The notes under the pieces: model-generated
The model's input: only the letters and a program-made list of their open reading frames with translations
What the model was told of the DNA's origin: nothing
Databases searched by the model: none
IMG/VR virus record: IMGVR_UViG_3300044640_001495
Span: 248,001 to 312,000 of that record
DNA length: 64,000 nt
Direction: 5' to 3' (one strand)
Translations under genes and position numbers: made by a program
Part shown: positions 1 to 64,000 of the stretch, in pieces
How positions within the stretch are numbered: the first letter of the stretch is position 1
Layout of the letters: each line of letters begins with the position of its first letter

Positions 1-150
1 GACATGGGCGAAATACATAGAGAATACGATCCTATCAGAATTTTACCTGATGAGCGAGTGAACAGAATAAATGAAAATATCATGTCAATGACAGACGACA
101 TAACTACACTAGTAGTAAATCACGTATTAGGAAAAAAAGATGACAGTTAA
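1..150 (+). CDS. 3' end of a truncated ORF, possibly a GT9/heptosyltransferase-like glycosyltransferase
   Basis: Frame 1 is open from base 1: DMGEIHREYDPIRILPDERVNRINENIMSMTDDITTLVVNHVLGKKDDS*, overlapping the next ATG. The family call rests on recalled similarity to GT tails preceding carbamoyltransferases in T4-like phages and is weak. Confidence 0.4.
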   Translation, partial: DMGEIHREYDPIRILPDERVNRINENIMSMTDDITTLVVNHVLGKKDDS

Positions 151-1969
151 AACCATATCAGCAAAAAAATCAAATAAACCCGTGTGGGTCGCAGCCATTG
201 CTCGCGGACATAATGCAGGCATCTGTCTACTAAAAGACGGAGAGATTGTATTTTCTATCGAAGAAGAAAGATTGAGTCGTCAAAAGTATGACGGCGGTCC
301 GCTTGCGTCAATGGTTAAGATTTTAGAATACACAGATAAGCTAGACTTTTTGGTTGTAGCACATACACAGAGTCTTGCAGATTCTTCGGGAAAAATTGAT
401 TATACCGGCGACGATATGTACACTGGCCTAGCTCGAAAGTTAGGACTAATTGATAGAAAAGTAGCTAACCTACACAAACATCCTCAGGTGATTGATCTCA
501 GTTTCATGCATCACAAGCTGCATGCTGCCTGCGCATTTTATCGTTCAGGTTGGGAAGATGCAGTTTCTTTGATTGTTGATGGTGCAGGCACATTCTATCA
601 AATGAGTTACAACGACCAACCACTGTGGGTATGGGAAGTTGAGTCTATTGTTGATTGTGCATATCCTGCAGATTTCAAAACTCTTTACAAAAATTACGGT
701 GCAAGAGATCCTATTGTTGGAACATTTCAAGCTGAATTTCCTTCTGCAAATTTAGGCGAGGATGGCGAAACACACGAAGCATGGGTTAGTGATCGTGCAG
801 GCATTGTCAAGGCCTACGAGGGAGTAACTGAATATTGTGGATTCTCAGCTATTGAAGCTGGAAAGACTATGGGATTATTTCCATACGGAAAAGCCAACAA
901 TAAAATTCCTCCGTTGTTTGATACAACATCTAAAATTCCGTTAACAAATAGAAACTTATTGGTGCCAAAATATCCAATGAGTAGCATGGTTAATTCACAA
1001 CTATTTGATTATATTGACGAATTTCCTGAAGATCCTAAAGGTGATGTTACCTACATGGACAATCGTAGAGATATGGCCTATGCTGTTCAGACACAGACGC
1101 AAGAACAGGTGGTAAGACTAATCAAATTAGCCGCAGAAAAAAGTGGAAAGAATCGTGTTGTTATTTCCGGAGGCTATGGATTAAACTGTGTTGCTAACTA
1201 TCATTATCTAGAAGAATTAAAAGATAGCGGCATTGAAATTTATGTTGAACCTATCAGCAATGATGCAGGTACAGCAATGGGCGCAGGTCTGCTGTTCTAT
1301 CATGGCATGTATGACGATACTACCATACGTAAATACGATACTTTGTATTATGGCCCTGTACACACTTATACCAGTGAAGAAATTGCTGCAAAGGCAGAAG
1401 CTGCTAATGCAGAAGTTACAGATGCTACAGCTAAAGACATTGTCAAGCTGTTACGTGAAAAAAACATTGTGACTATCTTCCAAGGACGTTCAGAAAACGG
1501 ACCACGTGCCCTAGGCAATCGTTCAGTGCTGTTTGATCCAACATTTGAAGACGGCAAAGACTATGTGAATGCAGTCAAGCATCGTGAATACTTCCGCCCA
1601 TTTGCGGGAAGTATTCTAGAAGAAGATGTACACGAGTGGTTTGATTTACGTGGAATGAAAAACAGTCCATTCATGATGTACGCTGTAAACTGCCAGCCAG
1701 GAGTTGAAGAAAAGATTCCAAGCATTATTCACGAAGATCATACCTGCCGTATTCAAACAGTTAATCCTGAGCAGAACAAGCACTACTATGATTTGATCAA
1801 AGCATTCAAAGATGAAACAGGCGTTCCTATCCTGTTTAATACCAGCTTTAATCTAGGTGGCGAACCCCTAGTAGAAACACTAGATGATGCTATTTGGACA
1901 TTACAAAAGTCAGAAATTGAATACCTGTACTTGCCCGAGTACAGTAAACTAATTAAAATTGCCAACTAA
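140..1969 (+). CDS. O-carbamoyltransferase, NodU/CmcH/TobZ family, full length (Kae1-like plus YrdC-like domains)
   Basis: Motifs EEERLSRQK, HHKLHAACAF, DGAG, SGGYGLNCVAN, NDAGTAMGA, GRSENGPRALGNRS, KHREYFRPFA, FNTSFNLGGEPLVET. Confidence 0.93.
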   Translation: MTVKTISAKKSNKPVWVAAIARGHNAGICLLKDGEIVFSIEEERLSRQKYDGGPLASMVKILEYTDKLDFLVVAHTQSLADSSGKIDYTGDDMYTGLARKLGLIDRKVANLHKHPQVIDLSFMHHKLHAACAFYRSGWEDAVSLIVDGAGTFYQMSYNDQPLWVWEVESIVDCAYPADFKTLYKNYGARDPIVGTFQAEFPSANLGEDGETHEAWVSDRAGIVKAYEGVTEYCGFSAIEAGKTMGLFPYGKANNKIPPLFDTTSKIPLTNRNLLVPKYPMSSMVNSQLFDYIDEFPEDPKGDVTYMDNRRDMAYAVQTQTQEQVVRLIKLAAEKSGKNRVVISGGYGLNCVANYHYLEELKDSGIEIYVEPISNDAGTAMGAGLLFYHGMYDDTTIRKYDTLYYGPVHTYTSEEIAAKAEAANAEVTDATAKDIVKLLREKNIVTIFQGRSENGPRALGNRSVLFDPTFEDGKDYVNAVKHREYFRPFAGSILEEDVHEWFDLRGMKNSPFMMYAVNCQPGVEEKIPSIIHEDHTCRIQTVNPEQNKHYYDLIKAFKDETGVPILFNTSFNLGGEPLVETLDDAIWTLQKSEIEYLYLPEYSKLIKIAN

Positions 1970-1991
1970 AAAAGCCCGCAAGGGCTTTTTT
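1968..1991 (+). terminator. Rho-independent terminator, potentially bidirectional
   Basis: AAAAAAGCCC-GCAA-GGGCTTTTTT directly after the stop codon, with a GNRA loop. Confidence 0.85.
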
Positions 1992-1998
1992 GTTTTAT

Positions 1999-2006
1999 GA
2001 TAAATA
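1999..2006 (+). promoter_or_regulatory. T4-type late promoter (GATAAATA) 7 nt before ATG 2014
   Basis: Matches the T4 gp55 late consensus TATAAATA; no Shine-Dalgarno present. Confidence 0.65.
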
Positions 2007-2013
2007 CACTACT

Positions 2014-2451
2014 ATGATCAACTTCACAAAATATTTCTTTCAAGGAGTTAAAAACACTCTTAGAATTCAGAACGGAGTGCAATTTGCCTACAAGGGTCCT
2101 TGGCAAACAGTAACACCCAACACCATTATAGACGAATGGTATGTTGGTGATTTTATGGCTGCAGAATACACAGTGGTAGTTGACGTGGGCAACACAAGAA
2201 AAGAAATAATCAAATGTCTAGTGGTAGCAGGCCCTGAAAATGCCAATCTTACCATTTATGGTCGTACCAATCTCAGCGAAAATCTAATAGATATCACAGC
2301 CACTGTTAATGCATCAAAAATGCAACTGGTGGCAAATCCGGCATCCAGCCCGGACGGATCAACCTATGATAACAGCACGTTGTTATTGGGTAGCAAGATG
2401 ATATTCAGTGCCACTTACTATCACACAATCAACGATCTTGCGATTACTTAA
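2014..2451 (+). CDS. hypothetical virion structural protein (start revised from 1990 to ATG 2014)
   Basis: Beta-rich sequence in the tail module, placed directly behind a late promoter. Confidence 0.6.
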   Translation: MINFTKYFFQGVKNTLRIQNGVQFAYKGPWQTVTPNTIIDEWYVGDFMAAEYTVVVDVGNTRKEIIKCLVVAGPENANLTIYGRTNLSENLIDITATVNASKMQLVANPASSPDGSTYDNSTLLLGSKMIFSATYYHTINDLAIT

Positions 2452-2463
2452 AGGTTAACTCCG

Positions 2464-2471
2464 TATAAATA
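2464..2471 (+). promoter_or_regulatory. T4-type late promoter, perfect TATAAATA
   Basis: Exact consensus upstream of 2522; GCGGAG SD-like sequence before the ATG. Confidence 0.8.
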
Positions 2472-2521
2472 CACTAGCAATCTTTGTGGAAGTTGATGGT
2501 GGTGGAATAGCGGAGAACTAA

Positions 2522-3085
2522 ATGTCAGTAAATTACATACCTTTAGAATCAAAAAGCGGCTTTCGCAGCCCGGGCTTCTCAGTGGATGAATTGGGAAATT
2601 TAACGGTCACTGGTGCTGTATCTGTTGCAGGTTCTATCGATACCACTGGCAGTTTCAAAATCAACGGTATTCCTATTATAGATGCCAGCGATTCGATCAT
2701 CGGCCTTGACCCAATCATAGAAAGAGCCATCGGACTAAGACAGTTGGGCACTTTAGATTTTCTAAACATTGCCGGCGATCTTATTATCAGTGAAGGATCC
2801 ACACCTTATTTCAATGTGGTCAACGGACATGTCGAAATGACCAGTGTGTCTTCAGTTGGCGCTATTAATAACATGGATATTGGGTTAATTGAACCCGGTG
2901 ACGGAAATTTTAAATCATTAAATGTTGGACCTGGCGATAGTACAGGTGAGCTCACAGTACAGGGAAATATCTATACCACCGGAGTTATAGATATTGCAAC
3001 AGCCCCTACAGAAACTACACACGCCACTAGAAAAGATTATGTTGATGCAAGAGTAGCTGCATTTTCAATTGCTTTTGGTGCTTAA
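2522..3085 (+). CDS. tail-fibre-associated structural protein
   Basis: Gly/Ile/Thr beta-repeats; C-terminal KDYVDARVAAFSIAFGA of the kind ending T4-like fibre proteins. Confidence 0.55.
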   Translation: MSVNYIPLESKSGFRSPGFSVDELGNLTVTGAVSVAGSIDTTGSFKINGIPIIDASDSIIGLDPIIERAIGLRQLGTLDFLNIAGDLIISEGSTPYFNVVNGHVEMTSVSSVGAINNMDIGLIEPGDGNFKSLNVGPGDSTGELTVQGNIYTTGVIDIATAPTETTHATRKDYVDARVAAFSIAFGA

Positions 3086-3095
3086 GGAAAAATAA

Positions 3096-6000
3096 ATGGC
3101 AAAGAAACAGATTAAACAATACGTATTTGAACCAGGAATAAGCAAAGATGCCAGCCTGTATCCTAAGGCAGTGGCTCTGCTGTTGGCCAACAAGGCCTTC
3201 CTTCAAGCTCAAGTTGTTGCATTTATCAATTATAATATCACAAATAATATTGCTCCGTATGTTGGATATACATTTGCTTCTGCAAAATGTACTAGAGACG
3301 TTGGTTTCTTTATTGATGCTGTTGCACATGATTTAAGATACGGCGGTAATGTCAATTCAAGACAGATAGCAGAATATTTCTGGATCGACGGCGAGCCAAT
3401 GATTCGCGGAGATGTCACTCCAGAAACCACGGGACAGGCCTATCTAGCCAGCGTTATCAACGACTATATCTTTACCAATACCACAGTGTCTCCTAGTTAC
3501 AGCAACGCCAGTGTGCAGACCAAATACATAGGTCAGAATGCAGAAGCAGGTGCTAGCTCAAGAAACACCAGCCTATGGAATATCTTTACCACAGTGATCA
3601 CCAATGGTGTTGATTCTGTACCTGCCAAAGTCACAGGTGTTAGCAGTATAAAATTATTGGGCAATTACACATCCAGCGAACTGTTGTTGATTACCAACAC
3701 AGCAAACAATGAGATTCTTTATAATTTTGCTGACTCTGCGTTTCCTGTCACACTGGTGCAAAAACAAGGTAGAAGCAGCGGCGACGGAAAACTACTTAGC
3801 GATCTAGATTTTCCCTCATGGTGGCAGACCAGTGATGCCATCACCACTCTGTATCTGGCCAAAGACACTTCTACTGCGTCTGCCACAGATGACATTCAGA
3901 TTTTTGTTGAAAATGAATCACAAACAATTAGACCTTGGGACTTTGGTACAGATGCTATTGAGCGTATGCGTGTGGCTGCTCCACAGGCCATGTTGGATGC
4001 TGACTTTGAATATGGATTGCAACCAACCAAATGGCAAGCAATTGGCCTAATGAGAGGTTATCCATCTCTTTTTGAAATTCCAGGCACAGATTTAACAGTG
4101 TCTGCGATGACAACCGATGCATCTGTGAACACAGGAAATTTTGGAAGTTCATTAATCACGGTTACCACTTCGGGTTCACATGGATTTAGTATTCAACAAC
4201 CAATTACAGTAAAAGGATTAAATGCTGCTGTGAGTGGTTTTGCAAGAGCAGAAGGCAGTTTCTTGATCTACAGCGTTCCAAACTCAGTGACATTTACCTA
4301 TTATGCATCAGCTCGAGTAGGATCATCAGATGGTCAGAGTTTGTTCACTTCGTTTGTTCAAATACGGCAAGCAGGATTTTACACAGGAGCCTCAATAGGC
4401 CAGCCCACTTTCAGTGTGTTCAGTAATGGCTCTAACAACAGTATTACCAGCGTGTTTTCAACTCCTTCCGGATCATTCAACATTGCATTTAATGGAACAT
4501 CACCTACACCAGGATCTCCTATATCCGGCAGTCCAAATATTGCGGCAGCAACATCTGTATCTGGTGTTGTTGGAGCATCTACAGTAACAGCCAATGCGAA
4601 ATTTACCACCTTGATCACTGATACAGAACTATCACTGGTGGATTTAACTGGAGTTCAACAGGCCATGGCCATTGACAACGGTTCAGGTAGCGCAATTTTT
4701 ATTAACTCACTTTCTGGCAACTTGTTAAACTTGTCAGGGGCTTGCGGACAGGTCTACATAGGTGCCAATGCAACCAATACAGCAGTGAGTGGTACCAATA
4801 TCAACGGTATTGGAACAAACGCACACTTTGATGTCAGCAGAAGTGGTACCAGCTACACAGTGACTGATGCTCTTGACAGCTCATCAAACGGAGAAAATTA
4901 CGCAGTAGGAGATTCTATAATAATTCTAGGATCAGTGCTAGGTGGCACAGATGGGGTCAATGACGTCATCATCTCAGTTACTGCGGTTGACAGTGGTGGT
5001 GCCATAACTAATTTTAGTTTTGCAGGCACAGCTATATCAGGCGGTGCCACTTATAATAATCAAAATTCTTCTTCAACAACCAGTATAGCTGGTGGAGGAG
5101 CTCAATTATCAGTTGCACGAACAGGTGGCACTGGCGCTTATGCCATAGCTTTATCTGCCGGTGGAGCAGATTACCTAGCTGGCGACACAGTTACTTGGGC
5201 AGGTACACTGTTTGGAGGCACAAGTCCAGCCAATGACATTGTTATCCAAGTTGACGGTGTTACTGCAGGAGCCATAGTAGATTTCCAGATAGTGGGAACT
5301 CCTGTAGGAGCTTCTGGTGATGCATCTTATCCAGGTGAGACAGCTGCCAATATACCAGTATCTGGTAGCGGCGCAACATTTACAATTATACGCACTGATG
5401 GTGTATATTCTATAGTGAGTCCTATAGTTGTGCCCACAGGACTAGGATATGCTATCGGAAACAGAATACTGATTAGTGGAGCCAACCTTGACGGTGCAGC
5501 AGGTGTCAATGACTGTACTGTACAGGTAACCAACGTTAACGGCACAGGAGAAATACTCAGTGCTACAACTACAGGAACTCCTTTTGCGGGTTCTCCTATT
5601 ACCATTTACCCAACACTGAGTATCAGTGAAGCTACCACGGGTATCATTGGATCTGGAACAGTGTTGAATGTGGGCGCCATTGCCACAGTGCAGGTTGACT
5701 TTGCCACAAATCATGGTCTAGTACCAGGCACAACTATTTTGACCAGCATTTCATCACTGCCTGCTCCTGATTTTACGGCCACAGCAAGAACGCTGCCATC
5801 GTCAGGATCTTGGAGCGGAGTTGCATTTGCTGGCAGTACATTTGTGGCCGTGTTACCAGCCACTCAAACATCAGCAAGATCTATAGATGGCAGCAGTTGG
5901 GCCAGCGGAGGCAATCTGCCGTCGTCAGCCACGTGGACTTCAGTGGCTGCAGGTGTAGTTGCATCCACTACCTATTTTGTTGCTGTGGCCAGCGGCGGCA

Positions 6001-9000
6001 CTGCCGCAGCATATTCCACTAATGCAGGAGTTTCTTGGTCAGCGGCCACCTTGCCATCAAGTTCAACTTGGTCCTCTGTGACCTACTACGGCGGATTTTT
6101 TGTAGCAGTAGCCAGTGGTGGTACTGCTGCCGCCTATTCTATAGATGGTGGTCAAACATGGGCAGCAGCAACCCTACCGTCCAGTGCCACTTGGACAGAC
6201 GTAGCAGGTGGACTAATTGGATCTTCAACATATTTTGTTGCTATTTCCAGTGGCGGTACAGCAGCTGCCTATTCAGTGGACAACGGAGCCAGTTGGCTGG
6301 CCACAGGAGCATTACCTGCCAGTACCACTTGGTCATCGATCGCCTACGGCAACAGTAGATTTTTTGCAGTTGCTACAGGAGGAACCATTGGAGCATTTAG
6401 CACCAACGGAAACACATGGACAGCTTCTGTGTTACCTGCATCCGCAAATTGGAACAGTGTGACATTTGGCGATGACTCGTTTGTTGCAGTTGCCAGCGGC
6501 AGCACATCCGCACTGACCAGCTTCACTGGTGAAACTGGCAGTTTTACATCACAAGTAACAACCTCTGCTGCTACCTGGGAAGAAATTGCATTTGGATCTT
6601 ACACAGGACTTGGTAAGTTTGCGGTTGTTGGCAACAGTAACAGTGCCATGGACATTGTGTTGACCAGCGCCAACCACCAAATTGCCACAGGACCACACGT
6701 GGTCACTCAAGTTCCCAGTCTAACCAGTATTAGATATCCTGCAAGAACCACAGGAGCAATCAATACCTCCGTGGCTGGCCTTACTGGATTTGTTTATGCA
6801 AGACCGGACAGTTTCTTTACTCATAGACCATTTGATGGTGGAGTGCAACTAGGAACCGGCGGCCCCAGTCACGGTGCGCAAGCCATACGTCAGAGCAAGA
6901 AATACATTCGTTACCAATCTGGTAAAGGCATGATGTATACCACAGGTGGCCTATTTGCACCTAGTTACAATTTATCATCAGCCACTGCGGTTTCTCCTGA
7001 AGTAAACAGTTTTATCACATTTACCTGTGATGATACAGATCACGGATTGCAACCTGGAGCTGAAATCGAAATAATTGGCTGTGTATCATTTGAATACAAT
7101 GGCGACTATGTGGTAGAAAGTATTGTTGATGCTAGAAGTTTTAGAGTGAGATCCAACGCTTATCTGTCAACTCTGTCTGCACAGTTGGGCACCGACTGCA
7201 AGGTTTTGTTGAAACGCTGGGCAGGCGCCACTGTGCGCATAGGTGCATTTGACGAACAAAATGGTATATTTTATCAATATGATGGTCAAGAAATGGCAGT
7301 GGTTAGACGAAGCAGTACTAACCAGCTCAGCGGTACATCCAGCATCACAGTGGACAGTAATCTAGTCACCGGCAGCGGCACACGTTTTCAAGATCAGTTG
7401 AAAGTGGGGGACAAAATAGTTATAAGAGGTATGAGTCATATCGTATCAGGTATCACCAGCCAAACTTCTATGACAATGACTCCAGATTGGCGAGGCGCCA
7501 ATTCAGTCACAGGCGCTAGAATATGTATCACAGAAGAATTGTATATTCCACAAAGTGATTGGAACGTTGATACTCTTGACGGTAACGGGCCTAGTGGATA
7601 CACCCTGCTGCCATGGCGCATGCAGATGTTGGGCATGCAGTATACCTGGTATGCTGCCGGATTCATTGAGTTCATGATGCGTGGAGCAGACGGTAAATTT
7701 GTATTCCTACACAGAATTAGAAATTCCAATACCAATACAGAAGCTTATATGCGTACAGCCAACTTGCCTGTGCGATATGAAGTTGAAAACAGATCAGCAG
7801 TGAATAAACTGGCACTGGCTCTTGGCAGTGGAGACAATAGTCTCACACTTACAGATGCCTATAGATTTCCAAGTACTGGAATCTTGTACATCGGCAACGA
7901 ATTGATCAGCTACTCTGGAAAATCAGGAAGAACACTCACAGGATTGTCCAGAGCTGCATCATTTACTGCATTCACTGCAGGACAAAATAGAACTTTCACA
8001 GCTGGTGTTACAGCATCACATGCTGCGGGAGCAGGAGTTTCATTGATCAGCTGCACCTGTAGCCCCACAATCAGTCACTGGGGATCAGCACTATTAACAG
8101 ACGGTTTGTTTGATTCTGACAGGGGATATTTGTTTAACTATGCGGTAACCGGATTGTCAGTAACTACAACAAGACAAACTGCTTTTATGTTGAGATTGGC
8201 TCCGAGCGTGTCAAACGCCATTGTTGGCGACCTCGGTGAACGAGATCTACTAAACAGAGCGCAGTTGTTGTTGAACGCTATCACATTAACAGCAGACACA
8301 GGAAGCGGTGCAATCGTTGTTGAAGGAGTTTTGAATCCTAGAAACTATCCTGCTAGTCCCAGCAATGTGACTTTCACGGGCTTGTCAAGTGCTGCCGCTG
8401 GCGGACAGCCAAGTTTTGCTCAGGTGGCACTGGGAGGATCTATCAACTGGGGTGGTGTACCTAGCTCAACAACCACTGCCACGGTGCAGGGAGCATTGAC
8501 CACCACTATCACAGCTAGAGGTTTTGCCACAGTCACACAGACCGTGACTGCTATAGCACTGCCTACCGGCATAGATATTTCAGGACTTGCAGTCAGCAGT
8601 GCTAGAACTGATTTTTATATTTTAAACAGTGCTTACGATTTGATCACAGCAACTCCTTTGAGAGTTGGTGATGGTGTTTTCCTAACTAGTAGAGTAACCG
8701 GCGGACAGACCATTGCCAGTATAACCAGAGCCTATCTAGGCACTGCCTATACAAGAATTGTAATGACAGCGGTGGCCAATTCCAGCAGTCCTGTAAATAC
8801 CAATCAAACCATAACCATAACCAACAGTATTTCTGTTAGCTATTCTAGGGCGTTTTTGGCGGGAAGAACAGATTTCTTGATAACAAATACCGATGCAACC
8901 ACTTCTAATGTGACGGCAGGCGACTCACTGAGTGCTACAACATATGTGATCGGCGGCCAAACTGCAAGTAGTGTGACTTCATCCTATGCCACAGTGGCTG

Positions 9001-9557
9001 GTGTAGCTTATACAAGAATCATAATGAACACCGCTGCCAACGCCTCTATTGGTGCTAACACCAACGTGTCAACCACAGTCACTGCTTCAGGCACCACAGC
9101 ATCATATTCAGGCACAAACTTTTTGTTCTTTACCAACGCTACCTGGAATTCATCTGGTGCTAGTGTGAGCACACGAGTGGCCACATCATTTACTCAATTT
9201 TCAGCGGGAACATCTGTATCTGCTGTGGCTACACGTAGACTGGGTGCTACCACAGTGGTTAGAGCTTCGTTCACACAGAACTTGAACACTGCTGTGGCAG
9301 CAGCAGCCACAGTGACATTCCAGTTTGGAGATCCGCAGTTTGCGCTGCCAGGTGAACAGGTGTTTTCATTCGTGGCAAATCCAGGTAATACCACAAGTTT
9401 AGATTTATTAGAATTGAAAGAGTTGACCACAACAGCAATTGGTGGACGAGGTGCGTTCCCCAATGGACCAGATGTGCTGGCCATCAATGTCTATAAGGTA
9501 TCGGGTACAGCAACTCCTGCTTCAATTATTCTGCGTTGGGGTGAAGCTCAGGCATAA
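3096..9557 (+). CDS. giant Ser/Thr/Gly-rich tail fibre / baseplate-associated virion protein (2153 aa)
   Basis: AAGGA SD; KCTRDVG..DAVAHDLRYGGN motif; internal Gly-rich repeats; BNR-like propeller repeats; located in the tail module. Confidence 0.75.
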   Translation: MAKKQIKQYVFEPGISKDASLYPKAVALLLANKAFLQAQVVAFINYNITNNIAPYVGYTFASAKCTRDVGFFIDAVAHDLRYGGNVNSRQIAEYFWIDGEPMIRGDVTPETTGQAYLASVINDYIFTNTTVSPSYSNASVQTKYIGQNAEAGASSRNTSLWNIFTTVITNGVDSVPAKVTGVSSIKLLGNYTSSELLLITNTANNEILYNFADSAFPVTLVQKQGRSSGDGKLLSDLDFPSWWQTSDAITTLYLAKDTSTASATDDIQIFVENESQTIRPWDFGTDAIERMRVAAPQAMLDADFEYGLQPTKWQAIGLMRGYPSLFEIPGTDLTVSAMTTDASVNTGNFGSSLITVTTSGSHGFSIQQPITVKGLNAAVSGFARAEGSFLIYSVPNSVTFTYYASARVGSSDGQSLFTSFVQIRQAGFYTGASIGQPTFSVFSNGSNNSITSVFSTPSGSFNIAFNGTSPTPGSPISGSPNIAAATSVSGVVGASTVTANAKFTTLITDTELSLVDLTGVQQAMAIDNGSGSAIFINSLSGNLLNLSGACGQVYIGANATNTAVSGTNINGIGTNAHFDVSRSGTSYTVTDALDSSSNGENYAVGDSIIILGSVLGGTDGVNDVIISVTAVDSGGAITNFSFAGTAISGGATYNNQNSSSTTSIAGGGAQLSVARTGGTGAYAIALSAGGADYLAGDTVTWAGTLFGGTSPANDIVIQVDGVTAGAIVDFQIVGTPVGASGDASYPGETAANIPVSGSGATFTIIRTDGVYSIVSPIVVPTGLGYAIGNRILISGANLDGAAGVNDCTVQVTNVNGTGEILSATTTGTPFAGSPITIYPTLSISEATTGIIGSGTVLNVGAIATVQVDFATNHGLVPGTTILTSISSLPAPDFTATARTLPSSGSWSGVAFAGSTFVAVLPATQTSARSIDGSSWASGGNLPSSATWTSVAAGVVASTTYFVAVASGGTAAAYSTNAGVSWSAATLPSSSTWSSVTYYGGFFVAVASGGTAAAYSIDGGQTWAAATLPSSATWTDVAGGLIGSSTYFVAISSGGTAAAYSVDNGASWLATGALPASTTWSSIAYGNSRFFAVATGGTIGAFSTNGNTWTASVLPASANWNSVTFGDDSFVAVASGSTSALTSFTGETGSFTSQVTTSAATWEEIAFGSYTGLGKFAVVGNSNSAMDIVLTSANHQIATGPHVVTQVPSLTSIRYPARTTGAINTSVAGLTGFVYARPDSFFTHRPFDGGVQLGTGGPSHGAQAIRQSKKYIRYQSGKGMMYTTGGLFAPSYNLSSATAVSPEVNSFITFTCDDTDHGLQPGAEIEIIGCVSFEYNGDYVVESIVDARSFRVRSNAYLSTLSAQLGTDCKVLLKRWAGATVRIGAFDEQNGIFYQYDGQEMAVVRRSSTNQLSGTSSITVDSNLVTGSGTRFQDQLKVGDKIVIRGMSHIVSGITSQTSMTMTPDWRGANSVTGARICITEELYIPQSDWNVDTLDGNGPSGYTLLPWRMQMLGMQYTWYAAGFIEFMMRGADGKFVFLHRIRNSNTNTEAYMRTANLPVRYEVENRSAVNKLALALGSGDNSLTLTDAYRFPSTGILYIGNELISYSGKSGRTLTGLSRAASFTAFTAGQNRTFTAGVTASHAAGAGVSLISCTCSPTISHWGSALLTDGLFDSDRGYLFNYAVTGLSVTTTRQTAFMLRLAPSVSNAIVGDLGERDLLNRAQLLLNAITLTADTGSGAIVVEGVLNPRNYPASPSNVTFTGLSSAAAGGQPSFAQVALGGSINWGGVPSSTTTATVQGALTTTITARGFATVTQTVTAIALPTGIDISGLAVSSARTDFYILNSAYDLITATPLRVGDGVFLTSRVTGGQTIASITRAYLGTAYTRIVMTAVANSSSPVNTNQTITITNSISVSYSRAFLAGRTDFLITNTDATTSNVTAGDSLSATTYVIGGQTASSVTSSYATVAGVAYTRIIMNTAANASIGANTNVSTTVTASGTTASYSGTNFLFFTNATWNSSGASVSTRVATSFTQFSAGTSVSAVATRRLGATTVVRASFTQNLNTAVAAAATVTFQFGDPQFALPGEQVFSFVANPGNTTSLDLLELKELTTTAIGGRGAFPNGPDVLAINVYKVSGTATPASIILRWGEAQA
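4800..5580 (+). repeat. three to four degenerate ~85-aa protein repeats (GATFxVxRxGxxY...GxxYxxGDxIxIxGxxLGG...ND)
   Basis: Visible in translation: GENYAVGDSIIILGSVLGGTDGVND, GADYLAGDTVTWAGTLFGGTSPAND, GLGYAIGNRILISGANLDGAAGVND. Boundaries approximate. Confidence 0.7.
5790..6660 (+). repeat. about six BNR/Asp-box-like beta-propeller blade repeats (LPSSATWxxVAxG..FVAVAxGGTAAAYSxDxGxxW)
   Basis: Tandem 42-46-aa repeats in translation, e.g. LPSSATWTSVAAG, LPSSSTWSSVTYY, LPSSATWTDVAGG, LPASTTWSSIAYG, LPASANWNSVTFG. Boundaries approximate. Confidence 0.8.
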
Positions 9558-9828
9558 TTGGCGTTGATCGATAGTTGGCAAGTTTCTGTTCTAACTGAGA
9601 TTTGATTTTTATCAATTCTTGTCTTAGTTCAGAAACTTCAGAATTTATTTTGCCGTTAATGAACATCTGTTCATGGCATCGATCAATGTAGATCACTGTG
9701 TTCTTGAACTCTGCAAGCAGCTTGTTCAACTCATCTTGTTTTTCAGTATCCGAAATGTCCGTGATCTTTTTTTGAAAATTAGAATAATCTTCTTTGAAAC
9801 GTTGACTATTTTGTATTTTTAGCATCAT
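9526..9828 (-). CDS. hypothetical helical / coiled-coil protein
   Basis: Protein-like composition; follows the NUDIX-like gene on the same strand; convergent overlap with the giant gene. Confidence 0.55.
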   Translation of the reverse strand: MMLKIQNSQRFKEDYSNFQKKITDISDTEKQDELNKLLAEFKNTVIYIDRCHEQMFINGKINSEVSELRQELIKIKSQLEQKLANYRSTPIMPELHPNAE

Positions 9829-10198
9829 TTTCTAGTACCAGTATAGTGTCAATTTTAGCTCTAATCAGCTGATTGTTCAATGTGGTCTTTAATCCACCAT
9901 GTAGATTCTTAGGAAGACAATCCACGTTTGCCCAACAGATTGTGTCACTTGCATCCGTTAAGAATTCTAGATCAGTTAGACACACATATGTACCGTATTC
10001 AAATCCTCGATCTTCAGAAAGATACAGTTCAATAGGCAGTATCCTACCAACAGCATATCTAGACATCAGCTGCTCAGCATCTTCCAGCAATGTTGAATTT
10101 CTAGGAAATGTAGGCACAGTCCATTTTTGATCTTCAAGAATCAATAGAATTCTGCTAGTGTTTTTGGCAAGGAAAAGCAGTCCGGCACGTTGTTGCAT
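9806..10198 (-). CDS. degenerate NUDIX-fold protein
   Basis: Begins RAGLLFLAKNTSRILLI as NUDIX strands do, and has FEYGTYVC, but lacks the GX5EX7REUXEEXG box; late promoter TATAAGTA 4 nt upstream. Confidence 0.5.
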   Translation of the reverse strand: MQQRAGLLFLAKNTSRILLILEDQKWTVPTFPRNSTLLEDAEQLMSRYAVGRILPIELYLSEDRGFEYGTYVCLTDLEFLTDASDTICWANVDCLPKNLHGGLKTTLNNQLIRAKIDTILVLENDAKNTK

Positions 10199-10205
10199 CT
10201 TGTAC

Positions 10206-11846
10206 TTATACAGGATCTAGATCAAACCTCCAGTATCCTGATGCATACTCTCCTTCGAAACTCTTCATCCATTGACCATCACTGCCCCAACGATACTGTA
10301 CCCCAGTTTTTAAATTTTGGAACAGTAGACTGATCTTGTCAAATTTATCATTGTTTTCTGGAATATCAGTGTTTTCAATCTGAGTAATATTGGCATTGGC
10401 CTTGTAGGCAACTCCATCATAGATCACAATCTGATTCACGGTATAGGCTACAAGAGCCGCAGTAGAAGGGCTAGGAGTAGATACCATCCATTCTGGCATA
10501 AGGTTAACCCAAGCTGCACCGCTCCATTCAATGATAGAATTGGCTATAATTACAGGATCGCTACCGTTGAGATTTTTCCAACCATCCGGACCATCGTAGT
10601 TGAATGTGGGATTGAATGGAGGTGTATCGACCTGTGTGCCCACGTTTGAACTGTTGTTAACGTCTTCTAACACCAAATATCGTGTGCCTGCTACCAATGG
10701 TTGGTCCGCAGTTTCTTTGTTGGGACGTTTGGGATTAAACTTGTAGGGATCTACTATGGCATCTATAGTGGTTCTACCACTGGGGTACACTGAACTCACT
10801 ACTACTGTATTGGAAGGCTTGTCCTCTAGATTGACCAGCAGTAGAGTGGGGTCAATCTCGTTGACCACAAACGTGCCGCCCAGTTCATTACCATCTGCCT
10901 GTAAGAAAAATATTTTGCTGATACCATTGATATAACCACCATACAGCGCAATAATGGCATTCCAATCAATTGGATCACCGGTTTTTGTTGGTGGCTCAAG
11001 TCCGTTAGCCAGCAAGGCTTCATTTGGCGCCACGATGGATACATCATAATCATTGGCTTGATTGTTGTTGCTTTTCAACAGTAAAATTCTAAAATTGGCC
11101 TGTGTGTTAGGAGTGCGAACGAGACTGGGTGATCCTGCATAGATCAAATCATCCAACGACAGAATATCACCAGTATCACCAAACACATTTGCAACGATAT
11201 TTCTCACCACGCCCAACTTCTTAACCTTGGTAGGCGGACTGATATAGATAGGCATTTTAAATTCTATGCTGCAAATGTCTATGTCACTGTCTGCGCCTTG
11301 AGGGATAGTACGTGAACTAAAGTTCAATGTGGCTAGATCGATCACACTTAGACTGGTCCAGTCAATGTAGTTGTCTGTGGTTTGTATTTCCAAGCTGGGA
11401 TTGAACAGCACCAAAATCTGTTCCATTAGTTGTAGCTTTTGATCAGTGTTTGAAGTCCATATATCCGCTTTCATTGACAGTTTGAAAGGAGTAGGCATGA
11501 GTCTTTCCACTGTGTACCCTGCTCCTTGATAATTTTTATAGTTAATTTCACCGTCAACACTGTCATAGGCACGTTCACTGATGTTGAGCTTGCTGACAAA
11601 ACTAGCATCAGCCAGCCTAGAAGTGTCTAACTCAAGTCCTGAAATATAACAGGCAATTTTTGGCACTGTGGACATCTTGTTTTCGCTGTTGTCTTTAATT
11701 ATACTGGCCACTTGTCTAGTAAGATCGCCATACATCACAGGCACATGGCGCAGAGTGTCGTCACCAGCCTTGTATTTAAATCCTATGAACACACGCATGA
11801 ACTGTGTGACATATCGTCTTATCTGCCCGTCATAAAAATAGTCCAT
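10206..11846 (-). CDS. tail sheath stabiliser / completion protein, T4 gp15-like, with C-terminal extension
   Basis: MDYFYDGQIRRY, VPVMYGD, PTPFKL..ADIWTSNTDQKLQLMEQILVLFNP; adjacent to gp14 and gp13. Confidence 0.75.
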   Translation of the reverse strand: MDYFYDGQIRRYVTQFMRVFIGFKYKAGDDTLRHVPVMYGDLTRQVASIIKDNSENKMSTVPKIACYISGLELDTSRLADASFVSKLNISERAYDSVDGEINYKNYQGAGYTVERLMPTPFKLSMKADIWTSNTDQKLQLMEQILVLFNPSLEIQTTDNYIDWTSLSVIDLATLNFSSRTIPQGADSDIDICSIEFKMPIYISPPTKVKKLGVVRNIVANVFGDTGDILSLDDLIYAGSPSLVRTPNTQANFRILLLKSNNNQANDYDVSIVAPNEALLANGLEPPTKTGDPIDWNAIIALYGGYINGISKIFFLQADGNELGGTFVVNEIDPTLLLVNLEDKPSNTVVVSSVYPSGRTTIDAIVDPYKFNPKRPNKETADQPLVAGTRYLVLEDVNNSSNVGTQVDTPPFNPTFNYDGPDGWKNLNGSDPVIIANSIIEWSGAAWVNLMPEWMVSTPSPSTAALVAYTVNQIVIYDGVAYKANANITQIENTDIPENNDKFDKISLLFQNLKTGVQYRWGSDGQWMKSFEGEYASGYWRFDLDPV

Positions 11847-13111
11847 TACTCGTCCGCCTTGGGTCTAAGAGCCTTGCTGAGGCTTTGTTTTTCTTTGATT
11901 GTTTTACCGTTCAACACAGCCTCTGCATTGTTATTGATAAAACTGGTTTTGTGTGTGAGTCGCACATCCTTGTCAAGGAACACATCATTAGGAGACCCAC
12001 CCGCTGCCACATCTTCGGCGCCCATGTTGCTCATGGTCATTCTAGTGACATCTTCTACTTTTACCCAACGTGTGCCGTTGTATCGAAATAGACGCTTGGG
12101 TAAAAAATCGTTGCGTAGACAAAATTGACCGACGCTTGGCTGCAGAGGAAAACTAATGCCAGCTGAAAATGGAGCGCCGTTGGGAGGTACACCATCTCCG
12201 TCGCCAGTTCCTGGGCCATCATATTCCGGACTTTGATATATGGTGCTGGCTGTGTTGCCAACATATATTGGATCGTTATTTTGGTCGAACAACGGATTGC
12301 CTTCGGCATCGGTGGCCTGTGTTTGGAAACTGGCCAATGACGTGGTCAAAGATGCATCAACTAATTCTACCTTACCGTCTGAATCTTTCTGAATCATGTA
12401 ATGGCGAGTCGTATCGTAGCCACTCTTGGGCGCATCAGATTCTGCTTGATTCAGCACTGCCTGAGTGATCTGCATTTCCTTTTCATAGGTGCTCATGATA
12501 TCACGCAGTGATTGATCGCTACCTTCTCCAGCTGCTCCATCTAGAATTTCTTTGAATTCTTGACTGTCTACCAACGGCTTGCACTTGGCACGATATAAAT
12601 GCGGGTACCAAGTCACAGAAAATCCTTCGGCTGCTCGGTTAACTTCTTCTACCACAAAGAAACGCTTCAAGGCAAATTGAAAATCATTCAGCGCATACTC
12701 GTCTTTGAGATGCGGAAGTTCTATAACATCGCCGGATATTATTTTTCTACCTAGTTTCTCCACAGTGTCATTGATATGAAATGTAATAAAAATTGTGTCA
12801 TTTTGTAGGAATAAACCAAATTGACTGAGGTTGAAATCTATGTCCTGCAGACTATATACCCCTCGCAATTGATAAATGTCAGTGTCGTATTTACGATCTC
12901 TATTTTCTAAAAATAACAGATCCTGTATGTTACTGACACTGTTGCCTACATAATTAGGTGTAGTATCTGTGGTTTCTGTACTGCTTCCAGGGCCGATGTA
13001 CTTGTGAACCAGCACGTCGGTGCCGCCCACTTGAAACATTTCCCAGGCAGTTTTATCAATGAATTTATAATCGTTGCCTTTTTCGGGCCGATATAGTGAG
13101 AGTCTTGGCAT
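11846..13111 (-). CDS. neck protein, T4 gp14-like (start probably ATG 13111 or 13117, not 13162)
   Basis: LFLENRDRKYD, DFNLSQFGLFLQND, GRKIISGDVIELP; divergent late promoter just upstream. Confidence 0.7.
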   Translation of the reverse strand: MPRLSLYRPEKGNDYKFIDKTAWEMFQVGGTDVLVHKYIGPGSSTETTDTTPNYVGNSVSNIQDLLFLENRDRKYDTDIYQLRGVYSLQDIDFNLSQFGLFLQNDTIFITFHINDTVEKLGRKIISGDVIELPHLKDEYALNDFQFALKRFFVVEEVNRAAEGFSVTWYPHLYRAKCKPLVDSQEFKEILDGAAGEGSDQSLRDIMSTYEKEMQITQAVLNQAESDAPKSGYDTTRHYMIQKDSDGKVELVDASLTTSLASFQTQATDAEGNPLFDQNNDPIYVGNTASTIYQSPEYDGPGTGDGDGVPPNGAPFSAGISFPLQPSVGQFCLRNDFLPKRLFRYNGTRWVKVEDVTRMTMSNMGAEDVAAGGSPNDVFLDKDVRLTHKTSFINNNAEAVLNGKTIKEKQSLSKALRPKADE

Positions 13112-13118
13112 AGTCATA

Positions 13119-13130
13119 TATTTATAAATA
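13119..13130. promoter_or_regulatory. overlapping divergent late promoters (TATTTATAAATA)
   Basis: TATAAATA on + at 13123-13130 (5 nt to ATG 13136) and on - at 13119-13126 (7 nt to ATG 13111). Confidence 0.85.
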
Positions 13131-13135
13131 ACAGT

Positions 13136-13894
13136 ATGAGCCAAATTGATCAATCCAAACAAGGTGTTTACGACTACTGCAAAGCTATGCTGGGCGACGG
13201 CATGATCGATGTAGAACTAGACCCTATACATTATGAAACTGCCCTAAGTCGCAGTTTGGGCGTTTTCCGCCAACGTTCAGATAATGCTGTAGAAGAAAGT
13301 TATATGTTTTTGACATTACAAGAAAATCAAAATGACTATATTCTACCCAAAGAAGTGCAACAGGTTCGACAAATCTTTCGCCGGAGCATTGGATCACGCA
13401 CCGGCAACGGATCAGGCGGTACAGTATTTGAACCGTTTAACTTGGCTTACACAAACACCTATTTGTTAAGTTCTACTAACATGGGTGGCTTGCTAACCTA
13501 TGAATTGTTTAGTCAGTATCAAGAACTAGTAGGTAAAATGTTCGGATCGTTTATTAATTTTAATTGGCATCCACAAAGTCGCAAGTTAACTATTCTACAA
13601 CGTCCTCGTGGATTTGAAGAAATTATGATTCAGGTGTATAATACCAAACCAGATTTTGCTATCATTGACGATACTTATGCAGGACAGTGGATCAAAGATT
13701 ACACATTAGCTAACTGTAAAATGATGCTAGGTCAGGCACGTGAAAAGTTTGCTCAAATTGCAGGACCTGGAGGTGGATCAAGCCTTAACGGTGCAGCAAT
13801 GAAATCAGAAGCCACTGCTGATCTAGAAAGACTAACCAAAGAACTAGAAACTCTAGTATCTGGCGGATCTGGGTACACATTTATCATAGGCTAA
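13136..13894 (+). CDS. neck protein, T4 gp13-like
   Basis: DYCKAMLGDGMIDVEL, WIKDYTLANCKMMLGQAREKF, LNGAAMKSEA. Confidence 0.8.
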   Translation: MSQIDQSKQGVYDYCKAMLGDGMIDVELDPIHYETALSRSLGVFRQRSDNAVEESYMFLTLQENQNDYILPKEVQQVRQIFRRSIGSRTGNGSGGTVFEPFNLAYTNTYLLSSTNMGGLLTYELFSQYQELVGKMFGSFINFNWHPQSRKLTILQRPRGFEEIMIQVYNTKPDFAIIDDTYAGQWIKDYTLANCKMMLGQAREKFAQIAGPGGGSSLNGAAMKSEATADLERLTKELETLVSGGSGYTFIIG

Positions 13895-13898
13895 TGTC

Positions 13899-13927
13899 TT
13901 GACCTTGTGCTAATTCTATAGTATAAT
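13899..13927 (+). promoter_or_regulatory. sigma70-type promoter TTGACC-N17-TATAAT
   Basis: Near-consensus boxes with a 17-nt spacer; AGGAG SD before ATG 13946. Confidence 0.75.
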
Positions 13928-13945
13928 TGCTTATAGGAGACAATT

Positions 13946-14602
13946 ATGATTATTGGAATTTGCGGGTTTATCGGTTCAGGCAAGGACACAGTGGCTGACT
14001 ATCTAGTCAACTTCCACGAATTTAGACGAGAATCATTTGCCAGCACACTTAAAGATGCTGTTGCCGCAGTGTTCGGGTGGGATCGTACCATGCTAGAAGG
14101 TCGTACTAAACAGGCTCGAGAGTGGCGTGAACAAGTAGACCCGTGGTGGGCAGAACGTTTAGATATGCCAACGCTAACTCCACGCTGGGTATTACAATAC
14201 TGGGGTACTGAAGTTTGCCGCAAAGCCTTTCATGACGATATCTGGATTGCCTCCCTAGAAAATAAAATTCGAAATTCACGAGACCATGTGGTTATTTCAG
14301 ATTGCCGCTTCCCTAACGAAATACAGGCCATAAAAAATGCAGGCGGCAAGATCTATTGGGTACAACGTGGTGATCTACCAGAATGGTATGATGATGCTGT
14401 GTTGGCTAACAGTGGTAGCAATGTAGGATTAAACAGCATGAAGATGAAAAAAATTCATGCTAGTGAGTGGGCGTGGATCGGTTGTGAATTTGACGCTGTT
14501 CTTGACAACAACGGATCGATAGACGAACTATACAATAGATCAGAAAGCCTAGTAATCGGCGACAAGATCTCCCTGCCGCCAGATAATACCGTCCTTGCTT
14601 AA
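13946..14602 (+). CDS. deoxynucleoside monophosphate kinase, T4 gp1-like
   Basis: P-loop GFIGSGKDT, SFASTLKD, LQYWGTEVCR, SDCRFPNE. Confidence 0.9.
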   Translation: MIIGICGFIGSGKDTVADYLVNFHEFRRESFASTLKDAVAAVFGWDRTMLEGRTKQAREWREQVDPWWAERLDMPTLTPRWVLQYWGTEVCRKAFHDDIWIASLENKIRNSRDHVVISDCRFPNEIQAIKNAGGKIYWVQRGDLPEWYDDAVLANSGSNVGLNSMKMKKIHASEWAWIGCEFDAVLDNNGSIDELYNRSESLVIGDKISLPPDNTVLA

Positions 14603-14884
14603 TACGCTTACGCAATTAGCGCATACTGTTTTTAGATTGCTGTGACGACAATTGTCTAAATCACCGTCAACGTGAAATACTCTAAAAACTTCCGGGTGTA
14701 TTGATTTAAATCCGCACTTGTCGCATTGGTTTTTTATTCTATACCCTGCTCTAAACCAGCGGGGTATTCCATGATTAACTCCGTGAGCCATGCAGATTTC
14801 GCACAATGATCTATAATAGATCTTGTTGTTCTTTTTATAGTTAACAGCACGGGGTCTTTGCCCGCATCTACAAAGCGGTCTCAT
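14549..14884 (-). CDS. small Zn-binding HNH-like protein (start probably ATG 14884)
   Basis: CxC..CxxC N-terminus, CDKCG, FHVDGDLDNC..NLKTVCANC (HNH-like); late promoter TGTAAATA 5 nt upstream. Confidence 0.6.
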   Translation of the reverse strand: MRPLCRCGQRPRAVNYKKNNKIYYRSLCEICMAHGVNHGIPRWFRAGYRIKNQCDKCGFKSIHPEVFRVFHVDGDLDNCRHSNLKTVCANCVSVLSKDGIIWRQGDLVADY

Positions 14885-14949
14885 AAACATATTTACACCT
14901 TTTCAGCCCCTTTTTCATCTAGTATAACAGGCCAATTTTAGCGGATACC

Positions 14950-14957
14950 GCTAAATA
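14950..14957 (+). promoter_or_regulatory. late promoter GCTAAATA for tail sheath/tube
   Basis: Late motif followed by an AGGAGA SD before ATG 14989. Confidence 0.7.
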
Positions 14958-14988
14958 ATATGAGCAACTATTACCAGGAGAAAATGGG

Positions 14989-17900
14989 ATGGCACTACAA
15001 TCACCAGGCGTACAAGTTACGGTAATCGACGAGAGTTTTTATACACCAGCAGAACCTGGTACGACTCCTCTTATCGTTATAGCTACCGCAGAAAGTAAAT
15101 CTAATGCAGCAGGCACGGGCACTGCTGCTGGTACCACGCAGGCAAATGCTGGCAAGGTATTTAAAATTACCAGCCAACGAGAATTGGTCGACACATATGG
15201 TGTGCCGTTCTTTGAAAAGACGGCTTCGTCAAGCCCTATACACGGCAGCGAAAGAAACGAATACGGACTATTAGCAGCATACAGCTTTTTAGGCGTCAGT
15301 AATTCAGCATTTATTGTACGTGCAGACGTCGACTTAGATGAACTGCAAGGCCAAACTTCTGCTCCTGGAGCAGAACCAGCTGACGGACAGTGGTGGTTTG
15401 ATACTAGAGCAACATCATACGGTATTCAAGAATGGAATTCAGCCGCTGCATCGACTACAGGTGGTCAAAAGTTTGCATTGAAAATTCCTCTAGTACTTAC
15501 CGATGATGACAGTGCAAAAATAAATTCAGGCACTAATGCTCCAAAAGATTCTGTGGGCGCTGTTGGAGACTATGCTGTAGTGGCACAGACCATAGGTGAC
15601 ACAGGTGAGGCAGGATTCAGCCTTGCCAAAGAAGCAATTAAAATTTACTACAAACGCAACCAAGCTCTGCTAGGTGGCGATCATTGGGTCGAAGTTGGTA
15701 GCCAAGATTGGGCAGGAAGTCATCCCACAGTGTCGGGCGCCAGCACAGTGACCACAGTCACTCCTAGCCAAACTTTTTCTATCAACGGCACAACTATTAC
15801 AACGCCAGGCACCCCTACACTAGCAGGCTTTTTAACTTATTTCAACGGTGGCCTCGGTGGCCTAGTTACTGGTGTACGAGCAGTGGCATTGAACAGCCGA
15901 TTGTATTTGTACACAGACGGAGCCACTGAAACAGATGGTGACTCTGCTCTAGCAAACTCTATCACTATTGCCGGTAGTACCGCAGCGGGCTCAGCACTGG
16001 CACAGTTAGGTCTTACTACTGGTACATTTTACGGACCAGCAATACAACAGACACCGCACACTAGTGTACCAGAGTGGAAGTCAACAAACACTAAACCACG
16101 TCCAACAGGTTCTGTGTGGATCAAAACCACTGAACCCAACTTTGGAGCAAGATACATTGTCAAACAATGGAATTCAGCTACTAAGACTTGGGTGACCTAT
16201 TCTGCTCCTGTCTACTCAAGCACACACGCTGCCTTGTATTATCTAGATCGCAGTGGTGGTGGACAAGGCATTGCAACAGATAATTTATTTGTTCAAAGCA
16301 ACAGCGATGAAAACAGCAACTATGACACGTCACCAGAAACTGCGTCATTTAGAATTTTCAAAAGAGCAACCACAGGCAATACCGTGGTAACATCCAATCC
16401 TATAATTTCTGGCACATTTAGTGTAGGATCAAACACATTCACATTCAAGGCATCCAGCAAAGGTAATTTAACATTGGATACTGCCAGCTCAGTGAGCTTT
16501 ACTGCTCTAGGCACAGTAGGCGATGCAGAACTAATGGCCACAGCAATAAATGCTGTAGGCAGCACCACTGTTGAAGCTTCTGTGACTGCAGACAATGCGG
16601 TACAAATCATTCATAAAGAAGGTGGTGACATACGTTTTACAGATGGCACAGGCGCACCAATAAGTGATATATTCACTGCCTATAACATCGACACAGGCAC
16701 TGGTACACAGAATATGTACACACCAGGCTCTGGTGCTGCAGAAACTTTCCTTGCAACAAATTGGATTCCATTGGCTGCAGAAGATTTTGCTGCATCTGCT
16801 ACTGCACCTTTGGCCGAACCACAAGACGGACAACTATGGTACACTCCGGTGTTTGATCAAGTAGATATCATGGTACACAACGGTGATATCTGGGTTGGAT
16901 ATAAAACAACAACCAGTCCTTACTATGCTGCAAGCGCAGTTGATAAAACTGATCCAGCAGGACCAATTGTGGCGGCCAGCGAGCCAACAAAACAAAGCGA
17001 CGGGACAGATTTGAAAAATGGTGACTTGTGGATCAGCACAGCCGATCTAGAAAACTTCCCAACTATCTATCGTTATGATGGTCTGGCCCTAGAATGGGTG
17101 TTAGTTGACAAGACTGATCAGACCACAGAAGACGGTATCTTGTTTGCAGACGCTAGATACGGATCAAGTGGCGCTTCAGGTAACACAGCAGCCACTATCG
17201 GAGATCTGTTGTTAAGCAACTATGTAGATTTTGACTGTCCAGATCCAGCACTATACCCCAAAGGCATGCTGCTGTGGAATTTACGCAGAAGTGGCGGTAA
17301 TGTCAAAAGATACAGCAATAATTACATTGACACAGCAGCCGATAACGTGCGTTACGAAGCTTTATACAACGACAACGGCTCCAGTCCAGTTACCGGCGAC
17401 AGTCAAAGCGCCTACGCAACCGATCGTTGGGTCACAGCTTCACCAAACAACGAAGACGGGTCAGGCAGCTTTGGTCGCAAAGCACAGCGCAGTCTGGTTG
17501 TGCAAAAACTCAAATCTGCGATTGACACCAGTTCAGAAGCCAGAGATGAAGAACGTAGAAACTTTAATTTGATCGCTTGCCCAGGATATCCAGAAGCCTA
17601 CAGCAATTTGATCAACTTAAACCTAGATAGAGGAGTCACAGCATTTGTGGTAGCTGATACTCCACTACGTTTGCCGTCAGATGCAACCAGCCTCACAGCC
17701 TGGGGCACCAATGCTAATGGCGCACTAGACAACAATGATACAGGTATTGTTAGCTACGACGAATATTCAGCTGTGTATTATCCCAATGGATTTACCACTG
17801 ACCTAAGTGGTGCTAACGCAGTGGTTCCTGCATCACACATGATGTTGAGAACTATCGCTCTCAGCGACCAAGTTAGTTATCCATGGTTTGCACCAGCAGG

Positions 17901-18408
17901 CACACGTCGCGGCGGCATTACCAATGCCACAGCAGTGGGATACATTGATGCAGACACAGGAGAATTCCAGTCAGTGGCGTTGAATGAAGGTCAACGCGAC
18001 ACGCTGTATGATCTCAAAGTAAATCCAATTCCATTCTTTGTTGGAGTAGGACTAGTTGCATATGGTCAAAAGACTCGTGCTAGAAATGCCAGTGCATTGG
18101 ATCGTATCAATGTATCACGTCTTGTAGTTTATCTACGCAGTCAGCTAAACAAACTTGCTCGTCCGTATATCTTTGAACCCAATGACAAGATTACCAGAGA
18201 TGAAATCAAAGGGGCTGTTGAGAGTCTGTTGATTGAGTTGGTAGGCTTAAGAGCGTTGTATGATTTTGCCGTGGTCTGCGATGAGTCAAACAACACACCA
18301 ACAAGAATTGATCGCAATGAGTTGTATGTTGACATAGCGATTGAGCCAGTCAAAGCGATTGAATTTATCTATATTCCATTGCGTATCAAGAACACAGGAG
18401 AAATTTAA
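14989..18408 (+). CDS. tail sheath protein, T4 gp18-like (1139 aa, with insertions)
   Basis: MALQSPGVQVTVIDES, PWFAPAGTRRG, YGQKT, LDRINVSRL, IFEPND, IEPVKAIEFIYI. Confidence 0.95.
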   Translation: MALQSPGVQVTVIDESFYTPAEPGTTPLIVIATAESKSNAAGTGTAAGTTQANAGKVFKITSQRELVDTYGVPFFEKTASSSPIHGSERNEYGLLAAYSFLGVSNSAFIVRADVDLDELQGQTSAPGAEPADGQWWFDTRATSYGIQEWNSAAASTTGGQKFALKIPLVLTDDDSAKINSGTNAPKDSVGAVGDYAVVAQTIGDTGEAGFSLAKEAIKIYYKRNQALLGGDHWVEVGSQDWAGSHPTVSGASTVTTVTPSQTFSINGTTITTPGTPTLAGFLTYFNGGLGGLVTGVRAVALNSRLYLYTDGATETDGDSALANSITIAGSTAAGSALAQLGLTTGTFYGPAIQQTPHTSVPEWKSTNTKPRPTGSVWIKTTEPNFGARYIVKQWNSATKTWVTYSAPVYSSTHAALYYLDRSGGGQGIATDNLFVQSNSDENSNYDTSPETASFRIFKRATTGNTVVTSNPIISGTFSVGSNTFTFKASSKGNLTLDTASSVSFTALGTVGDAELMATAINAVGSTTVEASVTADNAVQIIHKEGGDIRFTDGTGAPISDIFTAYNIDTGTGTQNMYTPGSGAAETFLATNWIPLAAEDFAASATAPLAEPQDGQLWYTPVFDQVDIMVHNGDIWVGYKTTTSPYYAASAVDKTDPAGPIVAASEPTKQSDGTDLKNGDLWISTADLENFPTIYRYDGLALEWVLVDKTDQTTEDGILFADARYGSSGASGNTAATIGDLLLSNYVDFDCPDPALYPKGMLLWNLRRSGGNVKRYSNNYIDTAADNVRYEALYNDNGSSPVTGDSQSAYATDRWVTASPNNEDGSGSFGRKAQRSLVVQKLKSAIDTSSEARDEERRNFNLIACPGYPEAYSNLINLNLDRGVTAFVVADTPLRLPSDATSLTAWGTNANGALDNNDTGIVSYDEYSAVYYPNGFTTDLSGANAVVPASHMMLRTIALSDQVSYPWFAPAGTRRGGITNATAVGYIDADTGEFQSVALNEGQRDTLYDLKVNPIPFFVGVGLVAYGQKTRARNASALDRINVSRLVVYLRSQLNKLARPYIFEPNDKITRDEIKGAVESLLIELVGLRALYDFAVVCDESNNTPTRIDRNELYVDIAIEPVKAIEFIYIPLRIKNTGEI

Positions 18409-18410
18409 AA

Positions 18411-19052
18411 ATGGCACTAACTTCCTTAAATAGAATTTCGGTTCCTACCTCAGGAGCCAACAGCGGCACAGCTTTGCTGATGCCAAAACTAAAATATCGC
18501 TTTCGGGTGATACTACTAGGATTTGGTGTTGAGGCCAGCACAGAACTAACAAAACAAGTTAGTGATGTAAGTAGACCAACTGTAACATTTGAAGAAATGA
18601 CTATTGAAGTCTACAACTCAAAAGTCAAACTGGCTGGTAAACCAAGTTGGGGAGATGTCACATTAAATCTACGAGACGATGCCAACGGCCAGGTGCAGAA
18701 AATTGTTGGTCAACAGGTACAAAAGCAGTTTGACTTCATGGAACAGGCCAGCGCCCGTTCAGGTATTGATTACAAATTCCAAATGAACATCGAAATGTTA
18801 GATGGTGGCAATGGTAGTTTTGAACCAAACATCCTTGAAAAATGGGAAACGTATGGTTGCTATGTATCAGAAGTCAACTATGGTGAAGCCAACTATGGTT
18901 CCAATGAACCAATGACAGTGGCTCTTACTATCAAGTATGACAATGCTGTACAGTTCGCAGGTGGCACAGGCACAGGCACAGCACGAGGTATCGGTGCAGT
19001 TGTAGGCCGAAGTCTTGGCGAGGCTGTAACAGGCCGCGGCAGCTCGAACTAA
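18411..19052 (+). CDS. tail tube protein, gp19-like
   Basis: MPKLKYRFRV, KLAGKPSWGDVTLNLRDD, WETYGCY, TIKYDNA; directly after sheath with an AGGAG SD. Confidence 0.85.
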   Translation: MALTSLNRISVPTSGANSGTALLMPKLKYRFRVILLGFGVEASTELTKQVSDVSRPTVTFEEMTIEVYNSKVKLAGKPSWGDVTLNLRDDANGQVQKIVGQQVQKQFDFMEQASARSGIDYKFQMNIEMLDGGNGSFEPNILEKWETYGCYVSEVNYGEANYGSNEPMTVALTIKYDNAVQFAGGTGTGTARGIGAVVGRSLGEAVTGRGSSN

Positions 19053-19067
19053 TATCAACCGCTGATC

Positions 19068-19097
19068 AAAAACCCGGATTAATCCCCGGGTTTTTTT
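19068..19097 (+). terminator. Rho-independent terminator
   Basis: AAAAACCCGG-loop-CCGGGTTTTTTT after the tube gene. Confidence 0.85.
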
Positions 19098-19113
19098 ACG
19101 GCTAAATAATTAT

Positions 19114-20217
19114 ATGTCAAATGTATTCACAAGATTTCTCGGCGGTGTAGGAGAAGGGTTACTTACACCCAAAGGCGGCCTCGCGGATTTCCGTCATGCC
19201 AGCAAACTGTTTGTTGAAAACGGCTACCGGCTTATGCCTCGCACCAAGTTCATGTTTTATGTGCGGTTTGAGATTGATAAAACAGTATTATCATCACCGG
19301 TATTCACTAACACTCATGCAGACGAAATTGGTTATCTTATCAAGAGTACTGATCTGCCTAAATTTAAATTTGAAACAGTCACCAAAAATCAATACAATAG
19401 AAAACACATAATTTATAAAAATTTTACCTATGAAGGTATCTCAATGAAATTCCATGACGACAGTGCAGGAGTAATCAATGCATTGTGGGCATTATACATG
19501 GGAACCTATGTACAAGATCGATTCAATCCCGAGGCAGCATTTAGCAAGACAAATCTTGCCGCTTCCGGAACTACATTTCAAGGCTTTAGATACAGTCTCG
19601 ACAAGCAGGGAAAAACTGTGGACTTTTTTAAGTCTATTACTATATATACTATGAGTCGTCGTAGGTTTTTAGGATATACATTAATCAATCCTAAAATTAC
19701 AAGTTGGCAACACGGTGATGCCGGATATAGTGCAAATGAATTTAATGAAACTACAATGAATATAGAATATGAGTCTGTAGTCTACAGCTCAGGAAGTGTT
19801 GCTAAGAATACTCCCAAAGGATTTGCTAACTTATACTACGATAGTGTGCCAAGTCCATTAACTGTAGCAGGCGGCGGCGTCGGAAACTTATTAGGCGAAG
19901 GCGGTGTACTAGACGGACTCGAAAGTATATTCGGAGATGTCAGTAGCGGAGCTGCATTTGGCAGTGTAGGAGGATTCCTTGGCACCGCCATTGCCGCAGT
20001 GAATACTGCAAAAAATATTGGAAAACTATCCAAGGCAAGCCTGCGAGCAGAAGCCATAGGATTATTAAGTAGTCCTGCTGCTATTGGAGGTATTATCAAT
20101 ACCGTAGGCGGAACTTTGGGATCAGTGTTTCCAAAAAACAACGGCGGCAACGGTGGTACACAGGCCACGCAACGCTCAATCGCCCCACCGCCACAAGACC
20201 TAGGACAATTCTTATAA
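19114..20217 (+). CDS. baseplate/tail-tube initiator, gp48/gp54-like tube-fold protein
   Basis: STDLPKF..TKNQYNRK, MKFHDD, LINPKITSWQHGD, MNIEYESV (tube fold); late promoter GCTAAATA 5 nt upstream. Confidence 0.65.
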   Translation: MSNVFTRFLGGVGEGLLTPKGGLADFRHASKLFVENGYRLMPRTKFMFYVRFEIDKTVLSSPVFTNTHADEIGYLIKSTDLPKFKFETVTKNQYNRKHIIYKNFTYEGISMKFHDDSAGVINALWALYMGTYVQDRFNPEAAFSKTNLAASGTTFQGFRYSLDKQGKTVDFFKSITIYTMSRRRFLGYTLINPKITSWQHGDAGYSANEFNETTMNIEYESVVYSSGSVAKNTPKGFANLYYDSVPSPLTVAGGGVGNLLGEGGVLDGLESIFGDVSSGAAFGSVGGFLGTAIAAVNTAKNIGKLSKASLRAEAIGLLSSPAAIGGIINTVGGTLGSVFPKNNGGNGGTQATQRSIAPPPQDLGQFL

Positions 20218-20218
20218 T

Positions 20219-20584
20219 ATGCCAAGTTTACCAAATTCTCTTCAGCAAGATAGTGCTGCTGGAACAAAATTATTTTTTGATCGTTACGGCGAACGAACTT
20301 TGGAATTTGGAGCCAACGAAGTCGGTGCTGCTATTGCTTTTTTCCAAAGTCGTGGATTTGAAAACGAAGCGGCTCTTATCACAGCACAGGTTTTATTGAA
20401 TCAAGCCAAACTCGACGACGTTCCGGTGTTTAAAATCATCGACACTCTCAAGAATTTTAATGGCGTTCAAATTAGTGCTCTGGTGGCTGAGATTCTAAAC
20501 AACAATAGAAATGCCACAAGTTCACTGGGTTATCGCACTGACTTAATAGAAAAACAAAATCAAACTAGAAATATTTTTGCCTAA
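20219..20584 (+). CDS. hypothetical virion protein
   Basis: Co-oriented and tightly coupled between the tube-like gene and gp4. Confidence 0.65.
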   Translation: MPSLPNSLQQDSAAGTKLFFDRYGERTLEFGANEVGAAIAFFQSRGFENEAALITAQVLLNQAKLDDVPVFKIIDTLKNFNGVQISALVAEILNNNRNATSSLGYRTDLIEKQNQTRNIFA

Positions 20585-21024
20585 TGCCAAAGTTTGCTCA
20601 AGGTCGATTTGAAATGAAAAATGTCGACAAATATGTTGGCAAAAAAACACCATTGGCTCGAAGTTCGTGGGAATTTATTTTTATGAAGATGTTGGACGAA
20701 CATCCGGGTGTTGAAAAGTGGGCCAGCGAAAGCATACAAATTCCCTACAGAGATCCGTTAACCGGCAAGTATACAATATATGTTCCTGATTTTTTTATCA
20801 CTTATGTGGATAAAAATGGGAAAAAACATGCAGAAGTTGTAGAAGTTAAACCAGCTAGTCAAACGTTTATAGAACAGGTGGGAAAGAGTCAGTACAATCA
20901 ACAGCAGTATGTTAAAAATATGGCCAAATGGGAAGCTGCCGCAGCCTGGTGCAAACAGCAAGGTGTCAAGTTCCGCATAGTCAACGAAGGCGATATTTTT
21001 CATCAAGGCTCAAAACGCAGATAA
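20584..21024 (+). CDS. head completion nuclease, T4 gp4-like (TnsA-N/PD-(D/E)xK fold)
   Basis: RSSWEFIFM, WASESIQIPY, YVPDF, VEVKP, KWEAAAAWC. Confidence 0.88.
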   Translation: MPKFAQGRFEMKNVDKYVGKKTPLARSSWEFIFMKMLDEHPGVEKWASESIQIPYRDPLTGKYTIYVPDFFITYVDKNGKKHAEVVEVKPASQTFIEQVGKSQYNQQQYVKNMAKWEAAAAWCKQQGVKFRIVNEGDIFHQGSKRR

Positions 21025-21031
21025 GTAATGT

Positions 21032-21514
21032 ATGACGAAAAAACTTGAAGAACTGTTTAATCTAGAAGAATCTAAACCTGCAAAGGAAACAGCCCCTGTT
21101 GAACCCAAAATAGATCACACAGAAGTTCGCAGTTTAGATGACAGCTATAAAGCGGTGGCTGAGATTACTCGCAGTTTACCACAAGTAAAAGAACTAGACG
21201 AACTTAATGATCACGAACTAGACAATCTAGCATCAAAAGCTGAACAGGCCTATGACGACCTAATGGATTTAGGAATGAATGTAGAAGTTCGTTATAGCAG
21301 TCGTATTTTTGAAGTGGCCAGCTCAATGTTAGGCCATGCAATTACAGCTAAGTCTAATAAAATTGAGAAAAAACTCAAGGCTATTGACATGCAAATGAAG
21401 AAATACAAAATTGACAAAGATAACAACGAAGACCCAAATGATGTTATTAACGGGCAAGGATATGTGATCACTGACCGCAACGAGCTGATCAAGAAACTGG
21501 GCGGAAAAGCATAA
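21032..21514 (+). CDS. probable terminase small subunit, gp16-like
   Basis: Helical, with a VITDRNELIKKL tail reminiscent of gp16 C-termini; near the large terminase; late promoter GATAAGTA 4 nt upstream. Inference only. Confidence 0.45.
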   Translation: MTKKLEELFNLEESKPAKETAPVEPKIDHTEVRSLDDSYKAVAEITRSLPQVKELDELNDHELDNLASKAEQAYDDLMDLGMNVEVRYSSRIFEVASSMLGHAITAKSNKIEKKLKAIDMQMKKYKIDKDNNEDPNDVINGQGYVITDRNELIKKLGGKA

Positions 21515-21522
21515 ATACTACT

Positions 21523-22083
21523 ATGAAAACTTTCAAAGAATATCTTGCCGAAGGCAAAAAATCATACAGCTTTAAAATTAAAGTTGCCGGTGATCTGCCC
21601 GAAGATTTCCAATCAAACTTAAAAACGTCCCTAGAAAGATGCAAAGTTATGAAAATGGAAAAACTCAGCACAACACCAATCCAAGCAGTTCCTATGGATT
21701 TTCCAACTATGAAAAACTGTGAAGTTCACGTTTTTGAAGTTGCTTGTGAATATCCTATTACTTCGCCTGAAATCAGCAGTGATATCAAGAGTATGGGTCT
21801 AGACGAAGCTAGTTTTAGAGTAAGAGGAAGCAACGAATCTTCTGAAACTGATCAAGGTGAAATAGAAATTTTAAACACTGACGGGCTGTTAACTGACAGT
21901 CAGTATAAAGAAGGTACCAATGTCAAGCACAAAGATTTCTTTGGCGATGACTTTAACAAGAGTTTTTTAAAAGATTTAAGCAAAGTTGCTAAACAACAAA
22001 AGAAAGACAACGGTCAGACAGAATATAAACTGCCCAAGGCCAAAATTGATAAGACCGGCGTAAAAAGCGCCCTAGGGAGTTAA
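21523..22083 (+). CDS. probable internal head protein
   Basis: N-terminal MKTFKEYLAE resembles T4-like head-targeting / gp21-cleaved leaders; late promoter 5 nt upstream. Confidence 0.5.
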   Translation: MKTFKEYLAEGKKSYSFKIKVAGDLPEDFQSNLKTSLERCKVMKMEKLSTTPIQAVPMDFPTMKNCEVHVFEVACEYPITSPEISSDIKSMGLDEASFRVRGSNESSETDQGEIEILNTDGLLTDSQYKEGTNVKHKDFFGDDFNKSFLKDLSKVAKQQKKDNGQTEYKLPKAKIDKTGVKSALGS

Positions 22084-22084
22084 T

Positions 22085-23029
22085 ATGAATTTCAATGAAT
22101 TGATGTCTAAAATGCGCGAGCTGGATGCTCCTGTCGCTCCATTGGGGGCGGTTGAGGCCTGTGGCGATCCAATGGGCATGCCCCCGCCGAGTATTCCTAG
22201 CAAGCCCGATGAACCTCCCCCAAGCATGAGTTTGAACCTCAATGCACAGGGCATGGACAACATTGCTGAATTAATGAAGTTGATGACCAAAGTCAATCCA
22301 GACATGATCAATCAACCAGCACCAATGAGCATGCCTCCAATGAGTGCCGAACCAAGCATCATGAGTATCAAGCCTCCAATGCCAGGCATTGGAGATCTAG
22401 GAAATCTAGATTCAGGACCATTAAAAATGTTGCCTGACCTAGACAAAGACGAACCACACAGTGAGCCTGATGCAGATAATAGAGGCGGTCCTAGTGACAT
22501 GGATGCAGACAATATGCCTCCAATGGGTGACCTAGATCGTGACGATAAAGGCATTGACTCTATTCAAAAGTCTATGGGCGACCGAGACGGTGACGGCGAT
22601 CATGACATGGATGATCATGACATGGAAAAAGACGGCAAAGAAGGCGACAAGAAAGACAAAGAAGAAGCATTCGGTAATGCACCGGAAGGCGCATCTGGAC
22701 AAGAATATCATGGCATAGATGCTGCTATTCCAGACGGCGACGACTTGAACAAGCCAAAGAAAAGTTTTAGCGGTAAACCATATCGTGGCGACAATCCTAT
22801 GGCTGCCGGCGCTTACGAAAGCAAAGAACAACTACGTGCCAGCATCAAGGAAGAATTACGTAGACGTTTATCAGAAGCAAAAAGTGAAAAGTTTGATCCA
22901 CTAAAACATGTTAAGAATCCAACACAGGGTGAGAAGAATGCAGCACCCGATGTTAATCGTGAAAAATATGGCGATCGGGCAGCAATATTAAGATCCGCCG
23001 AAAAAGACGGTCGCTTAAAGACTACGTGA
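22085..23029 (+). CDS. Pro/Met/Asp-rich low-complexity protein, probably a prohead core or internal protein
   Basis: MNFNELMSKMRELD leader; disordered composition; DRDGDGDHDMDDH motif. Confidence 0.55.
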   Translation: MNFNELMSKMRELDAPVAPLGAVEACGDPMGMPPPSIPSKPDEPPPSMSLNLNAQGMDNIAELMKLMTKVNPDMINQPAPMSMPPMSAEPSIMSIKPPMPGIGDLGNLDSGPLKMLPDLDKDEPHSEPDADNRGGPSDMDADNMPPMGDLDRDDKGIDSIQKSMGDRDGDGDHDMDDHDMEKDGKEGDKKDKEEAFGNAPEGASGQEYHGIDAAIPDGDDLNKPKKSFSGKPYRGDNPMAAGAYESKEQLRASIKEELRRRLSEAKSEKFDPLKHVKNPTQGEKNAAPDVNREKYGDRAAILRSAEKDGRLKTT

Positions 23030-23043
23030 TACAAGTCAAATCC

Positions 23044-23071
23044 AAATAGGCTCTCCGGAGCCTATTTTTTT
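23044..23071 (+). terminator. Rho-independent terminator
   Basis: AAATAGGCTC-TCCG-GAGCCTATTTTTTT. Confidence 0.85.
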
Positions 23072-23085
23072 CAGTAAATAACAGT

Positions 23086-24672
23086 ATGGCAAAATCACTA
23101 GACGGTAATTTAATTAAGAAAGCTCATGCACCTCAACGATATACTCTTGAGGAAGTCAAGCATCTTGAAGCATGTATGGATCCTGTCACTGGTCCGCTGT
23201 ATTTTTGTAAAAACTTTTTAAAGATTCAGCACCCTGTACGTGGATCAATTCCGTTTGCACCTTACGAATATCAAGAAAGACTAATAGATGCCTATCACAA
23301 CAACAAACAGTGTATTGCCATGCTGCCACGACAGATGGGTAAGACCACCTGTGCCACAGGATACTTGTTATGGTACACAATGTTTGTGCCAGAAGCACAG
23401 GTTTTAATTGCTGCTCACAAATACGAAGGTGCGCAGGACATTATGAATCGTTATCGATTCGGTTACGAAAACCTGCCAGATTTTATTCGTGCAGGTGTGT
23501 ATAGCTACAATAGAAACACCATTGAGTATGACAACGGAGCTCGTATACAGGCAGTGACAACTACAGAAAATACAGGTCGTGGTAAATCTCTTTCACTGAT
23601 CTATTGCGATGAGTTTGCGTTTGTGCAGCCTCCAGAAAAAGCCAAAGAATTCTGGACTGCACTGTCACCAACATTATCAACAGGCGGTAAATGTATTATT
23701 ACATCAACACCAAACAGTGACGAAGATCAGTTTGCGTTAATTTGGACTGAGGCTAACAAGCGATTCGATGAGCATGGGAATGAACAGCAATTAGGTATGA
23801 ATGGATTCCACAGTTTCTTTGCACACTGGGCAGAACATCCAGATCGTGATGAGAAGTGGGCTCAGACAGAACGTGCAAAGATTGGTGAAGAGCGTTTCCG
23901 TCGTGAATTTGATTGCGAATTCTTGATCTTTGACGAAACGCTAATCAATGCTGTGCGACTGGCAGAAATGAAAGGTGTTGACCCTATCATGACCATGGGG
24001 CAAACACGTTTTTATAAAGACATTGACCCAAGAGCAACTTATCTAGTTTCCCTAGATCCTTCATTAGGCACTGGTGGGGACTATGGTGCCATACAGGTGT
24101 TTGAAATGCCCAGTATGGAACAGGTAGCAGAATGGCGACATAATCTAACTCCTATTCAAGCACAGGTTAAACACCTAAGAGAAATTTGCAAGTACATTCA
24201 AGACCGAGGACTAGAAAAGGGCGGTATTCCGCAACTTTATTACAGTGTTGAAAACAATACACTAGGCGAAGCTGCTCTTATTGTTATTAGTAATCTAGGA
24301 GAAGAAAACTTCCCAGGATTATTCCTTTCTGAGCCTATGCGTAAGGGTCATGTACGTAAATTTAGAAAAGGATTTAACACAACACACAAGACAAAAATCA
24401 CTGCTTGTAGTCAGGTTAAACACATGTTAGAAACACAAAAAATGAAGATTTACTCTAAACCTCTAATATCTGAGCTTAAAACATTTGTGGCACACGGAGT
24501 GGGATTTGGCGCTAAAACAGGCGAACACGACGACCTAGTAAGTGCCATGCTGTTAATAATACGTATGGCTGGAGTATTATCAGATTGGGATCCCAAGATC
24601 TACGAAAAGATGACAGAAAAATTAAGCGAAGATCAAATGCCCATGCCGATATTTGTCTCTAGCGGTTTTTGA
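23086..24672 (+). CDS. terminase large subunit, T4 gp17-like
   Basis: Walker A RQMGKT, Walker B IYCDE, TSTPN, nuclease SLDPSLG and HDDLV; late promoter AGTAAATA 5 nt upstream. Confidence 0.95.
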   Translation: MAKSLDGNLIKKAHAPQRYTLEEVKHLEACMDPVTGPLYFCKNFLKIQHPVRGSIPFAPYEYQERLIDAYHNNKQCIAMLPRQMGKTTCATGYLLWYTMFVPEAQVLIAAHKYEGAQDIMNRYRFGYENLPDFIRAGVYSYNRNTIEYDNGARIQAVTTTENTGRGKSLSLIYCDEFAFVQPPEKAKEFWTALSPTLSTGGKCIITSTPNSDEDQFALIWTEANKRFDEHGNEQQLGMNGFHSFFAHWAEHPDRDEKWAQTERAKIGEERFRREFDCEFLIFDETLINAVRLAEMKGVDPIMTMGQTRFYKDIDPRATYLVSLDPSLGTGGDYGAIQVFEMPSMEQVAEWRHNLTPIQAQVKHLREICKYIQDRGLEKGGIPQLYYSVENNTLGEAALIVISNLGEENFPGLFLSEPMRKGHVRKFRKGFNTTHKTKITACSQVKHMLETQKMKIYSKPLISELKTFVAHGVGFGAKTGEHDDLVSAMLLIIRMAGVLSDWDPKIYEKMTEKLSEDQMPMPIFVSSGF

Positions 24673-24683
24673 TAAATATAACT

Positions 24684-26651
24684 ATGGACGCAACAAACAA
24701 TATAGCCACCGATTTATTCTATAAAATTAGAAGCCGCTTCAAAGGCCTAAAACTAGGCGATGGAACCGGTTCAATTACCATCAATCCCGAAGATGCCCGA
24801 TTCTTTGACTTTGATTATATGGAAGGCGAAACTGCAATCGGGCATGTTAGTATTAGCCTAGCAGAACAAAATTCATTAAAAGTATATTTCTCAACAGGAA
24901 TTACAGAATCAATGGATGGCGGACAAAAAGATAATTGGTATGGATTTCTAAAAGAATTACGTACATTTGCAAAACGTAGACTAATGGCGTTCGATACTAG
25001 AGACATTGCCAAAGACAATCTAGATCAAAGAGATTATGAATTTCTAAGTCAGCACAATCAGCCTAAAGATCAAGCAAACACAGTAGTTAAACCTGTTGGA
25101 GAAAGCATTATGAGTGAAAGCGCACTATACGGATCAAAGACCGTTAGTTATCAAAAGTTAATGGACACACGTCTTATCATCAAACACAATCAAGCAGTAA
25201 TGGACGATGCAGCACCTGGTGCTAGAAGCCGTAACATTTCTGGACTGTTTGTTGAAAATCAAGACGGAGAACGTTTTAAATATCCATTTATTCATCTAGC
25301 AGGTGCCCGTGCAATGCAACGTCACGTGGCCAACGGTGGCGTGCCATATGACGACATTGGTAAAAGCATTGTTAACATGAGTGAAGAAATTGCACAGCTA
25401 AAGAGTTTTGGCAATTATGTTGTGCGCAACGATCTAATGAATTCAGATACAAATAATGTTGTAGAAAGATCAGCAGAACAACTAAACAGATTGCGCGAGC
25501 AAATTAAAGCTATGAGCAAGCAAAGCCACTACGAACAATATCGTGAATCATTCCAGGCACAAACACAAGAAGAAGTTCCACAAGAATTTGTAGAAGAATT
25601 TACAGAAAAATTCACAGTTAGAAACTTCAAAGAAGATATTAAAAATGTGTTCCCGGTCTTGTATAGACTGATGAAAGAAAGCGACATAGGCTATGACGAC
25701 ATAGTCGCAATGACAACCACAGAACAAGAAACCGTAGAGGATGTTGAGCTCGATGAACACAACGAGTTCGATCGCTTTGAATCTTGGGTTATGGGGTTAG
25801 GCGAAGACTCAGCTATTGCTAGTCAAGATCCACAAGAACAACAGACAGCAAAACAAGAATTACAAGAGTTGGTTAGTCAGGCATTCCCAACAGGCGTTGA
25901 TGGTTCAAATGCTATCGAAAGTCTAAAAGGCATCATTGAAGATCCACAATTATTTAAAGCTATCAAAGAACAAGCACAACAAGATCCAGACTCTGATGTT
26001 CGTGGTATGGTAAAAGATTGGCTAGAATCTAATGCTCCAGAAGCAATTGAAGGGTTAGATTTTGGAGACTTTGAGGAACAGCCTGCAATGGATGCTGAAG
26101 AACAACCACAAGAAGCCAGTGATGGTCCTAACAAAAGCGATGTACCTGCATATCTACGCAAACAAAAAGGTGGAGATGATTGGAAGGTCAGCACTAAAGA
26201 CGTAGAAGATGAAAAAACTAAATCTCCAACAAGTTCAGCAGGCTTAGCACGTAGAAAACAAGAACTAGGAATGGGAGAAGCTGATAGCGAGCCTAGCAAA
26301 AAAGATGACGACAATTCTCCTCCTTGGGATACCGACGACGAAGAAAAGTCACAATTTAAAAAGCCCAATAATCCAAATCGTACAGGCCAAGACAGTGCTA
26401 GAGCATTAGCACAACGAGGCATGCAGTCTAAAATGAATGTACAAGAGTTAGCAGAATTCATCAGTAGTTTTTATGATAGAAATTCAGGTACATTCCCTAA
26501 AGGTCCAGAAGGCGTTGTTATCATGGTAGGCAAAAAGTTTGGTGAACAGGCAGAAATGGTTGCTCGCAAAATGGTAGAAAGAATGGCTCCACAACAACAA
26601 GATCCACAAATTGCAGAATTAGCACGTATTAGAGAATTAGCAGGCTATTAA
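24684..26651 (+). CDS. large acidic hypothetical head-morphogenesis protein (start probably ATG 24684)
   Basis: Late promoter GATAAATA 5 nt upstream; acidic; ends ELARIRELAGY; no portal motifs recognised. Confidence 0.6.
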   Translation: MDATNNIATDLFYKIRSRFKGLKLGDGTGSITINPEDARFFDFDYMEGETAIGHVSISLAEQNSLKVYFSTGITESMDGGQKDNWYGFLKELRTFAKRRLMAFDTRDIAKDNLDQRDYEFLSQHNQPKDQANTVVKPVGESIMSESALYGSKTVSYQKLMDTRLIIKHNQAVMDDAAPGARSRNISGLFVENQDGERFKYPFIHLAGARAMQRHVANGGVPYDDIGKSIVNMSEEIAQLKSFGNYVVRNDLMNSDTNNVVERSAEQLNRLREQIKAMSKQSHYEQYRESFQAQTQEEVPQEFVEEFTEKFTVRNFKEDIKNVFPVLYRLMKESDIGYDDIVAMTTTEQETVEDVELDEHNEFDRFESWVMGLGEDSAIASQDPQEQQTAKQELQELVSQAFPTGVDGSNAIESLKGIIEDPQLFKAIKEQAQQDPDSDVRGMVKDWLESNAPEAIEGLDFGDFEEQPAMDAEEQPQEASDGPNKSDVPAYLRKQKGGDDWKVSTKDVEDEKTKSPTSSAGLARRKQELGMGEADSEPSKKDDDNSPPWDTDDEEKSQFKKPNNPNRTGQDSARALAQRGMQSKMNVQELAEFISSFYDRNSGTFPKGPEGVVIMVGKKFGEQAEMVARKMVERMAPQQQDPQIAELARIRELAGY

Positions 26652-26693
26652 GATTGTTCGTAGCAGTTAGAGTCTAGTTAACTCTATTAGATT

Positions 26694-26717
26694 GGGCACT
26701 TAGGTGTCCTTTCTTTT
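26694..26717 (+). terminator. probable Rho-independent terminator
   Basis: GGGCAC-TTAG-GTGTCC followed by TTTCTTTT. Confidence 0.6.
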
Positions 26718-26807
26718 GGCGAAATCAGTTGTCAACGTAATTGTCAACTAAGGCGTTATATATATGTAGGGGTAGAAATTCCTACTTAACCAAAAGGAAA
26801 CTTTAAA

Positions 26808-27026
26808 ATGAAATCAGCAATCGCAATCCTCGCTACCGTGTTCGCAGTATCAGCATTTGCACAAGCACCTGCCAAGAAAGAAGAAGCCAAGCCAGCAGCA
26901 CCGGCTGCAACAGCAAGTGCTCCAACACCAGCTAAGGCTGAAGTTAAGAAGGAAGAGAAAAAGCCTGCAAAAAGCGAACCTGCTAAGAAAGAGCCAGCTA
27001 AAGCAGACGCAAAAGCCGCTAAGTAA
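26808..27026 (+). CDS. small secreted Ala/Lys/Pro-rich protein with Sec signal peptide
   Basis: MKSAIAILATVFAVSAFA|QAP signal with AFA cleavage site; AAGGA SD; GTAGG..CCTAC leader hairpin at 26766-26785. Confidence 0.8.
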   Translation: MKSAIAILATVFAVSAFAQAPAKKEEAKPAAPAATASAPTPAKAEVKKEEKKPAKSEPAKKEPAKADAKAAK

Positions 27027-27187
27027 ACTTGACCTAGAAGATAGCGATCTCATTGTTGATGATGAGATCACATTTGGTCGTAATCTAAAGGCTCGCAATT
27101 TTGGTCAGTTAGTAGAAGATGACTTATCAGACTATGTGAAGTTTAGATTATGGCTAGCTAGACAAAGAGCAATGGCAGCATATAGAG

Positions 27188-27212
27188 AAAAGTGGGCTTG
27201 ACCCACTTTTTT
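27188..27212 (+). terminator. Rho-independent terminator
   Basis: AAAAGTGGG-CTTGA-CCCACTTTTTT. Confidence 0.75.
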
Positions 27213-27250
27213 CTTTTGGTAAAATAAATCAAAAAAATAGCAGATAATCA

Positions 27251-27279
27251 TTGACCTTGCTAAATAAAAAGCGCATAAT
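27251..27279 (+). promoter_or_regulatory. nested sigma70 (TTGACC-N17-CATAAT) and late (GCTAAATA at 27259-27266) promoters for SSB
   Basis: Both motifs visible upstream of the gp32 leader. Confidence 0.6.
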
Positions 27280-27336
27280 AATACATGTGCATAAGGCATA
27301 TAAACATTTTAGGCATAACACAAGGAGGCATTTAAA

Positions 27337-28320
27337 ATGGCATCACTCGCAGAAATCCGTGCTAAACTTCAAGAAGCACAATCAAAGTCCACAGGACAAT
27401 CCACAGGCGGTGGAGACAACGCAATTTACCCACATTGGAACATGCAAGAAGGCAAGGAAGCGGTCATCCGTTTGCTACCCGATGGCAACTCTGCCAATAC
27501 ATTTTTCTGGGTAGAACGTGCAATGATCAAATTGCCGTTCGCAGGTATCAAAGGTGAAACAGATAGTCGTCCAGTTCAAGTGCAAGTTCCTTGCGTTGAA
27601 ATGTACAACGATGGTACAGTTTGCCCAATCCTTTCAGAAGTGCGTGGTTGGTTCAAAGATAAATCATTGGAAGAGATGGGTCGTAAGTATTGGAAAAAGC
27701 GTTCATACATTTTCCAAGGATTTGTGGTTGAAGATCCTATTAAGGAAGATAAGCAACCTGAGAATCCAATTCGTAGATTTATCATCGGTCCTCAAATCTA
27801 TCAAATCATCCGTTCAGCATTGATGGATCCAGAGTTGGAAGAACTGCCAACTGACTACCTCAAGGGCGTAGACTTCCGTATTGCCAAGACATCTAAAGGT
27901 GGCTTTGCTGACTACTCTACATCAAAATGGAGCCGTCGTGAACGTTCTTTAACGGAAGTTGAAGCAGCAGCCATTGAAGCTCACGGCTTATTTAATTTAA
28001 GCGACTTCTTGCCCAAGAAGCCTACCGATGTTGAGCTCAAGGTCATGAAAGAAATGTTTGAAGCGTCGGTAGACGGTGAAGCATATGACATGGATCGTTG
28101 GGGTCAATACTTCAAGCCAGCAGGTATGGGACAGGCCACGGGCGATCCTAATAAAGCTGCCGCACCACGTGCCGCAGTGACCGCTCCTGCAGCCGAAGAC
28201 GCTCCTTTTGATGCTGATGAACCAGCTGTCAAAGCCAGTGCTCCGGCAGCTCAACCAGCTAGCGATGGTGCTAGTCGTGCGCAAGACATTCTTGCCATGA
28301 TTCGCAATCGTCAGAAGTAA
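27337..28320 (+). CDS. single-stranded DNA-binding protein, T4 gp32-like
   Basis: MASLAEIRAKL, VIRLLP, CPILSEV, YWKKRSYIFQGFV, acidic/Ala-rich tail; AAGGAGG SD. Confidence 0.92.
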   Translation: MASLAEIRAKLQEAQSKSTGQSTGGGDNAIYPHWNMQEGKEAVIRLLPDGNSANTFFWVERAMIKLPFAGIKGETDSRPVQVQVPCVEMYNDGTVCPILSEVRGWFKDKSLEEMGRKYWKKRSYIFQGFVVEDPIKEDKQPENPIRRFIIGPQIYQIIRSALMDPELEELPTDYLKGVDFRIAKTSKGGFADYSTSKWSRRERSLTEVEAAAIEAHGLFNLSDFLPKKPTDVELKVMKEMFEASVDGEAYDMDRWGQYFKPAGMGQATGDPNKAAAPRAAVTAPAAEDAPFDADEPAVKASAPAAQPASDGASRAQDILAMIRNRQK

Positions 28321-28331
28321 ATTGCTAGTCA

Positions 28332-28361
28332 AGAGTACGAGCGTGAGCTCGTACTCTCTTT
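28332..28361 (+). terminator. Rho-independent terminator
   Basis: AGAGTACGAGC-GTGA-GCTCGTACTCT, 11-bp stem with GNRA loop, then CTTT. Confidence 0.75.
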
Positions 28362-28379
28362 CATTTCAGGAGAATAATA

Positions 28380-28592
28380 ATGGCAAAAATATTAAAAGTA
28401 AATGAGAACTTTTCTCTAAGTTATAATAGTCGCGAAGATCAATCTGGCGACACTGTGGCGGATATTGATATTAGATTCGATAATCCTAAGGATGATTCTG
28501 TTATAATTAAAAGACTAAACACTTGGCTACAAGCAATTGGTCGAGAAGACATTGTTGTAAGCCCAAAGAAATTACCAAAGGGTGAACTATAA
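28380..28592 (+). CDS. hypothetical protein
   Basis: AGGAG SD; stop overlaps the uvsX start. Confidence 0.65.
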   Translation: MAKILKVNENFSLSYNSREDQSGDTVADIDIRFDNPKDDSVIIKRLNTWLQAIGREDIVVSPKKLPKGEL

Positions 28593-29671
28593 TGGCAAAA
28601 GCATTTGATATCAGTAAATTTAGAAAGTCAATTACCAAGTCTATCGACGGACTGAGTATTGGTTTTAATGACCCAACTGACTGGGTTAGCACAAACAACT
28701 ACGCATTAAACTATTTGATCAGCGGATATTTCGATCGTGGTATTCCGTTAGGTAAGGTAACAGTATTTGCTGGTGAATCTGGTGCAGGTAAGAGTTTTAT
28801 CTGTTCAGGTAACCTAGTCAAGAATGCACAAGCACAGGGCATTTATCCTATCTTGATTGATACAGAAAATGCACTTGACGAAAAGTGGCTACACGCTCTC
28901 GGTGTTGACACAAGTCCAGATAAGTTGTTGAAACTTAATATGGCCATGATCGATGATGTGGCAAAGACCATTACAGAATTTATTGCAGAATACAAAACAA
29001 TGGATGAAGCAGATCGACCTAAGATATTGTTCATCATAGATTCATTGGGCATGTTGTTGACTCCTACTGATGTTAATCAATTTCAAGCAGGTGATATGAA
29101 AGGTGACATGGGTCGCAAGCCTAAGGCGCTAACCGCACTTGTTCGTAACTGTGTCAATATGTTCGGTAGCTACAATATTGGCATGGTATGTACTAATCAC
29201 ACCTACGCCAGTCAAGACATGTTTGATCCAGATGACAAGATTTCGGGCGGTCAAGGTTTCATCTACGCCAGCTCTATCGTTGTTGCTATGCGTAAATTAA
29301 AATTAAAACTTGATGCAGATGGTAATAAGACTACAACTGTACAAGGTATTCGTGCAGCCTGTAAGATTATGAAAACTCGTTATGCAAAACCGTTTGAAAG
29401 TGTACAGGTTGAGATTCCTTATGAAACAGGTATGAGTCCATATAGTGGATTGGTCGATCTGTTCGAAGCAAAAGGCATGCTCAAGAAAGAAGGAAACAGT
29501 CTTGTATACACTACCAAAGATGGTGAGATTATCAAGCAGTTCCGCAAGGCCTGGGAACGCAACGAGAAAGACGGACTAGACATTGCAATGGCTGACATTT
29601 CAAAACACGGTGAAATTTCCACTTCTGAGATAACTACTACAGTTGAATCAGACTTGGAGGTCACCGAATGA
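28592..29671 (+). CDS. uvsX: RecA-like recombinase UvsX
   Basis: GESGAGKS, IDTENALD, IIDSLG, GDMGRKPK, SGGQGFIYASS, KTRYAKPF. Confidence 0.93.
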   Translation: MAKAFDISKFRKSITKSIDGLSIGFNDPTDWVSTNNYALNYLISGYFDRGIPLGKVTVFAGESGAGKSFICSGNLVKNAQAQGIYPILIDTENALDEKWLHALGVDTSPDKLLKLNMAMIDDVAKTITEFIAEYKTMDEADRPKILFIIDSLGMLLTPTDVNQFQAGDMKGDMGRKPKALTALVRNCVNMFGSYNIGMVCTNHTYASQDMFDPDDKISGGQGFIYASSIVVAMRKLKLKLDADGNKTTTVQGIRAACKIMKTRYAKPFESVQVEIPYETGMSPYSGLVDLFEAKGMLKKEGNSLVYTTKDGEIIKQFRKAWERNEKDGLDIAMADISKHGEISTSEITTTVESDLEVTE

Positions 29672-29907
29672 AAGACGACTTGATTGCAGATATCTGGACA
29701 TTGGTCATTGAGCATATTCCAGAAAAGCATAGAAAAGATCTAGCTGCCGATTTTGTTAACACACTATTAGATTACGGTATTAAAGAATCAACACTTGAAA
29801 GCCTTCTTGGCGTCGATCCTTACCTAGACACTGCAATAGAATATTCAATCGACGGTGAAGAAATTGTAGACGAGGAAGAAGAATACTACGACGAAGACGA
29901 GGAATAA
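29668..29907 (+). CDS. hypothetical acidic protein
   Basis: Coupled to uvsX and uvsY; acidic tail DEEEEYYDEDEE. Confidence 0.7.
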   Translation: MKDDLIADIWTLVIEHIPEKHRKDLAADFVNTLLDYGIKESTLESLLGVDPYLDTAIEYSIDGEEIVDEEEEYYDEDEE

Positions 29908-30363
29908 ATGAATTGGTATGACAGGGTTAGCAAAGATATAAGCAACATTCCCGATGCTGTGGCCTATTATGAAGCTGAGTTAATCGAAGCAAAACAAGAT
30001 GTCCGCATAGCGGGAAACATCGAGAAGGCAAGTTCGCAGATGCCCGGCATTGTGGAAGAACGCTTTAATCAACTTCAAGAAATTGAAGGTATCCTTGAGT
30101 ACTTAAACATTGAACTTCGTAGACTTCGCAGTCAACACTTTCGCAAATATCTCGAAAACTACCAACGTCAACTAAGCTCTAGAGACTGTGAAAAGTTTGT
30201 AGAAGGTGAAGCTGACGTGGTAGATTTTGAAAAAATTATCAACGATTTTGCCCTACTTAGAAACAAGTGGTTGGGCATTATTAAAGCACTCGATCAGAAA
30301 CAATGGCATCTCAGCAACATTGTTAAATTACGAGTGTCGGGATTAGAAGACGCATCATTATGA
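29908..30363 (+). CDS. uvsY: recombination mediator UvsY-like
   Basis: Helical; HFRKYLENY, KFVEGE, LGIIKALDQKQWHLSNIVK; follows uvsX. Confidence 0.8.
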   Translation: MNWYDRVSKDISNIPDAVAYYEAELIEAKQDVRIAGNIEKASSQMPGIVEERFNQLQEIEGILEYLNIELRRLRSQHFRKYLENYQRQLSSRDCEKFVEGEADVVDFEKIINDFALLRNKWLGIIKALDQKQWHLSNIVKLRVSGLEDASL

Positions 30364-31325
30364 ACATCTTAGTAACTGGCGGCCAAGGACTTATCGGACA
30401 CAATGTAGTAAGTAAATTAGAAACACAAGGACATAGTGTTGTAGTTGCCGATACTCAAACTAATTATGGAATTATCCCACAGCCAGAACTCGTTTACCTA
30501 TTATCTGAACGTTCTAAAAAAATAAAATCAAGCGAAGTTTATCTTATAGATATATGCGATCCAATTGGCATGAATCAGTTATTTTCAAAATATAATTTTG
30601 ATATTGTAATTCATCTTGCTAGTTTTCCAAGACAAAAAGTAGTTAATGCTAACCCAGCACTTGGCTCACGTACTATGAGTGAAGGACTGCTTAATCTATT
30701 AGAACTAAGTGTAAAGTATAATGTAAAGAGATTTGTTTACACGAGCTCTAGTATGGTCTACGGTGATTTTACAGATTTTGTTAAAGAAGATGCAGTATGC
30801 CGTCCGCAAGGACAATACGGCATTATGAAACTTGCAGGTGAGTGGTTAATTAAAGACTACACACGTAAGTATGGAATAGAACATACAATATTTCGTCCAA
30901 GTGCAGTGTATGGCCCGCTTGATGTTGAAGACCGCGTTATTAGCAAATTTTTGTTAACTGCCATGCGAGGAGGCGTTCTCAAAGTAAACGGCGTTAATGA
31001 AACTCTAGACTTTACCTATGTGGACGATGCGGCCGACGGAATTGTAGCAGCTTCTCTTGCAAAAAATACTGCAAATAAAACTTACAACATAACCAAAAGT
31101 CATAGTAAGACACTGTTGTCTGCTGCTGAATTAGCAGTTAGCCTAGCAGGTAAAGGCACAGTCGAAGTCAAGGAAAAGGATGCGGATTTTCCTAGTCGCG
31201 GTGCATTAGACATTACCGCAGCACGTCGAGATTTTGGGTTTGATCCTAAAGTTGATATCGACGAAGGATTTGAAATATATTATCGCTGGATTAAAAATTC
31301 AGAATACTGGAAGAAAAATTTATGA
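30360..31325 (+). CDS. NAD-dependent nucleotide-sugar epimerase/dehydratase (extended SDR)
   Basis: TGGQGLIG, SSSMVYG, YGIMK (YxxxK), RPSAVYGP, DFTYVDD. Confidence 0.9.
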   Translation: MNILVTGGQGLIGHNVVSKLETQGHSVVVADTQTNYGIIPQPELVYLLSERSKKIKSSEVYLIDICDPIGMNQLFSKYNFDIVIHLASFPRQKVVNANPALGSRTMSEGLLNLLELSVKYNVKRFVYTSSSMVYGDFTDFVKEDAVCRPQGQYGIMKLAGEWLIKDYTRKYGIEHTIFRPSAVYGPLDVEDRVISKFLLTAMRGGVLKVNGVNETLDFTYVDDAADGIVAASLAKNTANKTYNITKSHSKTLLSAAELAVSLAGKGTVEVKEKDADFPSRGALDITAARRDFGFDPKVDIDEGFEIYYRWIKNSEYWKKNL

Positions 31326-32008
31326 TTCCAAAAATAATACATCATGTTTGGCCAGGTGATGATCCTTTTAGAGAAAAGTTTCATGCTTGGAGAGAAAGTT
31401 GGATGCGACTGCACCCAGACTGGACTTTTTATTTTTGGAGAACTTCTAATCTACCTGAAAATATAAATTCTTTGGCAAAACAAATATTGTTAAATCCATC
31501 GTATGCAATCACTCCTAAATCCGATGTACTGAGATTTGAAGTATTACGAATATACGGAGGAATTTATGTCGACACTGATATGGAATGTCTACGTCCGTTT
31601 GACGAATTTTTAAATCTTGATATGTTCACTGGATTTGAAGATGATTATAGAAGAGTATGCCCAAGTTTAATAGGCTGTGTTTCGGATCACCATCTGTTAA
31701 CTGAAATGTCTAACGTTAGTGTTTCTAGAGCAATAAAATATGGACCTGAAGTTTCTAACGAAAGACCTCATGTTATCACTAGCGTAAAACCTTTTACAAA
31801 AATAATGCAAAAATACTTTAATGACGAGGATTTTGCACAAAGAAAAGTTGAAGACGAAAAAGTTAAAATATTTTCTAAAGATTATTTTTACCCTGTATAT
31901 TTTAACGAAAAGCATCGCCTTACCGAAGAAGCTCCAAATTCTTATGCCAAGCACCATTGGACAGGCAACGATCCCGATGGATGGACAAAAAATCCTAAGT
32001 TTCTGTAG
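31322..32008 (+). CDS. glycosyltransferase, GT32/OCH1-like DXD family
   Basis: MIPKIIHHVW, SDVLRFEVLRIYGGIYVDTD, YAKHHWTG. Confidence 0.88.
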   Translation: MIPKIIHHVWPGDDPFREKFHAWRESWMRLHPDWTFYFWRTSNLPENINSLAKQILLNPSYAITPKSDVLRFEVLRIYGGIYVDTDMECLRPFDEFLNLDMFTGFEDDYRRVCPSLIGCVSDHHLLTEMSNVSVSRAIKYGPEVSNERPHVITSVKPFTKIMQKYFNDEDFAQRKVEDEKVKIFSKDYFYPVYFNEKHRLTEEAPNSYAKHHWTGNDPDGWTKNPKFL

Positions 32009-32774
32009 TCCAGTATGGAAATTTAAAAATTACATCGGATACTGGCTTAGGATATTTGTAATCCACATATTGTGTTTCGCATTTGTGATTAATAGCTAAT
32101 TTAGTATCTTGTTTTTTAAGTGCATCGAGTACTTCGTTCGGATCTCGATACTGCGATTCTATACAACTTTCAACTTTACTTTTTATTCGATTGTCGTTGC
32201 CAATCCATGTCCAGTGCCAGCCTACTATATCGGGATGTCTAACACAATGACTTCTATTTTTTTTCTTGTATTGATCACCCTTGTATAATTCTTGAGGAGT
32301 GTTGAACATGCATTTTTTAGCAACAACTGGTCCACTCCATGTCCTGTATAATTTTTGATCAAATTTAAAGATGAACATATCTAACGTGCAATTTACTGGT
32401 TTATTTTCTTTTTCTAATAAATCTAAAATAGACTGTATCTTTTCAGGGTCTAATATTTCATCTAGATCTGAGTGAATTACAGTATCGTTTGCATCACATA
32501 GGTCAATTCCAGATTGCAAAGATGCTCTACTAAAATTTTCGCATTTCCAATCTTTGTAATCGGCCGGAATATCTAAATTTATTAACTGTATTTTGTTATT
32601 GTATTTTTGTTGATATTCGTCTATTCTAGCAGCCAAGTGGTACGGTTTTTCTTTCCCGCTCCATGTCCGATTGCCTTCTAAAATAATCCACTTATCTACA
32701 TAGTTGTTTGAAATGTCTAATCTGATATCTAACATTTCAAACTCGTCGTTAAACATAAAAGTATCAATAATCAT
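31995..32774 (-). CDS. glycosyltransferase, GT17-like (beta-1,4-GlcNAc transferase family)
   Basis: MIIDTFMFNDEFEMLDIRL, ILEGNRTWSG.KP, HSDLDEI, GWHWTW. Confidence 0.8.
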   Translation of the reverse strand: MIIDTFMFNDEFEMLDIRLDISNNYVDKWIILEGNRTWSGKEKPYHLAARIDEYQQKYNNKIQLINLDIPADYKDWKCENFSRASLQSGIDLCDANDTVIHSDLDEILDPEKIQSILDLLEKENKPVNCTLDMFIFKFDQKLYRTWSGPVVAKKCMFNTPQELYKGDQYKKKNRSHCVRHPDIVGWHWTWIGNDNRIKSKVESCIESQYRDPNEVLDALKKQDTKLAINHKCETQYVDYKYPKPVSDVIFKFPYWTTET

Positions 32775-32776
32775 TT

Positions 32777-33412
32777 TTAAAATTTATAAATTACTTGATG
32801 AGCATCATAAATGGGGAATTTATTTTTTTTCTCTAAATATTCTATGATAAGTCTTCCTTTGCCAGTCCGTCTTTTAGAATCTTCAAAGGTTGAATTATCG
32901 TCAATAGCAACAATAGCACCTGGCTTTAAAAATCTTTCTATTTCTAAAAACTCATTGAGATGATGGGTGGCGCTACCCAAGTCGTTGTTCCATTTAACGT
33001 TCATACTATCTAGATAGAATAAATCAACCAAATTTAAATCTGGTTGATCCCTGAGCCACATAACACTGTCTGCACAATAAGATTGATGATATTTTTTATC
33101 TATGTATTGATTGGCTGATTCTACAGCTTCTAAATCAATATCAACCGACCTAACAAATCCACCGTGAAATTTTACAAAATCTGCAAAAATAAAGCCACTG
33201 TTCCCATCCTTCCAATTATTTGGTTTTCTTGTTGATCCAGTTTCTATAATTAAGAAATTATTAGGTTTTATCGAAAGAAGTTCTTTAAAAACAATCTCAA
33301 ATCCGTTGCCTCGGTGATACAATCCTGGCGTTAGTCCTCGTTTAGAAAAGCTAACATTTACGTCTAAATGAGGTTTAAAAATATTTTGATAATGCGAGAT
33401 CCATGTGTTCAT
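32777..33412 (-). CDS. class I SAM-dependent methyltransferase, Methyltransf_24-like
   Basis: IIETGS, SVDID, DLFYLDS, IVAIDDN..GKG. Confidence 0.78.
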   Translation of the reverse strand: MNTWISHYQNIFKPHLDVNVSFSKRGLTPGLYHRGNGFEIVFKELLSIKPNNFLIIETGSTRKPNNWKDGNSGFIFADFVKFHGGFVRSVDIDLEAVESANQYIDKKYHQSYCADSVMWLRDQPDLNLVDLFYLDSMNVKWNNDLGSATHHLNEFLEIERFLKPGAIVAIDDNSTFEDSKRRTGKGRLIIEYLEKKNKFPIYDAHQVIYKF

Positions 33413-33458
33413 ATAGAATATTTAGCATCATTAACTGCTCTGATAAATATTCGATATG
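33410..33458. promoter_or_regulatory. back-to-back late promoters forming an imperfect 17-bp inverted repeat
   Basis: Minus strand GCTAAATA-TTCTAT-ATG and plus strand GATAAATA-TTCGAT-ATG; 15 of 17 positions identical. Confidence 0.75.
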
Positions 33459-34184
33459 AATAAAACGATTTTAATTTCTTCTATCTTCAGAAATTCTGAA
33501 AAAAAGTTAAACCGATATCATGAGCAATTAAAAACTTTAGTTTTAGGATTTCCTGATATTAAATTCCTGCTCTCTATTTACGAAAACGATTCGTCAGACC
33601 ATACTAAAGATATTTTACATTCTTTAGACTGGTCGTTTGTTTCTGAAAAATCTATAATAACAGAAAATATAGGAACTGACTTTTACGGGTCAGTAGTTGA
33701 CGAGCAACGGGTAAAAAATTTAGCAAGCGCAAGAAATAAAACACTCGATGTTGGAGATTTTTTAAATAAATCCAATTATGTTCTTTCAATAGAATCTGAC
33801 ATACAGTACGATTTAGAATGTGCTCAACGAATTATAAATTTTGAATCTGACTACGGAATTGAAGCCGATATTGTATCAGCTGTTAGTTGCAAACCTAGTA
33901 AATATGACAGAAAACGGTTATATGACCTTTGGGGGACTCGAAGAACTCCAGATGAAGAGTGGGGTAGTATTGATAACGGTACAGATTATAAAGAATATTA
34001 TGCTACCTACAACTGTTTTTGTTTTTACAAATCAGAACCAATAAAAAAGGGAGCAAAATTTGGATGGTATAACAATCGATTAAAAAAGTTTGATTGTGAT
34101 ACAATGGTCATTTGTGAAAATTTTAGAGACATCGGCCATAACAAAATTTATATAAATCACCTTGCCAATTGCTGGCATATTTAA
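33456..34184 (+). CDS. GT-A fold glycosyltransferase-like protein
   Basis: SIFRNSE, SIYENDSSD, LASARNK, IESD, LYDLWG.R, FDCDTMVICENF. Confidence 0.65.
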   Translation: MNKTILISSIFRNSEKKLNRYHEQLKTLVLGFPDIKFLLSIYENDSSDHTKDILHSLDWSFVSEKSIITENIGTDFYGSVVDEQRVKNLASARNKTLDVGDFLNKSNYVLSIESDIQYDLECAQRIINFESDYGIEADIVSAVSCKPSKYDRKRLYDLWGTRRTPDEEWGSIDNGTDYKEYYATYNCFCFYKSEPIKKGAKFGWYNNRLKKFDCDTMVICENFRDIGHNKIYINHLANCWHI

Positions 34185-34186
34185 CT

Positions 34187-35359
34187 ATGAAAAAATACAC
34201 CTGGCCCTTAATGAAAGACACAATAACATTTTTAGATAAACTAAAAATGATAAATTTTATTCTTAGATCAAATAAATTTACAAACGGTAATCAAGTCAAA
34301 CAATTTGAAAAAGAATGGAGTGAATGGTTGAATGTAGACCACAGTCTTTTTGTATCGTCTGGTAGTACTGCCAATTTATTACTACTGTCTGCTGTAAAAG
34401 AAAAGTTCGGATTAAAAGATCAAGACAAAATTGTTGTGCCTGCCTGCACTTGGGTCACAAACATATCCCCAGTTATACAATGCGGACTACAACCTATTTT
34501 TTGTGATATTAATTTTGAAAACTACAGTTTTGATCTTGACCACCTTAAAAAAATCTCGTTAGAGCATCCAGATATAAAAGGAATATTTGTAACTCACTTG
34601 TTGGGGTTTGATGCAAACATAGAAAAAATTAAAGAAATAATTCCCAGTGCGTTGATCTTAGAAGATGTATGCGAATCACACGGTGTTACAGATAGCATTG
34701 GGAATAAAAGAGGATCTTCTTCTTTAGGAGCTACATTTAGTTTTTATTTCGGACATCATATGACAACCATAGAAGGCGGCATGGTGTCTACGACTAACGA
34801 AGAGCTGCATGAACTAATGAGGCTGAAAAGAAGTCACGGATTAGCTAGAGAAGGTTCTCCTGCGTATTTTGAAAAATATAAAAAAGAATATCCAGATTTG
34901 CCTCCAAGTTTTCTTTTTTTAACAGAGGGCTACAATTTTAGAAATCATGAAATTCCAGCAGTATTAGGGCAAAGTCAACTAAAACGACTAACCAATATGG
35001 TAGATATTCGAAAAAACAACTTTATAAAATATTTTAATATAATAAAGAATTACGAAGATAAGTTTTACCTTCCGGAATTTAATGATACAAATAGTAGTTT
35101 TGCATTCCCGTTTGTGTCCAAATCTAAAAACACACACCTGCATCTTATTGAGGCTTTCACGAAATTCAATATCGAACATCGTCCAATAGTTAGCGGAAAT
35201 TTACTCGCCCATCCATTTTTAAAAGAATATAAGTTAGAGCCCGGGAGTAAAAATAATGTTAATCTTTTACACAATAATGGAGTGTATATTGGCAATAATC
35301 ATTTTGTAAATCAACAAGATTTCGATGTATTAACTATAATTTTAGAGAGTATAAAATGA
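34187..35359 (+). CDS. PLP-dependent sugar enzyme of the DegT fold, ColD-like GDP-4-keto-6-deoxymannose 3-dehydratase
   Basis: SSGSTANL, LEDVCESHG, SFYFGHHMTTIEGG (His at the usual Schiff-base Lys), RPIVSGN; start ATG 34187. Confidence 0.8.
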   Translation: MKKYTWPLMKDTITFLDKLKMINFILRSNKFTNGNQVKQFEKEWSEWLNVDHSLFVSSGSTANLLLLSAVKEKFGLKDQDKIVVPACTWVTNISPVIQCGLQPIFCDINFENYSFDLDHLKKISLEHPDIKGIFVTHLLGFDANIEKIKEIIPSALILEDVCESHGVTDSIGNKRGSSSLGATFSFYFGHHMTTIEGGMVSTTNEELHELMRLKRSHGLAREGSPAYFEKYKKEYPDLPPSFLFLTEGYNFRNHEIPAVLGQSQLKRLTNMVDIRKNNFIKYFNIIKNYEDKFYLPEFNDTNSSFAFPFVSKSKNTHLHLIEAFTKFNIEHRPIVSGNLLAHPFLKEYKLEPGSKNNVNLLHNNGVYIGNNHFVNQQDFDVLTIILESIK

Positions 35360-36123
35360 AAACAATAGTAATTGCAACAGGTGGTTTTGACCCTATTCAT
35401 TCAGGTCATATTAACTATATCAAAGAGGCTAAAAAATTAGGCGATGTTTTAATCATAGGAGCAAACTCCGATGCCTGGTTGCGCCGCAAGAAAGGGCAAG
35501 AGTTTATGCCATGGGACGAACGTGCTAGTATTCTAAGTGCTATCAAAGATGTAGATCGTGTTATTAACTTTGACGACGCAGACGGTAGTGCAAAAGACGC
35601 TATTAGAAAAGTAAGATCAATATACCCCAACGATAAAATTGTATTCGCCAACGGCGGTGATCGTACTAAAACTAATATTCCTGAAATGGATGTACTAGAC
35701 GAAATGTTGCATTTAGAATTTGTTTTTGGTGTAGGCGGTGAACACAAAATGAATTCCAGTTCGTGGATATTACAAGAATGGAAAGCGCCTAAGACTGAAC
35801 GACAGTGGGGCTACTATCGTGTACTGCATGAAGTTCCTGGAATGAAAGTTAAAGAGCTCACTGTGGAGCCCGGAAAGAGCCTAAGTATGCAACGCCACCA
35901 ACTACGTGCTGAGTATTGGATGGTTAGTGAAGGCCAGTGTATAGTTAACAGCATGATGCCTAACGGGTATCGATTGCTACCTGCAGAATTAATTAAGCAC
36001 CAAGAATATAAAATTCCGGTTGCCGAGTGGCATCAATTAACAAACCCTTATGATGTACCTTGCAAGATTGTCGAAATACAATACGGGCAAAGCTGTATTG
36101 AAGAGGACATTGAAAGAGTATGA
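35356..36123 (+). CDS. cytidylyltransferase-like (HIGH) domain fused to a mannose-6-phosphate-isomerase-type cupin
   Basis: GGFDPIHSGH, ANGGDR; then ERQWGYYRVL, VEPGKSLSMQRH..RAEYW, EIQYG..EEDIER. Confidence 0.85.
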   Translation: MKTIVIATGGFDPIHSGHINYIKEAKKLGDVLIIGANSDAWLRRKKGQEFMPWDERASILSAIKDVDRVINFDDADGSAKDAIRKVRSIYPNDKIVFANGGDRTKTNIPEMDVLDEMLHLEFVFGVGGEHKMNSSSWILQEWKAPKTERQWGYYRVLHEVPGMKVKELTVEPGKSLSMQRHQLRAEYWMVSEGQCIVNSMMPNGYRLLPAELIKHQEYKIPVAEWHQLTNPYDVPCKIVEIQYGQSCIEEDIERV

Positions 36124-36923
36124 ACAATTGGATCTTTCTCAGCAAGGGCGGCGAAGACGAATATATCAATTCCTTTGCTATAGGCAGTGGCGGTAGAGTA
36201 ATCAATTCTGATGATTTTAATTATGACGACAGTGAAGATCCAATTGTTTTACGCGGAATCCTAAAACATAAAATAATGAAACGCTGTTGGTTTGAAGGCA
36301 GAGATTTTTATTTTATGGACACCGGATACATGGGCAATCAACGAGGTCCGTTGAATCCCATGGGCTGGAAGTTTTGGCACCGTATTGTAAAAAATGATCT
36401 GCAACATGATCAAGTAATTCACCGACCGCCTGATAGATTCAAGAAGCTGGCCATTCCAGTACATCGCTGGAAAAAAGGCGGTAGAAAAATACTTATTGCC
36501 AAACCTGATGAAAAACCCATGAAGTTCTACAATCTAGAACTAGAGCAATGGTTAGAAGAAACCATTGCAACTATTAAGCAATATACTGATCGTCCTATTG
36601 AAGTTAGAGAACGTGTAAAAAGTCGCACTGATAGAATGATCACTAACTCACTCAAAGAAGCTCTAGACGAAGATGTTCATGCGCTAGTGACATTTAACAG
36701 CAACGCTGCCACTGAAGCAGTGTTGTATGGATATCCTGCTTTCACTCTATGCTCAACACACGCAGCTAAATCTGTAACTGAACAAGATCTCAGCAAGATT
36801 GAAACACCATATTATCCCGATCTACAACAAGTTGAAGCGTGGGCACATCATTTGGCCTACTGTCAATTTCATGTCAGTGAACTTAAAGACGGCTCAGCCT
36901 GGAGAATGTTAAATGAACAATGA
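36120..36923 (+). CDS. GT-B / capsule-synthesis (KpsS/KpsC-like) glycosyltransferase, paralogue 1
   Basis: FMDTGY, KILIA, IEVRER, VTFNSNAATEAVLYGYP. Confidence 0.6.
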   Translation: MNNWIFLSKGGEDEYINSFAIGSGGRVINSDDFNYDDSEDPIVLRGILKHKIMKRCWFEGRDFYFMDTGYMGNQRGPLNPMGWKFWHRIVKNDLQHDQVIHRPPDRFKKLAIPVHRWKKGGRKILIAKPDEKPMKFYNLELEQWLEETIATIKQYTDRPIEVRERVKSRTDRMITNSLKEALDEDVHALVTFNSNAATEAVLYGYPAFTLCSTHAAKSVTEQDLSKIETPYYPDLQQVEAWAHHLAYCQFHVSELKDGSAWRMLNEQ

Positions 36924-38376
36924 TTTTTTACCCGTATACATCGGTTATGACAGCAGAGAAGACATAGCGTATCGAGTCTGTGAATATTCCATATATAAAA
37001 ATTCTTCTACGGCCGAGGTTAAATCTCTTAATCAGTCTAAACTTCGTAGAGATGGTTTATATTCTAGAGATGTTGATCAATTGGGATCAACAGAATTTAC
37101 TTTTACAAGATTTCTTGTTCCAACACTGACTAATTTCCAAGGATGGGCCTTGTTTTGCGACTGTGATTTTGTATGGGACGGTGATATTCAAGAAGTTTTT
37201 AAACAGGCAGATCCAAAATTTGCTGTGATGGTTGTCAAGCACGATCATGTGCCAACCAATACAACAAAAATGGACGGAAAAACACAGACACAATATCCTC
37301 GAAAAAATTGGAGTTCGATGATACTTTGGAACTGCGAGCATCCCAGCAACCAGCGGTTGACCATAGATGATGTCAACACCAAAGATGGTGCTTATCTACA
37401 TAGATTTCAATGGTTGCAAGATAATGAAATTGGAGAACTGCAAACAAAATTTAATTTTCTAGTAGGATGGAACAAGGAATCTGCTACCGGAAAACCGTTG
37501 GCCTATCACTGGACCGAAGGTGGTCCTTGGTTTGAAAATTATAGAACCTGCGAATATGCTGATGTTTGGTGGAAGTATCTTATAGACTACGCCAATGAAA
37601 TAGGCAGAAATAATACGCAGGTATATGCACCTATTACCTGGGTGACTAGTCTATCTAGAGAGTATTATAATTATGCAGCCAATTTAACACTACCGTCGTG
37701 GGATAAATTGCCCGGAGATGTAGTTTTTGTTTGGGATGACAAGCCGGTGGATCTAGGTTTTGGCAAAGTCTATAATTTTTGGAAAGATGTAGCAAGTCCA
37801 GAAGACCCCTGGATAAAAGAAGGTATGGGCGGTAGCAAAGCTGATAGATTCTGGAAGAAGAGTCGTACACAAGTATGGGCTGCTAGAAAATTTCGAGGGC
37901 TGGTGGTGTGGATAGATGCTGATATAATGGTAGAAAAAGAGTTGTCACGAGCCAAGGCCATGGAAATTTTACATCCAGGCAACAATATCTGGGCAACACT
38001 AGACACTGGGTCAGATTGGCCGCACAAAGACGATTGCCCCATAGACACCGGTATAGTGGCATTTGATACAAAGAATCCAGAATTTAATAATTTTATTAGA
38101 GACTATTCTATGACCTGGTACAACGGCGATATTTTTAAATTGCCGCAGCCATACGATCATCATGCAGCAAATTATGTGAGACGAAAATGGCCCATGTCAA
38201 CATATTGTCCACACTACAACAATTGGTTAACTATTCCTCAAGGCCATATCAGTAGATTTGCCATGGAAAACAGCAGACTGAAAGATTATTTTACACACTA
38301 TCTTGGTATAGATAGAAAAGAACTGTTAAACAACAACAGTACCAAGAAAGAAAAGAAAGATAAAGGCACCAAGTGA
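36913..38376 (+). CDS. two-domain GT-A glycosyltransferase fusion
   Basis: N-domain YIGYDSRE, STEFTFTRFLVP, FCDCD, KNWSSMILWN, HWTEGGPW; C-domain VVWIDAD, IDTGIV, YD. Confidence 0.78.
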   Translation: MNNDFLPVYIGYDSREDIAYRVCEYSIYKNSSTAEVKSLNQSKLRRDGLYSRDVDQLGSTEFTFTRFLVPTLTNFQGWALFCDCDFVWDGDIQEVFKQADPKFAVMVVKHDHVPTNTTKMDGKTQTQYPRKNWSSMILWNCEHPSNQRLTIDDVNTKDGAYLHRFQWLQDNEIGELQTKFNFLVGWNKESATGKPLAYHWTEGGPWFENYRTCEYADVWWKYLIDYANEIGRNNTQVYAPITWVTSLSREYYNYAANLTLPSWDKLPGDVVFVWDDKPVDLGFGKVYNFWKDVASPEDPWIKEGMGGSKADRFWKKSRTQVWAARKFRGLVVWIDADIMVEKELSRAKAMEILHPGNNIWATLDTGSDWPHKDDCPIDTGIVAFDTKNPEFNNFIRDYSMTWYNGDIFKLPQPYDHHAANYVRRKWPMSTYCPHYNNWLTIPQGHISRFAMENSRLKDYFTHYLGIDRKELLNNNSTKKEKKDKGTK

Positions 38377-39308
38377 AATTTGTTTCCTATCTGGCCTGTT
38401 TACCGCCTAACAATAAAAATGTAGAGAAAGGCGAGATCCTTGATCGATACGCTATGGGAGTAGCCTACATGGGTGATCAAGTTATAGCCCATACTCAACG
38501 AACATTAGTAGACGCAGACGTGGCCATGATGATAGGTTGGGTACATGAAAATTCCAAAGAAAGTTCTCATTTGGATTTTCGCAAGCAGATTATCGATTAT
38601 CAAAGAGCCAAAGGCAAACGAGTGTTGCTTGCAGACAGCAATTTATTTCTTTATAAAAACACAGCCAACCCATTGCACTACTTGAGATACAGCTATGATG
38701 GAATATTTCCCAATACTGGTAATTACTGTGACAAAGAAATTGATCCTGCCCGCTGGAAAAAATTATCTACAGATCTAGGTATCAATCTTAGAGATTATAG
38801 ATCAAACGGCAATCATATTCTATTATGCCTTCAAAGAAATGGCGGGTGGAGCATGGGTGGCTACGATGTTATTGACTGGACAGCAAAAACAATCAAAGAA
38901 CTACGCAAACATTCTACGAGAGACATCGTTATTCGTGCGCATCCAGGAGACAAAGGAGCCAAGGGATATCTAAGTCCCAACAACCTCATTAAAAAAATAG
39001 GCATGTTGAAAGGAGTGAGATTATCCAGAGATGGACACTCGTTGGAACATGATTTAAAAAATTGTTGGGCAGTGGTCAATCATAATTCCAGTCCTACTGT
39101 GGGTGCTGCCATTGAAGGGTTTCCTATTTTTGTTACAGACCCTACAAGAAGTCAATGCGCAGAAATTGCCAACACTGATCTAGCCCAAATCGAAAATCCC
39201 AACCTTCCGGACAGACAAACTTGGGCAGAAAGACTGGCCATGTTTCATTGGAACTTTGCCGAAATTGAAAGCGGCGAGTGTTGGGCACATATGAGAAAAT
39301 ACGTATGA
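38373..39308 (+). CDS. GT-B / capsule-synthesis-like glycosyltransferase, paralogue 2
   Basis: HILLCLQR, IVIRAHP, VVNHNSSPTVGAAIEGFP; GTG start. Confidence 0.6.
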   Translation: MKFVSYLACLPPNNKNVEKGEILDRYAMGVAYMGDQVIAHTQRTLVDADVAMMIGWVHENSKESSHLDFRKQIIDYQRAKGKRVLLADSNLFLYKNTANPLHYLRYSYDGIFPNTGNYCDKEIDPARWKKLSTDLGINLRDYRSNGNHILLCLQRNGGWSMGGYDVIDWTAKTIKELRKHSTRDIVIRAHPGDKGAKGYLSPNNLIKKIGMLKGVRLSRDGHSLEHDLKNCWAVVNHNSSPTVGAAIEGFPIFVTDPTRSQCAEIANTDLAQIENPNLPDRQTWAERLAMFHWNFAEIESGECWAHMRKYV

Positions 39309-40018
39309 ACATAGAAATTATAACAAGTTTTAATCAAAGGTATTATGATCTTATAGGTAAAGATTGTGTTGAAACATGGCTCAAATACTGGCCAAAAGAA
39401 TTGACATTGACATGTTATGTAGAAGAATTTTATTTGCCGGAACATCCTAGATTGAAACAGATATCGTTTGACGATTTTAAATCTGAGTATTATGAATTTC
39501 AGACCACTGCTGAGAAACAGGTTAAAAAGTTTGCAAAAAAAGCATTTAGTTTTATCCATGCTATGGAAAACTCAACAGCAGATAGAATTGTTTGGGTAGA
39601 TGCTGATGTGTTATCAGTGAAAGAGTTGCCAATGGATTTATTATTGGAAGTACTACCCAATGAGGTACTTAGCACTCATATGGGAGTGACATACTTTGCG
39701 GCTAAAGATGGAAGTCCCGGTAGGTGGTTCGTTCCAGAGACTGGATTCTTTGCAGTTAATACTCGTCATCCGCAGTTTAAAGAATTTGCCAGTGAATACA
39801 AAAGACATTACGTAGAACGCGACAACACCATGTTGAGAAGATTTTATGACAACGATGTCTATGGATATGTTTTTGAGAAATTAAAAGCCCCGGGAAATGA
39901 TCTTTGCAAAGATTTCACCAAGGGCTATAAGACACCGTTGCGTCATACTGTGCTTGGACCTTACATTGAACACTACAAGGCCAAACATTCTAAACACGAA
40001 TTTAGCCTGGAGAACTGA
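39305..40018 (+). CDS. GT-A glycosyltransferase-like protein (start ATG 39305)
   Basis: FAKKAFS, VWVDAD, ETGFF, FYDNDVY, EHYKAK. Confidence 0.65.
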   Translation: MNIEIITSFNQRYYDLIGKDCVETWLKYWPKELTLTCYVEEFYLPEHPRLKQISFDDFKSEYYEFQTTAEKQVKKFAKKAFSFIHAMENSTADRIVWVDADVLSVKELPMDLLLEVLPNEVLSTHMGVTYFAAKDGSPGRWFVPETGFFAVNTRHPQFKEFASEYKRHYVERDNTMLRRFYDNDVYGYVFEKLKAPGNDLCKDFTKGYKTPLRHTVLGPYIEHYKAKHSKHEFSLEN

Positions 40019-40826
40019 TCCAGTATTTTTCGTGGCGATTTACAATTAAATCACTCTTTGCGCTCTTACCGTAGTCTTTGCGTTTGCCCTTAAGGTGATC
40101 AAGGTATGCACCCCATGCACTATTGATTAAAGGATGGCCTTCACCTTTGAATAAACCTGCACTCCAGTCATACCATTGCCATTCTGGATGACGTTGTTTG
40201 ACTTCTTTCCTAACAATGTCAAAAACCCAACAGTCGTTCCACTCACTCATGGTAAACAGTCTGCCAGTGTCGTAGGCTTTTTGAAATTCAACAAGAAACT
40301 CTTGAGTGTTTTTGTCCTGCAAGTTCATGGAATACAAGCCGCATTCTGTAAACTTTTTCTCTCTACCTAAAAACCCTAGACCAATGTTAGAAGCAGCCAT
40401 TTTATCTATAAAGTGATGGGGAACAGGTGTATGACACACCATATCAGCATCCATCCAAAATAGTACATCGGCATCACAGTTTGCGGCAGCGTGGCACACT
40501 GAATAAATTTTATGGCTAAACCGGATAGCGTCCCAGCGGAATCCCACTCCAGGTGCTTTGCCTTTTCGATCAACAGGTCCAGTGGCTACAAGACCATTGG
40601 CCCTGGGGTCATTTTTCCACTTTTCTTTAAATGCTACTAGTGCAGGCACAGTGGCATGTAAATCTCTAACCACTAGATTAGGGGCAGACTCGGTTATTTC
40701 ACAGTCTTCTGGGTAGACATACAATGTAATATCTGATGGCCATGTTTTTAAAAATGTTTCAATCATTTTTCGGCCATATTTTTCATAACCAGCCTTGTGA
40801 AATGTAGTGACTACTGCTTTTTTCAT
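40002..40826 (-). CDS. GT-A glycosyltransferase-like protein (start ATG 40826, coupled to the gmd stop)
   Basis: WDAIRFSHK, FWMDAD, ECGLY, EWNDCWVFD, DHLKGKRK; paralogous to 39305-40018. Confidence 0.7.
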   Translation of the reverse strand: MKKAVVTTFHKAGYEKYGRKMIETFLKTWPSDITLYVYPEDCEITESAPNLVVRDLHATVPALVAFKEKWKNDPRANGLVATGPVDRKGKAPGVGFRWDAIRFSHKIYSVCHAAANCDADVLFWMDADMVCHTPVPHHFIDKMAASNIGLGFLGREKKFTECGLYSMNLQDKNTQEFLVEFQKAYDTGRLFTMSEWNDCWVFDIVRKEVKQRHPEWQWYDWSAGLFKGEGHPLINSAWGAYLDHLKGKRKDYGKSAKSDLIVNRHEKYWISSPG

Positions 40827-41836
40827 CTTGTTTGTAATGTCCAATCTGCACCTTGGTTGCCACCATATCGTTTAATGTCGGCGTCGACCATCATTTTAAC
40901 AAGAGCGTCAAAATCAGTCTTACGCTGCCAACCTAGCACTGATTCTGCCTTGGTAGGATTACCACATAGGCTGTGTAATTCAGCAGGACGTACAAATGCT
41001 GGATTAGTTTCAATATAATTTTGCCAATTGTCAATGCCAGCATACTTAAATGCACGTTCTAACAAATCGCCAATGGTATATTGCACACCTGTGGCGATCA
41101 CATAGTCGCCTGGCTCGGGCTGTTGCAACATCAACCACATGGCTTCCACAAAATCTCCGGCAAACCCCCAATCACGTTTGGCATCTAAATTTCCTAAGAC
41201 AATTTTATCTTGAAGGCCAAGTTTAATACGAGCAACACCGTCTGTGATTTTACGTGTGACAAATTCTTTGCCTCTAATAGGACTTTCATGATTAAACAAA
41301 ATACCGTTTGATGCATGTAGGCTATAACTTTCACGGAAGTTTACAGTCATCCAGTATGCATACAACTTAGCAACACCGTAAGGACTACGTGGCCAAAACG
41401 GAGTTTTTTCGTCTTGTTTTCCACCTGAAATTTCAATACTGTTGCCAAACATTTCACTAGTACTAGCTTGGTAATATTTGGTATCTGGACTATGTTGTTT
41501 GACAGCGTTAAGAATATTTAAAACTCCAACAGCATTGACCTCAGTGGTCATTTTATTAAGATCCCAACTGGCTCCGACAAAACTTTGAGCAGCAAGGTTA
41601 TAAAATTCGTTTGGTCTTAAACTCTTTACCAAATGATTCATACAACCGTCGTCTGTAATATCACCGGTAATTAACTCAATGTCGTTTTCAATTCCTAAGA
41701 ATTTGATATTATCCAAATTTGGATTTGAATATCGTTTGACCAGTCCGTAGACCTTGTAGTCTTTTTCTAAAAGTAGTTTGGCAAGGTAAGGACCATCTTG
41801 TCCTGTCATGCCTGTGACAAATGCAATTTTTTTCAT
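40823..41836 (-). CDS. gmd: GDP-mannose 4,6-dehydratase
   Basis: TGMTGQDG.YLA, NLAAQSFV, YQASTSEMFG, PRSPYGVAK, FNHES..RG..FVTRKI, LGNLDAKRDWG. Confidence 0.95.
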   Translation of the reverse strand: MKKIAFVTGMTGQDGPYLAKLLLEKDYKVYGLVKRYSNPNLDNIKFLGIENDIELITGDITDDGCMNHLVKSLRPNEFYNLAAQSFVGASWDLNKMTTEVNAVGVLNILNAVKQHSPDTKYYQASTSEMFGNSIEISGGKQDEKTPFWPRSPYGVAKLYAYWMTVNFRESYSLHASNGILFNHESPIRGKEFVTRKITDGVARIKLGLQDKIVLGNLDAKRDWGFAGDFVEAMWLMLQQPEPGDYVIATGVQYTIGDLLERAFKYAGIDNWQNYIETNPAFVRPAELHSLCGNPTKAESVLGWQRKTDFDALVKMMVDADIKRYGGNQGADWTLQTR

Positions 41837-41890
41837 ATTTTTCCTAGTTTCGATAAGGTGAATTATTTATGAGATATTTTCAATGCTAGG

Positions 41891-42283
41891 TTATTTCTTC
41901 CACACGTAGTAATTTTTAGCAACTTCTCTAATAGCGTAGTGATCTGATTTCAATAATTTTTGACATTCTTTAGATATCAGTTCAGGTCCTTCAATTATGA
42001 TCGTGGGCTGTGTTCGGCGCCATATCTGCTGAAGTTCAGGTATAAATTCTTCATGTACAAAATCAATAATTATTAAATCCACATCAGACACCAAATGGAT
42101 ATTATCGAAATTTTCTCTGTATACCACATTTCTTTTTTGAATACGTGGTAGTGTGCCATTGACCACAAATACCGTGTCAAAGGTTTCTAACAGATCCTCT
42201 AGATTACCCAACGCCGTGCCTACAGCCAGCACATTTCGTGCTTTACGGTGAGCCTTCTTCATTCGTTTTGAAAATTTTGTCAT
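41891..42283 (-). CDS. hypothetical protein, possibly a truncated Rossmann fold
   Basis: Protein-like composition; same strand as and upstream of gmd. Confidence 0.55.
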   Translation of the reverse strand: MTKFSKRMKKAHRKARNVLAVGTALGNLEDLLETFDTVFVVNGTLPRIQKRNVVYRENFDNIHLVSDVDLIIIDFVHEEFIPELQQIWRRTQPTIIIEGPELISKECQKLLKSDHYAIREVAKNYYVWKK

Positions 42284-42319
42284 AGATATTGATTAAATAC
42301 ACATATATTTATTTGACTG

Positions 42320-43159
42320 ATGAGATTCAAAATTCATAAAACCCACGGAGCTCTTAACAGTGCTCCAATATTTGCAGCCTTGGAACAAGGTATCAAAAAT
42401 ACCGGTTTTTCGGTGGTAGATTCGGGTCAAGACGTGGATGTGATTTGGTCAGTGTTATGGCATGGTCGCATGCAGGCCAATCAACTCATCTACAATCAAT
42501 GCCGAGCAAAAAGAAAACCAGTGATGATCATTGAGGTGGGCAATCTCATCCGAGGCACCACTTGGCGTATCAGTTTAGACCACATCCATGGCCTGGGAAT
42601 TTTTGGAAATAGTGAAAATCTTGATCAAGCACGACCAAAAATTCTAGGCGTGGATTTGAAACCCGTTGACGATAATAGAAATAATAAAATTTTAATTGCT
42701 TGTCAACATGAGCGTAGTCTTCAGTGGGAAGGGCAATCATCCATGGCGGAATGGGTGAAACAAAAAGTGGCAGAAATTAGAAAATTCACTGATAAATCTG
42801 TGGTAGTGAGACCGCATCCGCGATCGCCGGTAAGTTTGAATATTCAAGGAGTCACAGTTGAGCAGCCAAAAAAAATTCCAAATAGCTATGATTCATTTGA
42901 TATCAATTACAAATATCACTGCGTGATAAATCACAACAGCGGTCCTGCTGTGCAAGCGGCGATCAGTGGAATTCCTGTGATCTGCGACCACACAAGTTTG
43001 GCATTTGACGTCAGCGATGTCATTGAAAATATCAATAGGCCAATCTTGCCAGACAGAACACAATGGTTTGTGAAACTGTGTCATACCGAATGGACAGTGC
43101 AAGAAATATCCACAGGGATTCCAATACAACGCCTTGTTGCCGCATTAAAAAATTATTGA
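42320..43159 (+). CDS. GT-B / capsule-synthesis-like glycosyltransferase, paralogue 3
   Basis: IIEVG, ILIACQH, VVRPHP, VINHNSGPAVQAAISGIP. Confidence 0.6.
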   Translation: MRFKIHKTHGALNSAPIFAALEQGIKNTGFSVVDSGQDVDVIWSVLWHGRMQANQLIYNQCRAKRKPVMIIEVGNLIRGTTWRISLDHIHGLGIFGNSENLDQARPKILGVDLKPVDDNRNNKILIACQHERSLQWEGQSSMAEWVKQKVAEIRKFTDKSVVVRPHPRSPVSLNIQGVTVEQPKKIPNSYDSFDINYKYHCVINHNSGPAVQAAISGIPVICDHTSLAFDVSDVIENINRPILPDRTQWFVKLCHTEWTVQEISTGIPIQRLVAALKNY

Positions 43160-43166
43160 AAAATCA

Positions 43167-43195
43167 TTGACTTTTGTTAAGAAATACAGTATAGT
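43167..43195 (+). promoter_or_regulatory. sigma70-type promoter TTGACT-N17-TATAGT, 6 nt before the ATG
   Basis: Exact spacing read from the sequence; no SD. Confidence 0.75.
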
Positions 43196-43201
43196 ATTAG
43201 T

Positions 43202-44398
43202 ATGACAAAATTTTCTTGTGTAGAAGATCTATTAGTTGAATTTTATAATCAGACACTGTTTGATATAACAATCTTGCAAGATCAAGATCGTGCTGCCATA
43301 CATGGATTCTATAATACACTAGATCTCGGTAATCAATTAACTGCTAATCAAGGTGGTTTTTTACTGAAAATTCTGTCCAAGTACAAAACGTTTGCCAACA
43401 GTCTCGGCATAGATTATGGCACGTTGATAGACACACCTATATGGAAAACCACCTTTAGAAAATTAGATCTTACTAGAAAAATATTTGTAGAACAGTCCGA
43501 AGAGGGTGAGATCACAGTGTGTTTAAAATTTCCATATGCATTGAAAGAAGCCTTCGAAAAAGAATTTCATACTGAAAATACACCATACAGTTCCAACACC
43601 TGGGACAGTGATAGAAAACTGCGTGTGCTAAATGTTTACAAATATAATATCATACAGCTTGAAGAATTTTGCAGAAAGCATGACTTTGAACTTGATGACA
43701 CTTTTCTCACGTTGGTTGACACAGTGGCAGAGATTTGGGATCAACAGGATCAAATTATCCCCTGTGCATATATCACAGCTGGTGAATTAGTGCTGTGTAA
43801 TGCCACTGAAGATGCAGAACTATTTTATCAAAAACACAAACAGGATGATATAGACCAAAATATATTCTTGGCCAAAAGCATGGGGTATCCTACTCGATTT
43901 GATCGACCAATAGAGACCAAACTTGAGGTTATCTGTTCATCTAAATCAAGATTTTTTTGGATGAAATCTAATAGAGATTTCTTTGACCTTTACAAGCAGG
44001 TCGATGGGATTGTCTGTGTGTTAATTGATCGCAATACTCAAGACAGCATTGATTGGTTGCAAAAATTTGTCGAGTCTGCTGATATTGCCGGTATACCAAG
44101 ATCAGATATCAGGGTGTGTTTTCGAGACCCCACTGAAAAGAAATCTCAGCTAAATGCATGGATCAAAGACAACAATCTTGGTGGTAAAGTTCAAGAAGGT
44201 AAAATACTTATATTCTTTCATAAACCCCCTAAGTGGTTGTTTAAAGACAACATTGATGTTAAAATAGTTGTAACAAATAGCTACACACCAATCAACGAAC
44301 CCACTTCATCTGTGTGGTTAGATACTCATCCTTGTGTGTGTTATTTGAGTGACATAAAACCAACTCCTACAAGGAAACAGAAAATTGTCAGTTTGTAA
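43202..44398 (+). CDS. hypothetical protein coupled to uvsW, possibly with a HARP-like segment
   Basis: Long ORF overlapping the uvsW start; KFPY...WDSDRK resembles HARP-like modules (weak). Confidence 0.55.
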   Translation: MTKFSCVEDLLVEFYNQTLFDITILQDQDRAAIHGFYNTLDLGNQLTANQGGFLLKILSKYKTFANSLGIDYGTLIDTPIWKTTFRKLDLTRKIFVEQSEEGEITVCLKFPYALKEAFEKEFHTENTPYSSNTWDSDRKLRVLNVYKYNIIQLEEFCRKHDFELDDTFLTLVDTVAEIWDQQDQIIPCAYITAGELVLCNATEDAELFYQKHKQDDIDQNIFLAKSMGYPTRFDRPIETKLEVICSSKSRFFWMKSNRDFFDLYKQVDGIVCVLIDRNTQDSIDWLQKFVESADIAGIPRSDIRVCFRDPTEKKSQLNAWIKDNNLGGKVQEGKILIFFHKPPKWLFKDNIDVKIVVTNSYTPINEPTSSVWLDTHPCVCYLSDIKPTPTRKQKIVSL

Positions 44399-45839
44399 AC
44401 TAGTGATTCGAGATGAAGTTAATATCAAGTTGGAAGGACTCAGTGTTGAAACACGGCGTAAAATTGTTAACAAATTGAAATTTGATCTACCATATGCCCG
44501 ACACATGCCATCATACAAACTGGGTCGATGGGATGGTACAAAAACCTATTTTAGCATCGGTGGTACTGGTTATCTTGCACACCTTGATGTTATATTGCCC
44601 ATCGTAGAAGAAGCTGGATATGAAATAGATATTGAAGATCAACGACATCACACCAAGATAGAATTTGCTCCTATAACAGAAAACTACTGGGCAGACAAGG
44701 GCAAGACATGGCCCAAGGGGCATCCTGAAGCAGGAACTCCTATTGTACTTCGTGATTATCAATACGACGTTGTTAACAAGTTTTTAGAAAACTCACAATC
44801 ATTACAGGAGGTAGCTACAGGTGCAGGCAAAACAATTACTACAGCGACATTGTCGCATCTTTGTGAGGCGTATGGGCGTACGATGGTTATTGTTCCGAAC
44901 AAATCTCTTGTTGTACAAACTGAAGAAGACTACAAAAACCTTGGACTAGATGTGGGTGTATACTTCGGCGACAGAAAAGAATTAGGTAAGACGCACACTA
45001 TCTGCACCTGGCAAAGTCTTAATGTACTCGATAAGAAAAGTTACGATGACGAAGTGTTATCGTTAGCTGAATTTACTGCTGGAGTATCTGCAATTATTAT
45101 CGATGAAGTTCATCAGGCCAAGGCAGAAGTGTTAACGAAATTGTTGACACAGAACTTTAGCAACTGTGCTATACGATGGGGACTCACGGGAACTATTCCC
45201 AAAGAAGCATGGGAATTTCAAGGCATCCTTGCCAGCATCGGACCAGTTATCAATCAGGTATCGGCACATGACCTACAGGAGAAGGGCGTTCTAGCACAAT
45301 TACAAATTAACATTTTGCAAACCAACGAAGTACAGGAATTTAGAAGTTTTGCAGACGAATATGCATTTTTGGTCACCGACGATTCTAGAATTACTTGGAT
45401 GGCAAATAAAATACAATCACTAGCTTTAACAGGAAATACTCTAGTGTTAATCAACAGAATTGACACTGGGAATAAATTGATTGAGCGCATACCGGAAGCT
45501 GTATTCGTTAGTGGTGGAATGAAGCTAGGCGATAGGAAAGAAGAATATGACGAGATTAAAACAAGTGATGGTAAGATTATTGTGGCGACTTATGGTGTGG
45601 CCGCTGTGGGTATTAATATCCCTAGGATTTTTAATTTGGTTCTTGTGGAGCCCGGAAAGAGCTTTGTCCGAGTTATACAAAGTATTGGGCGAGGCATTAG
45701 AAAAGCGCAAGACAAAGACCACGTTGAAATCTGGGACATAACTTCACAGTGCAAATATTCCAAACGACATCTCACTGAACGAAAGAAATTTTACAAAGAG
45801 GCCAAGTACCCCTTTACAATTACCAAGGTATCCATATGA
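44385..45839 (+). CDS. uvsW: SF2 helicase UvsW
   Basis: LRDYQ, ATGAGKT, DEVH, GLTGT, VGINIPR, QSIGRGIR; TTG start. Confidence 0.92.
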   Translation: MSVCKLVIRDEVNIKLEGLSVETRRKIVNKLKFDLPYARHMPSYKLGRWDGTKTYFSIGGTGYLAHLDVILPIVEEAGYEIDIEDQRHHTKIEFAPITENYWADKGKTWPKGHPEAGTPIVLRDYQYDVVNKFLENSQSLQEVATGAGKTITTATLSHLCEAYGRTMVIVPNKSLVVQTEEDYKNLGLDVGVYFGDRKELGKTHTICTWQSLNVLDKKSYDDEVLSLAEFTAGVSAIIIDEVHQAKAEVLTKLLTQNFSNCAIRWGLTGTIPKEAWEFQGILASIGPVINQVSAHDLQEKGVLAQLQINILQTNEVQEFRSFADEYAFLVTDDSRITWMANKIQSLALTGNTLVLINRIDTGNKLIERIPEAVFVSGGMKLGDRKEEYDEIKTSDGKIIVATYGVAAVGINIPRIFNLVLVEPGKSFVRVIQSIGRGIRKAQDKDHVEIWDITSQCKYSKRHLTERKKFYKEAKYPFTITKVSI

Positions 45840-46342
45840 AAATTTTAACCCTAAACAATAGATCTTTTGATCTAAACGAATTGCCAGATGAGGTAGACGA
45901 AGACACTAGATTTTCAGTATTAGATAATTCCAATCCTAACGAACCAGATTTCTTTTTTATGCCGTTGATATTTTTGGAATCATTTAACTCGCCTGCTATA
46001 TTATTAAGTGTGGGAGGTTATGAAGTACAAATGCCACTAGACTGGTGCATGATCGTTGGAGATCGAGATTGTGGACTAGACCCTGAAGTTTTGCCCCTGA
46101 CCAGCCTAAATGAACGTGGATTTGATGCATTTATTTTTAATCCCATAAATGGATTTAAATGTGAGTATATGCCCATTGAAATAGTAAATATCTATCAAGA
46201 CGTGAGATGGTACTTTCCTAAAATGAAAAACGGACAATTACTCACTGTGCCATTGCATGATGGTCCTAGTCCGCCATGTGCATATTTTGTTAAAGAAATC
46301 AGTAGACAGAGCGAAATTTTACAATTAGATAAGGTTATTTAA
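45836..46342 (+). CDS. hypothetical all-beta protein, possibly an inactive Hint-like fold
   Basis: Strand pattern loosely follows Hint blocks, with none of the catalytic residues. Confidence 0.45.
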   Translation: MKILTLNNRSFDLNELPDEVDEDTRFSVLDNSNPNEPDFFFMPLIFLESFNSPAILLSVGGYEVQMPLDWCMIVGDRDCGLDPEVLPLTSLNERGFDAFIFNPINGFKCEYMPIEIVNIYQDVRWYFPKMKNGQLLTVPLHDGPSPPCAYFVKEISRQSEILQLDKVI

Positions 46343-46343
46343 A

Positions 46344-46700
46344 ATGAAAGCAGGAAAAGTTTGGGGACAGACAGAATTATTAGAAGCCAATGGTGTATTG
46401 GAATTTCACCGCATTGAAGCCAAAAAAGGCGGCACATGTTCCAAGCATAAACATCAATACAAATGGAATGGCTTCTTTGTAGAAAAAGGTGAAATGATCA
46501 TTCGTGTTTGGAAAAACAACTATGATCTAGTTGATGAAACACTTTTACGAGCCGGAGAGTATACAAAGGTAGCACCCGGAGAATATCATCAATTTGAAGC
46601 AGTAGCTGATTGTGTTGCTTTTGAATTATATTGGGCAGAGTTTGATCACGATGATATAGAGCGTGAAACTGTAGGGTACGCAAAAAATGGGAAATCTTAA
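46344..46700 (+). CDS. cupin-fold protein
   Basis: KVWGQTE, CSKHKH..KWNGFFV.KG, VAPGEYHQF, FELYW. Confidence 0.8.
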   Translation: MKAGKVWGQTELLEANGVLEFHRIEAKKGGTCSKHKHQYKWNGFFVEKGEMIIRVWKNNYDLVDETLLRAGEYTKVAPGEYHQFEAVADCVAFELYWAEFDHDDIERETVGYAKNGKS

Positions 46701-46974
46701 ACCAGGTGCTACCTATACATACGAACACAAAGATAGCGTTGTATATGCCTCAGAAGCAGGCGACTCGAATAAACAAGTACAAGGGTGGATGTATAATAAA
46801 GATAATCCAAACTTTGATCCGCGCACGAGTGATGGAAGACCGTTGCACGATCACATGATGGAAGATCAACTTTGGGGTAAAATTCGGCGGGCTGCCCGGA
46901 CAAATCCCACTTTACAAGAAGCAATAGAACGTGTTATAATAATATATCACCTAAGCAAAGACAATGGCAAATAA
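46687..46974 (+). CDS. hypothetical protein
   Basis: Coupled on both sides within the replication operon. Confidence 0.65.
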   Translation: MGNLKPGATYTYEHKDSVVYASEAGDSNKQVQGWMYNKDNPNFDPRTSDGRPLHDHMMEDQLWGKIRRAARTNPTLQEAIERVIIIYHLSKDNGK

Positions 46975-47440
46975 ACACATAGACCTCTTTAAAGAAATAA
47001 TTCCAGCAGTTGATCTTGGAATGAAAGACTTATGGGATGCCGCCACTGATGATGGAAGGAAAGAGATCAAAGGAGATTTCTGGAATCTTAATAGATATAT
47101 CAGCAGTGTTAAAAGCAGTGATCGGTCGCTTCAAGAGCATTTTGTTTTGACCGTAAATGAATACTACAATAAAAATTGGAATAATATTCAAAAACATCCC
47201 AAACTGGTTTGGCAGTCGTTGTGTGCCTGTAGTAGAGGCACAGGTCAAACCTATTTTCATGAATGGATTCCTCTTAAAAAACAAAAAAATAAAAAAGTAG
47301 ATTTTCTAGCAGAGCTGTTTCCGAACATGAAAATGACAGATGTTGAAACTCTAGCAGCAATAACTACAGACAAAGAAATAAAAGAATATGCTAAGGACCT
47401 TGGTTGGGATAAGAAGCAAATTGCAGACATTAAATTATAA
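46964..47440 (+). CDS. probable clamp-loader small subunit, gp62-like
   Basis: Helical pattern LNRYISS..VNEYYN..HPKL.W..EWI loosely follows gp62; replisome context. Inference. Confidence 0.45.
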   Translation: MANKHIDLFKEIIPAVDLGMKDLWDAATDDGRKEIKGDFWNLNRYISSVKSSDRSLQEHFVLTVNEYYNKNWNNIQKHPKLVWQSLCACSRGTGQTYFHEWIPLKKQKNKKVDFLAELFPNMKMTDVETLAAITTDKEIKEYAKDLGWDKKQIADIKL

Positions 47441-48107
47441 GTGCGAATACTGCGGCAAAGAATTTGTCAAAGAAAAAACTTTGGCTGTGCATGTCTGTGA
47501 ACAGAAACGTAGACACATGAGCAAGAATGAAAGACATGTTCAGGCAGGCCTGTTAACATTCCAACGATTTTATGAACTGGCACAGCGAGGTTCTAGTCCC
47601 AAGACCTTTGATGATTTTGCAGGTAGTTCATTCTACAATGCCATGGTAAAGTTTGGTAGTTTTCTTGTAAACACTGCTCCTATCTATCCAGAGAGATTTA
47701 TTGACTTTGTGGTCAAGAGTGGAGTAAAACTAGATCATTGGTGCAGAGATGAACTTTATGATACCTATATCAGTGAGCTGATAAAAATAGAACCAGCAGA
47801 CGGTGCAATACAGAGAACCATCAAAACCATGATGGAATGGAGTGATGCTAACTCAGCCCCCTGGGAACACTACTTTCAATACGTTAATCTCAACCGCGCT
47901 ACGCACGATATCAAGGAAGGATTGATTAGTCCGTGGATGGTGTTAAATAGCAAGTCGGGGAAGGAAATGTTAAAGCGTATGAATGATGAGCAACTAGATA
48001 TAGTTGGTCCAATTATTGATCCTAACTATTGGTCCAGACGTTTTAAATCTTTACCCGCAGATGTAGAGTTAGTTAAAGACGTCATCAAGGAGGCGAAAAT
48101 ATTATGA
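47421..48107 (+). CDS. C2H2-type Zn-finger hypothetical protein (probable TTG start 47421)
   Basis: YKCEYCGKEF..EKTLAVHVC N-terminus. Confidence 0.65.
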   Translation: MQTLNYKCEYCGKEFVKEKTLAVHVCEQKRRHMSKNERHVQAGLLTFQRFYELAQRGSSPKTFDDFAGSSFYNAMVKFGSFLVNTAPIYPERFIDFVVKSGVKLDHWCRDELYDTYISELIKIEPADGAIQRTIKTMMEWSDANSAPWEHYFQYVNLNRATHDIKEGLISPWMVLNSKSGKEMLKRMNDEQLDIVGPIIDPNYWSRRFKSLPADVELVKDVIKEAKIL

Positions 48108-48352
48108 TTTATAAGAAAAGAAAAGAAGAAGCAAGCGCACCACCTGTAGAAGACGAAGAAGTAGAGTTAGCACACAACGAAGAACATATATCTAGAGACG
48201 ATATAGACATTGAGATAGTGATTGCGGAAGATTCCGACGATGTATTTGTAAAATTTACGGGGTTCAATGATCGCGAAGATTCTGAAGAGTATGCACAGTT
48301 TCTAGCAGATACATTGCCTTTGCTATTGTTTGAAACCACGAGATTGAACTAA
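48104..48352 (+). CDS. small acidic hypothetical protein
   Basis: Translationally coupled on both sides. Confidence 0.65.
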   Translation: MIYKKRKEEASAPPVEDEEVELAHNEEHISRDDIDIEIVIAEDSDDVFVKFTGFNDREDSEEYAQFLADTLPLLLFETTRLN

Positions 48353-48930
48353 TGCCGGATATTGACATAGACTTTGTAGACCGCGATCAAGCATTAAAAT
48401 TGTTTGAACACATCCCTGCCAGTAGACTAGACAATCAACGATTGGTCAAGCATAACACAGGTGTATATCTACACGCTGTTCCTGTAGATGCAGTTAGTGG
48501 TCTATGTCAACTTCCCTATGAACAGGCAGAAGAAGAAAAGTATTTTAAAATAGATTTTCTCAATGTTGGAATTTATAAAGGTGTTCGTGATGAAGAACAT
48601 CTAGTTTATCTAATGAATCAGGAGCCACTATGGGACTTACTTCAACAAGACGAATTTGTAAATCTGTTATTTCATTTGAACGGGCATGGAGATATAATCC
48701 GGAAGACCCTACCGACTTCCGTGGAACAATTATCTGCCGTCCTAGCTATGATCCGCCCAGCCAAACGTTATCTGATTGGGAAGCCTTGGACGACGATCAT
48801 GACGGAAGTATGGACCAAGCCAGAGACTGGTGATTACTACTTTAAGAAGAGTCATGCCACTGCCTATGCTGTTGCTATCGTTGTACAGATGAATTTAATC
48901 TGTGAACAGATTAGTTATGGATTCCAATGA
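48352..48930 (+). CDS. miniature family-C (DnaE / Pol III alpha) polymerase core
   Basis: PDIDID, KHNTGVY, FKIDFLN, LAMIRP, YYFKKSHATAYA occur in DnaE order within 192 aa. Confidence 0.8.
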   Translation: MPDIDIDFVDRDQALKLFEHIPASRLDNQRLVKHNTGVYLHAVPVDAVSGLCQLPYEQAEEEKYFKIDFLNVGIYKGVRDEEHLVYLMNQEPLWDLLQQDEFVNLLFHLNGHGDIIRKTLPTSVEQLSAVLAMIRPAKRYLIGKPWTTIMTEVWTKPETGDYYFKKSHATAYAVAIVVQMNLICEQISYGFQ

Positions 48931-49487
48931 ACTTTGATGCCTTTAGCAGTGCTCAGATACAGAGCAAGATTTGGCTCGTGGATCGATTAGAGCGTACACT
49001 TGAAGAACATAGACCTATTGAGGACGGTTATCGTATATGGATTTTAGCGGGATGGTATGCCTTGGCTAATTTTTTAATCCGTACTAGAAATAAAATACCT
49101 GTGCTGGAGGTCCGTAGCTTTGACCAAGATCCCGCATGTGAACCTATAGCAGAGGCCATCAACAATCTATGGGTCTATCGAGCTTGGGAATTCAAGGCAC
49201 ATACCGTTGACATCAATCTGTTGGAATATAAACCAAGACCAGATGTGATTATAAATTCCAGTGTTGAGCACATGACTTCGAGTCAATGGTACGCAAATAT
49301 CCCAGCGGGCACAGTGGTATGTCTACAGGCCAGCGATATGCTAGATGAGGATCATGTTAATTCTATGTCCAGTATCAAGGACCTAATGCTAAAGTACCCC
49401 ATGAGCGAACAGCTCTACGATGGCATTAAAAGATTTGAATTTGAAGACAAGGCCTTTAATCGAGTAATGATTATTGGCATCAAGTAG
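48927..49487 (+). CDS. class I SAM-methyltransferase-like protein, substrate unknown
   Basis: ILAGWY (motif I-like), RSFDQD, DVIINSSVEH. Confidence 0.6.
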   Translation: MNFDAFSSAQIQSKIWLVDRLERTLEEHRPIEDGYRIWILAGWYALANFLIRTRNKIPVLEVRSFDQDPACEPIAEAINNLWVYRAWEFKAHTVDINLLEYKPRPDVIINSSVEHMTSSQWYANIPAGTVVCLQASDMLDEDHVNSMSSIKDLMLKYPMSEQLYDGIKRFEFEDKAFNRVMIIGIK

Positions 49488-49851
49488 CCCGTCTAACCAA
49501 TGTGATTGATTTGCGCTTGATACGTTTTACAATGATATTATTAAGGCTGGTACAGGGACCAAATAACACCTTGACATCTTTGGTTGAAAAGTTTTTGATG
49601 GTGTATCGGAAAGCATAAATTTCTTTAAGTAAAAATATATTAATAGGAATCTGTCTATTTGATTCCCACCACCAAACTTCTCCTAGTTCTAAGAATTTTG
49701 CTTTTTCTTCTTCAGTTTTGATGTGTGCATAGTCATACATGCTGGTGATAGCAGAATCTTGGTTGATTATGATACCCACATATTCCTGATCAACGTGGGT
49801 TACAACACTGATAAAAGGAAAGTTTTCTTGTAAGTTATGTGTGATTCTCAT
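49480..49851 (-). CDS. hypothetical protein
   Basis: Protein-like (LGEVWWWESNRQIPINIFL); divergent from 49881. Confidence 0.65.
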   Translation of the reverse strand: MRITHNLQENFPFISVVTHVDQEYVGIIINQDSAITSMYDYAHIKTEEEKAKFLELGEVWWWESNRQIPINIFLLKEIYAFRYTIKNFSTKDVKVLFGPCTSLNNIIVKRIKRKSITLVRRAT

Positions 49852-49880
49852 AGATAAATAGTGTAAAGGTCCGCTAGTGT

Positions 49881-50693
49881 ATGCAACTTATTTCAGTTTA
49901 TTTATATCCAAACAAGATAGACGTATTTACAAATACGTTAGCCGCCTGGCAAACAGAGAGGTATCGTAGAGTGTATAATCGCAACTTAAAAATCCATCGA
50001 GGTGTCGATAACAGAATAGACCTGCAGGTGCGTAATTCTGACCAGAAGGCCCAAGACATAACAGGATCATATCTAGTTTTCAATCTAGTGAATAGAGAAT
50101 CTAAAGAACTCATACTGCAAAAGGATTGTGTAATTCAGAGTGCGTCGAGCGGCAAGGCATATGTTATTTTATACAATTCGGAATTGAGAGACATCGAACC
50201 TGGCTTTTATCAATACTCTGTAAACACCGAGACACGAACGCTTGATGGTGATGCACATGTGACCACGGCTAAAAACTCCTTGTATATAGATAGTCAGTAT
50301 GGCGCATTTAGCCCCATAGAAATCACTGGGGATGTATTCGGAGAACCAGTTGATAGTCTAGTAATAAAAGAATTTAAAAATTATCAACCTTACGACCCCG
50401 GCACATCATTATACTATATCAGTGGTATTATTGATGCACAACCCCAGTACGGTACTCCGCAGAGTCTGCATACATTCCAAATCAACATGTCCAATTACAT
50501 TGGCGATATCATCATTCAGGGCAGTCAAAGTGCAGGCGGAAATCCTGAACGCTGGGTTGATCTAGAAACTATAAGTGCCATGCAGGATCCTGTTCTTTAT
50601 CAAAACATCACTGGCAAATTCAATTGGTTTAGAATCAAATATATTCCGGATTTATCAAACACAGGAAAAGTTGACAGCGTACTATATAGATAG
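49881..50693 (+). CDS. hypothetical beta-sandwich protein, possibly structural
   Basis: Late promoter GATAAATA at 49853-49860; Ig/jelly-roll-like strand pattern. Confidence 0.55.
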   Translation: MQLISVYLYPNKIDVFTNTLAAWQTERYRRVYNRNLKIHRGVDNRIDLQVRNSDQKAQDITGSYLVFNLVNRESKELILQKDCVIQSASSGKAYVILYNSELRDIEPGFYQYSVNTETRTLDGDAHVTTAKNSLYIDSQYGAFSPIEITGDVFGEPVDSLVIKEFKNYQPYDPGTSLYYISGIIDAQPQYGTPQSLHTFQINMSNYIGDIIIQGSQSAGGNPERWVDLETISAMQDPVLYQNITGKFNWFRIKYIPDLSNTGKVDSVLYR

Positions 50694-50699
50694 TATACT
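50671..50699 (+). promoter_or_regulatory. sigma70-type promoter TTGACA-N17-TATACT, 6 nt before the primase ATG
   Basis: Near-perfect boxes; no SD. Confidence 0.8.
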
Positions 50700-50705
50700 G
50701 TATGT

Positions 50706-51728
50706 ATGACTCTTGTTCTTGATAAGTTTAGAACTCTCCTTCCTTCAAAATTAAAGACCAGTCCCAGCGGCTGGATTAGTTTCAATGCTCCTTGCTGTCA
50801 GCATAGAGGTCATGCACACGACACTAGAAAGCGTGGCGGTATTATTATTACAGACAGTGTTGTCTATAATTGTTTCAATTGCAAATATTCTACAGGTTGG
50901 AAACCCGGCTCCCCAATCACTGCTAAATTTAAAAGTCTTTGTCAATGGTTAGGCGCCAATGACGACGATATCAAGCAGTTGATATTTGAAGCGATGAAAA
51001 CCGAATCTACAGAATATCAACCAGAAGCATTTGTAGAAAAACCCACATTCACAGAAAAGCCCTTGCCCGAAGGTGCATTACCTTTAATTGAATGGTTGGA
51101 TTCTCAATTGACTGATGTTCAAGAACAACAGTTGATCAAGGCGGTAGAATATGTGGTAGGTAGAGGCTACGATCCGTTGAGCGATCACTTCTTCTGGAGT
51201 CCAGAAGCAGGCTATGCAGATCGTGTCATCATTGCTTTCAAATATCTTGGAAAAATTGTAGGCAACACAGCACGTAAAGTCACAGACGGAAAGCCCAAGT
51301 ATTTGTCCGATCAACATCCATTCTTTGTGTTCAACGTTGACGAACAATGTGAGGCACATAGATATCTGTTTGTGGTAGAAGGCCCATTTGACGCTATCAG
51401 CGTCGGCGGGGTGGCCTTGCTCACTAATGAAATCTCCGACCAACAGGCTCGGATAATTAACAGTATAGGCAAAGAAGTGATTGTGATCCCAGATCAAGAT
51501 AAAGCAGGCACGTTTCTAATAGATCAAGCTAAAGAACTAGGTTGGTCAATTGCATTTCCAACTTGGGATGACTCTGTGAAAGATTGTGCAGACGCTGTGA
51601 AAAAATATGGCAAACTATTTGTTGTTGTTGATGCTATAAAAACAGCAACGGCAAATCCTGCAAAGATTGAAATTGAAAAAAGAAAGATGCTAAACAAGAT
51701 AGCAGTATTGGAGAATCAAAATGATTAA
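50706..51728 (+). CDS. DNA primase, DnaG/T4 gp61-like
   Basis: Zn finger CCQH..CFNC; TOPRIM VEGPFDA and PDQD; KDCAD. Confidence 0.88.
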   Translation: MTLVLDKFRTLLPSKLKTSPSGWISFNAPCCQHRGHAHDTRKRGGIIITDSVVYNCFNCKYSTGWKPGSPITAKFKSLCQWLGANDDDIKQLIFEAMKTESTEYQPEAFVEKPTFTEKPLPEGALPLIEWLDSQLTDVQEQQLIKAVEYVVGRGYDPLSDHFFWSPEAGYADRVIIAFKYLGKIVGNTARKVTDGKPKYLSDQHPFFVFNVDEQCEAHRYLFVVEGPFDAISVGGVALLTNEISDQQARIINSIGKEVIVIPDQDKAGTFLIDQAKELGWSIAFPTWDDSVKDCADAVKKYGKLFVVVDAIKTATANPAKIEIEKRKMLNKIAVLENQND

Positions 51729-51837
51729 AAAAATATTAGATTTTATTTTATATCCGTGGCACAAGTATCAAGAACGCAAGGCATGGAAAAAACGTTTAGA
51801 AGAATTGCGTAAACGTGATCCATTTATCTACAAATGA
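51721..51837 (+). CDS. 38-aa peptide ending KRDPFIYK (absent from the ORF track)
   Basis: MIKKILDFILYPWHKYQERKAWKKRLEELRKRDPFIYK*; GGAGA SD upstream; ATGA overlap with the carbamoyltransferase start. Confidence 0.75.
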   Translation: MIKKILDFILYPWHKYQERKAWKKRLEELRKRDPFIYK

Positions 51838-52775
51838 TCATGTGGGGGGTAAATGCCCTTAATCATGGAAGTAGTCTTGCTGTATTCAAGGACGGCAGTC
51901 TGTGGTCCAATCAAGTGGGTTCTTCGGATGAATTAGACAGCAAAATAATTACCGATGCCCTGCATCTTGGAGCACCAGATCGTATCTTTTGGTACGAACG
52001 ACCCTGGATAAAGAAAGCAAGACAGGCATACGCAGGACAGTGGCATCGTGCCTTAGATATGAAGGTACTTCCACGTAGATATATGAAAGCGCAACATTAT
52101 GCTCCGATCACTTATACACCGCATCATGGTAGTCATGCAGCCGCAGGCTACTATACCAGTCCTTTTAATCATTGTGCTATTGTGGTACTCGACGCCATAG
52201 GTGAATTTGAATGTGCTACCATATGGGAAGGCCTACACGGAGAAATGCGCAAAGTGTGGAGCAGAAGTTATCCTAATAGTCTAGGGCTATTCTATAGCGC
52301 ATTTACTAACTTGTTAGGAATGACTCCAATACAAGACGAATATCTATTGCAACAAATGGCTAAGAAGGGCGACCCACATCGTTATAAACATGATGTTCAC
52401 AAATACATGAGCGGACTATTAATCTCTGGTAAGAACATGCACAAGGGCATCCTCGATTGGCCGCATGACATTGGAAATGAACAAGACCGTTACGATATTG
52501 CTGCCGCAGTTCAACGAGTGTTTGAAGATCAAATCCGTATGGTTATGCTAGAAGCTAAGAAATTAGTCAACACTGACTGTCTAGTTTATATGGGCGGTTG
52601 TGCTATGAATTCAGATGCTAATAAACGATTTGTGGAACCTGCATTTAAGTACAGGTGGAGTTTACCTAATCCAGGAGATCCATCTAGTTCTATCGGAGCA
52701 GTCTTGTATCACACTAAACAACGAGAGTGGAAATACAACTTTGGTGTTGCAAAGCACCTAGCAATTAGTGTATAA
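51834..52775 (+). CDS. carbamoyltransferase, Kae1-like N-terminal domain only
   Basis: NHGSS, HHGSHAAAGYYTSPF, LDAIGE, SLGLFY, MGGCAMN, PGDPSSSIGA; no GPRALG/YrdC-like domain follows. Confidence 0.85.
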   Translation: MIMWGVNALNHGSSLAVFKDGSLWSNQVGSSDELDSKIITDALHLGAPDRIFWYERPWIKKARQAYAGQWHRALDMKVLPRRYMKAQHYAPITYTPHHGSHAAAGYYTSPFNHCAIVVLDAIGEFECATIWEGLHGEMRKVWSRSYPNSLGLFYSAFTNLLGMTPIQDEYLLQQMAKKGDPHRYKHDVHKYMSGLLISGKNMHKGILDWPHDIGNEQDRYDIAAAVQRVFEDQIRMVMLEAKKLVNTDCLVYMGGCAMNSDANKRFVEPAFKYRWSLPNPGDPSSSIGAVLYHTKQREWKYNFGVAKHLAISV

Positions 52776-52776
52776 T
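52747..52776 (+). promoter_or_regulatory. sigma70-type promoter TTGCAA-N18-TATAAT, 7 nt before the ATG
   Basis: Perfect -10, weaker -35. Confidence 0.55.
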
Positions 52777-52783
52777 AAAATAT

Positions 52784-53401
52784 ATGTTTTATTATAATAA
52801 GAAATATCAAACAGGTGATCAATGGCTAATTGATACAGAATATACCAAGTATCAAGACCTATTGCCACTGGTTGAATCAAATCCCAATACTGAATACAGC
52901 AACGAAACTGTGGCGTTTAATGCTAGACAGTACCCATTGTGGAGTGATCCTGTGGTTGCACAGACAGTGAGACACAAACAATTTCTTGATAACTATGTTC
53001 AACACCCCGCTTGGGAAGAAGCAACACATGGTATATTCGAATGGACCAAGCGACGATTAAAAAGAAATAAAATTGACCTAAATTTTGTGCCAACTATTTC
53101 ATGGAGCATGGAATATGCCGCAGGCGGCTGGCAAAGCATGCATACACACGACAACGATTGTGTTACACAGATATTCTATTTAGATGGAGAAATAAACCAA
53201 GACCCAAATGTTAGTGCAAAAGAAAATGCATGGGGGTCTATGTATGCTTTTTTAACTAAAGGCGATAAACCATTATACAAATCATTTAGCAGTTGGGCAG
53301 GCCGTTGCATAATACTTCGTGGCGATATTTTCCACGGTGTTTATCCTATAAAAACATTGCCACGCAGAACAATTATTATGGATTATAAAGTGATACGATG
53401 A
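52784..53401 (+). CDS. 2OG-Fe(II) oxygenase superfamily protein
   Basis: WSMEYAAGGWQSMHTHD, IFYL, FHGVYP, RRTIIMD (HxD/H...H...R). Confidence 0.75.
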   Translation: MFYYNKKYQTGDQWLIDTEYTKYQDLLPLVESNPNTEYSNETVAFNARQYPLWSDPVVAQTVRHKQFLDNYVQHPAWEEATHGIFEWTKRRLKRNKIDLNFVPTISWSMEYAAGGWQSMHTHDNDCVTQIFYLDGEINQDPNVSAKENAWGSMYAFLTKGDKPLYKSFSSWAGRCIILRGDIFHGVYPIKTLPRRTIIMDYKVIR

Positions 53402-54834
53402 TAAAGACCTACGACTACGAAGTACAAAAATTATATCTTGAACTCATGCTGGCAGATGCCGAAGTATTTGTGCGCTGCCAAGGTATATTTGATCATTCAT
53501 TGTTTGACCGAAAACTACAGGATGCAGCAGAATTTATTCATGAATATGCCAAGGGCTATAATGTACTGCCAGACTATGAAATGGTCAATGCATCGTGCCG
53601 CACTGATATGAAACGTCCAGAAGATCTTAAAGAAGGTCACATGGACTGGTTCATGGATGAGTTTGAGAAGTTTACTCAACACAAGGCTCTTGAACGTGCA
53701 ATTATACAATCAGCTGATCTATTAGAAAAACATGACTATGGTGCAGTGGAAGTATTAATTAAAGAAGCTGTACAGATTGGACTTGCCCGAGATATGGGCA
53801 CAGACTACTTTGCTGATCCTCGTGGCCGATTGATGGGCATCAAAGACAAGAATGGACAGGTGAGCACAGGTTGGCCCTGTATGGATCGTAAGTTATTTGG
53901 TGGATTTAATCGTGGTGAACTAAACATCTTTGCCGGTGGATCCGGCGCAGGTAAAAGTTTGTTCTTGGCTAACTTGGGTGTGAACTGGGCATTGATGGGT
54001 CTTAATGTGGTCTATCTAACTCTTGAACTTTCAGAAGCACTGGTCAGTATGCGTATTGATGCAATGATAACAGGAACATCAACTAAAGACATTTTTAAAG
54101 ATCTAGATGATGTTGAAATGAAAGTTAAAATGATCGGCAAGAAGTCGGGCATGCTACAGATAAAATACATGCCCTCAGGCAAGACTGCCAACGACATTCG
54201 TGCATACCTGAAAGAATATGAAATTAAAGTAGGCAAAAAAGTAGACGTACTGTTAGTTGACTACTTAGACTTGTTAATGCCTGTAAGTAAAAAGATCAGC
54301 CCGGCTGACTTATTCATCAAAGACAAGTATGTGTCAGAAGAACTTCGTAATCTAGCAGTGGAGAAGAACTGTGTGTTCGTTACTGCGGCACAGTTAAATC
54401 GTGGTGCTGTAGAAGAAGTTGAATTTGATCACAGTCACATCTCGGGTGGTTTGAGCAAGATTCAAACGGCAGATAATGTGTTTGGTATCTTTACCAGTCG
54501 AGCTATGCGTGAACGTGGTCGCTATCAATTGCAGTTGATGAAGACACGGTCAAGTAGTGGGGTAGGCATGAAGATTGATCTAGAGTTCAATCTAGAAAGT
54601 TTAAGAATCAGTGACCTACCCGAGGACGAACAAGAAAATAACGGTGCAACAAGCAGAGGTAGTTCTAGTATAATTGAGTCAATCAAGGCTCGTAGTACTA
54701 TTCAAGGACGCATCGATGAAGATGGTGTTATACAAGATCCAACTCAAGGTGTTGGTCTAGGCAAGGTTCGTGCCAATGTTGAATCAAGTAAGATGCGTGA
54801 GATTTTAAACAAGCAGTTTGGCGATGAAGACTAA
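53398..54834 (+). CDS. replicative DnaB-like helicase, T4 gp41-like
   Basis: GGSGAGKS, LTLELSE, VDYLDL, TAAQLNR, ADNVF, MKTRSS. Confidence 0.93.
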   Translation: MIKTYDYEVQKLYLELMLADAEVFVRCQGIFDHSLFDRKLQDAAEFIHEYAKGYNVLPDYEMVNASCRTDMKRPEDLKEGHMDWFMDEFEKFTQHKALERAIIQSADLLEKHDYGAVEVLIKEAVQIGLARDMGTDYFADPRGRLMGIKDKNGQVSTGWPCMDRKLFGGFNRGELNIFAGGSGAGKSLFLANLGVNWALMGLNVVYLTLELSEALVSMRIDAMITGTSTKDIFKDLDDVEMKVKMIGKKSGMLQIKYMPSGKTANDIRAYLKEYEIKVGKKVDVLLVDYLDLLMPVSKKISPADLFIKDKYVSEELRNLAVEKNCVFVTAAQLNRGAVEEVEFDHSHISGGLSKIQTADNVFGIFTSRAMRERGRYQLQLMKTRSSSGVGMKIDLEFNLESLRISDLPEDEQENNGATSRGSSSIIESIKARSTIQGRIDEDGVIQDPTQGVGLGKVRANVESSKMREILNKQFGDED

Positions 54835-55060
54835 AAAAGTAGAGTTGTATAAATGGTTAGATAGCGAGGGCGAAAACATTGAAATTGATTGGCCCAAAGT
54901 GCATAAAACGCTAGGATTAGATCATACCAATTGGTTGTTAACGCAACCTGAAGATCAATGTCAAATAGTATTAGAAAAAAACGACATGTATTGTCGTTTA
55001 GTAGCAGAATTCTACAACGATCATGTACTAACACATTATCATTTAATGTGGGCTAAATAG
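54824..55060 (+). CDS. hypothetical protein
   Basis: Overlaps the helicase stop; protein-like. Confidence 0.6.
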   Translation: MKTKKVELYKWLDSEGENIEIDWPKVHKTLGLDHTNWLLTQPEDQCQIVLEKNDMYCRLVAEFYNDHVLTHYHLMWAK

Positions 55061-55063
55061 TAG

Positions 55064-55774
55064 ATGCGTCTAAGAGAATTACACGAACGATCAGATATAA
55101 TCACAGTTAATCGCCGTCTCAATCCCAAGATATGGAACGGTGATGCACTCGACCCAGCGGTGGCACAAAAACTCAAAGAAATTGCCGATGCATTTCAAGA
55201 GTTTATCGGCATTGATCTTGATGTAGTAGATTATACAATTACAGGATCAAATGCCAACTATACCTGGACCGAGCATTCAGACCTAGATCTGCATCTTATT
55301 GTTCAAGGTGAAGTAGATGATGCTGCTAGAGAACTATTCAATGCCAAAAAGGCACTCTGGGGCGAACAACACAATATCACCATCAAAGGTCTTCCTGTTG
55401 AATGTTATGTTCAGGGCAAAGAAGAAGAACACCACAGTACCGGAGTGTATAGCATAGCTGACAATCAATGGCTGGTCGAACCAAAGAAAATAAAACCAGA
55501 AGTAGATGACAGTGCTGTGGAAGCTAAAAAAGATTCAGTCATCCACGACATTGAAACTGCTCTATTAAGTAAAGATCTCAACCGCTTGAGACTAGTAAAA
55601 GAAAAGATCACTAAAATGCGTCAGGCAGGACTGGAACGTGCGGGCGAGTGGTCAGTAGAAAACCTAGTTTTCAAAATACTTCGAAACCTAGGTCTTATTG
55701 ATGAAATTACAGATAAAATTCGCGAACTAGAAGATCAAGAGCTGAGTCTAGAACAGGCCCAGTCTTTAGATTAA
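55064..55774 (+). CDS. DNA polymerase beta-superfamily nucleotidyltransferase
   Basis: ITGSNANY, SDLDLH (GS...DxD), PVECYVQ (third acidic), ENLVFKILR; late promoter GCTAAATA 4 nt upstream. Confidence 0.82.
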   Translation: MRLRELHERSDIITVNRRLNPKIWNGDALDPAVAQKLKEIADAFQEFIGIDLDVVDYTITGSNANYTWTEHSDLDLHLIVQGEVDDAARELFNAKKALWGEQHNITIKGLPVECYVQGKEEEHHSTGVYSIADNQWLVEPKKIKPEVDDSAVEAKKDSVIHDIETALLSKDLNRLRLVKEKITKMRQAGLERAGEWSVENLVFKILRNLGLIDEITDKIRELEDQELSLEQAQSLD

Positions 55775-55905
55775 TCGATCTTATAACAGTCGTAGACATC
55801 CCAAGCGTATATAGAGTAAACTGAAAATCTCACAGCTTGCTCTAGTGTTGAGAATGTTTTAGATCTCAACTGCCCTGTGGCCAAATAGTATTTGAGTCGC
55901 CACAT
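55771..55905 (-). CDS. 44-aa hypothetical protein (absent from the ORF track)
   Basis: MWRLKYYLATGQLRSKTFSTLEQAVRFSVYSIYAWDVYDCYKID*; TAATG-coupled to the Bax-inhibitor gene; stop overlaps the NTase stop. Confidence 0.65.
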   Translation of the reverse strand: MWRLKYYLATGQLRSKTFSTLEQAVRFSVYSIYAWDVYDCYKID

Positions 55906-56600
55906 TAATCTTTCTTAATGCCAAACAACTGTAGTAGGTTGATAAACAGATTGATAAAGTCCATGTAGAGAGTTAATGCGCCCATAACTTCTTCACGACC
56001 TGTATCGCCATCTACTGAAACCATTTCACGAATCTTCTGTGTGTCGTAGGCAGTTAGACCCAGAAACACAATGATAGCAATAGCTGAGATCACCATCTGC
56101 ATCACTGTTGAACCAATAAAGATATTGATTATACTTGCAATGATGATAGCAATCAATCCCACAAACATGAACTTGCCCATGCTGTCAAGACTCTGTTTGG
56201 TAAAGTAGCCATAACCACTCATTACAGCAAACAGTATACCTGCTGACATAAATGCCGATACAATTGATCCCATGGTGAACACCGCAAAGATTGTGGCAAA
56301 GCTCAAACCCATTAGAGCCGCAAACGCATATAAAAATAGTTGTAGTTGCCCTTTATTAAAATGCTGGGCAGCAAAAGCAAATGCCAGGATGACTACCAAG
56401 GGTGAAAAAATCACAATCCATTTCATTGCACCCGTAAAAAAGAACTGCAACAATTCTGGGCTAGAGCCCACAAAGTAACTCACAATCATGCTTACAATAA
56501 CAGCAAGACTCATATGTCCGTAGACACGGCCCATTGCTGAGTTTACTTCTTCTGCTGAGCGGTAGTCTGTGATACCACCTGTATAATTTGTTCCAAACAT
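55905..56600 (-). CDS. Bax inhibitor-1 / YccA (TMBIM) family membrane protein
   Basis: About 7 hydrophobic helices; GLTAYDTQKI, ALTLYMDFINLFINLLQL; AGGAGG SD. Confidence 0.92.
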   Translation of the reverse strand: MFGTNYTGGITDYRSAEEVNSAMGRVYGHMSLAVIVSMIVSYFVGSSPELLQFFFTGAMKWIVIFSPLVVILAFAFAAQHFNKGQLQLFLYAFAALMGLSFATIFAVFTMGSIVSAFMSAGILFAVMSGYGYFTKQSLDSMGKFMFVGLIAIIIASIINIFIGSTVMQMVISAIAIIVFLGLTAYDTQKIREMVSVDGDTGREEVMGALTLYMDFINLFINLLQLFGIKKD

Positions 56601-56623
56601 AAAAATCCTCCTAGGTATAGTAC

Positions 56624-56652
56624 AGTATACACTATTATTATTTATTTGTCAA
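56624..56652 (-). promoter_or_regulatory. sigma70-type promoter TTGACA-N17-TATACT for the BI-1 gene
   Basis: Preceded by GG like the other early promoters. Confidence 0.75.
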
Positions 56653-57517
56653 CCTGTCCTGTGTATATCTTGCGACGTTTTGCCCAAGGTAATACGGGCC
56701 TGTATCTGTCACGATGTTCTAGATTTGATCGTACAGTGGCCACGTCTAATTCTTTGAAAATAAAGTCATCGTCTTTAAGCGCATTGTTTTTGATCAAGCC
56801 TTTGACAAATCCTTCTGTAAGGTCTAGCTGAGTGTCTGTGAGAAGACTGTGAACCAATTTATCCGCTAGAATTTTGTGATTGCTTAGGCACATGTGATTG
56901 TATCTGCCATCGAGTCCGTACCAAAATTTAGCATCAAGATCTGCCGTGATATCTTCAAATTCCCATTGTTGCACATCATCCATCAGTACGCCCTTGGCCC
57001 AATTGATTTCCTGCCAGGTTTCAGCTTGATCCACATCCTGCCCAAAGCATTTCATTATTATAGGTCTGTTGAGTTTTTTCTTTAGAGTCTGATAGGCAAG
57101 ATAGCCCATGCGATTGTTGATGTGTATGAGATCTAATCTAACTCGTTGAATATAACGTATGTAATACTCAATGGCTTTGGCTTCATCCTTGGTGACAAAA
57201 CTGTCCAAATCAATGATGTTGCTGTTGGTCATTTCGGGTAGTCTATCTAGGAACCAAAATCTACTGGGATGCGTTAGAGCTATGACAATGTAGTCATTTT
57301 CTGTAATTCTATGTTCTAACAAATGCTGCAGAACGTCCCAACAGTAGTCTTGAGCACAGCCCATGATGCTGAGATTTTCTAAAACAACATCATGCCCCAA
57401 TTGTTGTTTAAGTCCACGAGCCACCTGTTGTGGCCAAGTCACTGTGGTGTCTTCGGGTTTGGGCGGTACAGAAAAACTGTCACCGATCACATATAGTGTA
57501 GAGTATTTGTTGGTCAT
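56642..57517 (-). CDS. SGNH/GDSL-like protein, paralogue A
   Basis: YVIGDSFS, NLSIMGCAQ, DGRYNHMCLSNH. Confidence 0.65.
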   Translation of the reverse strand: MTNKYSTLYVIGDSFSVPPKPEDTTVTWPQQVARGLKQQLGHDVVLENLSIMGCAQDYCWDVLQHLLEHRITENDYIVIALTHPSRFWFLDRLPEMTNSNIIDLDSFVTKDEAKAIEYYIRYIQRVRLDLIHINNRMGYLAYQTLKKKLNRPIIMKCFGQDVDQAETWQEINWAKGVLMDDVQQWEFEDITADLDAKFWYGLDGRYNHMCLSNHKILADKLVHSLLTDTQLDLTEGFVKGLIKNNALKDDDFIFKELDVATVRSNLEHRDRYRPVLPWAKRRKIYTGQVDK

Positions 57518-57564
57518 ACAGTAGTTAGCTGCAGGGCATGGTCAGTGACAAAAAACTTGAAACT

Positions 57565-58395
57565 TCACCAACTGGGTCGTTTCATTATTTTTGACATAGT
57601 CCACGCAGGCCTAGCATGCATGTCCGTGATGCGATATTGATTGAATTCTCTCGCACAAAAATCTGTATCTCGCCAACTGTCTTTGAGAATAAGTCCTTGA
57701 ACGAATCCGTCAGCAAGATCCACTGTTAGACCTTGTTGGAAAAAATCCACAATTTTTTTGGCCAGTATGCCATGATTGCTCAAGGTGATGTGATTGTATC
57801 TACAGTCCACGCCTCTAAAATATTGATCACTTTGAGTGCCTGGTTCCGCAAACTCTTGCGTTTGGATATCAAACAAGGTGCCCGTGGCCCAGGCTATTTC
57901 TTGGTGGTGTTGAGCTTCACTGACGTCTATGTCAAAGCAGCGCAATATCAAAGGCTTGGGCAAGCCCAGTCTAGTGATGTAACTGGTGAGCCAACCCAAT
58001 CTCATCATCATGTGCAGAGTATCCAATTGTGGTCGTTGAATGTGCTGCATGAATCCTTCTATGGCCTTGTTTTTTTCCTTGGAAACATACTGATCCATAC
58101 CTATGATGTGCATGTTACTGAGATTGGGTTCATCTTGCACAAACCAATATCTGTTGGGATGTGTTAGACATATGACGATTCGATCTTCAGCTGTGATTTG
58201 ATTCACAGAATGAAATCCTGCTCTCAACTGTTGAAAGCACCAATCTTGACTGACTCCATGCTGACTCAGGGGCATTAATTTGAGTCCTAGGTCAGCAGCC
58301 ACCTGTCGCGGCCATGTGATGGTGGCGTCTGTTGATTCCATGGGTTCAACAGAGAAGCTGTCGCCTATCATGATTAGTCTCGGAGTTGTGGTCAT
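57565..58395 (-). CDS. SGNH/GDSL-like protein, paralogue B
   Basis: IMIGDSFS, LSQHGVSQ, DCRYNHITLSNH; aligns colinearly with paralogue A. Confidence 0.65.
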   Translation of the reverse strand: MTTTPRLIMIGDSFSVEPMESTDATITWPRQVAADLGLKLMPLSQHGVSQDWCFQQLRAGFHSVNQITAEDRIVICLTHPNRYWFVQDEPNLSNMHIIGMDQYVSKEKNKAIEGFMQHIQRPQLDTLHMMMRLGWLTSYITRLGLPKPLILRCFDIDVSEAQHHQEIAWATGTLFDIQTQEFAEPGTQSDQYFRGVDCRYNHITLSNHGILAKKIVDFFQQGLTVDLADGFVQGLILKDSWRDTDFCAREFNQYRITDMHARPAWTMSKIMKRPSW

Positions 58396-58435
58396 TTGTT
58401 ATAATTATCTTCTTGATAATATTCACTGAATTTTC

Positions 58436-58464
58436 TTGACAAAGGTTAAATAGCAGTATATAAT
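58436..58464 (+). promoter_or_regulatory. sigma70 promoter TTGACA-N17-TATAAT with nested TAAATA (58447-58452)
   Basis: Perfect boxes upstream of 58488. Confidence 0.75.
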
Positions 58465-58487
58465 TAAACATAACTTAGTGGACCATC

Positions 58488-58922
58488 ATGCTAGAAAGAA
58501 TCACCACACTCACAGACGAATTGATACGACTGCTCAAGGACGATCCTGTTCGACCTGAGATCCCTGCAGACTTTAGAGTGGACAAGAACTCCAGAGTTTA
58601 TGTGTTGAAGAGTGAAACAGGTGAGCCCATGGCTGTGACCTGTGTGAAGTTTCTAGCAGAAATTCCACAAAGTGTAGACGATCTTGCCAATGTGGCTGTG
58701 AATACTTCTACTGCGGTCTTCTATACCATTTGGAGTTATGCAGCCGGTGCGGGTCGCAGTCTTATAGAAGCGGCTCAAGAGGATATCAAGACTCACGAAC
58801 CCCAAGTTAAAACCTTTGTAACACTGAGCCCAAAAACAGAAATGGCTCGCAAGTTTCATCACAAAAACGGGGCCACTACCTATAGAGAAAATCAAGACTC
58901 AATTAACTATCAGTATCACTGA
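58488..58922 (+). CDS. GNAT-fold protein resembling the malonyl-CoA decarboxylase catalytic domain
   Basis: TAVFYTIWSY..GAGRSLI...KTFVTLSP parallels the MCD AVFYSIS...G.GNFLI...FVTLSP pattern. Confidence 0.55.
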   Translation: MLERITTLTDELIRLLKDDPVRPEIPADFRVDKNSRVYVLKSETGEPMAVTCVKFLAEIPQSVDDLANVAVNTSTAVFYTIWSYAAGAGRSLIEAAQEDIKTHEPQVKTFVTLSPKTEMARKFHHKNGATTYRENQDSINYQYH

Positions 58923-59548
58923 TCGTTAAAATTACCACACAATGTATCAACTAGGTGTTTTTCTTTTAGTTTATCAACAGTTGAATAATAGTGGTCGGAT
59001 GTAATTGGCCCTTTGGTTATCAAGGGATTCAGTTCATAATAGCCCATTGACAAAACATATCTAGATTCAGTTCCGTAATTAATACTGTTATGTGGTATTT
59101 GTGTGTTTAACAGATAAAATTGATTGGGTTCGTAGGTGAGTCTAGTATAGGGGAAATAGACGTAGTCTCGAGGCATAAGCGAATCCTTCTTGTGCTCATG
59201 TGCAAACATAACCAAATACTGATCATCTTGTGTCAACATTAAATTAAATGCAGTAGCACGGTAAACATCTCTATGCCAATTATAGATGTATCCGGGTTCT
59301 ATTAACAGTATTCTTGGGTATAAATTAAACTCTTGTATTAGTTCTAGAATTGGTTCGTTCTCGAAATAATTCTGCGGAACTTTATGCTGTTTGAACGTGG
59401 CTGATATCGCAACATCGTGGGTGACCCTGCCTTCTTTGCCTTGATTTTTAGTAACATCAACATGCCCGTAATCAAAAGTTTTACAGTCTTCAAATAAAGG
59501 ATTAGACGGCGAAAGCCCTAGTGATAATTTTGTGAAACACTCATTCAT
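58916..59548 (-). CDS. 2OG-Fe(II) oxygenase / Asp-hydroxylase-like protein (start revised to ATG 59548)
   Basis: EPGYIYNWHRD, AFNLML, PHNSINYG..RYVLS; late promoter AATAAATA 5 nt upstream. Confidence 0.7.
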   Translation of the reverse strand: MNECFTKLSLGLSPSNPLFEDCKTFDYGHVDVTKNQGKEGRVTHDVAISATFKQHKVPQNYFENEPILELIQEFNLYPRILLIEPGYIYNWHRDVYRATAFNLMLTQDDQYLVMFAHEHKKDSLMPRDYVYFPYTRLTYEPNQFYLLNTQIPHNSINYGTESRYVLSMGYYELNPLITKGPITSDHYYSTVDKLKEKHLVDTLCGNFNDQ

Positions 59549-59603
59549 GCTGCTATTTATTTTTTCATTTTGATCAATAGCAGCAAACGTGATTAGAACA
59601 TTA

Positions 59604-59810
59604 TCACTGACTACCGGGTTTAAAGCCCACTGTGTAGACAGCAACCACAGGTTCCCAATTTTCACGATCCTTGGCCGTTTGGCTTTCAGCAAACTGCTGT
59701 GCCACAAGATTGGCTCTGCTGAGATCGGTGATGTGTTCACCAGCGAGAAATTGACGCTGTAGTCTAATACCTGTGCGGCTGTTTCGGGCCATGATCTTGT
59801 ATGCTTGCAT
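59604..59810 (-). CDS. hypothetical protein
   Basis: AGGAG SD and late promoter GATAAATA at 59829-59836. Confidence 0.7.
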   Translation of the reverse strand: MQAYKIMARNSRTGIRLQRQFLAGEHITDLSRANLVAQQFAESQTAKDRENWEPVVAVYTVGFKPGSQ

Positions 59811-59855
59811 TGTGTGCTCCTGGTCGAGTATTTATCAACCTAGACACATCATTAC

Positions 59856-60431
59856 CTATTTGGATTCTTTAACTGTGTAGTTAATGGTTAACACATATCT
59901 GCTTTCGTGTGCAACGGGTGTGGTTGATGAGTGAAAATGCCTGCCGGGAAAGTCCATCCATAGATTGGCCGTGGGTTTTTGTCTGTGCCATTCTGTGTAC
60001 ATTTCCCTTTTAGGCTGTTCCTTGCGCTGATCAAATATGACAGTGTCACCATCACTGGTCGCAGGATAGAATATGCCTGTGCGATGATTCAGTACAGGAT
60101 GATCTATATGCGGTGTGTGTTCCACACTCCAGGGTGTGCGTGTGCATAGTCCCAGGCGCACTCTTAGTACTGAATCCAATTGTTGATCTTGATGATCCAG
60201 AGCAGCCAATAGTATGAGCAGACTGGGATCCCATAATGGACTGATATTTTGACTGTCCTTGTAGATCAAATGACTAAACGATCCCTGATACTGGGGATCC
60301 GCCCCACTGATATCATCAGGGTTAGCAGTAAAGGGCAGATAGAACCAATCTATAGCAGGATCAGTGAGGCGTTGGCAGACATAGCTGAATTGGTTGGGTT
60401 TGAGTAGATCTTGTATGAGTGTGATAGACAT
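59856..60431 (-). CDS. 2OG-Fe(II) oxygenase (start probably ATG 60431)
   Basis: HTPHID, GIFY..SDGDTVIF, HFHSSTTP, RYVLTINY; GATATATA 5 nt upstream. Confidence 0.75.
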   Translation of the reverse strand: MSITLIQDLLKPNQFSYVCQRLTDPAIDWFYLPFTANPDDISGADPQYQGSFSHLIYKDSQNISPLWDPSLLILLAALDHQDQQLDSVLRVRLGLCTRTPWSVEHTPHIDHPVLNHRTGIFYPATSDGDTVIFDQRKEQPKREMYTEWHRQKPTANLWMDFPGRHFHSSTTPVAHESRYVLTINYTVKESK

Positions 60432-60480
60432 GTGAGTATATATCACATGTCAATGATCACCACTCACAGAGTGGCAGCGA

Positions 60481-60654
60481 TTAGGCCTGTCCTGCAGTGG
60501 GATCTAGTGAAGGCAGTGGGGGCTCAACGGGTGGCACATCTTTGGGACTCTGTAGATCCCAATAGGCCATGTGTGCTTTACGTTCAGTAGTTTCGGCTAA
60601 TTTTTTAGCAGTTTCTGTGGCTGCGATTGCTTCGGGTGTCATTGGTCTTGCCAT
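60481..60654 (-). CDS. small hypothetical protein
   Basis: GGAG SD before ATG 60654; late promoter GCTAAATA at 60681-60688. Confidence 0.6.
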   Translation of the reverse strand: MARPMTPEAIAATETAKKLAETTERKAHMAYWDLQSPKDVPPVEPPLPSLDPTAGQA

Positions 60655-60718
60655 GAAGTTCTCCAAATTGGTTAATGATGTATTTAGCTGTGAGATTTCA
60701 GTTGTTGATGGCGCAGCC

Positions 60719-60763
60719 TAGCGCAAAATTTTTTGCTGCGAAGCAGTAGCGCAGATTTTTTGC
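60719..60763. repeat. direct repeat TAGCGCA(A/G)A..TTTTTGC flanking a GCTGCGAAGCAG hairpin
   Basis: Copies at 60719-60736 and 60747-60763; the first is a GCAAAA-TT-TTTTGC quasi-palindrome. Confidence 0.55.
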
Positions 60764-60775
60764 GATCAAGAGTGT

Positions 60776-60910
60776 CTAGTCATCCTCATCATCGTAGTCC
60801 TCATCATCTTCTTCATCATCCTCATCGTAGTCGTCATAATCATCATCCTCATCGTAGTCGTCATAATCATCATCCTCATCATCGTCATAGAAGTGTGGAA
60901 CTGTGCTCAT
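60776..60910 (-). CDS. 44-aa hyperacidic Asp/Glu/Tyr peptide (absent from the ORF track)
   Basis: MSTVPHFYDDDEDDDYDDYDEDDDYDDYDEDDEEDDEDYDDEDD*; GGGAGA SD; GCTATATA late-like motif at 60932-60939; contains a 27-bp tandem duplication. Confidence 0.8.
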   Translation of the reverse strand: MSTVPHFYDDDEDDDYDDYDEDDDYDDYDEDDEEDDEDYDDEDD

Positions 60911-60982
60911 GATAATCTCCCTGTGATCATGTATATAGCTGAAAAAAGGCTAGACACCACGAAAAAATACGTGCGCAGTTTT

Positions 60983-61192
60983 TTAAAGCCCGGTGACTGG
61001 ATCTAGAGTGGGATCTACTAGAGGACAGTGATCACTGAAACGTAGCACAAACTCTGTGTATGCAGGCGTGTGAGTGTCTAGCCAAAAGCGAGTGCGATTG
61101 AGGTGTACTTCATGATCAAGCGCATGACACTGAATAAATTCAAAAACAGTCTTTAGAATGGGACTGGAGTTTAGAACATAGTATTGCTGCAT
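60983..61192 (-). CDS. hypothetical protein (start ATG 61192)
   Basis: GCTATATA 5 nt upstream; protein-like. Confidence 0.6.
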   Translation of the reverse strand: MQQYYVLNSSPILKTVFEFIQCHALDHEVHLNRTRFWLDTHTPAYTEFVLRFSDHCPLVDPTLDPVTGL

Positions 61193-61196
61193 GTGA

Positions 61197-61466
61197 TTAT
61201 ATAGCGCCACGCAATATGCTCATGGTTATTTCTTGATCCGCTATACGAAGGACATTGTAGCACTCCCGCCGGATCTGCTTTTGACTGGGCTTGCTTCTAC
61301 GACCACCCGCAGAGCTATTAAGTGGCTGTAGCTGTAGAAAATTACTGTTGGGATAGAGTTTAATGACTCGGGCCAGAATGAGTCTATTGTGTTCAGTGAC
61401 TAGACAGTGATCTCCGGGTGCGAGAGTGTGGCCCGCAATGTCTCTGTGTTGTAAGGTATAGTTCAT
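61197..61466 (-). CDS. hypothetical protein, SH3/KOW-like small beta domain
   Basis: RDIAGHTLAPGDHCLV..LARVIKL pattern. Confidence 0.55.
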   Translation of the reverse strand: MNYTLQHRDIAGHTLAPGDHCLVTEHNRLILARVIKLYPNSNFLQLQPLNSSAGGRRSKPSQKQIRRECYNVLRIADQEITMSILRGAI

Positions 61467-61638
61467 AGTAGGTATTGTGGTTAGTGTAGAAAAAGGTTAC
61501 AAGATGGGAAAAAATTGGTCGCGTAAAAAATTAGGGTGGAGTACTTATCGTTTCATGGTGGTGATTTGCTACCCCTAGTGTTGTATATACGCAACACTGT
61601 GCATGTATACCCCGACCCCCCACCATGACCCCTCCACC

Positions 61639-61872
61639 TCAGCACCGCCTGGTCATGCCTGGCTTCATCTCATCGGGTCTCAGGTGACTGCCGCACCGTC
61701 TGATGGCAGCGTCATCCCAATTGGGTATCTGTTCGAACAACATGCGGCCCTGTGGCGGGTCATGTGGCGCTGTGCCCGCAGGGCGCAACAGCTTTGCCCT
61801 GTCCTGCACAGCACAGCCCGCAGTACTAGCGGCTGCTAACACGAGCAATAAGGTCAAGAGTATCCTGCTCAT
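61639..61872 (-). CDS. small lipoprotein
   Basis: MSRILLTLLLVLAAASTAG-C type II signal / lipobox. Confidence 0.7.
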   Translation of the reverse strand: MSRILLTLLLVLAAASTAGCAVQDRAKLLRPAGTAPHDPPQGRMLFEQIPNWDDAAIRRCGSHLRPDEMKPGMTRRC

Positions 61873-62059
61873 AGAGATCCAGTCTGTTATCTTGTTCTAG
61901 GCTTTCCTGCACAGCGATAGTGACTAGGCTAGCACAGTCCTGGCCATCACGTTTGGGCAGGCTCTTGATGAATGCTTCAACTGCGGGCATTGAATCCATA
62001 GCCCACATCACATCCATAAGCACCTTCTGCTTGTGAGTAAGTCCTTGTATAGTAATCAT
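61826..62059 (-). CDS. hypothetical early protein
   Basis: ATGA-coupled to the upstream gene; overlaps the lipoprotein start by 47 nt. Confidence 0.6.
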   Translation of the reverse strand: MITIQGLTHKQKVLMDVMWAMDSMPAVEAFIKSLPKRDGQDCASLVTIAVQESLEQDNRLDLYEQDTLDLIARVSSR

Positions 62060-62247
62060 TCTGATGCTGCCTCGTTGGCATATGATGCACCCAGGGCCAT
62101 AAAGCCTATGCCTACCAGTGCAAACAGGCCTAGGTATGCGCCATCGCCTGACAGTAGATCTGGGCTGGTTTCAATGCCGCCCACAACTCCTAACAGTAGC
62201 ACAATACCTGCGTACAGGAAAGATAAAGCCTTTTGTCTAGTAGTCAT
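62056..62247 (-). CDS. small two-helix membrane protein
   Basis: Two hydrophobic segments; AAAGGA SD downstream of an early promoter. Confidence 0.7.
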   Translation of the reverse strand: MTTRQKALSFLYAGIVLLLGVVGGIETSPDLLSGDGAYLGLFALVGIGFMALGASYANEAASE

Positions 62248-62273
62248 TTAGTGTCCTTTGTGTGTATGTAGTA

Positions 62274-62304
62274 ATTATACGGCAGTTTGGCTAATGTGTC
62301 AACC
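62274..62304 (-). promoter_or_regulatory. early sigma70 promoter GGTTGACA-N17-TATAAT
   Basis: Perfect consensus followed by ACATACACACA leader. Confidence 0.88.
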
Positions 62305-62305
62305 A

Positions 62306-62623
62306 TTATTTGGCAATACGCACGATCAAGCCCTGTGGCGTAGCTGCCACATTGTAGCCATTGCTTTCGAATAACTCAACGACCTCTTTAGCCATACGAT
62401 CTCTAGCTCTAGCACCTTCTGCTTTGACTGCTATGAACTTCTTGCGATAGTTGATGTAGAGACTTTTGTAGCTGAACGCTGAATCAAGTAGGTCTCTTAC
62501 TGAGAGAGCCTTGCGGATCTGATCTTGTGAATAGGTGCTCTTGTTGTTTGAGTTTTGACGCTGTGCATCCATTGCGGCTGCAAATGCAAACCCGCCTGCG
62601 TCTTTAGTATCTAGTTCTTTCAT
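62306..62623 (-). CDS. hypothetical early protein (start ATG 62623)
   Basis: AGGAG SD; promoter immediately upstream. Confidence 0.7.
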   Translation of the reverse strand: MKELDTKDAGGFAFAAAMDAQRQNSNNKSTYSQDQIRKALSVRDLLDSAFSYKSLYINYRKKFIAVKAEGARARDRMAKEVVELFESNGYNVAATPQGLIVRIAK

Positions 62624-62652
62624 TACTCGCTCCTGTTTGTGTGTATGTGTCA

Positions 62653-62683
62653 ATTATACTGCCAAAAAGCCTCGGTGTCAACC
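62653..62683 (-). promoter_or_regulatory. early sigma70 promoter GGTTGACA-N17-TATAAT
   Basis: Perfect consensus followed by ACACATACACACA leader. Confidence 0.88.
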
Positions 62684-62743
62684 TACGAAGTGCCCAGGCG
62701 TGTTGCAGGGTCTAGTGGTAGGCTGACACTTTGGCAACCCCTA

Positions 62744-63292
62744 TTAAGCCGCTTGTCTAGCCATATGGATCATTTCAACGCGGCCCATGTATGCGGTATT
62801 TACAACGCAGGGCTGAGTCTTAGAAGCAATCAGTGTACCTGAATTCTCTGTAAGATGAATCTCTGTTACACGGCAGGTGAAAGGATACAGTTTTTTGGTC
62901 TCGCGATAGTCTTCAGCGGCCATCTCTTTCTCACGTGGCAAATATTCATACACACGCAGTTTGACCTTGCGCTCTTGTCCGTTAGGAAAGGCACTGGCAA
63001 ATCCAGGGCCACGAGCACGTCTACGCACTGGATCTTTTGCGCCATCATTCTGTTCAAGTACCAAACGATTAAACGCATCGTGATCTGGAATGCCAGCTTC
63101 AACCATCGCAGCCTTGTCTTCTAGCATCTTGATGTAGTTGAGGAATCGTTTGGCTTTGACTTTGCCACCTGCGCCGTTGACATTATAGGTCTTGCCATCA
63201 ATTAACCATTCAGCCACAAAGGTCTTATATGGACGGGCATCGCGAAACAGTTCTTTAGCTTTGGCCAATGTCATAATAGGATGTGTTTTCAT
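62744..63292 (-). CDS. hypothetical early protein
   Basis: 182-aa ORF downstream of an early promoter. Confidence 0.7.
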   Translation of the reverse strand: MKTHPIMTLAKAKELFRDARPYKTFVAEWLIDGKTYNVNGAGGKVKAKRFLNYIKMLEDKAAMVEAGIPDHDAFNRLVLEQNDGAKDPVRRRARGPGFASAFPNGQERKVKLRVYEYLPREKEMAAEDYRETKKLYPFTCRVTEIHLTENSGTLIASKTQPCVVNTAYMGRVEMIHMARQAA

Positions 63293-63324
63293 CTTGCTCT
63301 TTCTGTGTGTTTGTGTATGTGTTA

Positions 63325-63355
63325 ATTATAACAGGGTTTTGGCACCCTGTCAACC
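63325..63355 (-). promoter_or_regulatory. early sigma70 promoter GGTTGACA-N17-TATAAT with palindromic spacer
   Basis: ACAGGGT-GCCAAA-ACCCTGT inside the promoter; ACACATACACA leader. Confidence 0.88.
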
Positions 63356-63358
63356 AAA

Positions 63359-63742
63359 TTAGATCCAGCTGTCTACCATCATAACGGGCTTCTTCAAGAC
63401 CCGTTTAACAAAGTCCTCGGGCTCGTCGTCAGCACGTACTAACATAAAGCCCATGCTCTCTACCAGGTCTACCTCGCAGATCTGGAGGTCCACACCTGCC
63501 TTCTCAAATGCAATGTTCATCTTGGTCAGGGCATACTTAACGCCTGCTTCAAATGTCTGGTATTCGCCGTCATGGACTTCATCGTAGTCAAACTCTTTAA
63601 GCATGACCTCTGCGTACTCTTCACCGTCTGCTACGATGAAAGGGCGGATCTTCTTCCAGGCCCGTTGATCGGTACAGTCAAAGTGGTCACAGGCTTCGTT
63701 GAGGTCAAACGAGGCAAATGCGTCATAATTTACTTTAGTCAT
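63359..63742 (-). CDS. acidic hypothetical early protein (start ATG 63742)
   Basis: AGGAG SD; the longer ORF-track start overlaps its own promoter. Confidence 0.72.
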   Translation of the reverse strand: MTKVNYDAFASFDLNEACDHFDCTDQRAWKKIRPFIVADGEEYAEVMLKEFDYDEVHDGEYQTFEAGVKYALTKMNIAFEKAGVDLQICEVDLVESMGFMLVRADDEPEDFVKRVLKKPVMMVDSWI

Positions 63743-63776
63743 TGGGTTCGCTCCTAATGTTTGTTTGTATGTGTCT

Positions 63777-63807
63777 ATTATACAACTAATTTGGCTAGTT
63801 GTCAACC
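63777..63807 (-). promoter_or_regulatory. early sigma70 promoter GGTTGACA-N17-TATAAT with palindromic spacer
   Basis: ACAACTA-GCCAAAT-TAGTTGT inside the promoter; ACACATACAAA leader. Confidence 0.88.
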
Positions 63808-63849
63808 TAGTTATGAACAGTTAGAAAAGAATTAAAGGAACCATTGTCA

Positions 63850-64000
63850 ACTCTCTGTCTCTACCCTAACCAACGTCTAGCTAGGGCCGTGACGGTCATT
63901 ACTTCCTACAGTGCCCGCCAGCTTCAGCTTTCGCTTTGCCTTCATATACTTAGATTGAGCGTGAGCGGCCTCACTGTCCTCGCCTTAAGTACCTAACGGT
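63850..64000 (-). ncRNA. candidate structured RNA, 3' portion, truncated by the window edge
   Basis: No long ORF; hairpins GTGAG-GCCG-CTCAC, AGC-GAAA-GCT and CCCTAGCTAG-ACG-TTGGTTAGGG, plus complementary ACAGTG/CACTGT. Confidence 0.35.

What the first reader, a model, noticed from the sequence alone, without database searches (positions are those of the whole stretch)
1999..61205. Window-wide leaderless-mRNA programme: promoter boxes sit 4-7 nt before start codons
Seen directly: 18 genes have a T4-late-type box (TAAATA, or the variants TAAGTA, TAACTA, TAATTA, TATATA) exactly 4-7 nt before the ATG, with no SD. The ATGs are at 2014, 10198, 13111, 13136, 14884, 19114, 21032, 21523, 23086, 24684, 33412, 33456, 55064, 57517, 58395, 59548, 60431 and 61192. 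Three sigma70 promoters do the same (ATG 43202, 50706 and 52784, 6-7 nt after the -10 box). Established: T4 late and sigma70 transcripts start a few nt downstream of these boxes. Inference: these mRNAs begin at or next to AUG, whereas bulk proteins (sheath, tube, SSB, fibre) keep strong SDs. This would be a two-tier translation scheme that could set stoichiometry, survive anti-SD or ribosome-targeting defences, or point to a host that translates leaderless mRNA well. It also corrects several ORF-track starts.
Basis: partly seen in the sequence, partly recalled or inferred. Interest (0 to 1): 0.72.

Follow-up and report, generated by a model that had tools for sequence, protein, structure and literature searches.

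The report
Late promoters fused to start codons
In this 353-kb freshwater jumbo phage, about one gene in ten has a T4-type late promoter box (or a host-type promoter) ending 4-6 bases before its ATG. Those messages most likely begin at the start codon with no ribosome-binding leader, a layout kept across the phage's wild relatives but absent from its cultured cousins.

Summary
Genome-wide, TAAATA is depleted (229 copies against about 365 expected), yet 38 copies are followed by ATG at 4-5 nt (13 expected). Of these, 31 open ORFs of at least 50 aa (0.7 expected).

TAAATA and TAAGTA are about 50-fold enriched before gene starts. TAACTA, TAATTA and TATATA are not, so sites 57517, 58395, 60431 and 61192 are unsupported.

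The box behaves as a gp55-type late promoter:
- The genome encodes a gp55-like sigma factor.
- The same GA-TAAATA element also lies 15-40 nt upstream of SD-led structural genes (sheath, baseplate, fibres).
- No -35 element is present.

Indirect evidence puts the transcription start on the A of ATG:
- T4 promoter geometry predicts it.
- The base at -1 is never A and is T or C in 84% of cases.
- The start codon is ATG only.
- The first 40 nt are weakly structured.
- Terminators or 24-56-nt divergent gaps leave no room for a leader.
- Box and spacing are invariant in dozens of relatives while the spacer varies.

Seven cultured relatives, T4 among them, show no enrichment. Some have the same box with an SD leader at the orthologous gene.

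No 5'-end data were obtainable. The proposed stoichiometry and defence roles remain speculative.

The parts
2001..2016 (+). TAAATA (2001-2006) + 7 nt + ATG 2014; a terminator hairpin and T-run lie directly upstream
   Evidence: (hairpin -14.6 kcal/mol). In relative G001 the same box carries a 23-nt leader with an SD-like GAGCGAGC.
10196..10208 (-). TAAGTA (10203-10208) + 4 nt + ATG 10198; weak case
   Evidence: TAAGTA is enriched as a class, but this copy is not conserved in G001.
13109..13138 (.). Back-to-back divergent boxes in a 24-nt intergenic gap: minus-strand TAAATA 13119-13124 + 7 nt + ATG 13111, and plus-strand TAAATA 13125-13130 + 5 nt + ATG 13136
   Evidence: G001 keeps both boxes and both spacings although the gap is rearranged. 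The genes are a virion structural protein and an Ad2-type head-tail adaptor.
14882..14895 (-). TAAATA (14890-14895) + 5 nt + ATG 14884
   Evidence: G001 has TAAGTA at the same spacing.
14952..14991 (+). Leadered comparison case: TAAATA 14952-14957, a 31-nt leader with SD AGGAG 14976-14980, and the sheath ATG at 14989
19103..19116 (+). TAAATA + 5 nt + ATG 19114 (367-aa tube-like protein), just after a terminator hairpin and T-run
   Evidence: (hairpin -10.3 kcal/mol). Terminator, box and spacing are conserved in G001.
21022..21034 (+). GA-TAAGTA (21022-27) + 4 nt + ATG 21032; the TAA of the box is the stop codon of the upstream gene
   Evidence: GATAAGTA is invariant in 67 relatives while the spacer varies.
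21512..21525 (+). TAAATA + 5 nt + ATG 21523; the TAA of the box is the upstream stop codon
   Evidence: The box is invariant in 69 relatives, with a variable spacer and a variable preceding codon.
23044..23088 (+). Terminator hairpin 23044-23067, T-run, TAAATA 23075-23080, 5 nt, then ATG 23086 of terminase large subunit
   Evidence: Of the 80 relative loci (44 distinct upstream sequences), all but two have the hairpin (with compensatory changes), an invariant TAAATA, a variable 5-nt spacer and ATG.
24673..24686 (+). TGA-TAAATA + 5 nt + ATG 24684 (655-aa virion structural protein)
   Evidence: Conserved in 79 relatives. The orthologous gene in phages Phosso, Atu_ph07 and XaC1 has TAAATA plus a 24-27-nt leader with AGGAG.
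33410..33458 (.). Divergent pair in a 43-nt gap: minus-strand TAAATA 33419-33424 + 6 nt + ATG 33412, and plus-strand TAAATA 33444-33449 + 6 nt + ATG 33456
   Evidence: No orthologue in G001.
55054..55066 (+). TAAATA + 4 nt + ATG 55064
   Evidence: Across relatives there are 39 distinct upstream sequences: 22 have the box 4-5 nt before ATG (always ATG) and 12 have a GGAG SD (8 ATG, 4 GTG).
59546..59559 (-). TAAATA + 5 nt + ATG 59548; this is the true start of the ORF listed as 58916-59740
   Evidence: The N-terminal extension scores -5.5 for coding against +66 for the body. A relative has stop codons upstream and GGAG in place of the box.
43167..43204 (+). Sigma70-type promoter TTGACT-N17-TATAGT + 6 nt + ATG 43202
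   Evidence: Conserved in a relative 68% identical in protein.
50671..50708 (+). Sigma70-type promoter TTGACA-N17-TATACT + 6 nt + ATG 50706
   Evidence: 11 of 12 matches. G001 has TTGACA-N17-TAAAAT + 6 nt + ATG.
52747..52786 (+). Sigma70-type promoter TTGCAA-N18-TATAAT + 7 nt + ATG 52784
   Evidence: No orthologue was found in G001.
57515..61203 (-). Four claimed variant boxes that are not supported: TAACTA 57522-27 (ATG 57517), TAATTA 58402-07 (ATG 58395), TATATA 60437-42 (ATG 60431), TATATA 61198-203 (ATG 61192)
   Evidence: These hexamers are not enriched before gene starts. None has an orthologue in G001. No gene was called at 61192.

Best explanation
The window lies in a 353-kb freshwater jumbo myophage related to PA5oct, Atu_ph07 and the Rak2-like phages. 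Its TAAATA box (extended form G-A-TAAATA, with TAAGTA as a variant) is the -10-like element of a T4-type late promoter. It is read by host RNA polymerase carrying the phage's gp55-like sigma factor. The element has no -35 partner.

At about 45 of 453 genes (14 in the window) the box ends 4-5 nt, occasionally 3-8 nt, before an ATG. Transcription would then start on or within a base or two of the A of ATG and give a leaderless mRNA. Such an mRNA must be translated by direct recognition of its 5'-terminal AUG rather than by SD/anti-SD pairing. About a dozen host-type sigma70 promoters do the same at their own characteristic spacing of 6 nt.

The same late box also drives SD-led genes through 15-40-nt leaders (sheath, baseplate, fibres).

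Shown here: the motif, its statistics, its conservation, the sigma homologue and the architecture. Inferred: the start site, and therefore leaderless translation.
For: 1. Motif statistics are far above chance. Gene-level count: 45 genes have the box 3-8 nt before ATG, against about 1 expected from the internal-ATG rate of 0.11%.

2. The box is a promoter, not just start-codon context.
- 45 intergenic copies lie 9-60 nt upstream of genes, most of them with an SD in between.
- Both sets share G at -2 and A at -1, whereas copies inside genes have T-T there.
- There is no information content from -45 to -3, so no -35 element.
- 39% of boxes lie in the roughly 7% of the genome that is intergenic.

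3. A gp55-like sigma factor is encoded at G000:203594-204460. It matches phrog_12791 at E 6e-80 and T4 gp55 at BLASTP 2e-8. Five of the 7 T4 residues that form the -10 pockets are identical (residues from PMC7892883).

4. Geometry fits. In T4 the box occupies -13 to -6 (the A at -12 is flipped out; PMC7892883), so TAAATA + 5 nt puts +1 on the A of ATG. Sigma70 promoters abutting ATG peak at 6 nt, as their own geometry predicts.

5. The base at -1 of box-adjacent ATGs is T 27, C 11, G 7 and A 0 of 45, against 40% A in SD-led genes (Fisher p = 3e-9). This is the pyrimidine(-1)/purine(+1) start-site signature.

6. Start codons are ATG in 45 of 47 cases. In one gene family, GTG occurs only in the SD-led versions (4 of 12 vs 0 of 22, p = 0.011).

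7. The first 40 nt are less structured in box-adjacent genes (-2.2 vs -4.0 kcal/mol, p = 3e-5).

8. The architecture leaves no room for a leader. 16 of the 45 genes are divergent, most of them with gaps of 24-56 nt. 5 follow a terminator hairpin directly.

9. Conservation.
- Box and spacing are invariant upstream of four genes in 67-80 relatives each, while the spacer bases vary.
- 15 of 21 orthologues in the diverged genome G001 keep the leaderless layout, and 3 keep the box but gain a leader.

10. The layout is lineage-specific. The pattern exceeds its reversed control in five relatives of the lineage (25/9, 15/6, 16/6, 11/6, 14/3). It does not in T4, PA5oct, Vibrio 2.275.O, XaC1, CBB, Phosso or Atu_ph07.
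Against: - No transcript 5' end was measured. The only RNA data reachable were short assembled contigs of 95-99% relatives from lake metatranscriptomes, which gave no end information.
- 21 of the 45 genes sit tightly behind a same-strand gene. They could also be translated from read-through polycistronic RNA.
- At about 7 of these, judged from the gap lengths, the TAA of the box doubles as the upstream stop codon. Part of the box is then constrained for another reason.
- The start-site distance of this gp55-like factor is assumed from T4.
- A gp45 clamp homologue is only marginal (E 0.0055), and gp33 was not sought.
- The box also precedes some non-structural genes (ThyA, RNR large subunit), so 'late' timing is assumed, not shown.
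Confidence: 0.7

Rival explanations
1. The box is a late promoter, but the adjacent ORF is translated mainly from longer read-through transcripts by SD-independent initiation or by termination-reinitiation. On this view the closeness of box and ATG simply reflects a tightly packed genome.
For: - 21 of 45 box-adjacent genes lie 3-30 nt behind a same-strand gene.
- In several the box's TAA is the upstream stop codon.
- About half of all genes here lack a strong SD by my threshold, so SD-independent initiation must be common anyway.
Against: - Packing alone does not predict a fixed 4-5 nt spacing kept across relatives while the spacer bases vary.
- It does not predict the total absence of A at -1.
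- It does not predict ATG-only starts.
- It does not predict a different modal spacing for sigma70 promoters.
- 16 divergent and 5 terminator-preceded genes have no upstream transcript to ride on unless terminators are read through.
Confidence: 0.15
2. TAAATA at 4-6 nt acts as a translational signal in the RNA, an A/U-rich substitute for the SD, and not as a promoter at these sites.
For: - It occupies about the same distance from the ATG as the SD does (d 4-6 against 5-7).
- In two gene families, box and GGAG replace each other at the same position.
Against: - The identical extended element (GA-TAAATA) stands 15-40 nt upstream of genes that have their own SD.
- It matches the T4 late -10-like element, and a gp55 homologue is encoded.
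- Spacers of SD-led genes are A-rich at -1, whereas here A is never found at -1.
- The box directly follows terminators.
Confidence: 0.07
3. The pattern is a by-product of AT-rich sequence near gene starts and of choosing ATGs after the fact.
For:
- Sigma70 consensus matches as a whole are not above shuffles.
Against: - 31 observed against 0.7 expected for box-N4-5-ATG opening an ORF of at least 50 aa.
- Composition-matched hexamers do not behave this way.
- The internal-ATG control shows 53-fold enrichment.
- The layout is conserved across relatives.
Confidence: 0.02

Closest known systems
Bacteriophage T4 late promoters (TATAAATA, read by gp55 with gp33 and the gp45 clamp)
   Same: - The same TAAATA core at the -10 position.
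- No -35 element.
- A gp55 homologue with most DNA-pocket residues kept.
- It drives structural genes.
   Different: - The upstream TA of the T4 octamer is replaced by a weaker G-A preference.
- TAAGTA is tolerated.
- In T4 the box is not enriched next to ATG (10 matches vs 12 in the control), whereas here about 40 boxes abut the start codon.
Predicted ATAAATA late promoters and gp55-like sigma factor of Rak2-like jumbo phages CBB and GAP32 (PMC5259590)
   Same: - A related phage clade (TerL about 44% identical).
- The same motif upstream of structural genes.
- A gp55-like factor, with no clear gp33 or gp45.
   Different: - CBB shows no excess of box-N4-5-ATG (7 vs 22 in the control).
- The parts of the paper I searched (terms 'promoter' and 'TAAATA') say nothing about leaderless transcripts.
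Leaderless phage mRNAs: lambda cI from PRM, and the middle/late transcripts of Thermus phages such as P23-45 (from my own knowledge; a Thermus-phage preprint that mentions leaderless transcripts came up)
   Same: The promoter is placed so that +1 is the A of AUG, there is no SD, and AUG is obligatory.
   Different: - Here the promoter class is gp55-type, in a T4-superfamily jumbo phage whose other genes use strong SDs.
- Start sites here are inferred, not mapped.
- phiKZ, the jumbo phage with dRNA-seq data, had no leaderless transcript (PMC8244752).
Poxvirus late promoters (TAAATG, where the initiator overlaps the start codon; several vaccinia papers surfaced)
   Same: A late-gene TAAAT-type element fused to the ATG, so that promoter and start codon form one unit.
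   Different: - A eukaryotic virus with a different polymerase and poly(A) leaders made by slippage.
- There the ATG is part of the element; here it lies 4-5 nt downstream.
- This is an analogy only.

Membership tests
T4-type (gp55-dependent) late promoter | A conserved -10-like element with a TAAATA core | tested here: met
   - The TAAATA core is invariant across relatives.
- It is 53-fold enriched before gene starts.
- The T4 octamer's first two bases are only weakly kept, as G-A.
T4-type (gp55-dependent) late promoter | No conserved -35 element | tested here: met
   Information content is at most 0.16 bit at every position from -45 to -3, over 85 sites.
T4-type (gp55-dependent) late promoter | The phage encodes a gp55-family sigma factor | tested here: met
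   - phrog_12791 ('sigma factor for late transcription') at E 6e-80.
- T4 gp55 at E 4e-6 by genome search and 2e-8 by BLASTP.
- No Pfam family matches it.
T4-type (gp55-dependent) late promoter | The gp45 sliding clamp and gp33 co-activator couple transcription to replication | tested here: inconclusive
   phrog_223 (gp45) gives only a marginal match, E 0.0055, at G000:142146-142565. gp33 was not searched.
T4-type (gp55-dependent) late promoter | Transcription starts about 6 nt after the box, late in infection | not testable with these tools
   No isolate exists and no 5'-end or time-course data are available. The metatranscriptome contigs gave no end information.
Leaderless mRNA | The primary transcript's 5' end lies at or within a few nt of the start codon | not testable with these tools
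   Inferred only, from T4 geometry (PMC7892883), the pyrimidine(-1)/purine(+1) signature and the lack of space for a leader.
Leaderless mRNA | No SD, and an obligatory AUG start codon | tested here: met
   - The box fills the place where an SD would be.
- 45 of 47 box-adjacent candidate starts are ATG.
- In the family of gene 55064, GTG occurs only in the SD-led versions.
Leaderless mRNA | An unstructured 5' end | tested here: met
   Mean folding energy of +1..+40 is -2.17 kcal/mol against -4.02 for SD-led genes, p = 3e-5.
Sigma70 promoter giving a leaderless transcript (lambda PRM-cI type) | -35 and -10 hexamers spaced 16-18 nt apart, with the -10 hexamer ending about 6-7 nt before the ATG | tested here: met
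   - Sites 43202, 50706 and 52784.
- About 14 such genes genome-wide, with a modal spacing of 6 nt.
- 4 of 5 orthologues in G001 keep the arrangement.
- Start sites were not measured.

The most novel reading that the evidence does not exclude
An abundant, uncultured lineage of freshwater jumbo phages has deleted the 5' leaders of about 10-13% of its genes, so that gp55-type late promoters and some host sigma70 promoters fire directly onto the AUG. This would create a second, SD-independent translation channel running beside strong-SD genes. Individual genes switch between the two channels over evolutionary time, with box and GGAG replacing each other at the same position. That switching suggests the choice of channel is a tunable expression trait, for example for dosage, for timing, or for insensitivity to anything that attacks SD/anti-SD pairing.
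Probability: 0.3. Interest if true: 0.75.

Novelty: new variant of a known kind. Interest (0 to 1): 0.58.

Why it matters
If the start sites are confirmed, this would be a T4-superfamily phage that systematically makes leaderless late mRNAs. I found no precedent for that in the papers searched, and seven cultured relatives, T4 among them, show no such layout.

It bears on annotation. Gene callers that expect an SD mis-place these starts, for example 59548, 24684, 13111 and 2014.

It bears on host biology, because the host would need ribosomes that translate 5'-AUG mRNAs efficiently.

It bears on evolution. The same gene is found box-led in some relatives and SD-led in others, which gives a natural experiment on the cost and benefit of leaderless expression.

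It also offers a very compact unit of about 14 bp that combines promoter and start codon, plus back-to-back versions that fit two divergent genes into 24 bp.

Tried and rejected
- **RNA evidence.** Both run searches found the region only in freshwater and lake metatranscriptomes, kept as short assembled contigs. Laying four runs on 14300-20299 gave fragments of 95-99% relatives and no places where molecules begin.
- **DNA search for close cultured relatives.** None found.
- **Pfam scan of the gp55-like protein.** No family matched. PHROGs and pairwise comparison were used instead.
- **A phage ribosomal protein as the cause.** The phage encodes bS21, but so do PA5oct, Vibrio 2.275.O and Atu_ph07, which lack the leaderless layout. 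I rejected it as the specific cause. No IF3 C-terminal domain or S1 domain is encoded.
- **Variant boxes TAACTA, TAATTA and TATATA.** Tested and rejected as a class.
- **Literature.** Searches for 'leaderless' with jumbo phage, gp55 or late promoter found no description of this arrangement. The PA5oct RNA-seq paper reports only TATAATA/TTGAC promoters.
- **Sigma70 consensus scan.** It is not above shuffles as a whole, so the three sigma70 sites rest on match quality, spacing and conservation.

Full report
**What the window is.** The window is bases 248001-312000 of a single 353,123-bp viral contig with 41% GC. CheckV rates the contig 98% complete. The contig is a jumbo myophage.
- Window genes include a tail sheath, tube, head-tail adaptor, terminase large subunit (TerL), SSB, a UvsX-like recombinase and a 2153-aa virion protein.
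- The nearest cultured phages by TerL are PA5oct (53% identity), Sinorhizobium phage Phosso (51%), Agrobacterium phage Atu_ph07 (49%) and Rak2-like phages such as CBB (44%).
- No close DNA relative exists among GenBank phages.
- IMG/VR holds more than 590 relatives of its TerL, and the best 80 are at least 87% identical.
- The sequence occurs in freshwater and lake metatranscriptomes.

**Checking the observation.** The pattern is far above chance.
- In the window, TAAATA-N4-5-ATG occurs 9 times against 2.7 +/- 1.4 in dinucleotide shuffles.
- In the genome, TAAATA is depleted: 229 copies against 365 +/- 21 in 3rd-order Markov simulations.
- Even so, 38 copies are followed by ATG at 4-5 nt (13.3 +/- 3.3 simulated), and 31 of these open an ORF of at least 50 aa (0.7 +/- 0.8 simulated).
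- The distance from box to next ATG peaks at 4 nt (18 sites) and 5 nt (20 sites).
- None of the other 14 hexamers of the same composition behaves this way.
- An unbiased hexamer scan upstream of candidate starts finds two signals only: SD-type words at 5-7 nt and TAAATA at 4-6 nt. It also finds weaker TATAAT at 6 nt and TTGACA at 29 nt.

Against ATGs inside genes, TAAATA is 53-fold and TAAGTA about 56-fold enriched at gene heads. TAACTA, TAATTA and TATATA are not enriched. The boxes claimed at 57517, 58395, 60431 and 61192 therefore do not stand, and 61192 is not a confidently called gene.

With my own gene calls (453 genes), the classes are as follows:

| Class | Genes |
|---|---|
| TAAATA or TAAGTA 3-8 nt before an ATG (about 1 expected by chance) | 45 |
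| Good sigma70 -10 hexamer 4-8 nt before an ATG | 14 |
| Strong SD | 160 |
| Weak or no recognisable signal | 234 |

**The box is a promoter of the T4 late type.**
- 45 further intergenic copies lie 9-60 nt upstream of genes, usually with an SD in between. Examples are the sheath, baseplate wedge and hub, tail fibres and a tailspike-like protein.
- These leadered copies and the ATG-adjacent copies share the same extra context, G at -2 and A at -1. Copies buried in coding sequence have T-T there.
- No -35-like conservation exists out to -45.
- The genome encodes a 288-aa homologue of the T4 late sigma factor gp55. It matches phrog_12791 at E 6e-80 and T4 gp55 at BLASTP 2e-8.
- Five of the seven T4 residues that form the pockets for the -10-like element are identical: N13, R57, F86, Y97 and T99. 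L54 becomes Y and H95 becomes F (residue list from PMC7892883).
- A similar ATAAATA motif and a gp55-like gene were predicted before in the Rak2-like phages CBB and GAP32 (PMC5259590).

**Why the transcripts are probably leaderless.** No 5' ends could be measured, so this step is inference. It rests on eight independent lines.
1. *Geometry.* In the T4 open complex the A at -12 is the second base of TATAAATA, so the box spans -13 to -6. TAAATA + 5 nt therefore puts +1 on the A of ATG. Sigma70 promoters that abut ATGs peak at 6 nt instead, as their own geometry predicts.
2. *Start-site signature.* The base before the ATG is T in 27, C in 11, G in 7 and A in none of the 45 genes. In SD-led genes it is A in 40% (Fisher p = 3e-9). 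This is the pyrimidine(-1)/purine(+1) preference of bacterial RNA polymerase.
3. *Start codon.* It is ATG in 45 of 47 box-adjacent candidates.
4. *5' structure.* The first 40 nt of box-led genes fold more weakly than those of SD-led genes (-2.2 vs -4.0 kcal/mol, p = 3e-5).
5. *No room for a leader.* 16 of the 45 genes are divergently oriented from their neighbour, most of them across gaps of 24-56 nt. The pair at 13111/13136 shares 24 nt that consist of two back-to-back boxes. Five genes follow a terminator hairpin and T-run directly, as at 2014, 19114 and 23086.
6. *Conservation.* Of the 80 relative loci upstream of TerL (44 distinct upstream sequences), all but two carry the hairpin (with compensatory stem changes), then an invariant TAAATA, a 5-nt spacer of variable sequence and ATG. 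Genes 21032 (GATAAGTA), 21523 and 24684 show the same in 67-79 relatives. In the diverged complete genome G001, 15 of 21 orthologues keep the box-adjacent layout although flanking bases have changed. Three keep the box but have a leader, and three have lost it.
7. *Switching between layouts.* Orthologues of gene 55064 fall into a box-led form (22 distinct sequences, spacing 4-5, all ATG) and a GGAG-led form (12 sequences, four of which start with GTG; p = 0.011). Gene 59548 has the box here and GGAG at the same place in a relative.
8. *Orthologous promoter with a leader elsewhere.* The gene after TerL has TAAATA followed by a 24-27-nt leader with AGGAG in Phosso, Atu_ph07 and XaC1. In this lineage the same box touches the ATG.

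**How special it is.** The pattern TAAATA-N4-5-ATG exceeds its reversed control in this genome and in five lineage relatives. It shows no excess in seven cultured phages.

| Genome | Pattern | Reversed control |
|---|---|---|
| This genome | 38 | 13 |
| G001 | 25 | 9 |
| G002 | 15 | 6 |
| G003 | 16 | 6 |
| G004 | 11 | 6 |
| G005 | 14 | 3 |
| T4 | 10 | 12 |
| PA5oct | 20 | 30 |
| Vibrio phage 2.275.O | 6 | 5 |
| XaC1 | 6 | 28 |
| CBB | 7 | 22 |
| Phosso | 4 | 2 |
| Atu_ph07 | 17 | 26 |

The promoter type is therefore shared with the wider clade, but fusing it to start codons is a trait of this freshwater lineage. Literature searches found no description of it. phiKZ, the jumbo phage with dRNA-seq data, had no leaderless transcripts.

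- The contrast with bulk proteins holds. Sheath, tube (18411), SSB, the major capsid protein (G000:221023), baseplate and fibres are SD-led.
- The box-led set is mixed. It holds TerL, an adaptor, several virion proteins, a 367-aa tube-like protein and a fibre-like protein. It also holds thymidylate synthase, a peptidase, a 2OG-Fe(II) oxygenase, a metallophosphoesterase-like protein and HNH endonucleases, along with many proteins of unknown function.
- A dosage role is plausible but not shown.
- Nothing here bears on defence evasion.
- Some host-type early promoters are also fused to ATGs, which suggests the host translates leaderless mRNA adequately. The host is unknown.
- A phage-encoded bS21 is present, but it is shared with relatives that lack the layout, so it does not explain it.

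**Rivals.**
- *Read-through translation.* Translation from polycistronic RNA cannot be excluded for the 21 tightly packed genes. It does not explain the fixed spacing, the -1 base bias or ATG-only starts.
- *RNA-level A/U-rich ribosome signal.* The same element occurs upstream of SD-containing leaders and matches the gp55 system, which contradicts this reading.
- *Chance.* It is excluded for TAAATA and TAAGTA.

**Verdict.**
- The sequence observation is confirmed for 14 of the 18 late-type sites and for the three sigma70 sites.
- The leaderless reading is the best explanation, at about 0.7 confidence.
- The arrangement is a new variant of known things: T4-type late promoters and leaderless phage mRNAs.
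- Proof needs 5'-end mapping.

Noticed in passing
G000:C1:24880-25318 (outside the window; L108:4880-5318): The phage carries a permuted (two-piece) tmRNA. It scores over the Rfam thresholds for beta_tmRNA (102 bits, threshold 84) and tmRNA_permuted (120 bits). The tag peptide ends in ALAA. This hints at a betaproteobacterial host.
   Followed up: partly
G000:C1:58125-66330 and 327481-327765 (outside the window): ARAGORN finds 32 tRNA genes, mostly in one cluster. They cover all 20 amino acids. There are none in the window itself.
   Followed up: no
G000:C1:33322-33558 (outside the window): A phage-encoded ribosomal protein bS21 (78 aa; Pfam PF01165, 68.5 bits). It is conserved in relative G001 at 51% identity. 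It is also present in PA5oct, Vibrio phage 2.275.O and Atu_ph07, so it is not linked to the leaderless layout.
   Followed up: yes
Genome-wide, e.g. G000 starts at 40305, 49814, 127053, 175626, 225062 and 321279: The most enriched word before start codons is not plain AGGAG but GGAGCG(A) at 3-4 nt (9 cases, about 117-fold). This is a recurring extended SD-like cassette, often ...GGAGCGAnnnATG. The CGA part has no obvious pairing with the 16S tail.
   Followed up: no
window:13112-13135: Two divergent genes are separated by only 24 nt, made of two abutting, opposed TAAATA boxes (TATTTA|TAAATA). In relative G001 the two boxes are pulled apart, but each keeps its distance to its own ATG.
   Followed up: yes
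window:32834-32846: One further TAAATA-N4-ATG lies on the plus strand. It opens only a 39-codon frame inside or opposite the gene at 32777-33412. It is either a chance copy or a small unannotated ORF.
   Followed up: no
window:55000-64000: The right-hand end of the window has mostly minus-strand small genes. None of the five claimed genes there that were tested (57517, 58395, 59548, 60431, 61192) has an orthologue in the complete relative G001, and gene 59548 has only five close relatives in IMG/VR. It looks like a fast-turnover accessory region.
   Followed up: partly
window:140-1969: A Nol/NodU-like carbamoyltransferase (609 aa; phrog_1601, E 3e-165) sits just before the structural block and is followed by a strong terminator.
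   Followed up: no

What the first reader, a model, noticed from the sequence alone, without database searches (positions are those of the whole stretch)
30360..43159. 13-kb late-expressed glycan-building island between uvsY and uvsW
Seen: 14 contiguous ORFs, comprising Gmd, a ColD-like enzyme, an SDR epimerase, a nucleotidyltransferase-cupin, a methyltransferase, GT32, GT17-like, four further GT-A ORFs (five domains), three GT-B/capsule-type paralogues and one unknown. Internal promoters are late-type (33419, 33442, 42294). Inference: the phage makes its own activated sugars and a complex oligosaccharide late in infection. That timing fits virion glycosylation (as in giant eukaryotic viruses) or host-surface remodelling better than replication-coupled DNA glucosylation. 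Complete phage-encoded glycan pathways of this size are poorly characterised.
Basis: partly seen in the sequence, partly recalled or inferred. Interest (0 to 1): 0.68.

Follow-up and report, generated by a model that had tools for sequence, protein, structure and literature searches.

The report
Late glycan-building island, jumbo phage
A 353-kb lake-water phage carries a 13-kb, strain-variable block of 15 sugar-making and sugar-transferring genes, mostly behind late-type promoters, that probably decorates the virus particle (or else the host surface) with a rare-sugar glycan. Phage clusters of this kind are already described, but none has been tested.

Summary
Window 30360-43159 is a gap-free block of 15 ORFs (not 14). 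It holds Gmd, a ColD-type 3-dehydratase, an epimerase-type SDR, a fused nucleotidyltransferase-cupin, a weak methyltransferase-like ORF, one small unknown and 10 glycosyltransferase ORFs (11 domains).

Folding resolved the unannotated ORFs:
- Three paralogues have the KpsC/WbbB beta-Kdo-transferase fold.
- Three domains are a DxD GT-A family seen mainly in viruses.

All five gap-preceded genes carry the NTAAATA motif. This motif heads the phage's virion operons and is proposed as the late promoter in the relatives CBB and GAP32. A gp55-like sigma gene is present. The first two genes (SDR, GT32) instead ride on the uvsX-uvsY unit.

In 80 uncultivated relatives the uvsY-helicase slot is hypervariable. 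It is empty in some and holds a conserved core in most. The Gmd/ColD/GT32/GT17 modules are sporadic and low in GC.

The genome has no ThyA-family hydroxymethylase or C5 DNA methylase, and a TET search found nothing (its control did not ring), so DNA glycosylation is unlikely. No island protein has a membrane helix or export function.

The acceptor is not shown. Virion proteins are my favoured guess and host envelope the main rival. Comparable clusters are described in cyanomyoviruses, so this is a new member of a known, functionally untested kind.

The parts
29908..30363 (+). uvsY-like recombination mediator (left flank, backbone)
   Evidence: phrog_231 E 1e-16. 81-99% identical in the closer relatives.
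30360..31325 (+). g1: extended SDR, nucleotide-sugar epimerase type. Start overlaps the uvsY stop; no late motif.
   Evidence: PF01370 156 bits. phrog_540 nucleotide-sugar epimerase. Best PDB matches are a UDP-glucose 4-epimerase and a dTDP-glucose 4,6-dehydratase. GxxGxxG, SSS..YG and YxxxK signatures.
31322..32008 (+). g2: GT32-type glycosyltransferase with a DxD motif
   Evidence: PF04488 51.3 bits against cut-off 23. DTD at residues 84-86. No homologue in 80 relatives.
31995..32774 (-). g3: GT17-like glycosyltransferase
   Evidence: PF04724 52.2 bits against cut-off 26, profile positions 75-225 of 348. Homologues in three relatives.
32777..33412 (-). g4: methyltransferase-like protein (weak call)
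   Evidence: Methyltransf_24 at 18.5 bits, below cut-off; two of three homologues scanned hit the same region. phrog_24975.
33419..33425 (-). late-type promoter motif CTAAATA, 6 nt before the g4 start
33443..33449 (+). late-type promoter motif ATAAATA, 6 nt before the g5 start; heads the g5-g11 unit
   Evidence: In 25 of 33 relatives scanned a TAAATA motif lies close to the g7 start; in most of these it is the same motif, 5 nt before the g7 ATG.
33456..34184 (+). g5: CAP59/Anp1-type GT-A glycosyltransferase
   Evidence: PF11735 38.9 bits against cut-off 28.8. A g5-like gene follows Gmd-ColD in three MAGs.
34169..35359 (+). g6: ColD-type PMP-dependent 3-dehydratase (true start may be the ATG at 34187)
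   Evidence: E 2e-54 to 2GMS. His aligned with ColD His188, the residue changed in the mutant entry 3B8X. RfbH is the best NCBIfam match.
35356..36123 (+). g7: HIGH-motif nucleotidyltransferase (RfaE-II/TagD type) fused to a PMI-type cupin; first gene of the conserved core
   Evidence: PF01467 and PF01050. TIGR02199 E 2e-21. phrog_7878. PDB matches are cytidylyl/adenylyltransferases. HxGH, GGDR and the cupin H181, E186, H226 are conserved in 29 homologues.
36120..36923 (+). g8: family A, KpsC/WbbB-fold glycosyltransferase; subfamily without the Q and HP motifs
36913..38376 (+). g9: two-domain GT-A glycosyltransferase (N: GT8-like, C: family B)
   Evidence: AF2 pLDDT 82.7. Foldseek matches LARGE1, GlyE, R699, XXYLT1 and PBCV-1 A64R. 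phrog_28018.
38373..39308 (+). g10: family A, KpsC/WbbB-fold glycosyltransferase with Q and HP motifs
   Evidence: AF2 pLDDT 93.3. Foldseek E 5e-8 to KpsC. VIA Z 13.9.
39278..40018 (+). g11: family B DxD GT-A (likely start 39305)
40002..40844 (-). g12: family B DxD GT-A (likely start 40826)
   Evidence: Atlas: nearest clusters are all viral, close to Nucleotid_trans/GT8.
40823..41836 (-). g13: GDP-mannose 4,6-dehydratase
   Evidence: PF16363 390.8 bits; TIGR01472 407.9 bits.
41864..41870 (-). late-type motif ATAAATA, 27 nt before the Gmd start
41891..42283 (-). g14: 130-aa core protein, unknown; faint Rossmann/methyltransferase-like signal
   Evidence: No family in the window copy. Two homologues hit Spermine_synth at E 0.003-0.009.
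42306..42312 (-). late-type motif ATAAATA, 22 nt before the g14 start
   Evidence: Kept in relatives.
42293..42299 (+). late-type motif TTAAATA, 20 nt before the g15 start
   Evidence: Kept in 6 of 8 relatives.
42320..43159 (+). g15: family A, KpsC/WbbB-fold glycosyltransferase with Q and HP motifs
43202..44398 (+). g16: fast-evolving 398-aa gene of unknown function behind a near-consensus sigma70 promoter (43167-43195); not a glycan gene
44385..45839 (+). SF2 DNA helicase in the uvsW position (right flank, backbone)
   Evidence: ResIII/DEAD/Helicase_C. phrog_16.

Best explanation
The block is a strain-variable glycan-assembly island in a recombination-prone slot (uvsY to helicase) of an uncultivated lake jumbo myovirus of the Rak2/GAP32/CBB kind. 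It has two layers.

**Conserved core.** This comprises g7 (nucleotidyltransferase-cupin), a GT8-like domain, two to five KpsC-fold transferases, DxD GT-A transferases and the 130-aa g14.

**Swappable accessory cassettes.** Here these are an epimerase-type SDR, GT32, GT17-like plus a methyltransferase-like ORF, CAP59-type GT plus ColD, and Gmd.

**Shown**
- The gene families and folds.
- The paralogy.
- The late-type motif at every unit start.
- The variability among relatives.
- The lack of membrane or export parts.

**Inferred**
- Gmd and ColD turn host GDP-mannose into GDP-4-keto-3,6-dideoxymannose. This is then reduced, by g1 or a host enzyme, to a colitose-like 3,6-dideoxyhexose. The adjacent CAP59-type GT probably transfers it.
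- g7 makes a second, manno-configured NDP-sugar (mannose or heptose type).
- The KpsC-fold enzymes, which keep the Gln and His-Pro donor motifs, use a CMP- or NMP-linked acidic sugar.
- The 11 GT domains build a partly methylated hetero-oligosaccharide in the cytoplasm, late in infection, on a phage-specified acceptor. Most likely this acceptor is virion proteins, giving each strain its own particle 'serotype'.
For: **Families and folds:**

**Late control**
- ATAAATA is 12-fold enriched upstream of genes.
- Of 11 motif-bearing genes with a PHROG category, 8 are virion or tail genes.
- The motif heads the baseplate and head operons, and a gp55-like sigma gene is present.
- The same motif is proposed as the late promoter for CBB and GAP32.
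- In the island, 5 of 5 gap-preceded genes carry it, against 31% genome-wide.
- It is conserved before g7, g14 and g15 in relatives.

**Cassette nature**
- Relatives with 98-99% identical UvsX have island genes only 32-71% identical and lack g1-g6.
- Others have an empty slot.
- The g2-g6 block is 31-35% GC against 41% for the genome.

**Module logic:** Gmd-ColD, and in three MAGs Gmd-ColD-g5-like GT, are neighbours in cellular genomes.

**Acceptor**
- No TM helix in any of the 15 proteins.
- The nearest Atlas clusters of families A and B are almost all viral.
- Family A clusters lie beside the terminase and portal genes in a podovirus, and between a tail protein and the lysis cassette in CcrColossus.
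- The GT-A domains resemble protein- or glycoprotein-directed enzymes, including the PBCV-1 capsid glycosyltransferase.

**Against DNA as acceptor:**
Against: - No glycan, transcript start or acceptor has been observed.
- Timing rests on a motif that also precedes a few metabolic genes (RNR, radical SAM).
- The island sits in the recombination module, not the structural one.
- g1 and g2 lack the motif.
- KpsC and WbbB themselves act on lipid-linked acceptors of the cell envelope. Soluble GTs are also normal for O-antigen synthesis, so lack of TM segments does not exclude a host-surface product.
- A scan for Ser/Thr-rich acceptor tracts in the phage's proteins found nothing distinctive.
- A 260-kb relative lacks the system, so it is dispensable.
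- The 4-keto reduction step is unassigned, and g7's substrate is a guess.
Confidence: 0.5

Rival explanations
1. Host-envelope remodelling. The enzymes extend or cap host lipid-linked intermediates (LPS core/O-antigen, capsule linker). The host's own flippases and transporters then export the product. This would change the infected cell's surface to block superinfection or to stop progeny sticking to debris. It is the function usually proposed for such phage clusters.
For: - The closest solved folds for family A (KpsC, WbbB, KrkA) all work on envelope glycolipids.
- Gmd-ColD is an O-antigen pathway, and its bacterial homologues lie in surface-glycan loci.
- The literature interprets cyanophage and jumbo-phage clusters this way.
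- Hypervariability is what a surface antigen under selection would show.
Against: - There is no initiating phosphoglycosyltransferase, flippase, polymerase, ligase or ABC transporter, and no membrane helix in the island.
- Exclusion functions are expected early, yet 13 of 15 genes sit behind late-type motifs.
- Families A and B have almost only viral neighbours in the Atlas rather than bacterial envelope-locus relatives.
Confidence: 0.28
2. Another cytoplasmic acceptor. The glycan would go on a non-structural phage or host protein, a lipid, or a soluble molecule, for example as a decoy or anti-defence product. Alternatively the cluster makes a sugar-derived metabolite.
For: - All proteins are soluble.
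- The system is dispensable and swaps like accessory or anti-defence cargo.
- It sits beside a fast-evolving early gene, g16.
- Iyer et al. consider secondary-metabolite roles for some phage sugar clusters.
Against: - Eleven GT domains argue for a sizeable oligosaccharide rather than a small metabolite.
- There are no tailoring enzymes typical of natural-product clusters.
- Nothing points to a specific alternative acceptor.
Confidence: 0.15
3. DNA hypermodification. The transferases would glycosylate modified bases of phage DNA, as in T-even phages.
For: - The island lies in the replication/recombination module next to uvsX/uvsY. From memory, T4 beta-gt also lies next to uvsX.
- Family A is GT-B-like, as are the T4 glucosyltransferases.
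Against: - No ThyA-family dCMP/dUMP hydroxymethylase; ThyX is present instead.
- No C5 DNA methylase.
- No TET/JBP match, though that search's control did not ring.
- Late-type rather than early promoters.
- The cultured relative CBB was reported to lack hydroxymethylcytosine glycosylation genes.
Confidence: 0.03

Closest known systems
'LPS / cell-wall modification' gene clusters of large T4-like cyanophages (P-SSM2, S-SCSM1, S-SCSM2R), as surveyed for jumbo phages by Iyer et al. 2021 (PMC7824862; also PMC1079782, PMC9602691, PMC12801897)
   Same: - Many paralogous glycosyltransferases of several families.
- NAD-dependent epimerase/dehydratases including Gmd.
- HIGH-type nucleotidyltransferase and cupin sugar isomerase.
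- Methyltransferases.
- Sporadic and polymorphic between related phages.
- Function never tested.
   Different: - The lineage is a lake jumbo phage of the Rak2/GAP32/CBB kind, not a cyanophage.
- It has a ColD 3-deoxygenation branch.
- It has three KpsC-fold paralogues.
- The nucleotidyltransferase and cupin are fused.
- It occupies a fixed uvsY-helicase slot.
- A late-type motif sits at every unit start, which argues against the usual 'superinfection exclusion' reading.
Virion glycosylation of mycobacteriophages (Freeman et al. 2023; known to me only through citations in PMC12619734 and PMC12801897, and from memory)
   Same: Phage-encoded glycosyltransferases act in the cytoplasm on capsid and tail proteins at the time of virion assembly.
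   Different: - There, a few GTs lie inside the structural operon and use host sugar nucleotides.
- Here, there are 11 GT domains plus sugar-nucleotide enzymes in the recombination module.
- The acceptor here is not identified.
Glycosylation machinery of giant viruses (PBCV-1 A64R, mimivirus R699, Tetraselmis virus 1 'capsule biosynthesis' proteins)
   Same: - The virus encodes Gmd-type enzymes and its own GTs.
- The g9 domains match A64R and R699.
- Family A's best structural relatives among viral models include four TetV-1 proteins, TM 0.66-0.74.
   Different: - Those are eukaryotic viruses, and their glycans are attached to capsid or fibrils.
- No sequence-level orthology has been shown.
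Bacterial GDP-colitose pathway (Gmd, ColD, ColC) of O-antigen loci
   Same: Gmd plus a ColD homologue with the diagnostic His in place of the PLP lysine. Gmd-ColD adjacency in cellular genomes.
   Different: - No ColC/Fcl orthologue and no ManB/ManC.
- Gmd and ColD sit 5.5 kb apart on opposite strands.
- No Wzx/Wzy.
Retaining beta-Kdo transferases KpsC/KpsS (GT107), WbbB (GT99), KrkA
   Same: - Overall fold: Foldseek E 5e-8; VIA Z 12.7-13.9, about 3 units above generic GT-B.
- Gln and His-Pro motifs with the same spacing in g10 and g15.
   Different: - By motif register, the position of the absolutely conserved Asp nucleophile is Gly, Ser or Pro.
- The g8 subfamily lacks the Gln and His-Pro motifs.
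- These are short single-domain soluble proteins in a family with almost only viral neighbours.

Membership tests
GDP-mannose 4,6-dehydratase (Gmd) | Full-length match to the Gmd-specific models | tested here: met
   PF16363 390.8 bits over 1-332 of 332. TIGR01472 407.9 bits over 1-341 of 342, just under the equivalog cut-off of 415.
ColD (GDP-4-keto-6-deoxymannose 3-dehydratase) | His in place of the Schiff-base Lys of DegT aminotransferases | tested here: met
   The query His-His aligns with ColD His188-His189. The first His is the residue changed in the mutant entry 3B8X.
ColD (GDP-4-keto-6-deoxymannose 3-dehydratase) | Acts on the GDP-linked sugar made by Gmd | not testable with these tools
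   Only indirect support: Gmd is in the island, and Gmd-ColD are adjacent in 20+ cellular loci.
Complete GDP-colitose pathway | ColC (Fcl-like 5-epimerase/4-reductase) present | tested here: not met
   g1 scores 56 bits against the Fcl model (cut-off 500). It is 23% identical to the SDRs directly beside bacterial Gmd-ColD (21-30% across all ColD loci). It occurs in relatives without Gmd/ColD.
Retaining beta-Kdo glycosyltransferases (GT99/GT107) | Modified GT-B fold of KpsC/WbbB | tested here: met
   Model pLDDT 93. The top hits in two independent searches are KpsC, WbbB and KrkA.
Retaining beta-Kdo glycosyltransferases (GT99/GT107) | Absolutely conserved His of the HP motif (WbbB His265), and Gln228 | tested here: inconclusive
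   Present in the g10 and g15 subfamilies with Q-to-H spacing of 36 (37 in WbbB). Absent in the g8 subfamily.
Retaining beta-Kdo glycosyltransferases (GT99/GT107) | Absolutely conserved Asp nucleophile (WbbB Asp232, Q+4) | tested here: not met
   Q+4 is Gly (g10), Ser (g15) or Pro (g8) by motif register. This is by sequence register only; no residue-level superposition was possible.
GT8-like retaining GT-A (g9 N domain) | GT-A fold with a DxD motif and a family-level sequence match | tested here: inconclusive
   Fold matches GlyE, XXYLT1, LgtC and a GT8 structure. DxD is conserved. Pfam GT8 scores only 17.9 bits against a cut-off of 24.3.
GT32 | Gly_transf_sug domain with a DxD motif | tested here: met
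   51.3 bits against cut-off 23; DTD at residues 84-86.
T4-type late transcription unit | AT-rich -10-only promoter related to TATAAATA, at heads of virion operons | tested here: met
   The literature reports the same for CBB and GAP32.
T4-type late transcription unit | gp55-like late sigma factor encoded | tested here: met
   40% identity, E 2e-52 to CBB gp244, at genome 203594-204460. gp33 was not searched for.
T4-type late transcription unit | Transcripts start at the motif late in infection | not testable with these tools
   Only contigs from lake metatranscriptomes were available. They cover g7-g10 and show neither 5' ends nor timing.
T-even type DNA glycosylation | Pathway to a hydroxymethylated base (dCMP/dUMP hydroxymethylase, or C5 methylase plus TET) | tested here: not met
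   No PF00303 and no PF00145 (controls rang). No PF12851 (control silent). ThyX is present.
Phage 'capsular/LPS modification' clusters (Iyer et al. 2021) | Epimerase/dehydratase paralogues, cupin isomerase, HIGH nucleotidyltransferase and several GT families in one polymorphic cluster | tested here: met
Virion glycosylation systems | Glycan demonstrably attached to virion proteins | not testable with these tools
   No isolate and no proteome. A Ser/Thr-tract scan was uninformative.

The most novel reading that the evidence does not exclude
The slot is a phage 'serotype locus'. On this reading, a viral glycosylation toolkit coats the virions of an abundant lake jumbo-phage lineage with strain-specific glycans containing a 3,6-dideoxyhexose. 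The toolkit is built around a KpsC-fold transferase family shared with giant algal viruses and a fused isomerase-nucleotidyltransferase. It would be expressed from leaderless late promoters and reshuffled by cassette exchange. This would be the tailed-phage counterpart of bacterial O-antigen diversity and the first such system for phages of Gram-negative-type hosts.
Probability: 0.35. Interest if true: 0.75.

Novelty: new member of a known kind. Interest (0 to 1): 0.52.

Why it matters
- Large phages repeatedly carry glycan clusters whose purpose has been guessed at since 2005 but never measured.
- This island offers an unusually clean test case. It has a fixed genomic slot and natural island-plus and island-minus relatives. 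Promoter logic ties 13 genes to the virion programme. A defined rare-sugar branch (Gmd plus ColD) would give a mass-spectrometric signature.
- If the glycan is on the particle, phage surfaces in lakes would carry strain-specific sugar coats. That would bear on adsorption, grazing, host lectin-type defences and particle stability.
- It would also assign a function to a family of about 2,900 unannotated metagenomic protein clusters.
- If the glycan is on the host, it would show late-stage envelope editing by a lytic phage.

Tried and rejected
- **Megablast of the island against 50,697 phage records:** no match. Cultured relatives share only backbone genes.
- **Profile searches of families A and B against PDB sequences:** nothing. 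Folding was needed.
- **PADLOC:** not run. Nothing suggested a defence system.
- **ColC role for g1:** rejected as orthology.
- **'TibC heptosyltransferase' label in podovirus MW202713:** it would have linked family A/B clusters to protein glycosylation, but Pfam did not reproduce it. I do not use it.
- **Bacterial donor for the low-GC ColD block:** the best cellular match is 58% (a 1.6-kb Chitinophagia MAG contig), then about 50% across many phyla. No donor can be named.
- **Sigma70-type promoters inside the island:** not above shuffled expectation (77 found against 63 +/- 8.5).
- **Ser/Thr-rich acceptor tracts in phage proteins:** nothing distinctive.
- **Metatranscriptome contigs:** they show RNA-library coverage of g7-g10 only. 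Most are 90-99% alike, so partly from relatives. They cannot show strand, starts or timing, and DNA carry-over is possible.
- **Complex prediction:** not used. No specific binding claim is made.

Full report
**Setting**

The window is bases 248001-312000 of a 353,123-bp virus record, 98% complete by CheckV. Its UvsX is 61-68% identical to those of the jumbo myoviruses Atu_ph07, Vibrio 2.275.O, XaC1, CBB and GAP32. The major capsid protein is 65% identical to that of CBB. The island DNA has no megablast match in 50,697 phage records. Fifteen lake-water metagenome runs hold the exact sequence. This is an uncultivated freshwater member of the Rak2/GAP32/CBB kind of phage.

**The observation**

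ORFs tile 30360-43159 without gaps. Family scans confirm the following:
- an extended SDR (g1)
- GT32 with DxD (g2)
- a GT17-like protein (g3)
- a CAP59/Anp1-type GT-A (g5)
- a DegT-family enzyme (g6)
- a cytidylyltransferase-like domain fused to a mannose-6-phosphate-isomerase-type cupin (g7)
- Gmd (g13)

The methyltransferase call for g4 is weak. Methyltransf_24 scores below cut-off, though two of three homologues scanned hit the same region.

g6 matches the ColD crystal structures at E 2e-54. It keeps the histidine that replaces the PLP lysine in ColD, which is the residue changed in the H188 mutant entry. It is therefore a 3-dehydratase, not an aminotransferase.

The flanks are a UvsY-like mediator and an SF2 DNA helicase. 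Upstream lie a gp32-like SSB and UvsX.

**The unannotated ORFs**

All-against-all BLAST splits six of them into two paralogous families. Family A is g8, g10 and g15. Family B is g11, g12 and the C-terminal half of g9.

*Family A*
- An alignment of 36 members from this phage and its relatives gave an AlphaFold model of g10 with mean pLDDT 93.
- Foldseek against the PDB puts retaining beta-Kdo transferases (KpsC, WbbB, KrkA) in the first 25 places, with best E 5e-8.
- An independent all-against-representatives search gives the same four proteins at Z 12.7-13.9. Generic GT-B enzymes follow at 10.5 and below.
- The g10 and g15 subfamilies keep a Gln and a His-Pro motif with the spacing seen in WbbB. 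By that register, the position of the absolutely conserved Asp nucleophile is Gly or Ser. The g8 subfamily lacks both motifs.
- So these proteins share the fold and probably the CMP-sugar-type donor site. They fail a defining feature of the retaining Kdo transferases.

*g9 and family B*
- g9 folds as two GT-A domains (pLDDT 83).
- It resembles LARGE1, the GT8 enzyme GlyE, mimivirus R699, XXYLT1 and the PBCV-1 capsid glycosyltransferase A64R.
- Family B has an invariant DxD motif.

*Distribution*
- The nearest Atlas clusters of both families are almost entirely viral.
- Family A has about 2,900 unannotated relatives in metagenomes.
- Its best matches among viral models include four Tetraselmis virus 1 proteins and Caulobacter phage CcrColossus gp128.
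- In this genome both families occur only in the island.

In total there are 10 transferase ORFs with 11 domains.

**Sugar-nucleotide chemistry**

Gmd plus ColD is the first half of the colitose route. In cellular genomes the ColD homologue usually lies next to a Gmd. In three MAGs a g5-like transferase follows directly. This suggests g5 uses the product.

The third enzyme, ColC, is missing. g1 has an epimerase-type Ser/Tyr/Lys signature. Its best matches are a UDP-glucose 4-epimerase structure and dTDP-glucose 4,6-dehydratases. It is only 21-30% identical to SDR genes in the flanks of bacterial ColD loci, and 23% to those directly beside Gmd-ColD. It also occurs in relatives that lack Gmd and ColD. 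The reduction step is therefore unassigned.

g7's N-terminal domain is closest to RfaE domain II, TagD and ethanolamine-phosphate cytidylyltransferase. In 29 homologues the HxGH and GGDR motifs and a His-Glu-His set in the cupin are invariant or nearly so. Both halves are probably active.

My inference, not a result: g7 pairs an aldose-ketose isomerase with the nucleotidyl transfer step for a manno-configured sugar (mannose or heptose type). The host would supply the kinase or mutase.

**Timing**

- ATAAATA is the second most enriched 7-mer upstream of genes, after a ribosome-binding-site word, at 44 observed against 3.6 expected. NTAAATA lies within 60 nt of 85 of 464 starts.
- Of 20 motif-bearing genes scanned, 11 have a PHROG category. 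Eight of those are virion, baseplate, spike or fibre genes; the others are RNR, a radical SAM protein and a phosphoesterase.
- The motif heads the baseplate operon, and lies upstream of the genes that lead to the prohead protease and major capsid genes.
- The genome encodes a homologue of the gp55-like late sigma of CBB (E 2e-52).
- Buttimer et al. proposed the same ATAAATA motif as the late promoter of CBB and GAP32 (PMC5259590).
- Sigma70-like promoters cluster elsewhere, at 310-340 kb among short genes.
- In the island every gene preceded by a gap has the motif: g4, g5, g13, g14 and g15. That is 5 of 5 against 31% of such genes genome-wide.
- The next gene, g16, instead has a near-consensus sigma70 promoter.
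- In 25 of 33 relatives scanned a TAAATA motif lies close to the g7 start. In most of these it sits 5 nt before the g7 ATG, and those before g14 and g15 are kept too. In this phage the g5-g6 cassette sits between that promoter and g7.
- g1 and g2 have no such motif. g1 overlaps the uvsY stop codon.

Thirteen of 15 genes are thus tied to the late programme by sequence logic. No transcript ends are known. Contigs from four lake metatranscriptomes cover g7-g10 but not g5-g6. They cannot show starts, strand or timing.

**Variability**

Eighty IMG/VR loci were fetched through UvsX and compared.
- Nine relatives have uvsY followed within about 1.2-3 kb by the helicase. A g16-like gene was detected between them in five of these, and there is no island.
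- A 260-kb relative has no family A gene anywhere.
- Most others carry the core: g7, the GT8-like domain, two to five family A genes, g12, g14, g15 and g16.
- Gmd appears in two relatives and g3/g4 in four. g2, g5 and g6 appear in none.
- Relatives with UvsX 98-99% identical have island genes only 32-71% identical. One with UvsX 87% has g1 and g7 at 91-92%.
- The g2-g6 block is 31-35% GC against 41% for the genome.

This is cassette exchange in a hot spot, as at bacterial O-antigen loci.

**What is glycosylated?**

*DNA is unlikely.* There is no ThyA-family hydroxymethylase and no C5 DNA methylase, and ThyX is present. A TET/JBP search found nothing, but its control did not ring either.

*Virion or envelope: the evidence is circumstantial.*
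- No island protein has a hydrophobic segment typical of a membrane helix.
- No initiating transferase, flippase, polymerase, ligase or transporter is present.
- Families A and B have viral rather than bacterial envelope-locus relatives.
- In a 42.7-kb podovirus, family A and B genes lie just upstream of the terminase and portal genes.
- In CcrColossus, the family A gene lies between a 1,665-aa tail protein and the lysis cassette, with a GT9 protein.
- Pelagibacter phage Mosig has both families alongside methyltransferases and a sulfotransferase.

These points, with the late motifs, tilt me towards virion proteins as the acceptor.

Against this, KpsC and WbbB act on envelope glycolipids, and soluble transferases are normal in O-antigen synthesis. 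The island is not in the structural module, and I found no obvious acceptor tract.

**What is known**

- Sullivan et al. (PMC1079782) noted LPS gene clusters in P-SSM2.
- Iyer et al. (PMC7824862) describe the same component set in jumbo phages: epimerase/dehydratase paralogues, cupin isomerases, HIGH nucleotidyltransferases and at least eight GT families, all polymorphic between relatives. They read it as capsule or O-antigen modification.
- S-SCSM1 and S-SCSM2R carry Gmd-based and Kdo-based sets with up to 13 transferases.
- I found no paper on a phage ColD or a phage KpsC-fold family.

**Verdict**

The feature is real and was read well. It is a new member of a known, functionally untested kind. 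Its useful extras are the late-motif control, a fixed hypervariable slot with natural presence/absence variants, a ColD branch, and a large KpsC-fold family seen mainly in viruses.

My confidence is high that it is a glycan-building island behind late-type promoters. It is about even that the target is the virion.

Noticed in passing
whole genome; in the window e.g. 33419-33425(-), 33443-33449(+), and before the genes at 13136, 19114, 21523, 23086 and 55064: The late-type motif often ends only 0-9 nt before the start codon (28 of 102 instances; a second mode lies at 15-35 nt).
   Followed up: partly
window 43167-44398: g16 is a 398-aa acidic protein with no family match, behind a near-consensus sigma70 promoter (TTGACT, 17 nt, TATAGT). 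It is only 36-49% identical in relatives whose flanking uvsX and helicase are 84-97% identical, and 20-24% identical in island-less relatives. It is a fast-evolving early gene at the edge of the variable slot.
   Followed up: partly
L024-L034 and others, just upstream of the g7 homologue (e.g. L026:3470-3489): In many relatives the late motif before g7 lies inside a 16-nt near-palindrome (GCAGATAAATATCTGC) that ends at the ATG. It may be an operator or RNA hairpin, or just a lineage-specific accident.
   Followed up: no
window 31322-35359: The accessory block g2-g6 has 31-35% GC against 41% for the genome, and g2, g5 and g6 have no counterpart in 80 relatives. It looks recently acquired. The best cellular ColD match is 58% (a short Chitinophagia MAG contig), and no donor can be named.
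   Followed up: partly
L180 (Caulobacter phage CcrColossus 98832-103385); L022 (Pelagibacter phage Mosig 124832-130666); L023 (podovirus MW202713): Small clusters holding family A, in Mosig and the podovirus together with family B, occur in unrelated phages. In CcrColossus the cluster lies between a tail protein and the lysis cassette, with GT9 and an MptE-like protein. In Mosig it lies with two methyltransferases, GT8 and a sulfotransferase. In the podovirus it lies next to terminase and portal with a DegT aminotransferase, and there the family A and B ORFs are unannotated.
   Followed up: partly
window 28332-28357: A strong terminator-like hairpin (11 pairs, 6 G-C) follows the gp32-like SSB gene. 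No recognisable promoter lies between it and the uvsX-uvsY-g1-g2 unit, so how that unit is transcribed is unclear.
   Followed up: no
genome 310-340 kb (window 62000-64000 is its edge): Sigma70-like promoters cluster in a region of short genes (mean 108-139 aa). This is the likely early region, as described for CBB.
   Followed up: no
window 35356-39399: Contigs from four freshwater metatranscriptome libraries lie on g7-g10 and none on g5-g6. Most are 90-99% alike, so many come from relatives that carry the core but not this accessory cassette.
   Followed up: partly
genome 91526-92107: The phage encodes ThyX (flavin-dependent thymidylate synthase) and no ThyA-family enzyme.
   Followed up: yes

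Follow-up and report, generated by a model that had tools for sequence, protein, structure and literature searches.

A reduced DnaE relative of a lake-water T4-like jumbo phage is very probably the metal-binding half of a split, two-gene Pol III alpha-like enzyme

A split, minimal version of the bacterial Pol III alpha subunit has already been described in the 'group 2.2' jumbo phages (Iyer et al., 2021, Viruses 13:63, PMC7824862). There, the enzyme consists of a C-terminal piece of about 190 aa, with Mg- and template-binding motifs, and an NTP-binding N-terminal piece of about 155 aa, which are encoded by distant genes, come without any other Pol III domain and accompany a family-B polymerase and T4-like replication genes. 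In the same article, a role in one-strand synthesis or repair was only conjectured, and an ancestral-like state of Pol III was suggested (Iyer et al., 2021). Earlier genome papers on phages CBB and Atu_ph07 had reported a 'truncated' Pol III alpha as well as an epsilon-like exonuclease. In our search of the literature, no biochemical, genetic or functional study of any member of this split enzyme was found.

The bacterial enzymes DnaE and PolC (structures 2hnh, 3e0d, 5lew and 3f2c) share with the phage pair the Pol-beta-like palm with its three catalytic carboxylates, as well as the RP and KSH elements of the fingers, in the same order. Nevertheless, they are single chains of about 1,160 aa, whereas the phage pair amounts to 347 aa in two chains, without PHP, thumb, beta-clamp motif, HhH or OB and with most of the fingers deleted; moreover, the GRGS motif, which lies within the single chain of DnaE and PolC, is supplied in trans in the phage enzyme. 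The RP and KSH elements of DnaE contact the incoming nucleotide and the template and face the nascent base pair, and the KSH histidine is the reported sugar steric gate. Cyanobacteria (Ssp and Npu DnaE) also have dnaE divided between two genes that lie far apart, with products that have to be brought together. There, full-size halves separated at a different site are ligated by protein trans-splicing through a split intein, whereas neither phage piece has room for one.

The gene studied here belongs to an uncultivated, T4-like jumbo phage from lake water. The window, the whole stretch of 64,000 nucleotides that was analyzed, corresponds to positions 248001-312000 of a virus record of 353,123 bp, whose completeness CheckV puts at 98%. 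The ORF of interest, referred to below as the C piece, and its motifs are located in the window as follows:

48352..48930, plus strand: C-terminal subunit of the split minimal Pol III alpha-like enzyme (192 aa, open, ATG start)
48358..48372, plus strand: codons of D3-I-D5-I-D7, in which D3 and D5 are the counterparts of catalytic carboxylates one and two of DnaE
48448..48468, plus strand: KHNTGVY motif (K33-Y39), where the palm restarts after the site of the deleted thumb
48547..48561, plus strand: KIDFL motif (K66-L70), with the third catalytic carboxylate, D68
48751..48759, plus strand: IRP motif (I134-P136), counterpart of FRPGP in the DnaE fingers
48841..48867, plus strand: FKKSHATAY motif (F164-Y172), counterpart of FNKSHSAAY in the DnaE fingers

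The ATG of the C piece shares bases with the stop codon of an 82-aa ORF on its 5' side (TAATG), and its own stop codon shares bases with the start of the next ORF, of 186 aa (ATGA); thus, the gene is part of a tightly packed string. The original prediction had described this ORF as a miniature DnaE-like polymerase on the basis of motifs arranged in DnaE order. All of them are present in that order, namely MPDIDIDF (residues 1-8), KHNTGVY (33-39), KIDFL (66-70), IRP (134-136) and FKKSHATAY (164-172), and there is little or no variation in the catalytic and finger residues among 87 full-length homologs. Indeed, D3, D5, K66, D68 and P136 do not vary in this set, which includes the three catalytic Asp residues whose conservation had been proposed as a check, and D7, H34, G37, I134, R135, K165, H168 and A173 are conserved at 90% or more. 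We take D3 and D5 to be D401 and D403 in E. coli DnaE numbering. The spacing of the motifs reflects the reduction of the protein, with only 25 residues between D7 and K33 and about 27 between RP and KSH. The DnaE finger segment containing the arginines of LRRAMGKK has no counterpart, so that nucleotide binding may differ from that of DnaE, judging from the sequence and from the role generally attributed to these arginines.

The C piece was matched by PHROG 11778 ('DNA polymerase') with an E value of 6e-64 over profile positions 8-194 of 197. A Pfam scan, in which the DNA_pol3_finger model was included, gave no match to the C piece even at E 1, and a single-sequence phmmer search against the PDB returned weak collinear matches to DnaE (E 1.2), in which the start of the piece was aligned with MPDIDIDF of M. 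tuberculosis DnaE1 (residues 413-420). When a profile of the C-piece family was compared with the PDB, only DnaE chains were found below E 0.9, including E. coli 2hnh at E 4e-6. In this comparison, D68 was placed on D555 of E. coli DnaE, and IRP and FKKSHATAY were aligned to residues 639-641 and 739-768, respectively, of the same protein.

Structural comparison pointed to the same family. The AlphaFold model of the C piece alone reached a pLDDT of 96.7, and the top 17 Foldseek matches to it were all C-family polymerases. The model was superimposed on PolC 971-1296, Taq DnaE 461-841 and E. coli DnaE 400-784 with Z 9.0-9.4, the fold alignment to PolC/DnaE covering 185-188 of its 192 residues, and the next unrelated chain after the C-family polymerases scored Z 3.1, in line with the DnaE palm fold that had been anticipated. 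The fold corresponds to the palm and finger core of DnaE, from which about half of the span 400-784, thumb included, has been deleted. Taken together, the C piece is a real, drastically reduced relative of DnaE/Pol III alpha. Its structural alignment starts at residue 400 of E. coli DnaE. The piece begins at the catalytic DxD strand and lacks the N-terminal half of the Pol-beta-like palm, GRGS motif included. C-family catalytic subunits contain a complete palm with GRGS in one polypeptide, and the C piece does not.

The other half of the palm, the N piece, was found in the same genome, outside the window and on the same strand, 176 kb upstream of the C piece:

Genome G000:C1:119779-120246 (the same as L001:1285-1752), plus strand: N-terminal subunit, 155 aa, with a Pfam DNA_pol3_alpha match
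Genome G000:C1:119779-122586 (the same as L014:5780-8587): gene string of the N piece, with GroES/gp31-like, MazG-like NTP pyrophosphohydrolase and gp44-like clamp loader genes

A search of the whole record with PF07733 matched the N-piece ORF at G000:119995-120237 (profile positions 15-95, E 8e-12 and 2e-11), and the protein belongs to PHROG 11127 (E 8e-39). It carries the triphosphate-binding motif GVGRGSS and represents the NTP-binding part of the DnaE palm. The N piece ends in ...EEFFKEI and the C piece starts with MPDIDIDF; since in DnaE the MPDxDxDF strand directly continues the end of the N piece, the two ORFs are adjoining halves of one palm. Therefore, the C piece is very probably one half of a two-gene enzyme, the one that binds metal, the nucleotide-binding half being encoded elsewhere in the genome. 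Of the original description, the reduced DnaE relative holds, whereas the stand-alone 192-aa enzyme is not supported, because the GRGS half is a separate gene. The remainder of a split DnaE was thus recovered as far as the palm is concerned, but not with respect to the PHP, thumb, HhH, OB and clamp-binding parts, which are absent from the split enzyme. Indeed, the PHP model PF02811 had no match anywhere in the genome even at E 10, while a control search was positive in 14 of 14 genomes, and neither DNA_pol3_finger (PF17657) nor HHH_6 (PF14579) matched the whole genome at the same threshold, extending to the entire genome the lack of PHP, finger and HhH domains first noticed in the ORF. A family-B polymerase, which the genome had been expected to encode, was detected as an 892-aa ORF (DNA_pol_B, E 7e-29).

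Both pieces correspond to the families of the described enzyme (PHROG 11778 for the C piece and PHROG 11127 for the N piece), and the phage agrees with the group 2.2 members in piece sizes and motifs, in the distance between the genes, in the lack of other Pol III domains and in its family-B polymerase and T4-like replication genes (Iyer et al., 2021). The abbreviated Pol III cores of jumbo phages that the original prediction mentioned, with no demonstrated function, agree with that account. The architecture is therefore not a new discovery, and the present gene adds a member to a described split enzyme. It differs from its relatives in the extra 186-aa ORF that follows the C piece.

The relationship between the two pieces is reinforced by three natural fusions of both halves (P0074, P0273 and P0274; 375-376 aa), which were found on separate metagenome contigs. 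Fused genes are located as follows:

L006:1066-2193, metagenome contig: fused mini Pol III gene, a single-chain version of the split enzyme
L015:519-1649, metagenome contig: fused mini Pol III gene, a single-chain version of the split enzyme

In P0074 (375 aa), the C piece occupies residues 190-371 and the N half matches the 155-aa N piece with E 2e-22; the other two fused proteins are 78-81% identical to P0074 and come from other sources. Compared with the phage's own genome, the fused protein gave exactly two matches, residues 76-185 to the N-piece ORF and residues 187-371 to the C-piece ORF. A small balanced set of N pieces, C pieces and fused proteins, from which linker and end positions were taken, indicated a linker of about 10 residues between the halves, with the N piece ending 8 residues before the start of the C piece in the fused relatives. 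As neither piece has room for an intein and the N piece stops 8 residues short, their predicted assembly would have to be non-covalent. Intein-mediated trans-splicing was considered and rejected: the pieces abut in the fused relatives, joined by a short linker only, with no extra sequence.

The model of the fused protein was moderately confident (pLDDT 71). It resembled Taq DnaE (Z 20.6), M. tuberculosis DnaE1 (Z 20.1) and PolC (Z 18.9), and matched E. coli DnaE over residues 270-773, from the first residue of the palm onward, with Z 14-15. The best chain outside the C family was a CCA-adding enzyme (Z 4.2), followed by other Pol-beta-like transferases. When the separate N and C pieces of the phage were modeled together, the predicted complex scored 0.91, against 0.01 for the best of 3 controls; this mark is attained by 51 of 78 solved complexes and by 2 of 108 mismatched pairs, and, since structures of intact DnaE exist, it may partly reflect what the model has learned from them; it indicates likeness to the DnaE palm and does not prove binding. 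The predicted interface comprises 174 confident contacts, among them C-piece residues 1-9 around the catalytic Asp residues.

The genes downstream of the fused genes are homologs of the corresponding window genes (E 3e-8 and 1e-16), and hence the fused genes occupy the locus of the C piece. When a tree of C pieces was built, the three fused proteins grouped as a single shallow clade within the split forms (SH-aLRT 82-94 for the groups around it), which suggests a secondary fusion, the tree being midpoint-rooted only. On the same topology, with the same rooting, the fused form is not favored as the ancestral one. Almost all members of the family are split at one and the same point.

Both pieces also travel together across phages. 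By tblastn, 96 isolate phage records contained the C piece, and the N piece occurred in the same set of jumbo phages, which includes RaK2, K64-1, GAP32, 121Q, PBECO4, PA5oct, Atu_ph07 and others; at least 22 isolate records appeared in both lists, and the pieces were always tens to hundreds of kb apart. Five further phages, among them the 141-kb Alishewanella phage Slicko01, each carried both pieces 11-224 kb apart. Among IMG/VR records with a C piece, both of those at least 90% complete had an N piece (about 180 and 208 kb away), as did two of five incomplete fragments. Thus, both pieces occupied distant sites in every complete related genome tested. The Alishewanella phages Slicko01 and Slickus01 (OQ508956.1 and OQ508957.1; 141 kb) have their two pieces about 11 kb from each other, and as these are non-jumbo phages, the system is not confined to jumbo genomes. 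In MH494197.1 (Escherichia phage CMSTMSU, UNVERIFIED_ORG; L011), both pieces occur only as short fragments with in-frame stops; lying among many tiny annotated ORFs, these look like the product of sequencing or assembly error rather than biology.

The family is abundant beyond isolates. Homologs of the C piece formed 418 clusters (50%-identity representatives) among 1.84 billion representative proteins and were present on no fewer than 598 contigs of IMG/VR; for the N piece, more than 7,900 metagenomic proteins were found. Megablast of the 6-kb neighborhood of the C piece against isolate phages gave no match; at the protein level, the closest isolate homolog among the matches listed was that of Atu_ph07 (54% identical). 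Sequence almost identical to window positions 47388-49487 (0.99-1.00 of sampled words shared) recurred in at least 14 DNA runs from lake water, dated 2020-2024, and the phage therefore represents a recurrent freshwater population. Contigs from four freshwater RNA libraries, belonging to 90-95% relatives, cover the C-piece gene, which is no proof of transcription. A scan for sigma-70 promoters and terminators around the gene remained at chance level (30 found versus 27.9 expected).

The surroundings of the C piece in the window include the following ORFs:

47388-48107, plus strand: 239-aa ORF, PHROG 11058 (E 4e-60)
48104..48352, plus strand: acidic 82-aa ORF, given as context only
48927-49487, plus strand: 186-aa ORF overlapping the C-piece stop codon
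50706..51728, plus strand: Toprim DNA primase of 340 aa (Pfam Toprim_2; PHROG 47 'DNA primase', E 6e-27)
51834-52775, plus strand: 313-aa ORF with a carbamoyltransferase N-terminal domain (PF02543, E 6.5e-26)

The order in the window, phrog_11058 protein, small ORF, C piece, reverse phrog_11637 ORF, virion structural protein and Toprim primase, is the same around the C piece in phages Phosso and 121Q. The primase lies 1.8 kb downstream, and its proximity is conserved synteny in related phages, not evidence of partnership. The 239-aa ORF showed a weak N-terminal match to a C2H2 zinc finger (E 0.0034, under the Pfam cut-off), and ORFs of similar size are also found two genes 5' of the C piece in 121Q and Phosso. 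The 82-aa ORF had no Pfam or PHROG match and was not homologous to the ORF that takes its place next to the fused gene. As for the 186-aa ORF, it also had no Pfam or PHROG match, and it falls into viral clusters that a protein atlas names automatically as 'class I SAM-dependent methyltransferase', which is a lead only. It is missing at the C-piece locus of Phosso, 121Q and the fused-gene contig, and related RNA-library contigs gave zero coverage at 49001-49400, one of them joining 48857 to 49663; it looks like a strain-specific insertion. The carbamoyltransferase-domain ORF just downstream of the primase is unusual for a phage replication module.

On the other side of the split, 1.4 kb separate the N piece from the gp44-like clamp loader gene downstream of it (PHROG 168, E 1e-77), and in SCTP-2 it is found three genes upstream of the clamp loader. 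Also outside the window, a 197-aa ORF (genome G000:C1:33784-34023) gave a weak DnaQ/RNase_T-like match below threshold (E 2.8e-4; 19.3 bits, cut-off 24), and may be, judging from this similarity, the epsilon-like exonuclease reported in CBB and Atu_ph07.

A scheme in which two separately encoded halves build one enzyme would account for these data. The C piece would contribute the three metal-binding carboxylates, D3, D5 and D68, on the palm sheet, along with a pared-down finger core (R135/P136, K165 and H168), and the N piece would provide the triphosphate grip via GRGS. By parallel with DnaE, the KSH histidine of the C piece may act as a sugar steric gate. The two pieces are predicted to associate non-covalently and to rebuild one C-family active site, equivalent to about residues 270-773 of E. 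coli DnaE minus the thumb. The heterodimer could then work as a distributive, low-processivity, template-dependent DNA polymerase auxiliary to the family-B replicase, possible tasks being gap filling, repair or the extension of short primers. The lack of PHP, thumb, clamp-binding motif, HhH, OB and a site at which a proofreader could dock makes a distributive polymerase the most likely form. The family identity of both pieces and the split architecture are held with great confidence, and the assembly of N and C is predicted by modeling, whereas we infer catalysis and the biological role. Taken as a whole, the explanation of a split two-gene minimal C-family nucleotidyltransferase that assembles into an auxiliary template-dependent polymerase is considered probable; for its last component, templated DNA synthesis by the pair, the chances appear about even. 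Against the whole explanation stands the fact that there is no thumb or clamp contact to hold primer-template DNA.

This same fact feeds the best surviving alternative, which we nevertheless regard as rather unlikely: the two-subunit enzyme would be as described, but its activity would be something other than templated synthesis, for instance template-independent terminal transfer, the making or extending of primers in association with the primase, polymerization of modified nucleotides, or synthesis of oligonucleotides or signals. All the parts with which DnaE holds duplex DNA (thumb, clamp-binding, HhH and OB) are missing, Pol-beta-like non-templated transferases are weak structural neighbors (Z 2.5-4.2), the C piece is found 1.8 kb from the primase in several phages, and the N piece lies near a MazG-like NTP pyrophosphohydrolase. 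Nevertheless, similarity to replicative C-family polymerases (Z 13-21) is far above that to any non-templated transferase (at most 4.2), the RP and KSH finger motifs are nearly invariant, and the link to the primase reflects the common genome order of related phages and is not specific. Template-independent synthesis, handling of modified nucleotides and signal synthesis had all been offered in the original prediction as activities of the ORF. They are speculation, and the stronger structural match of the models to replicases, with the retained finger motifs, disfavors non-templated and signaling activities.

That the 192-aa C piece is a self-sufficient miniature polymerase is very improbable: it does contain all three catalytic carboxylates and is predicted to fold confidently by itself (pLDDT 96.7), but the GRGS half of its palm is missing and encoded by its own gene in all complete related genomes that were tested, the halves are fused in natural relatives, and the very large predicted N-C interface, with its 174 confident contacts, includes residues 1-9. 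Just as improbable is that both pieces are decaying remnants of a captured dnaE without catalytic function, as their extreme reduction, the split gene and the lack of a demonstrated function might suggest, because both persist as intact, abundant ORFs (418 clusters and at least 598 contigs; more than 7,900 N-piece proteins) with the same split point in nearly all members, the catalytic residues of the C piece are invariant, with no relaxed selection on them seen in 87 homologs, and RNA-library contigs of 90-95% relatives cover the gene, although this does not prove transcription.

Returning to the split two-gene polymerase, a bolder version of it can be formulated, in which some 350 residues in two chains form a working templated polymerase, the smallest known C-family enzyme, possibly with an assembly-gated hand-off or an ancestral-like character. 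We consider this version doubtful. The N subunit is encoded in a clamp-loader module and the C subunit in a primase-helicase module, and activity may therefore be gated by assembly. The active site would exist only when both modules are expressed, and the enzyme might extend primers as a hand-off polymerase, working between the phage primase and the family-B replicase, or represent an ancestral-like state of Pol III.

Three aspects do not appear in the sections of Iyer et al. (2021) consulted, namely the rare natural fused forms, the occurrence of N and C pieces in Alishewanella phages of 141 kb, which are not jumbo phages, and the linkage of the N piece to the clamp loader. The fused single-chain proteins would provide convenient material for biochemistry. 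The annotation of the ORF at 48352-48930 should be corrected to one subunit of a split enzyme, not a complete miniature polymerase. This split enzyme is abundant, and it is conserved in a large clade of T4-related jumbo phages that has RaK2, 121Q, PA5oct and Atu_ph07 among its members. If active, it would mark out the minimal core with which the bacterial replicase family can carry out catalysis. A polymerase active site formed jointly by two gene products would be an unusual case, and these phages would then possess, in addition to the family-B replicase, a second polymerase.
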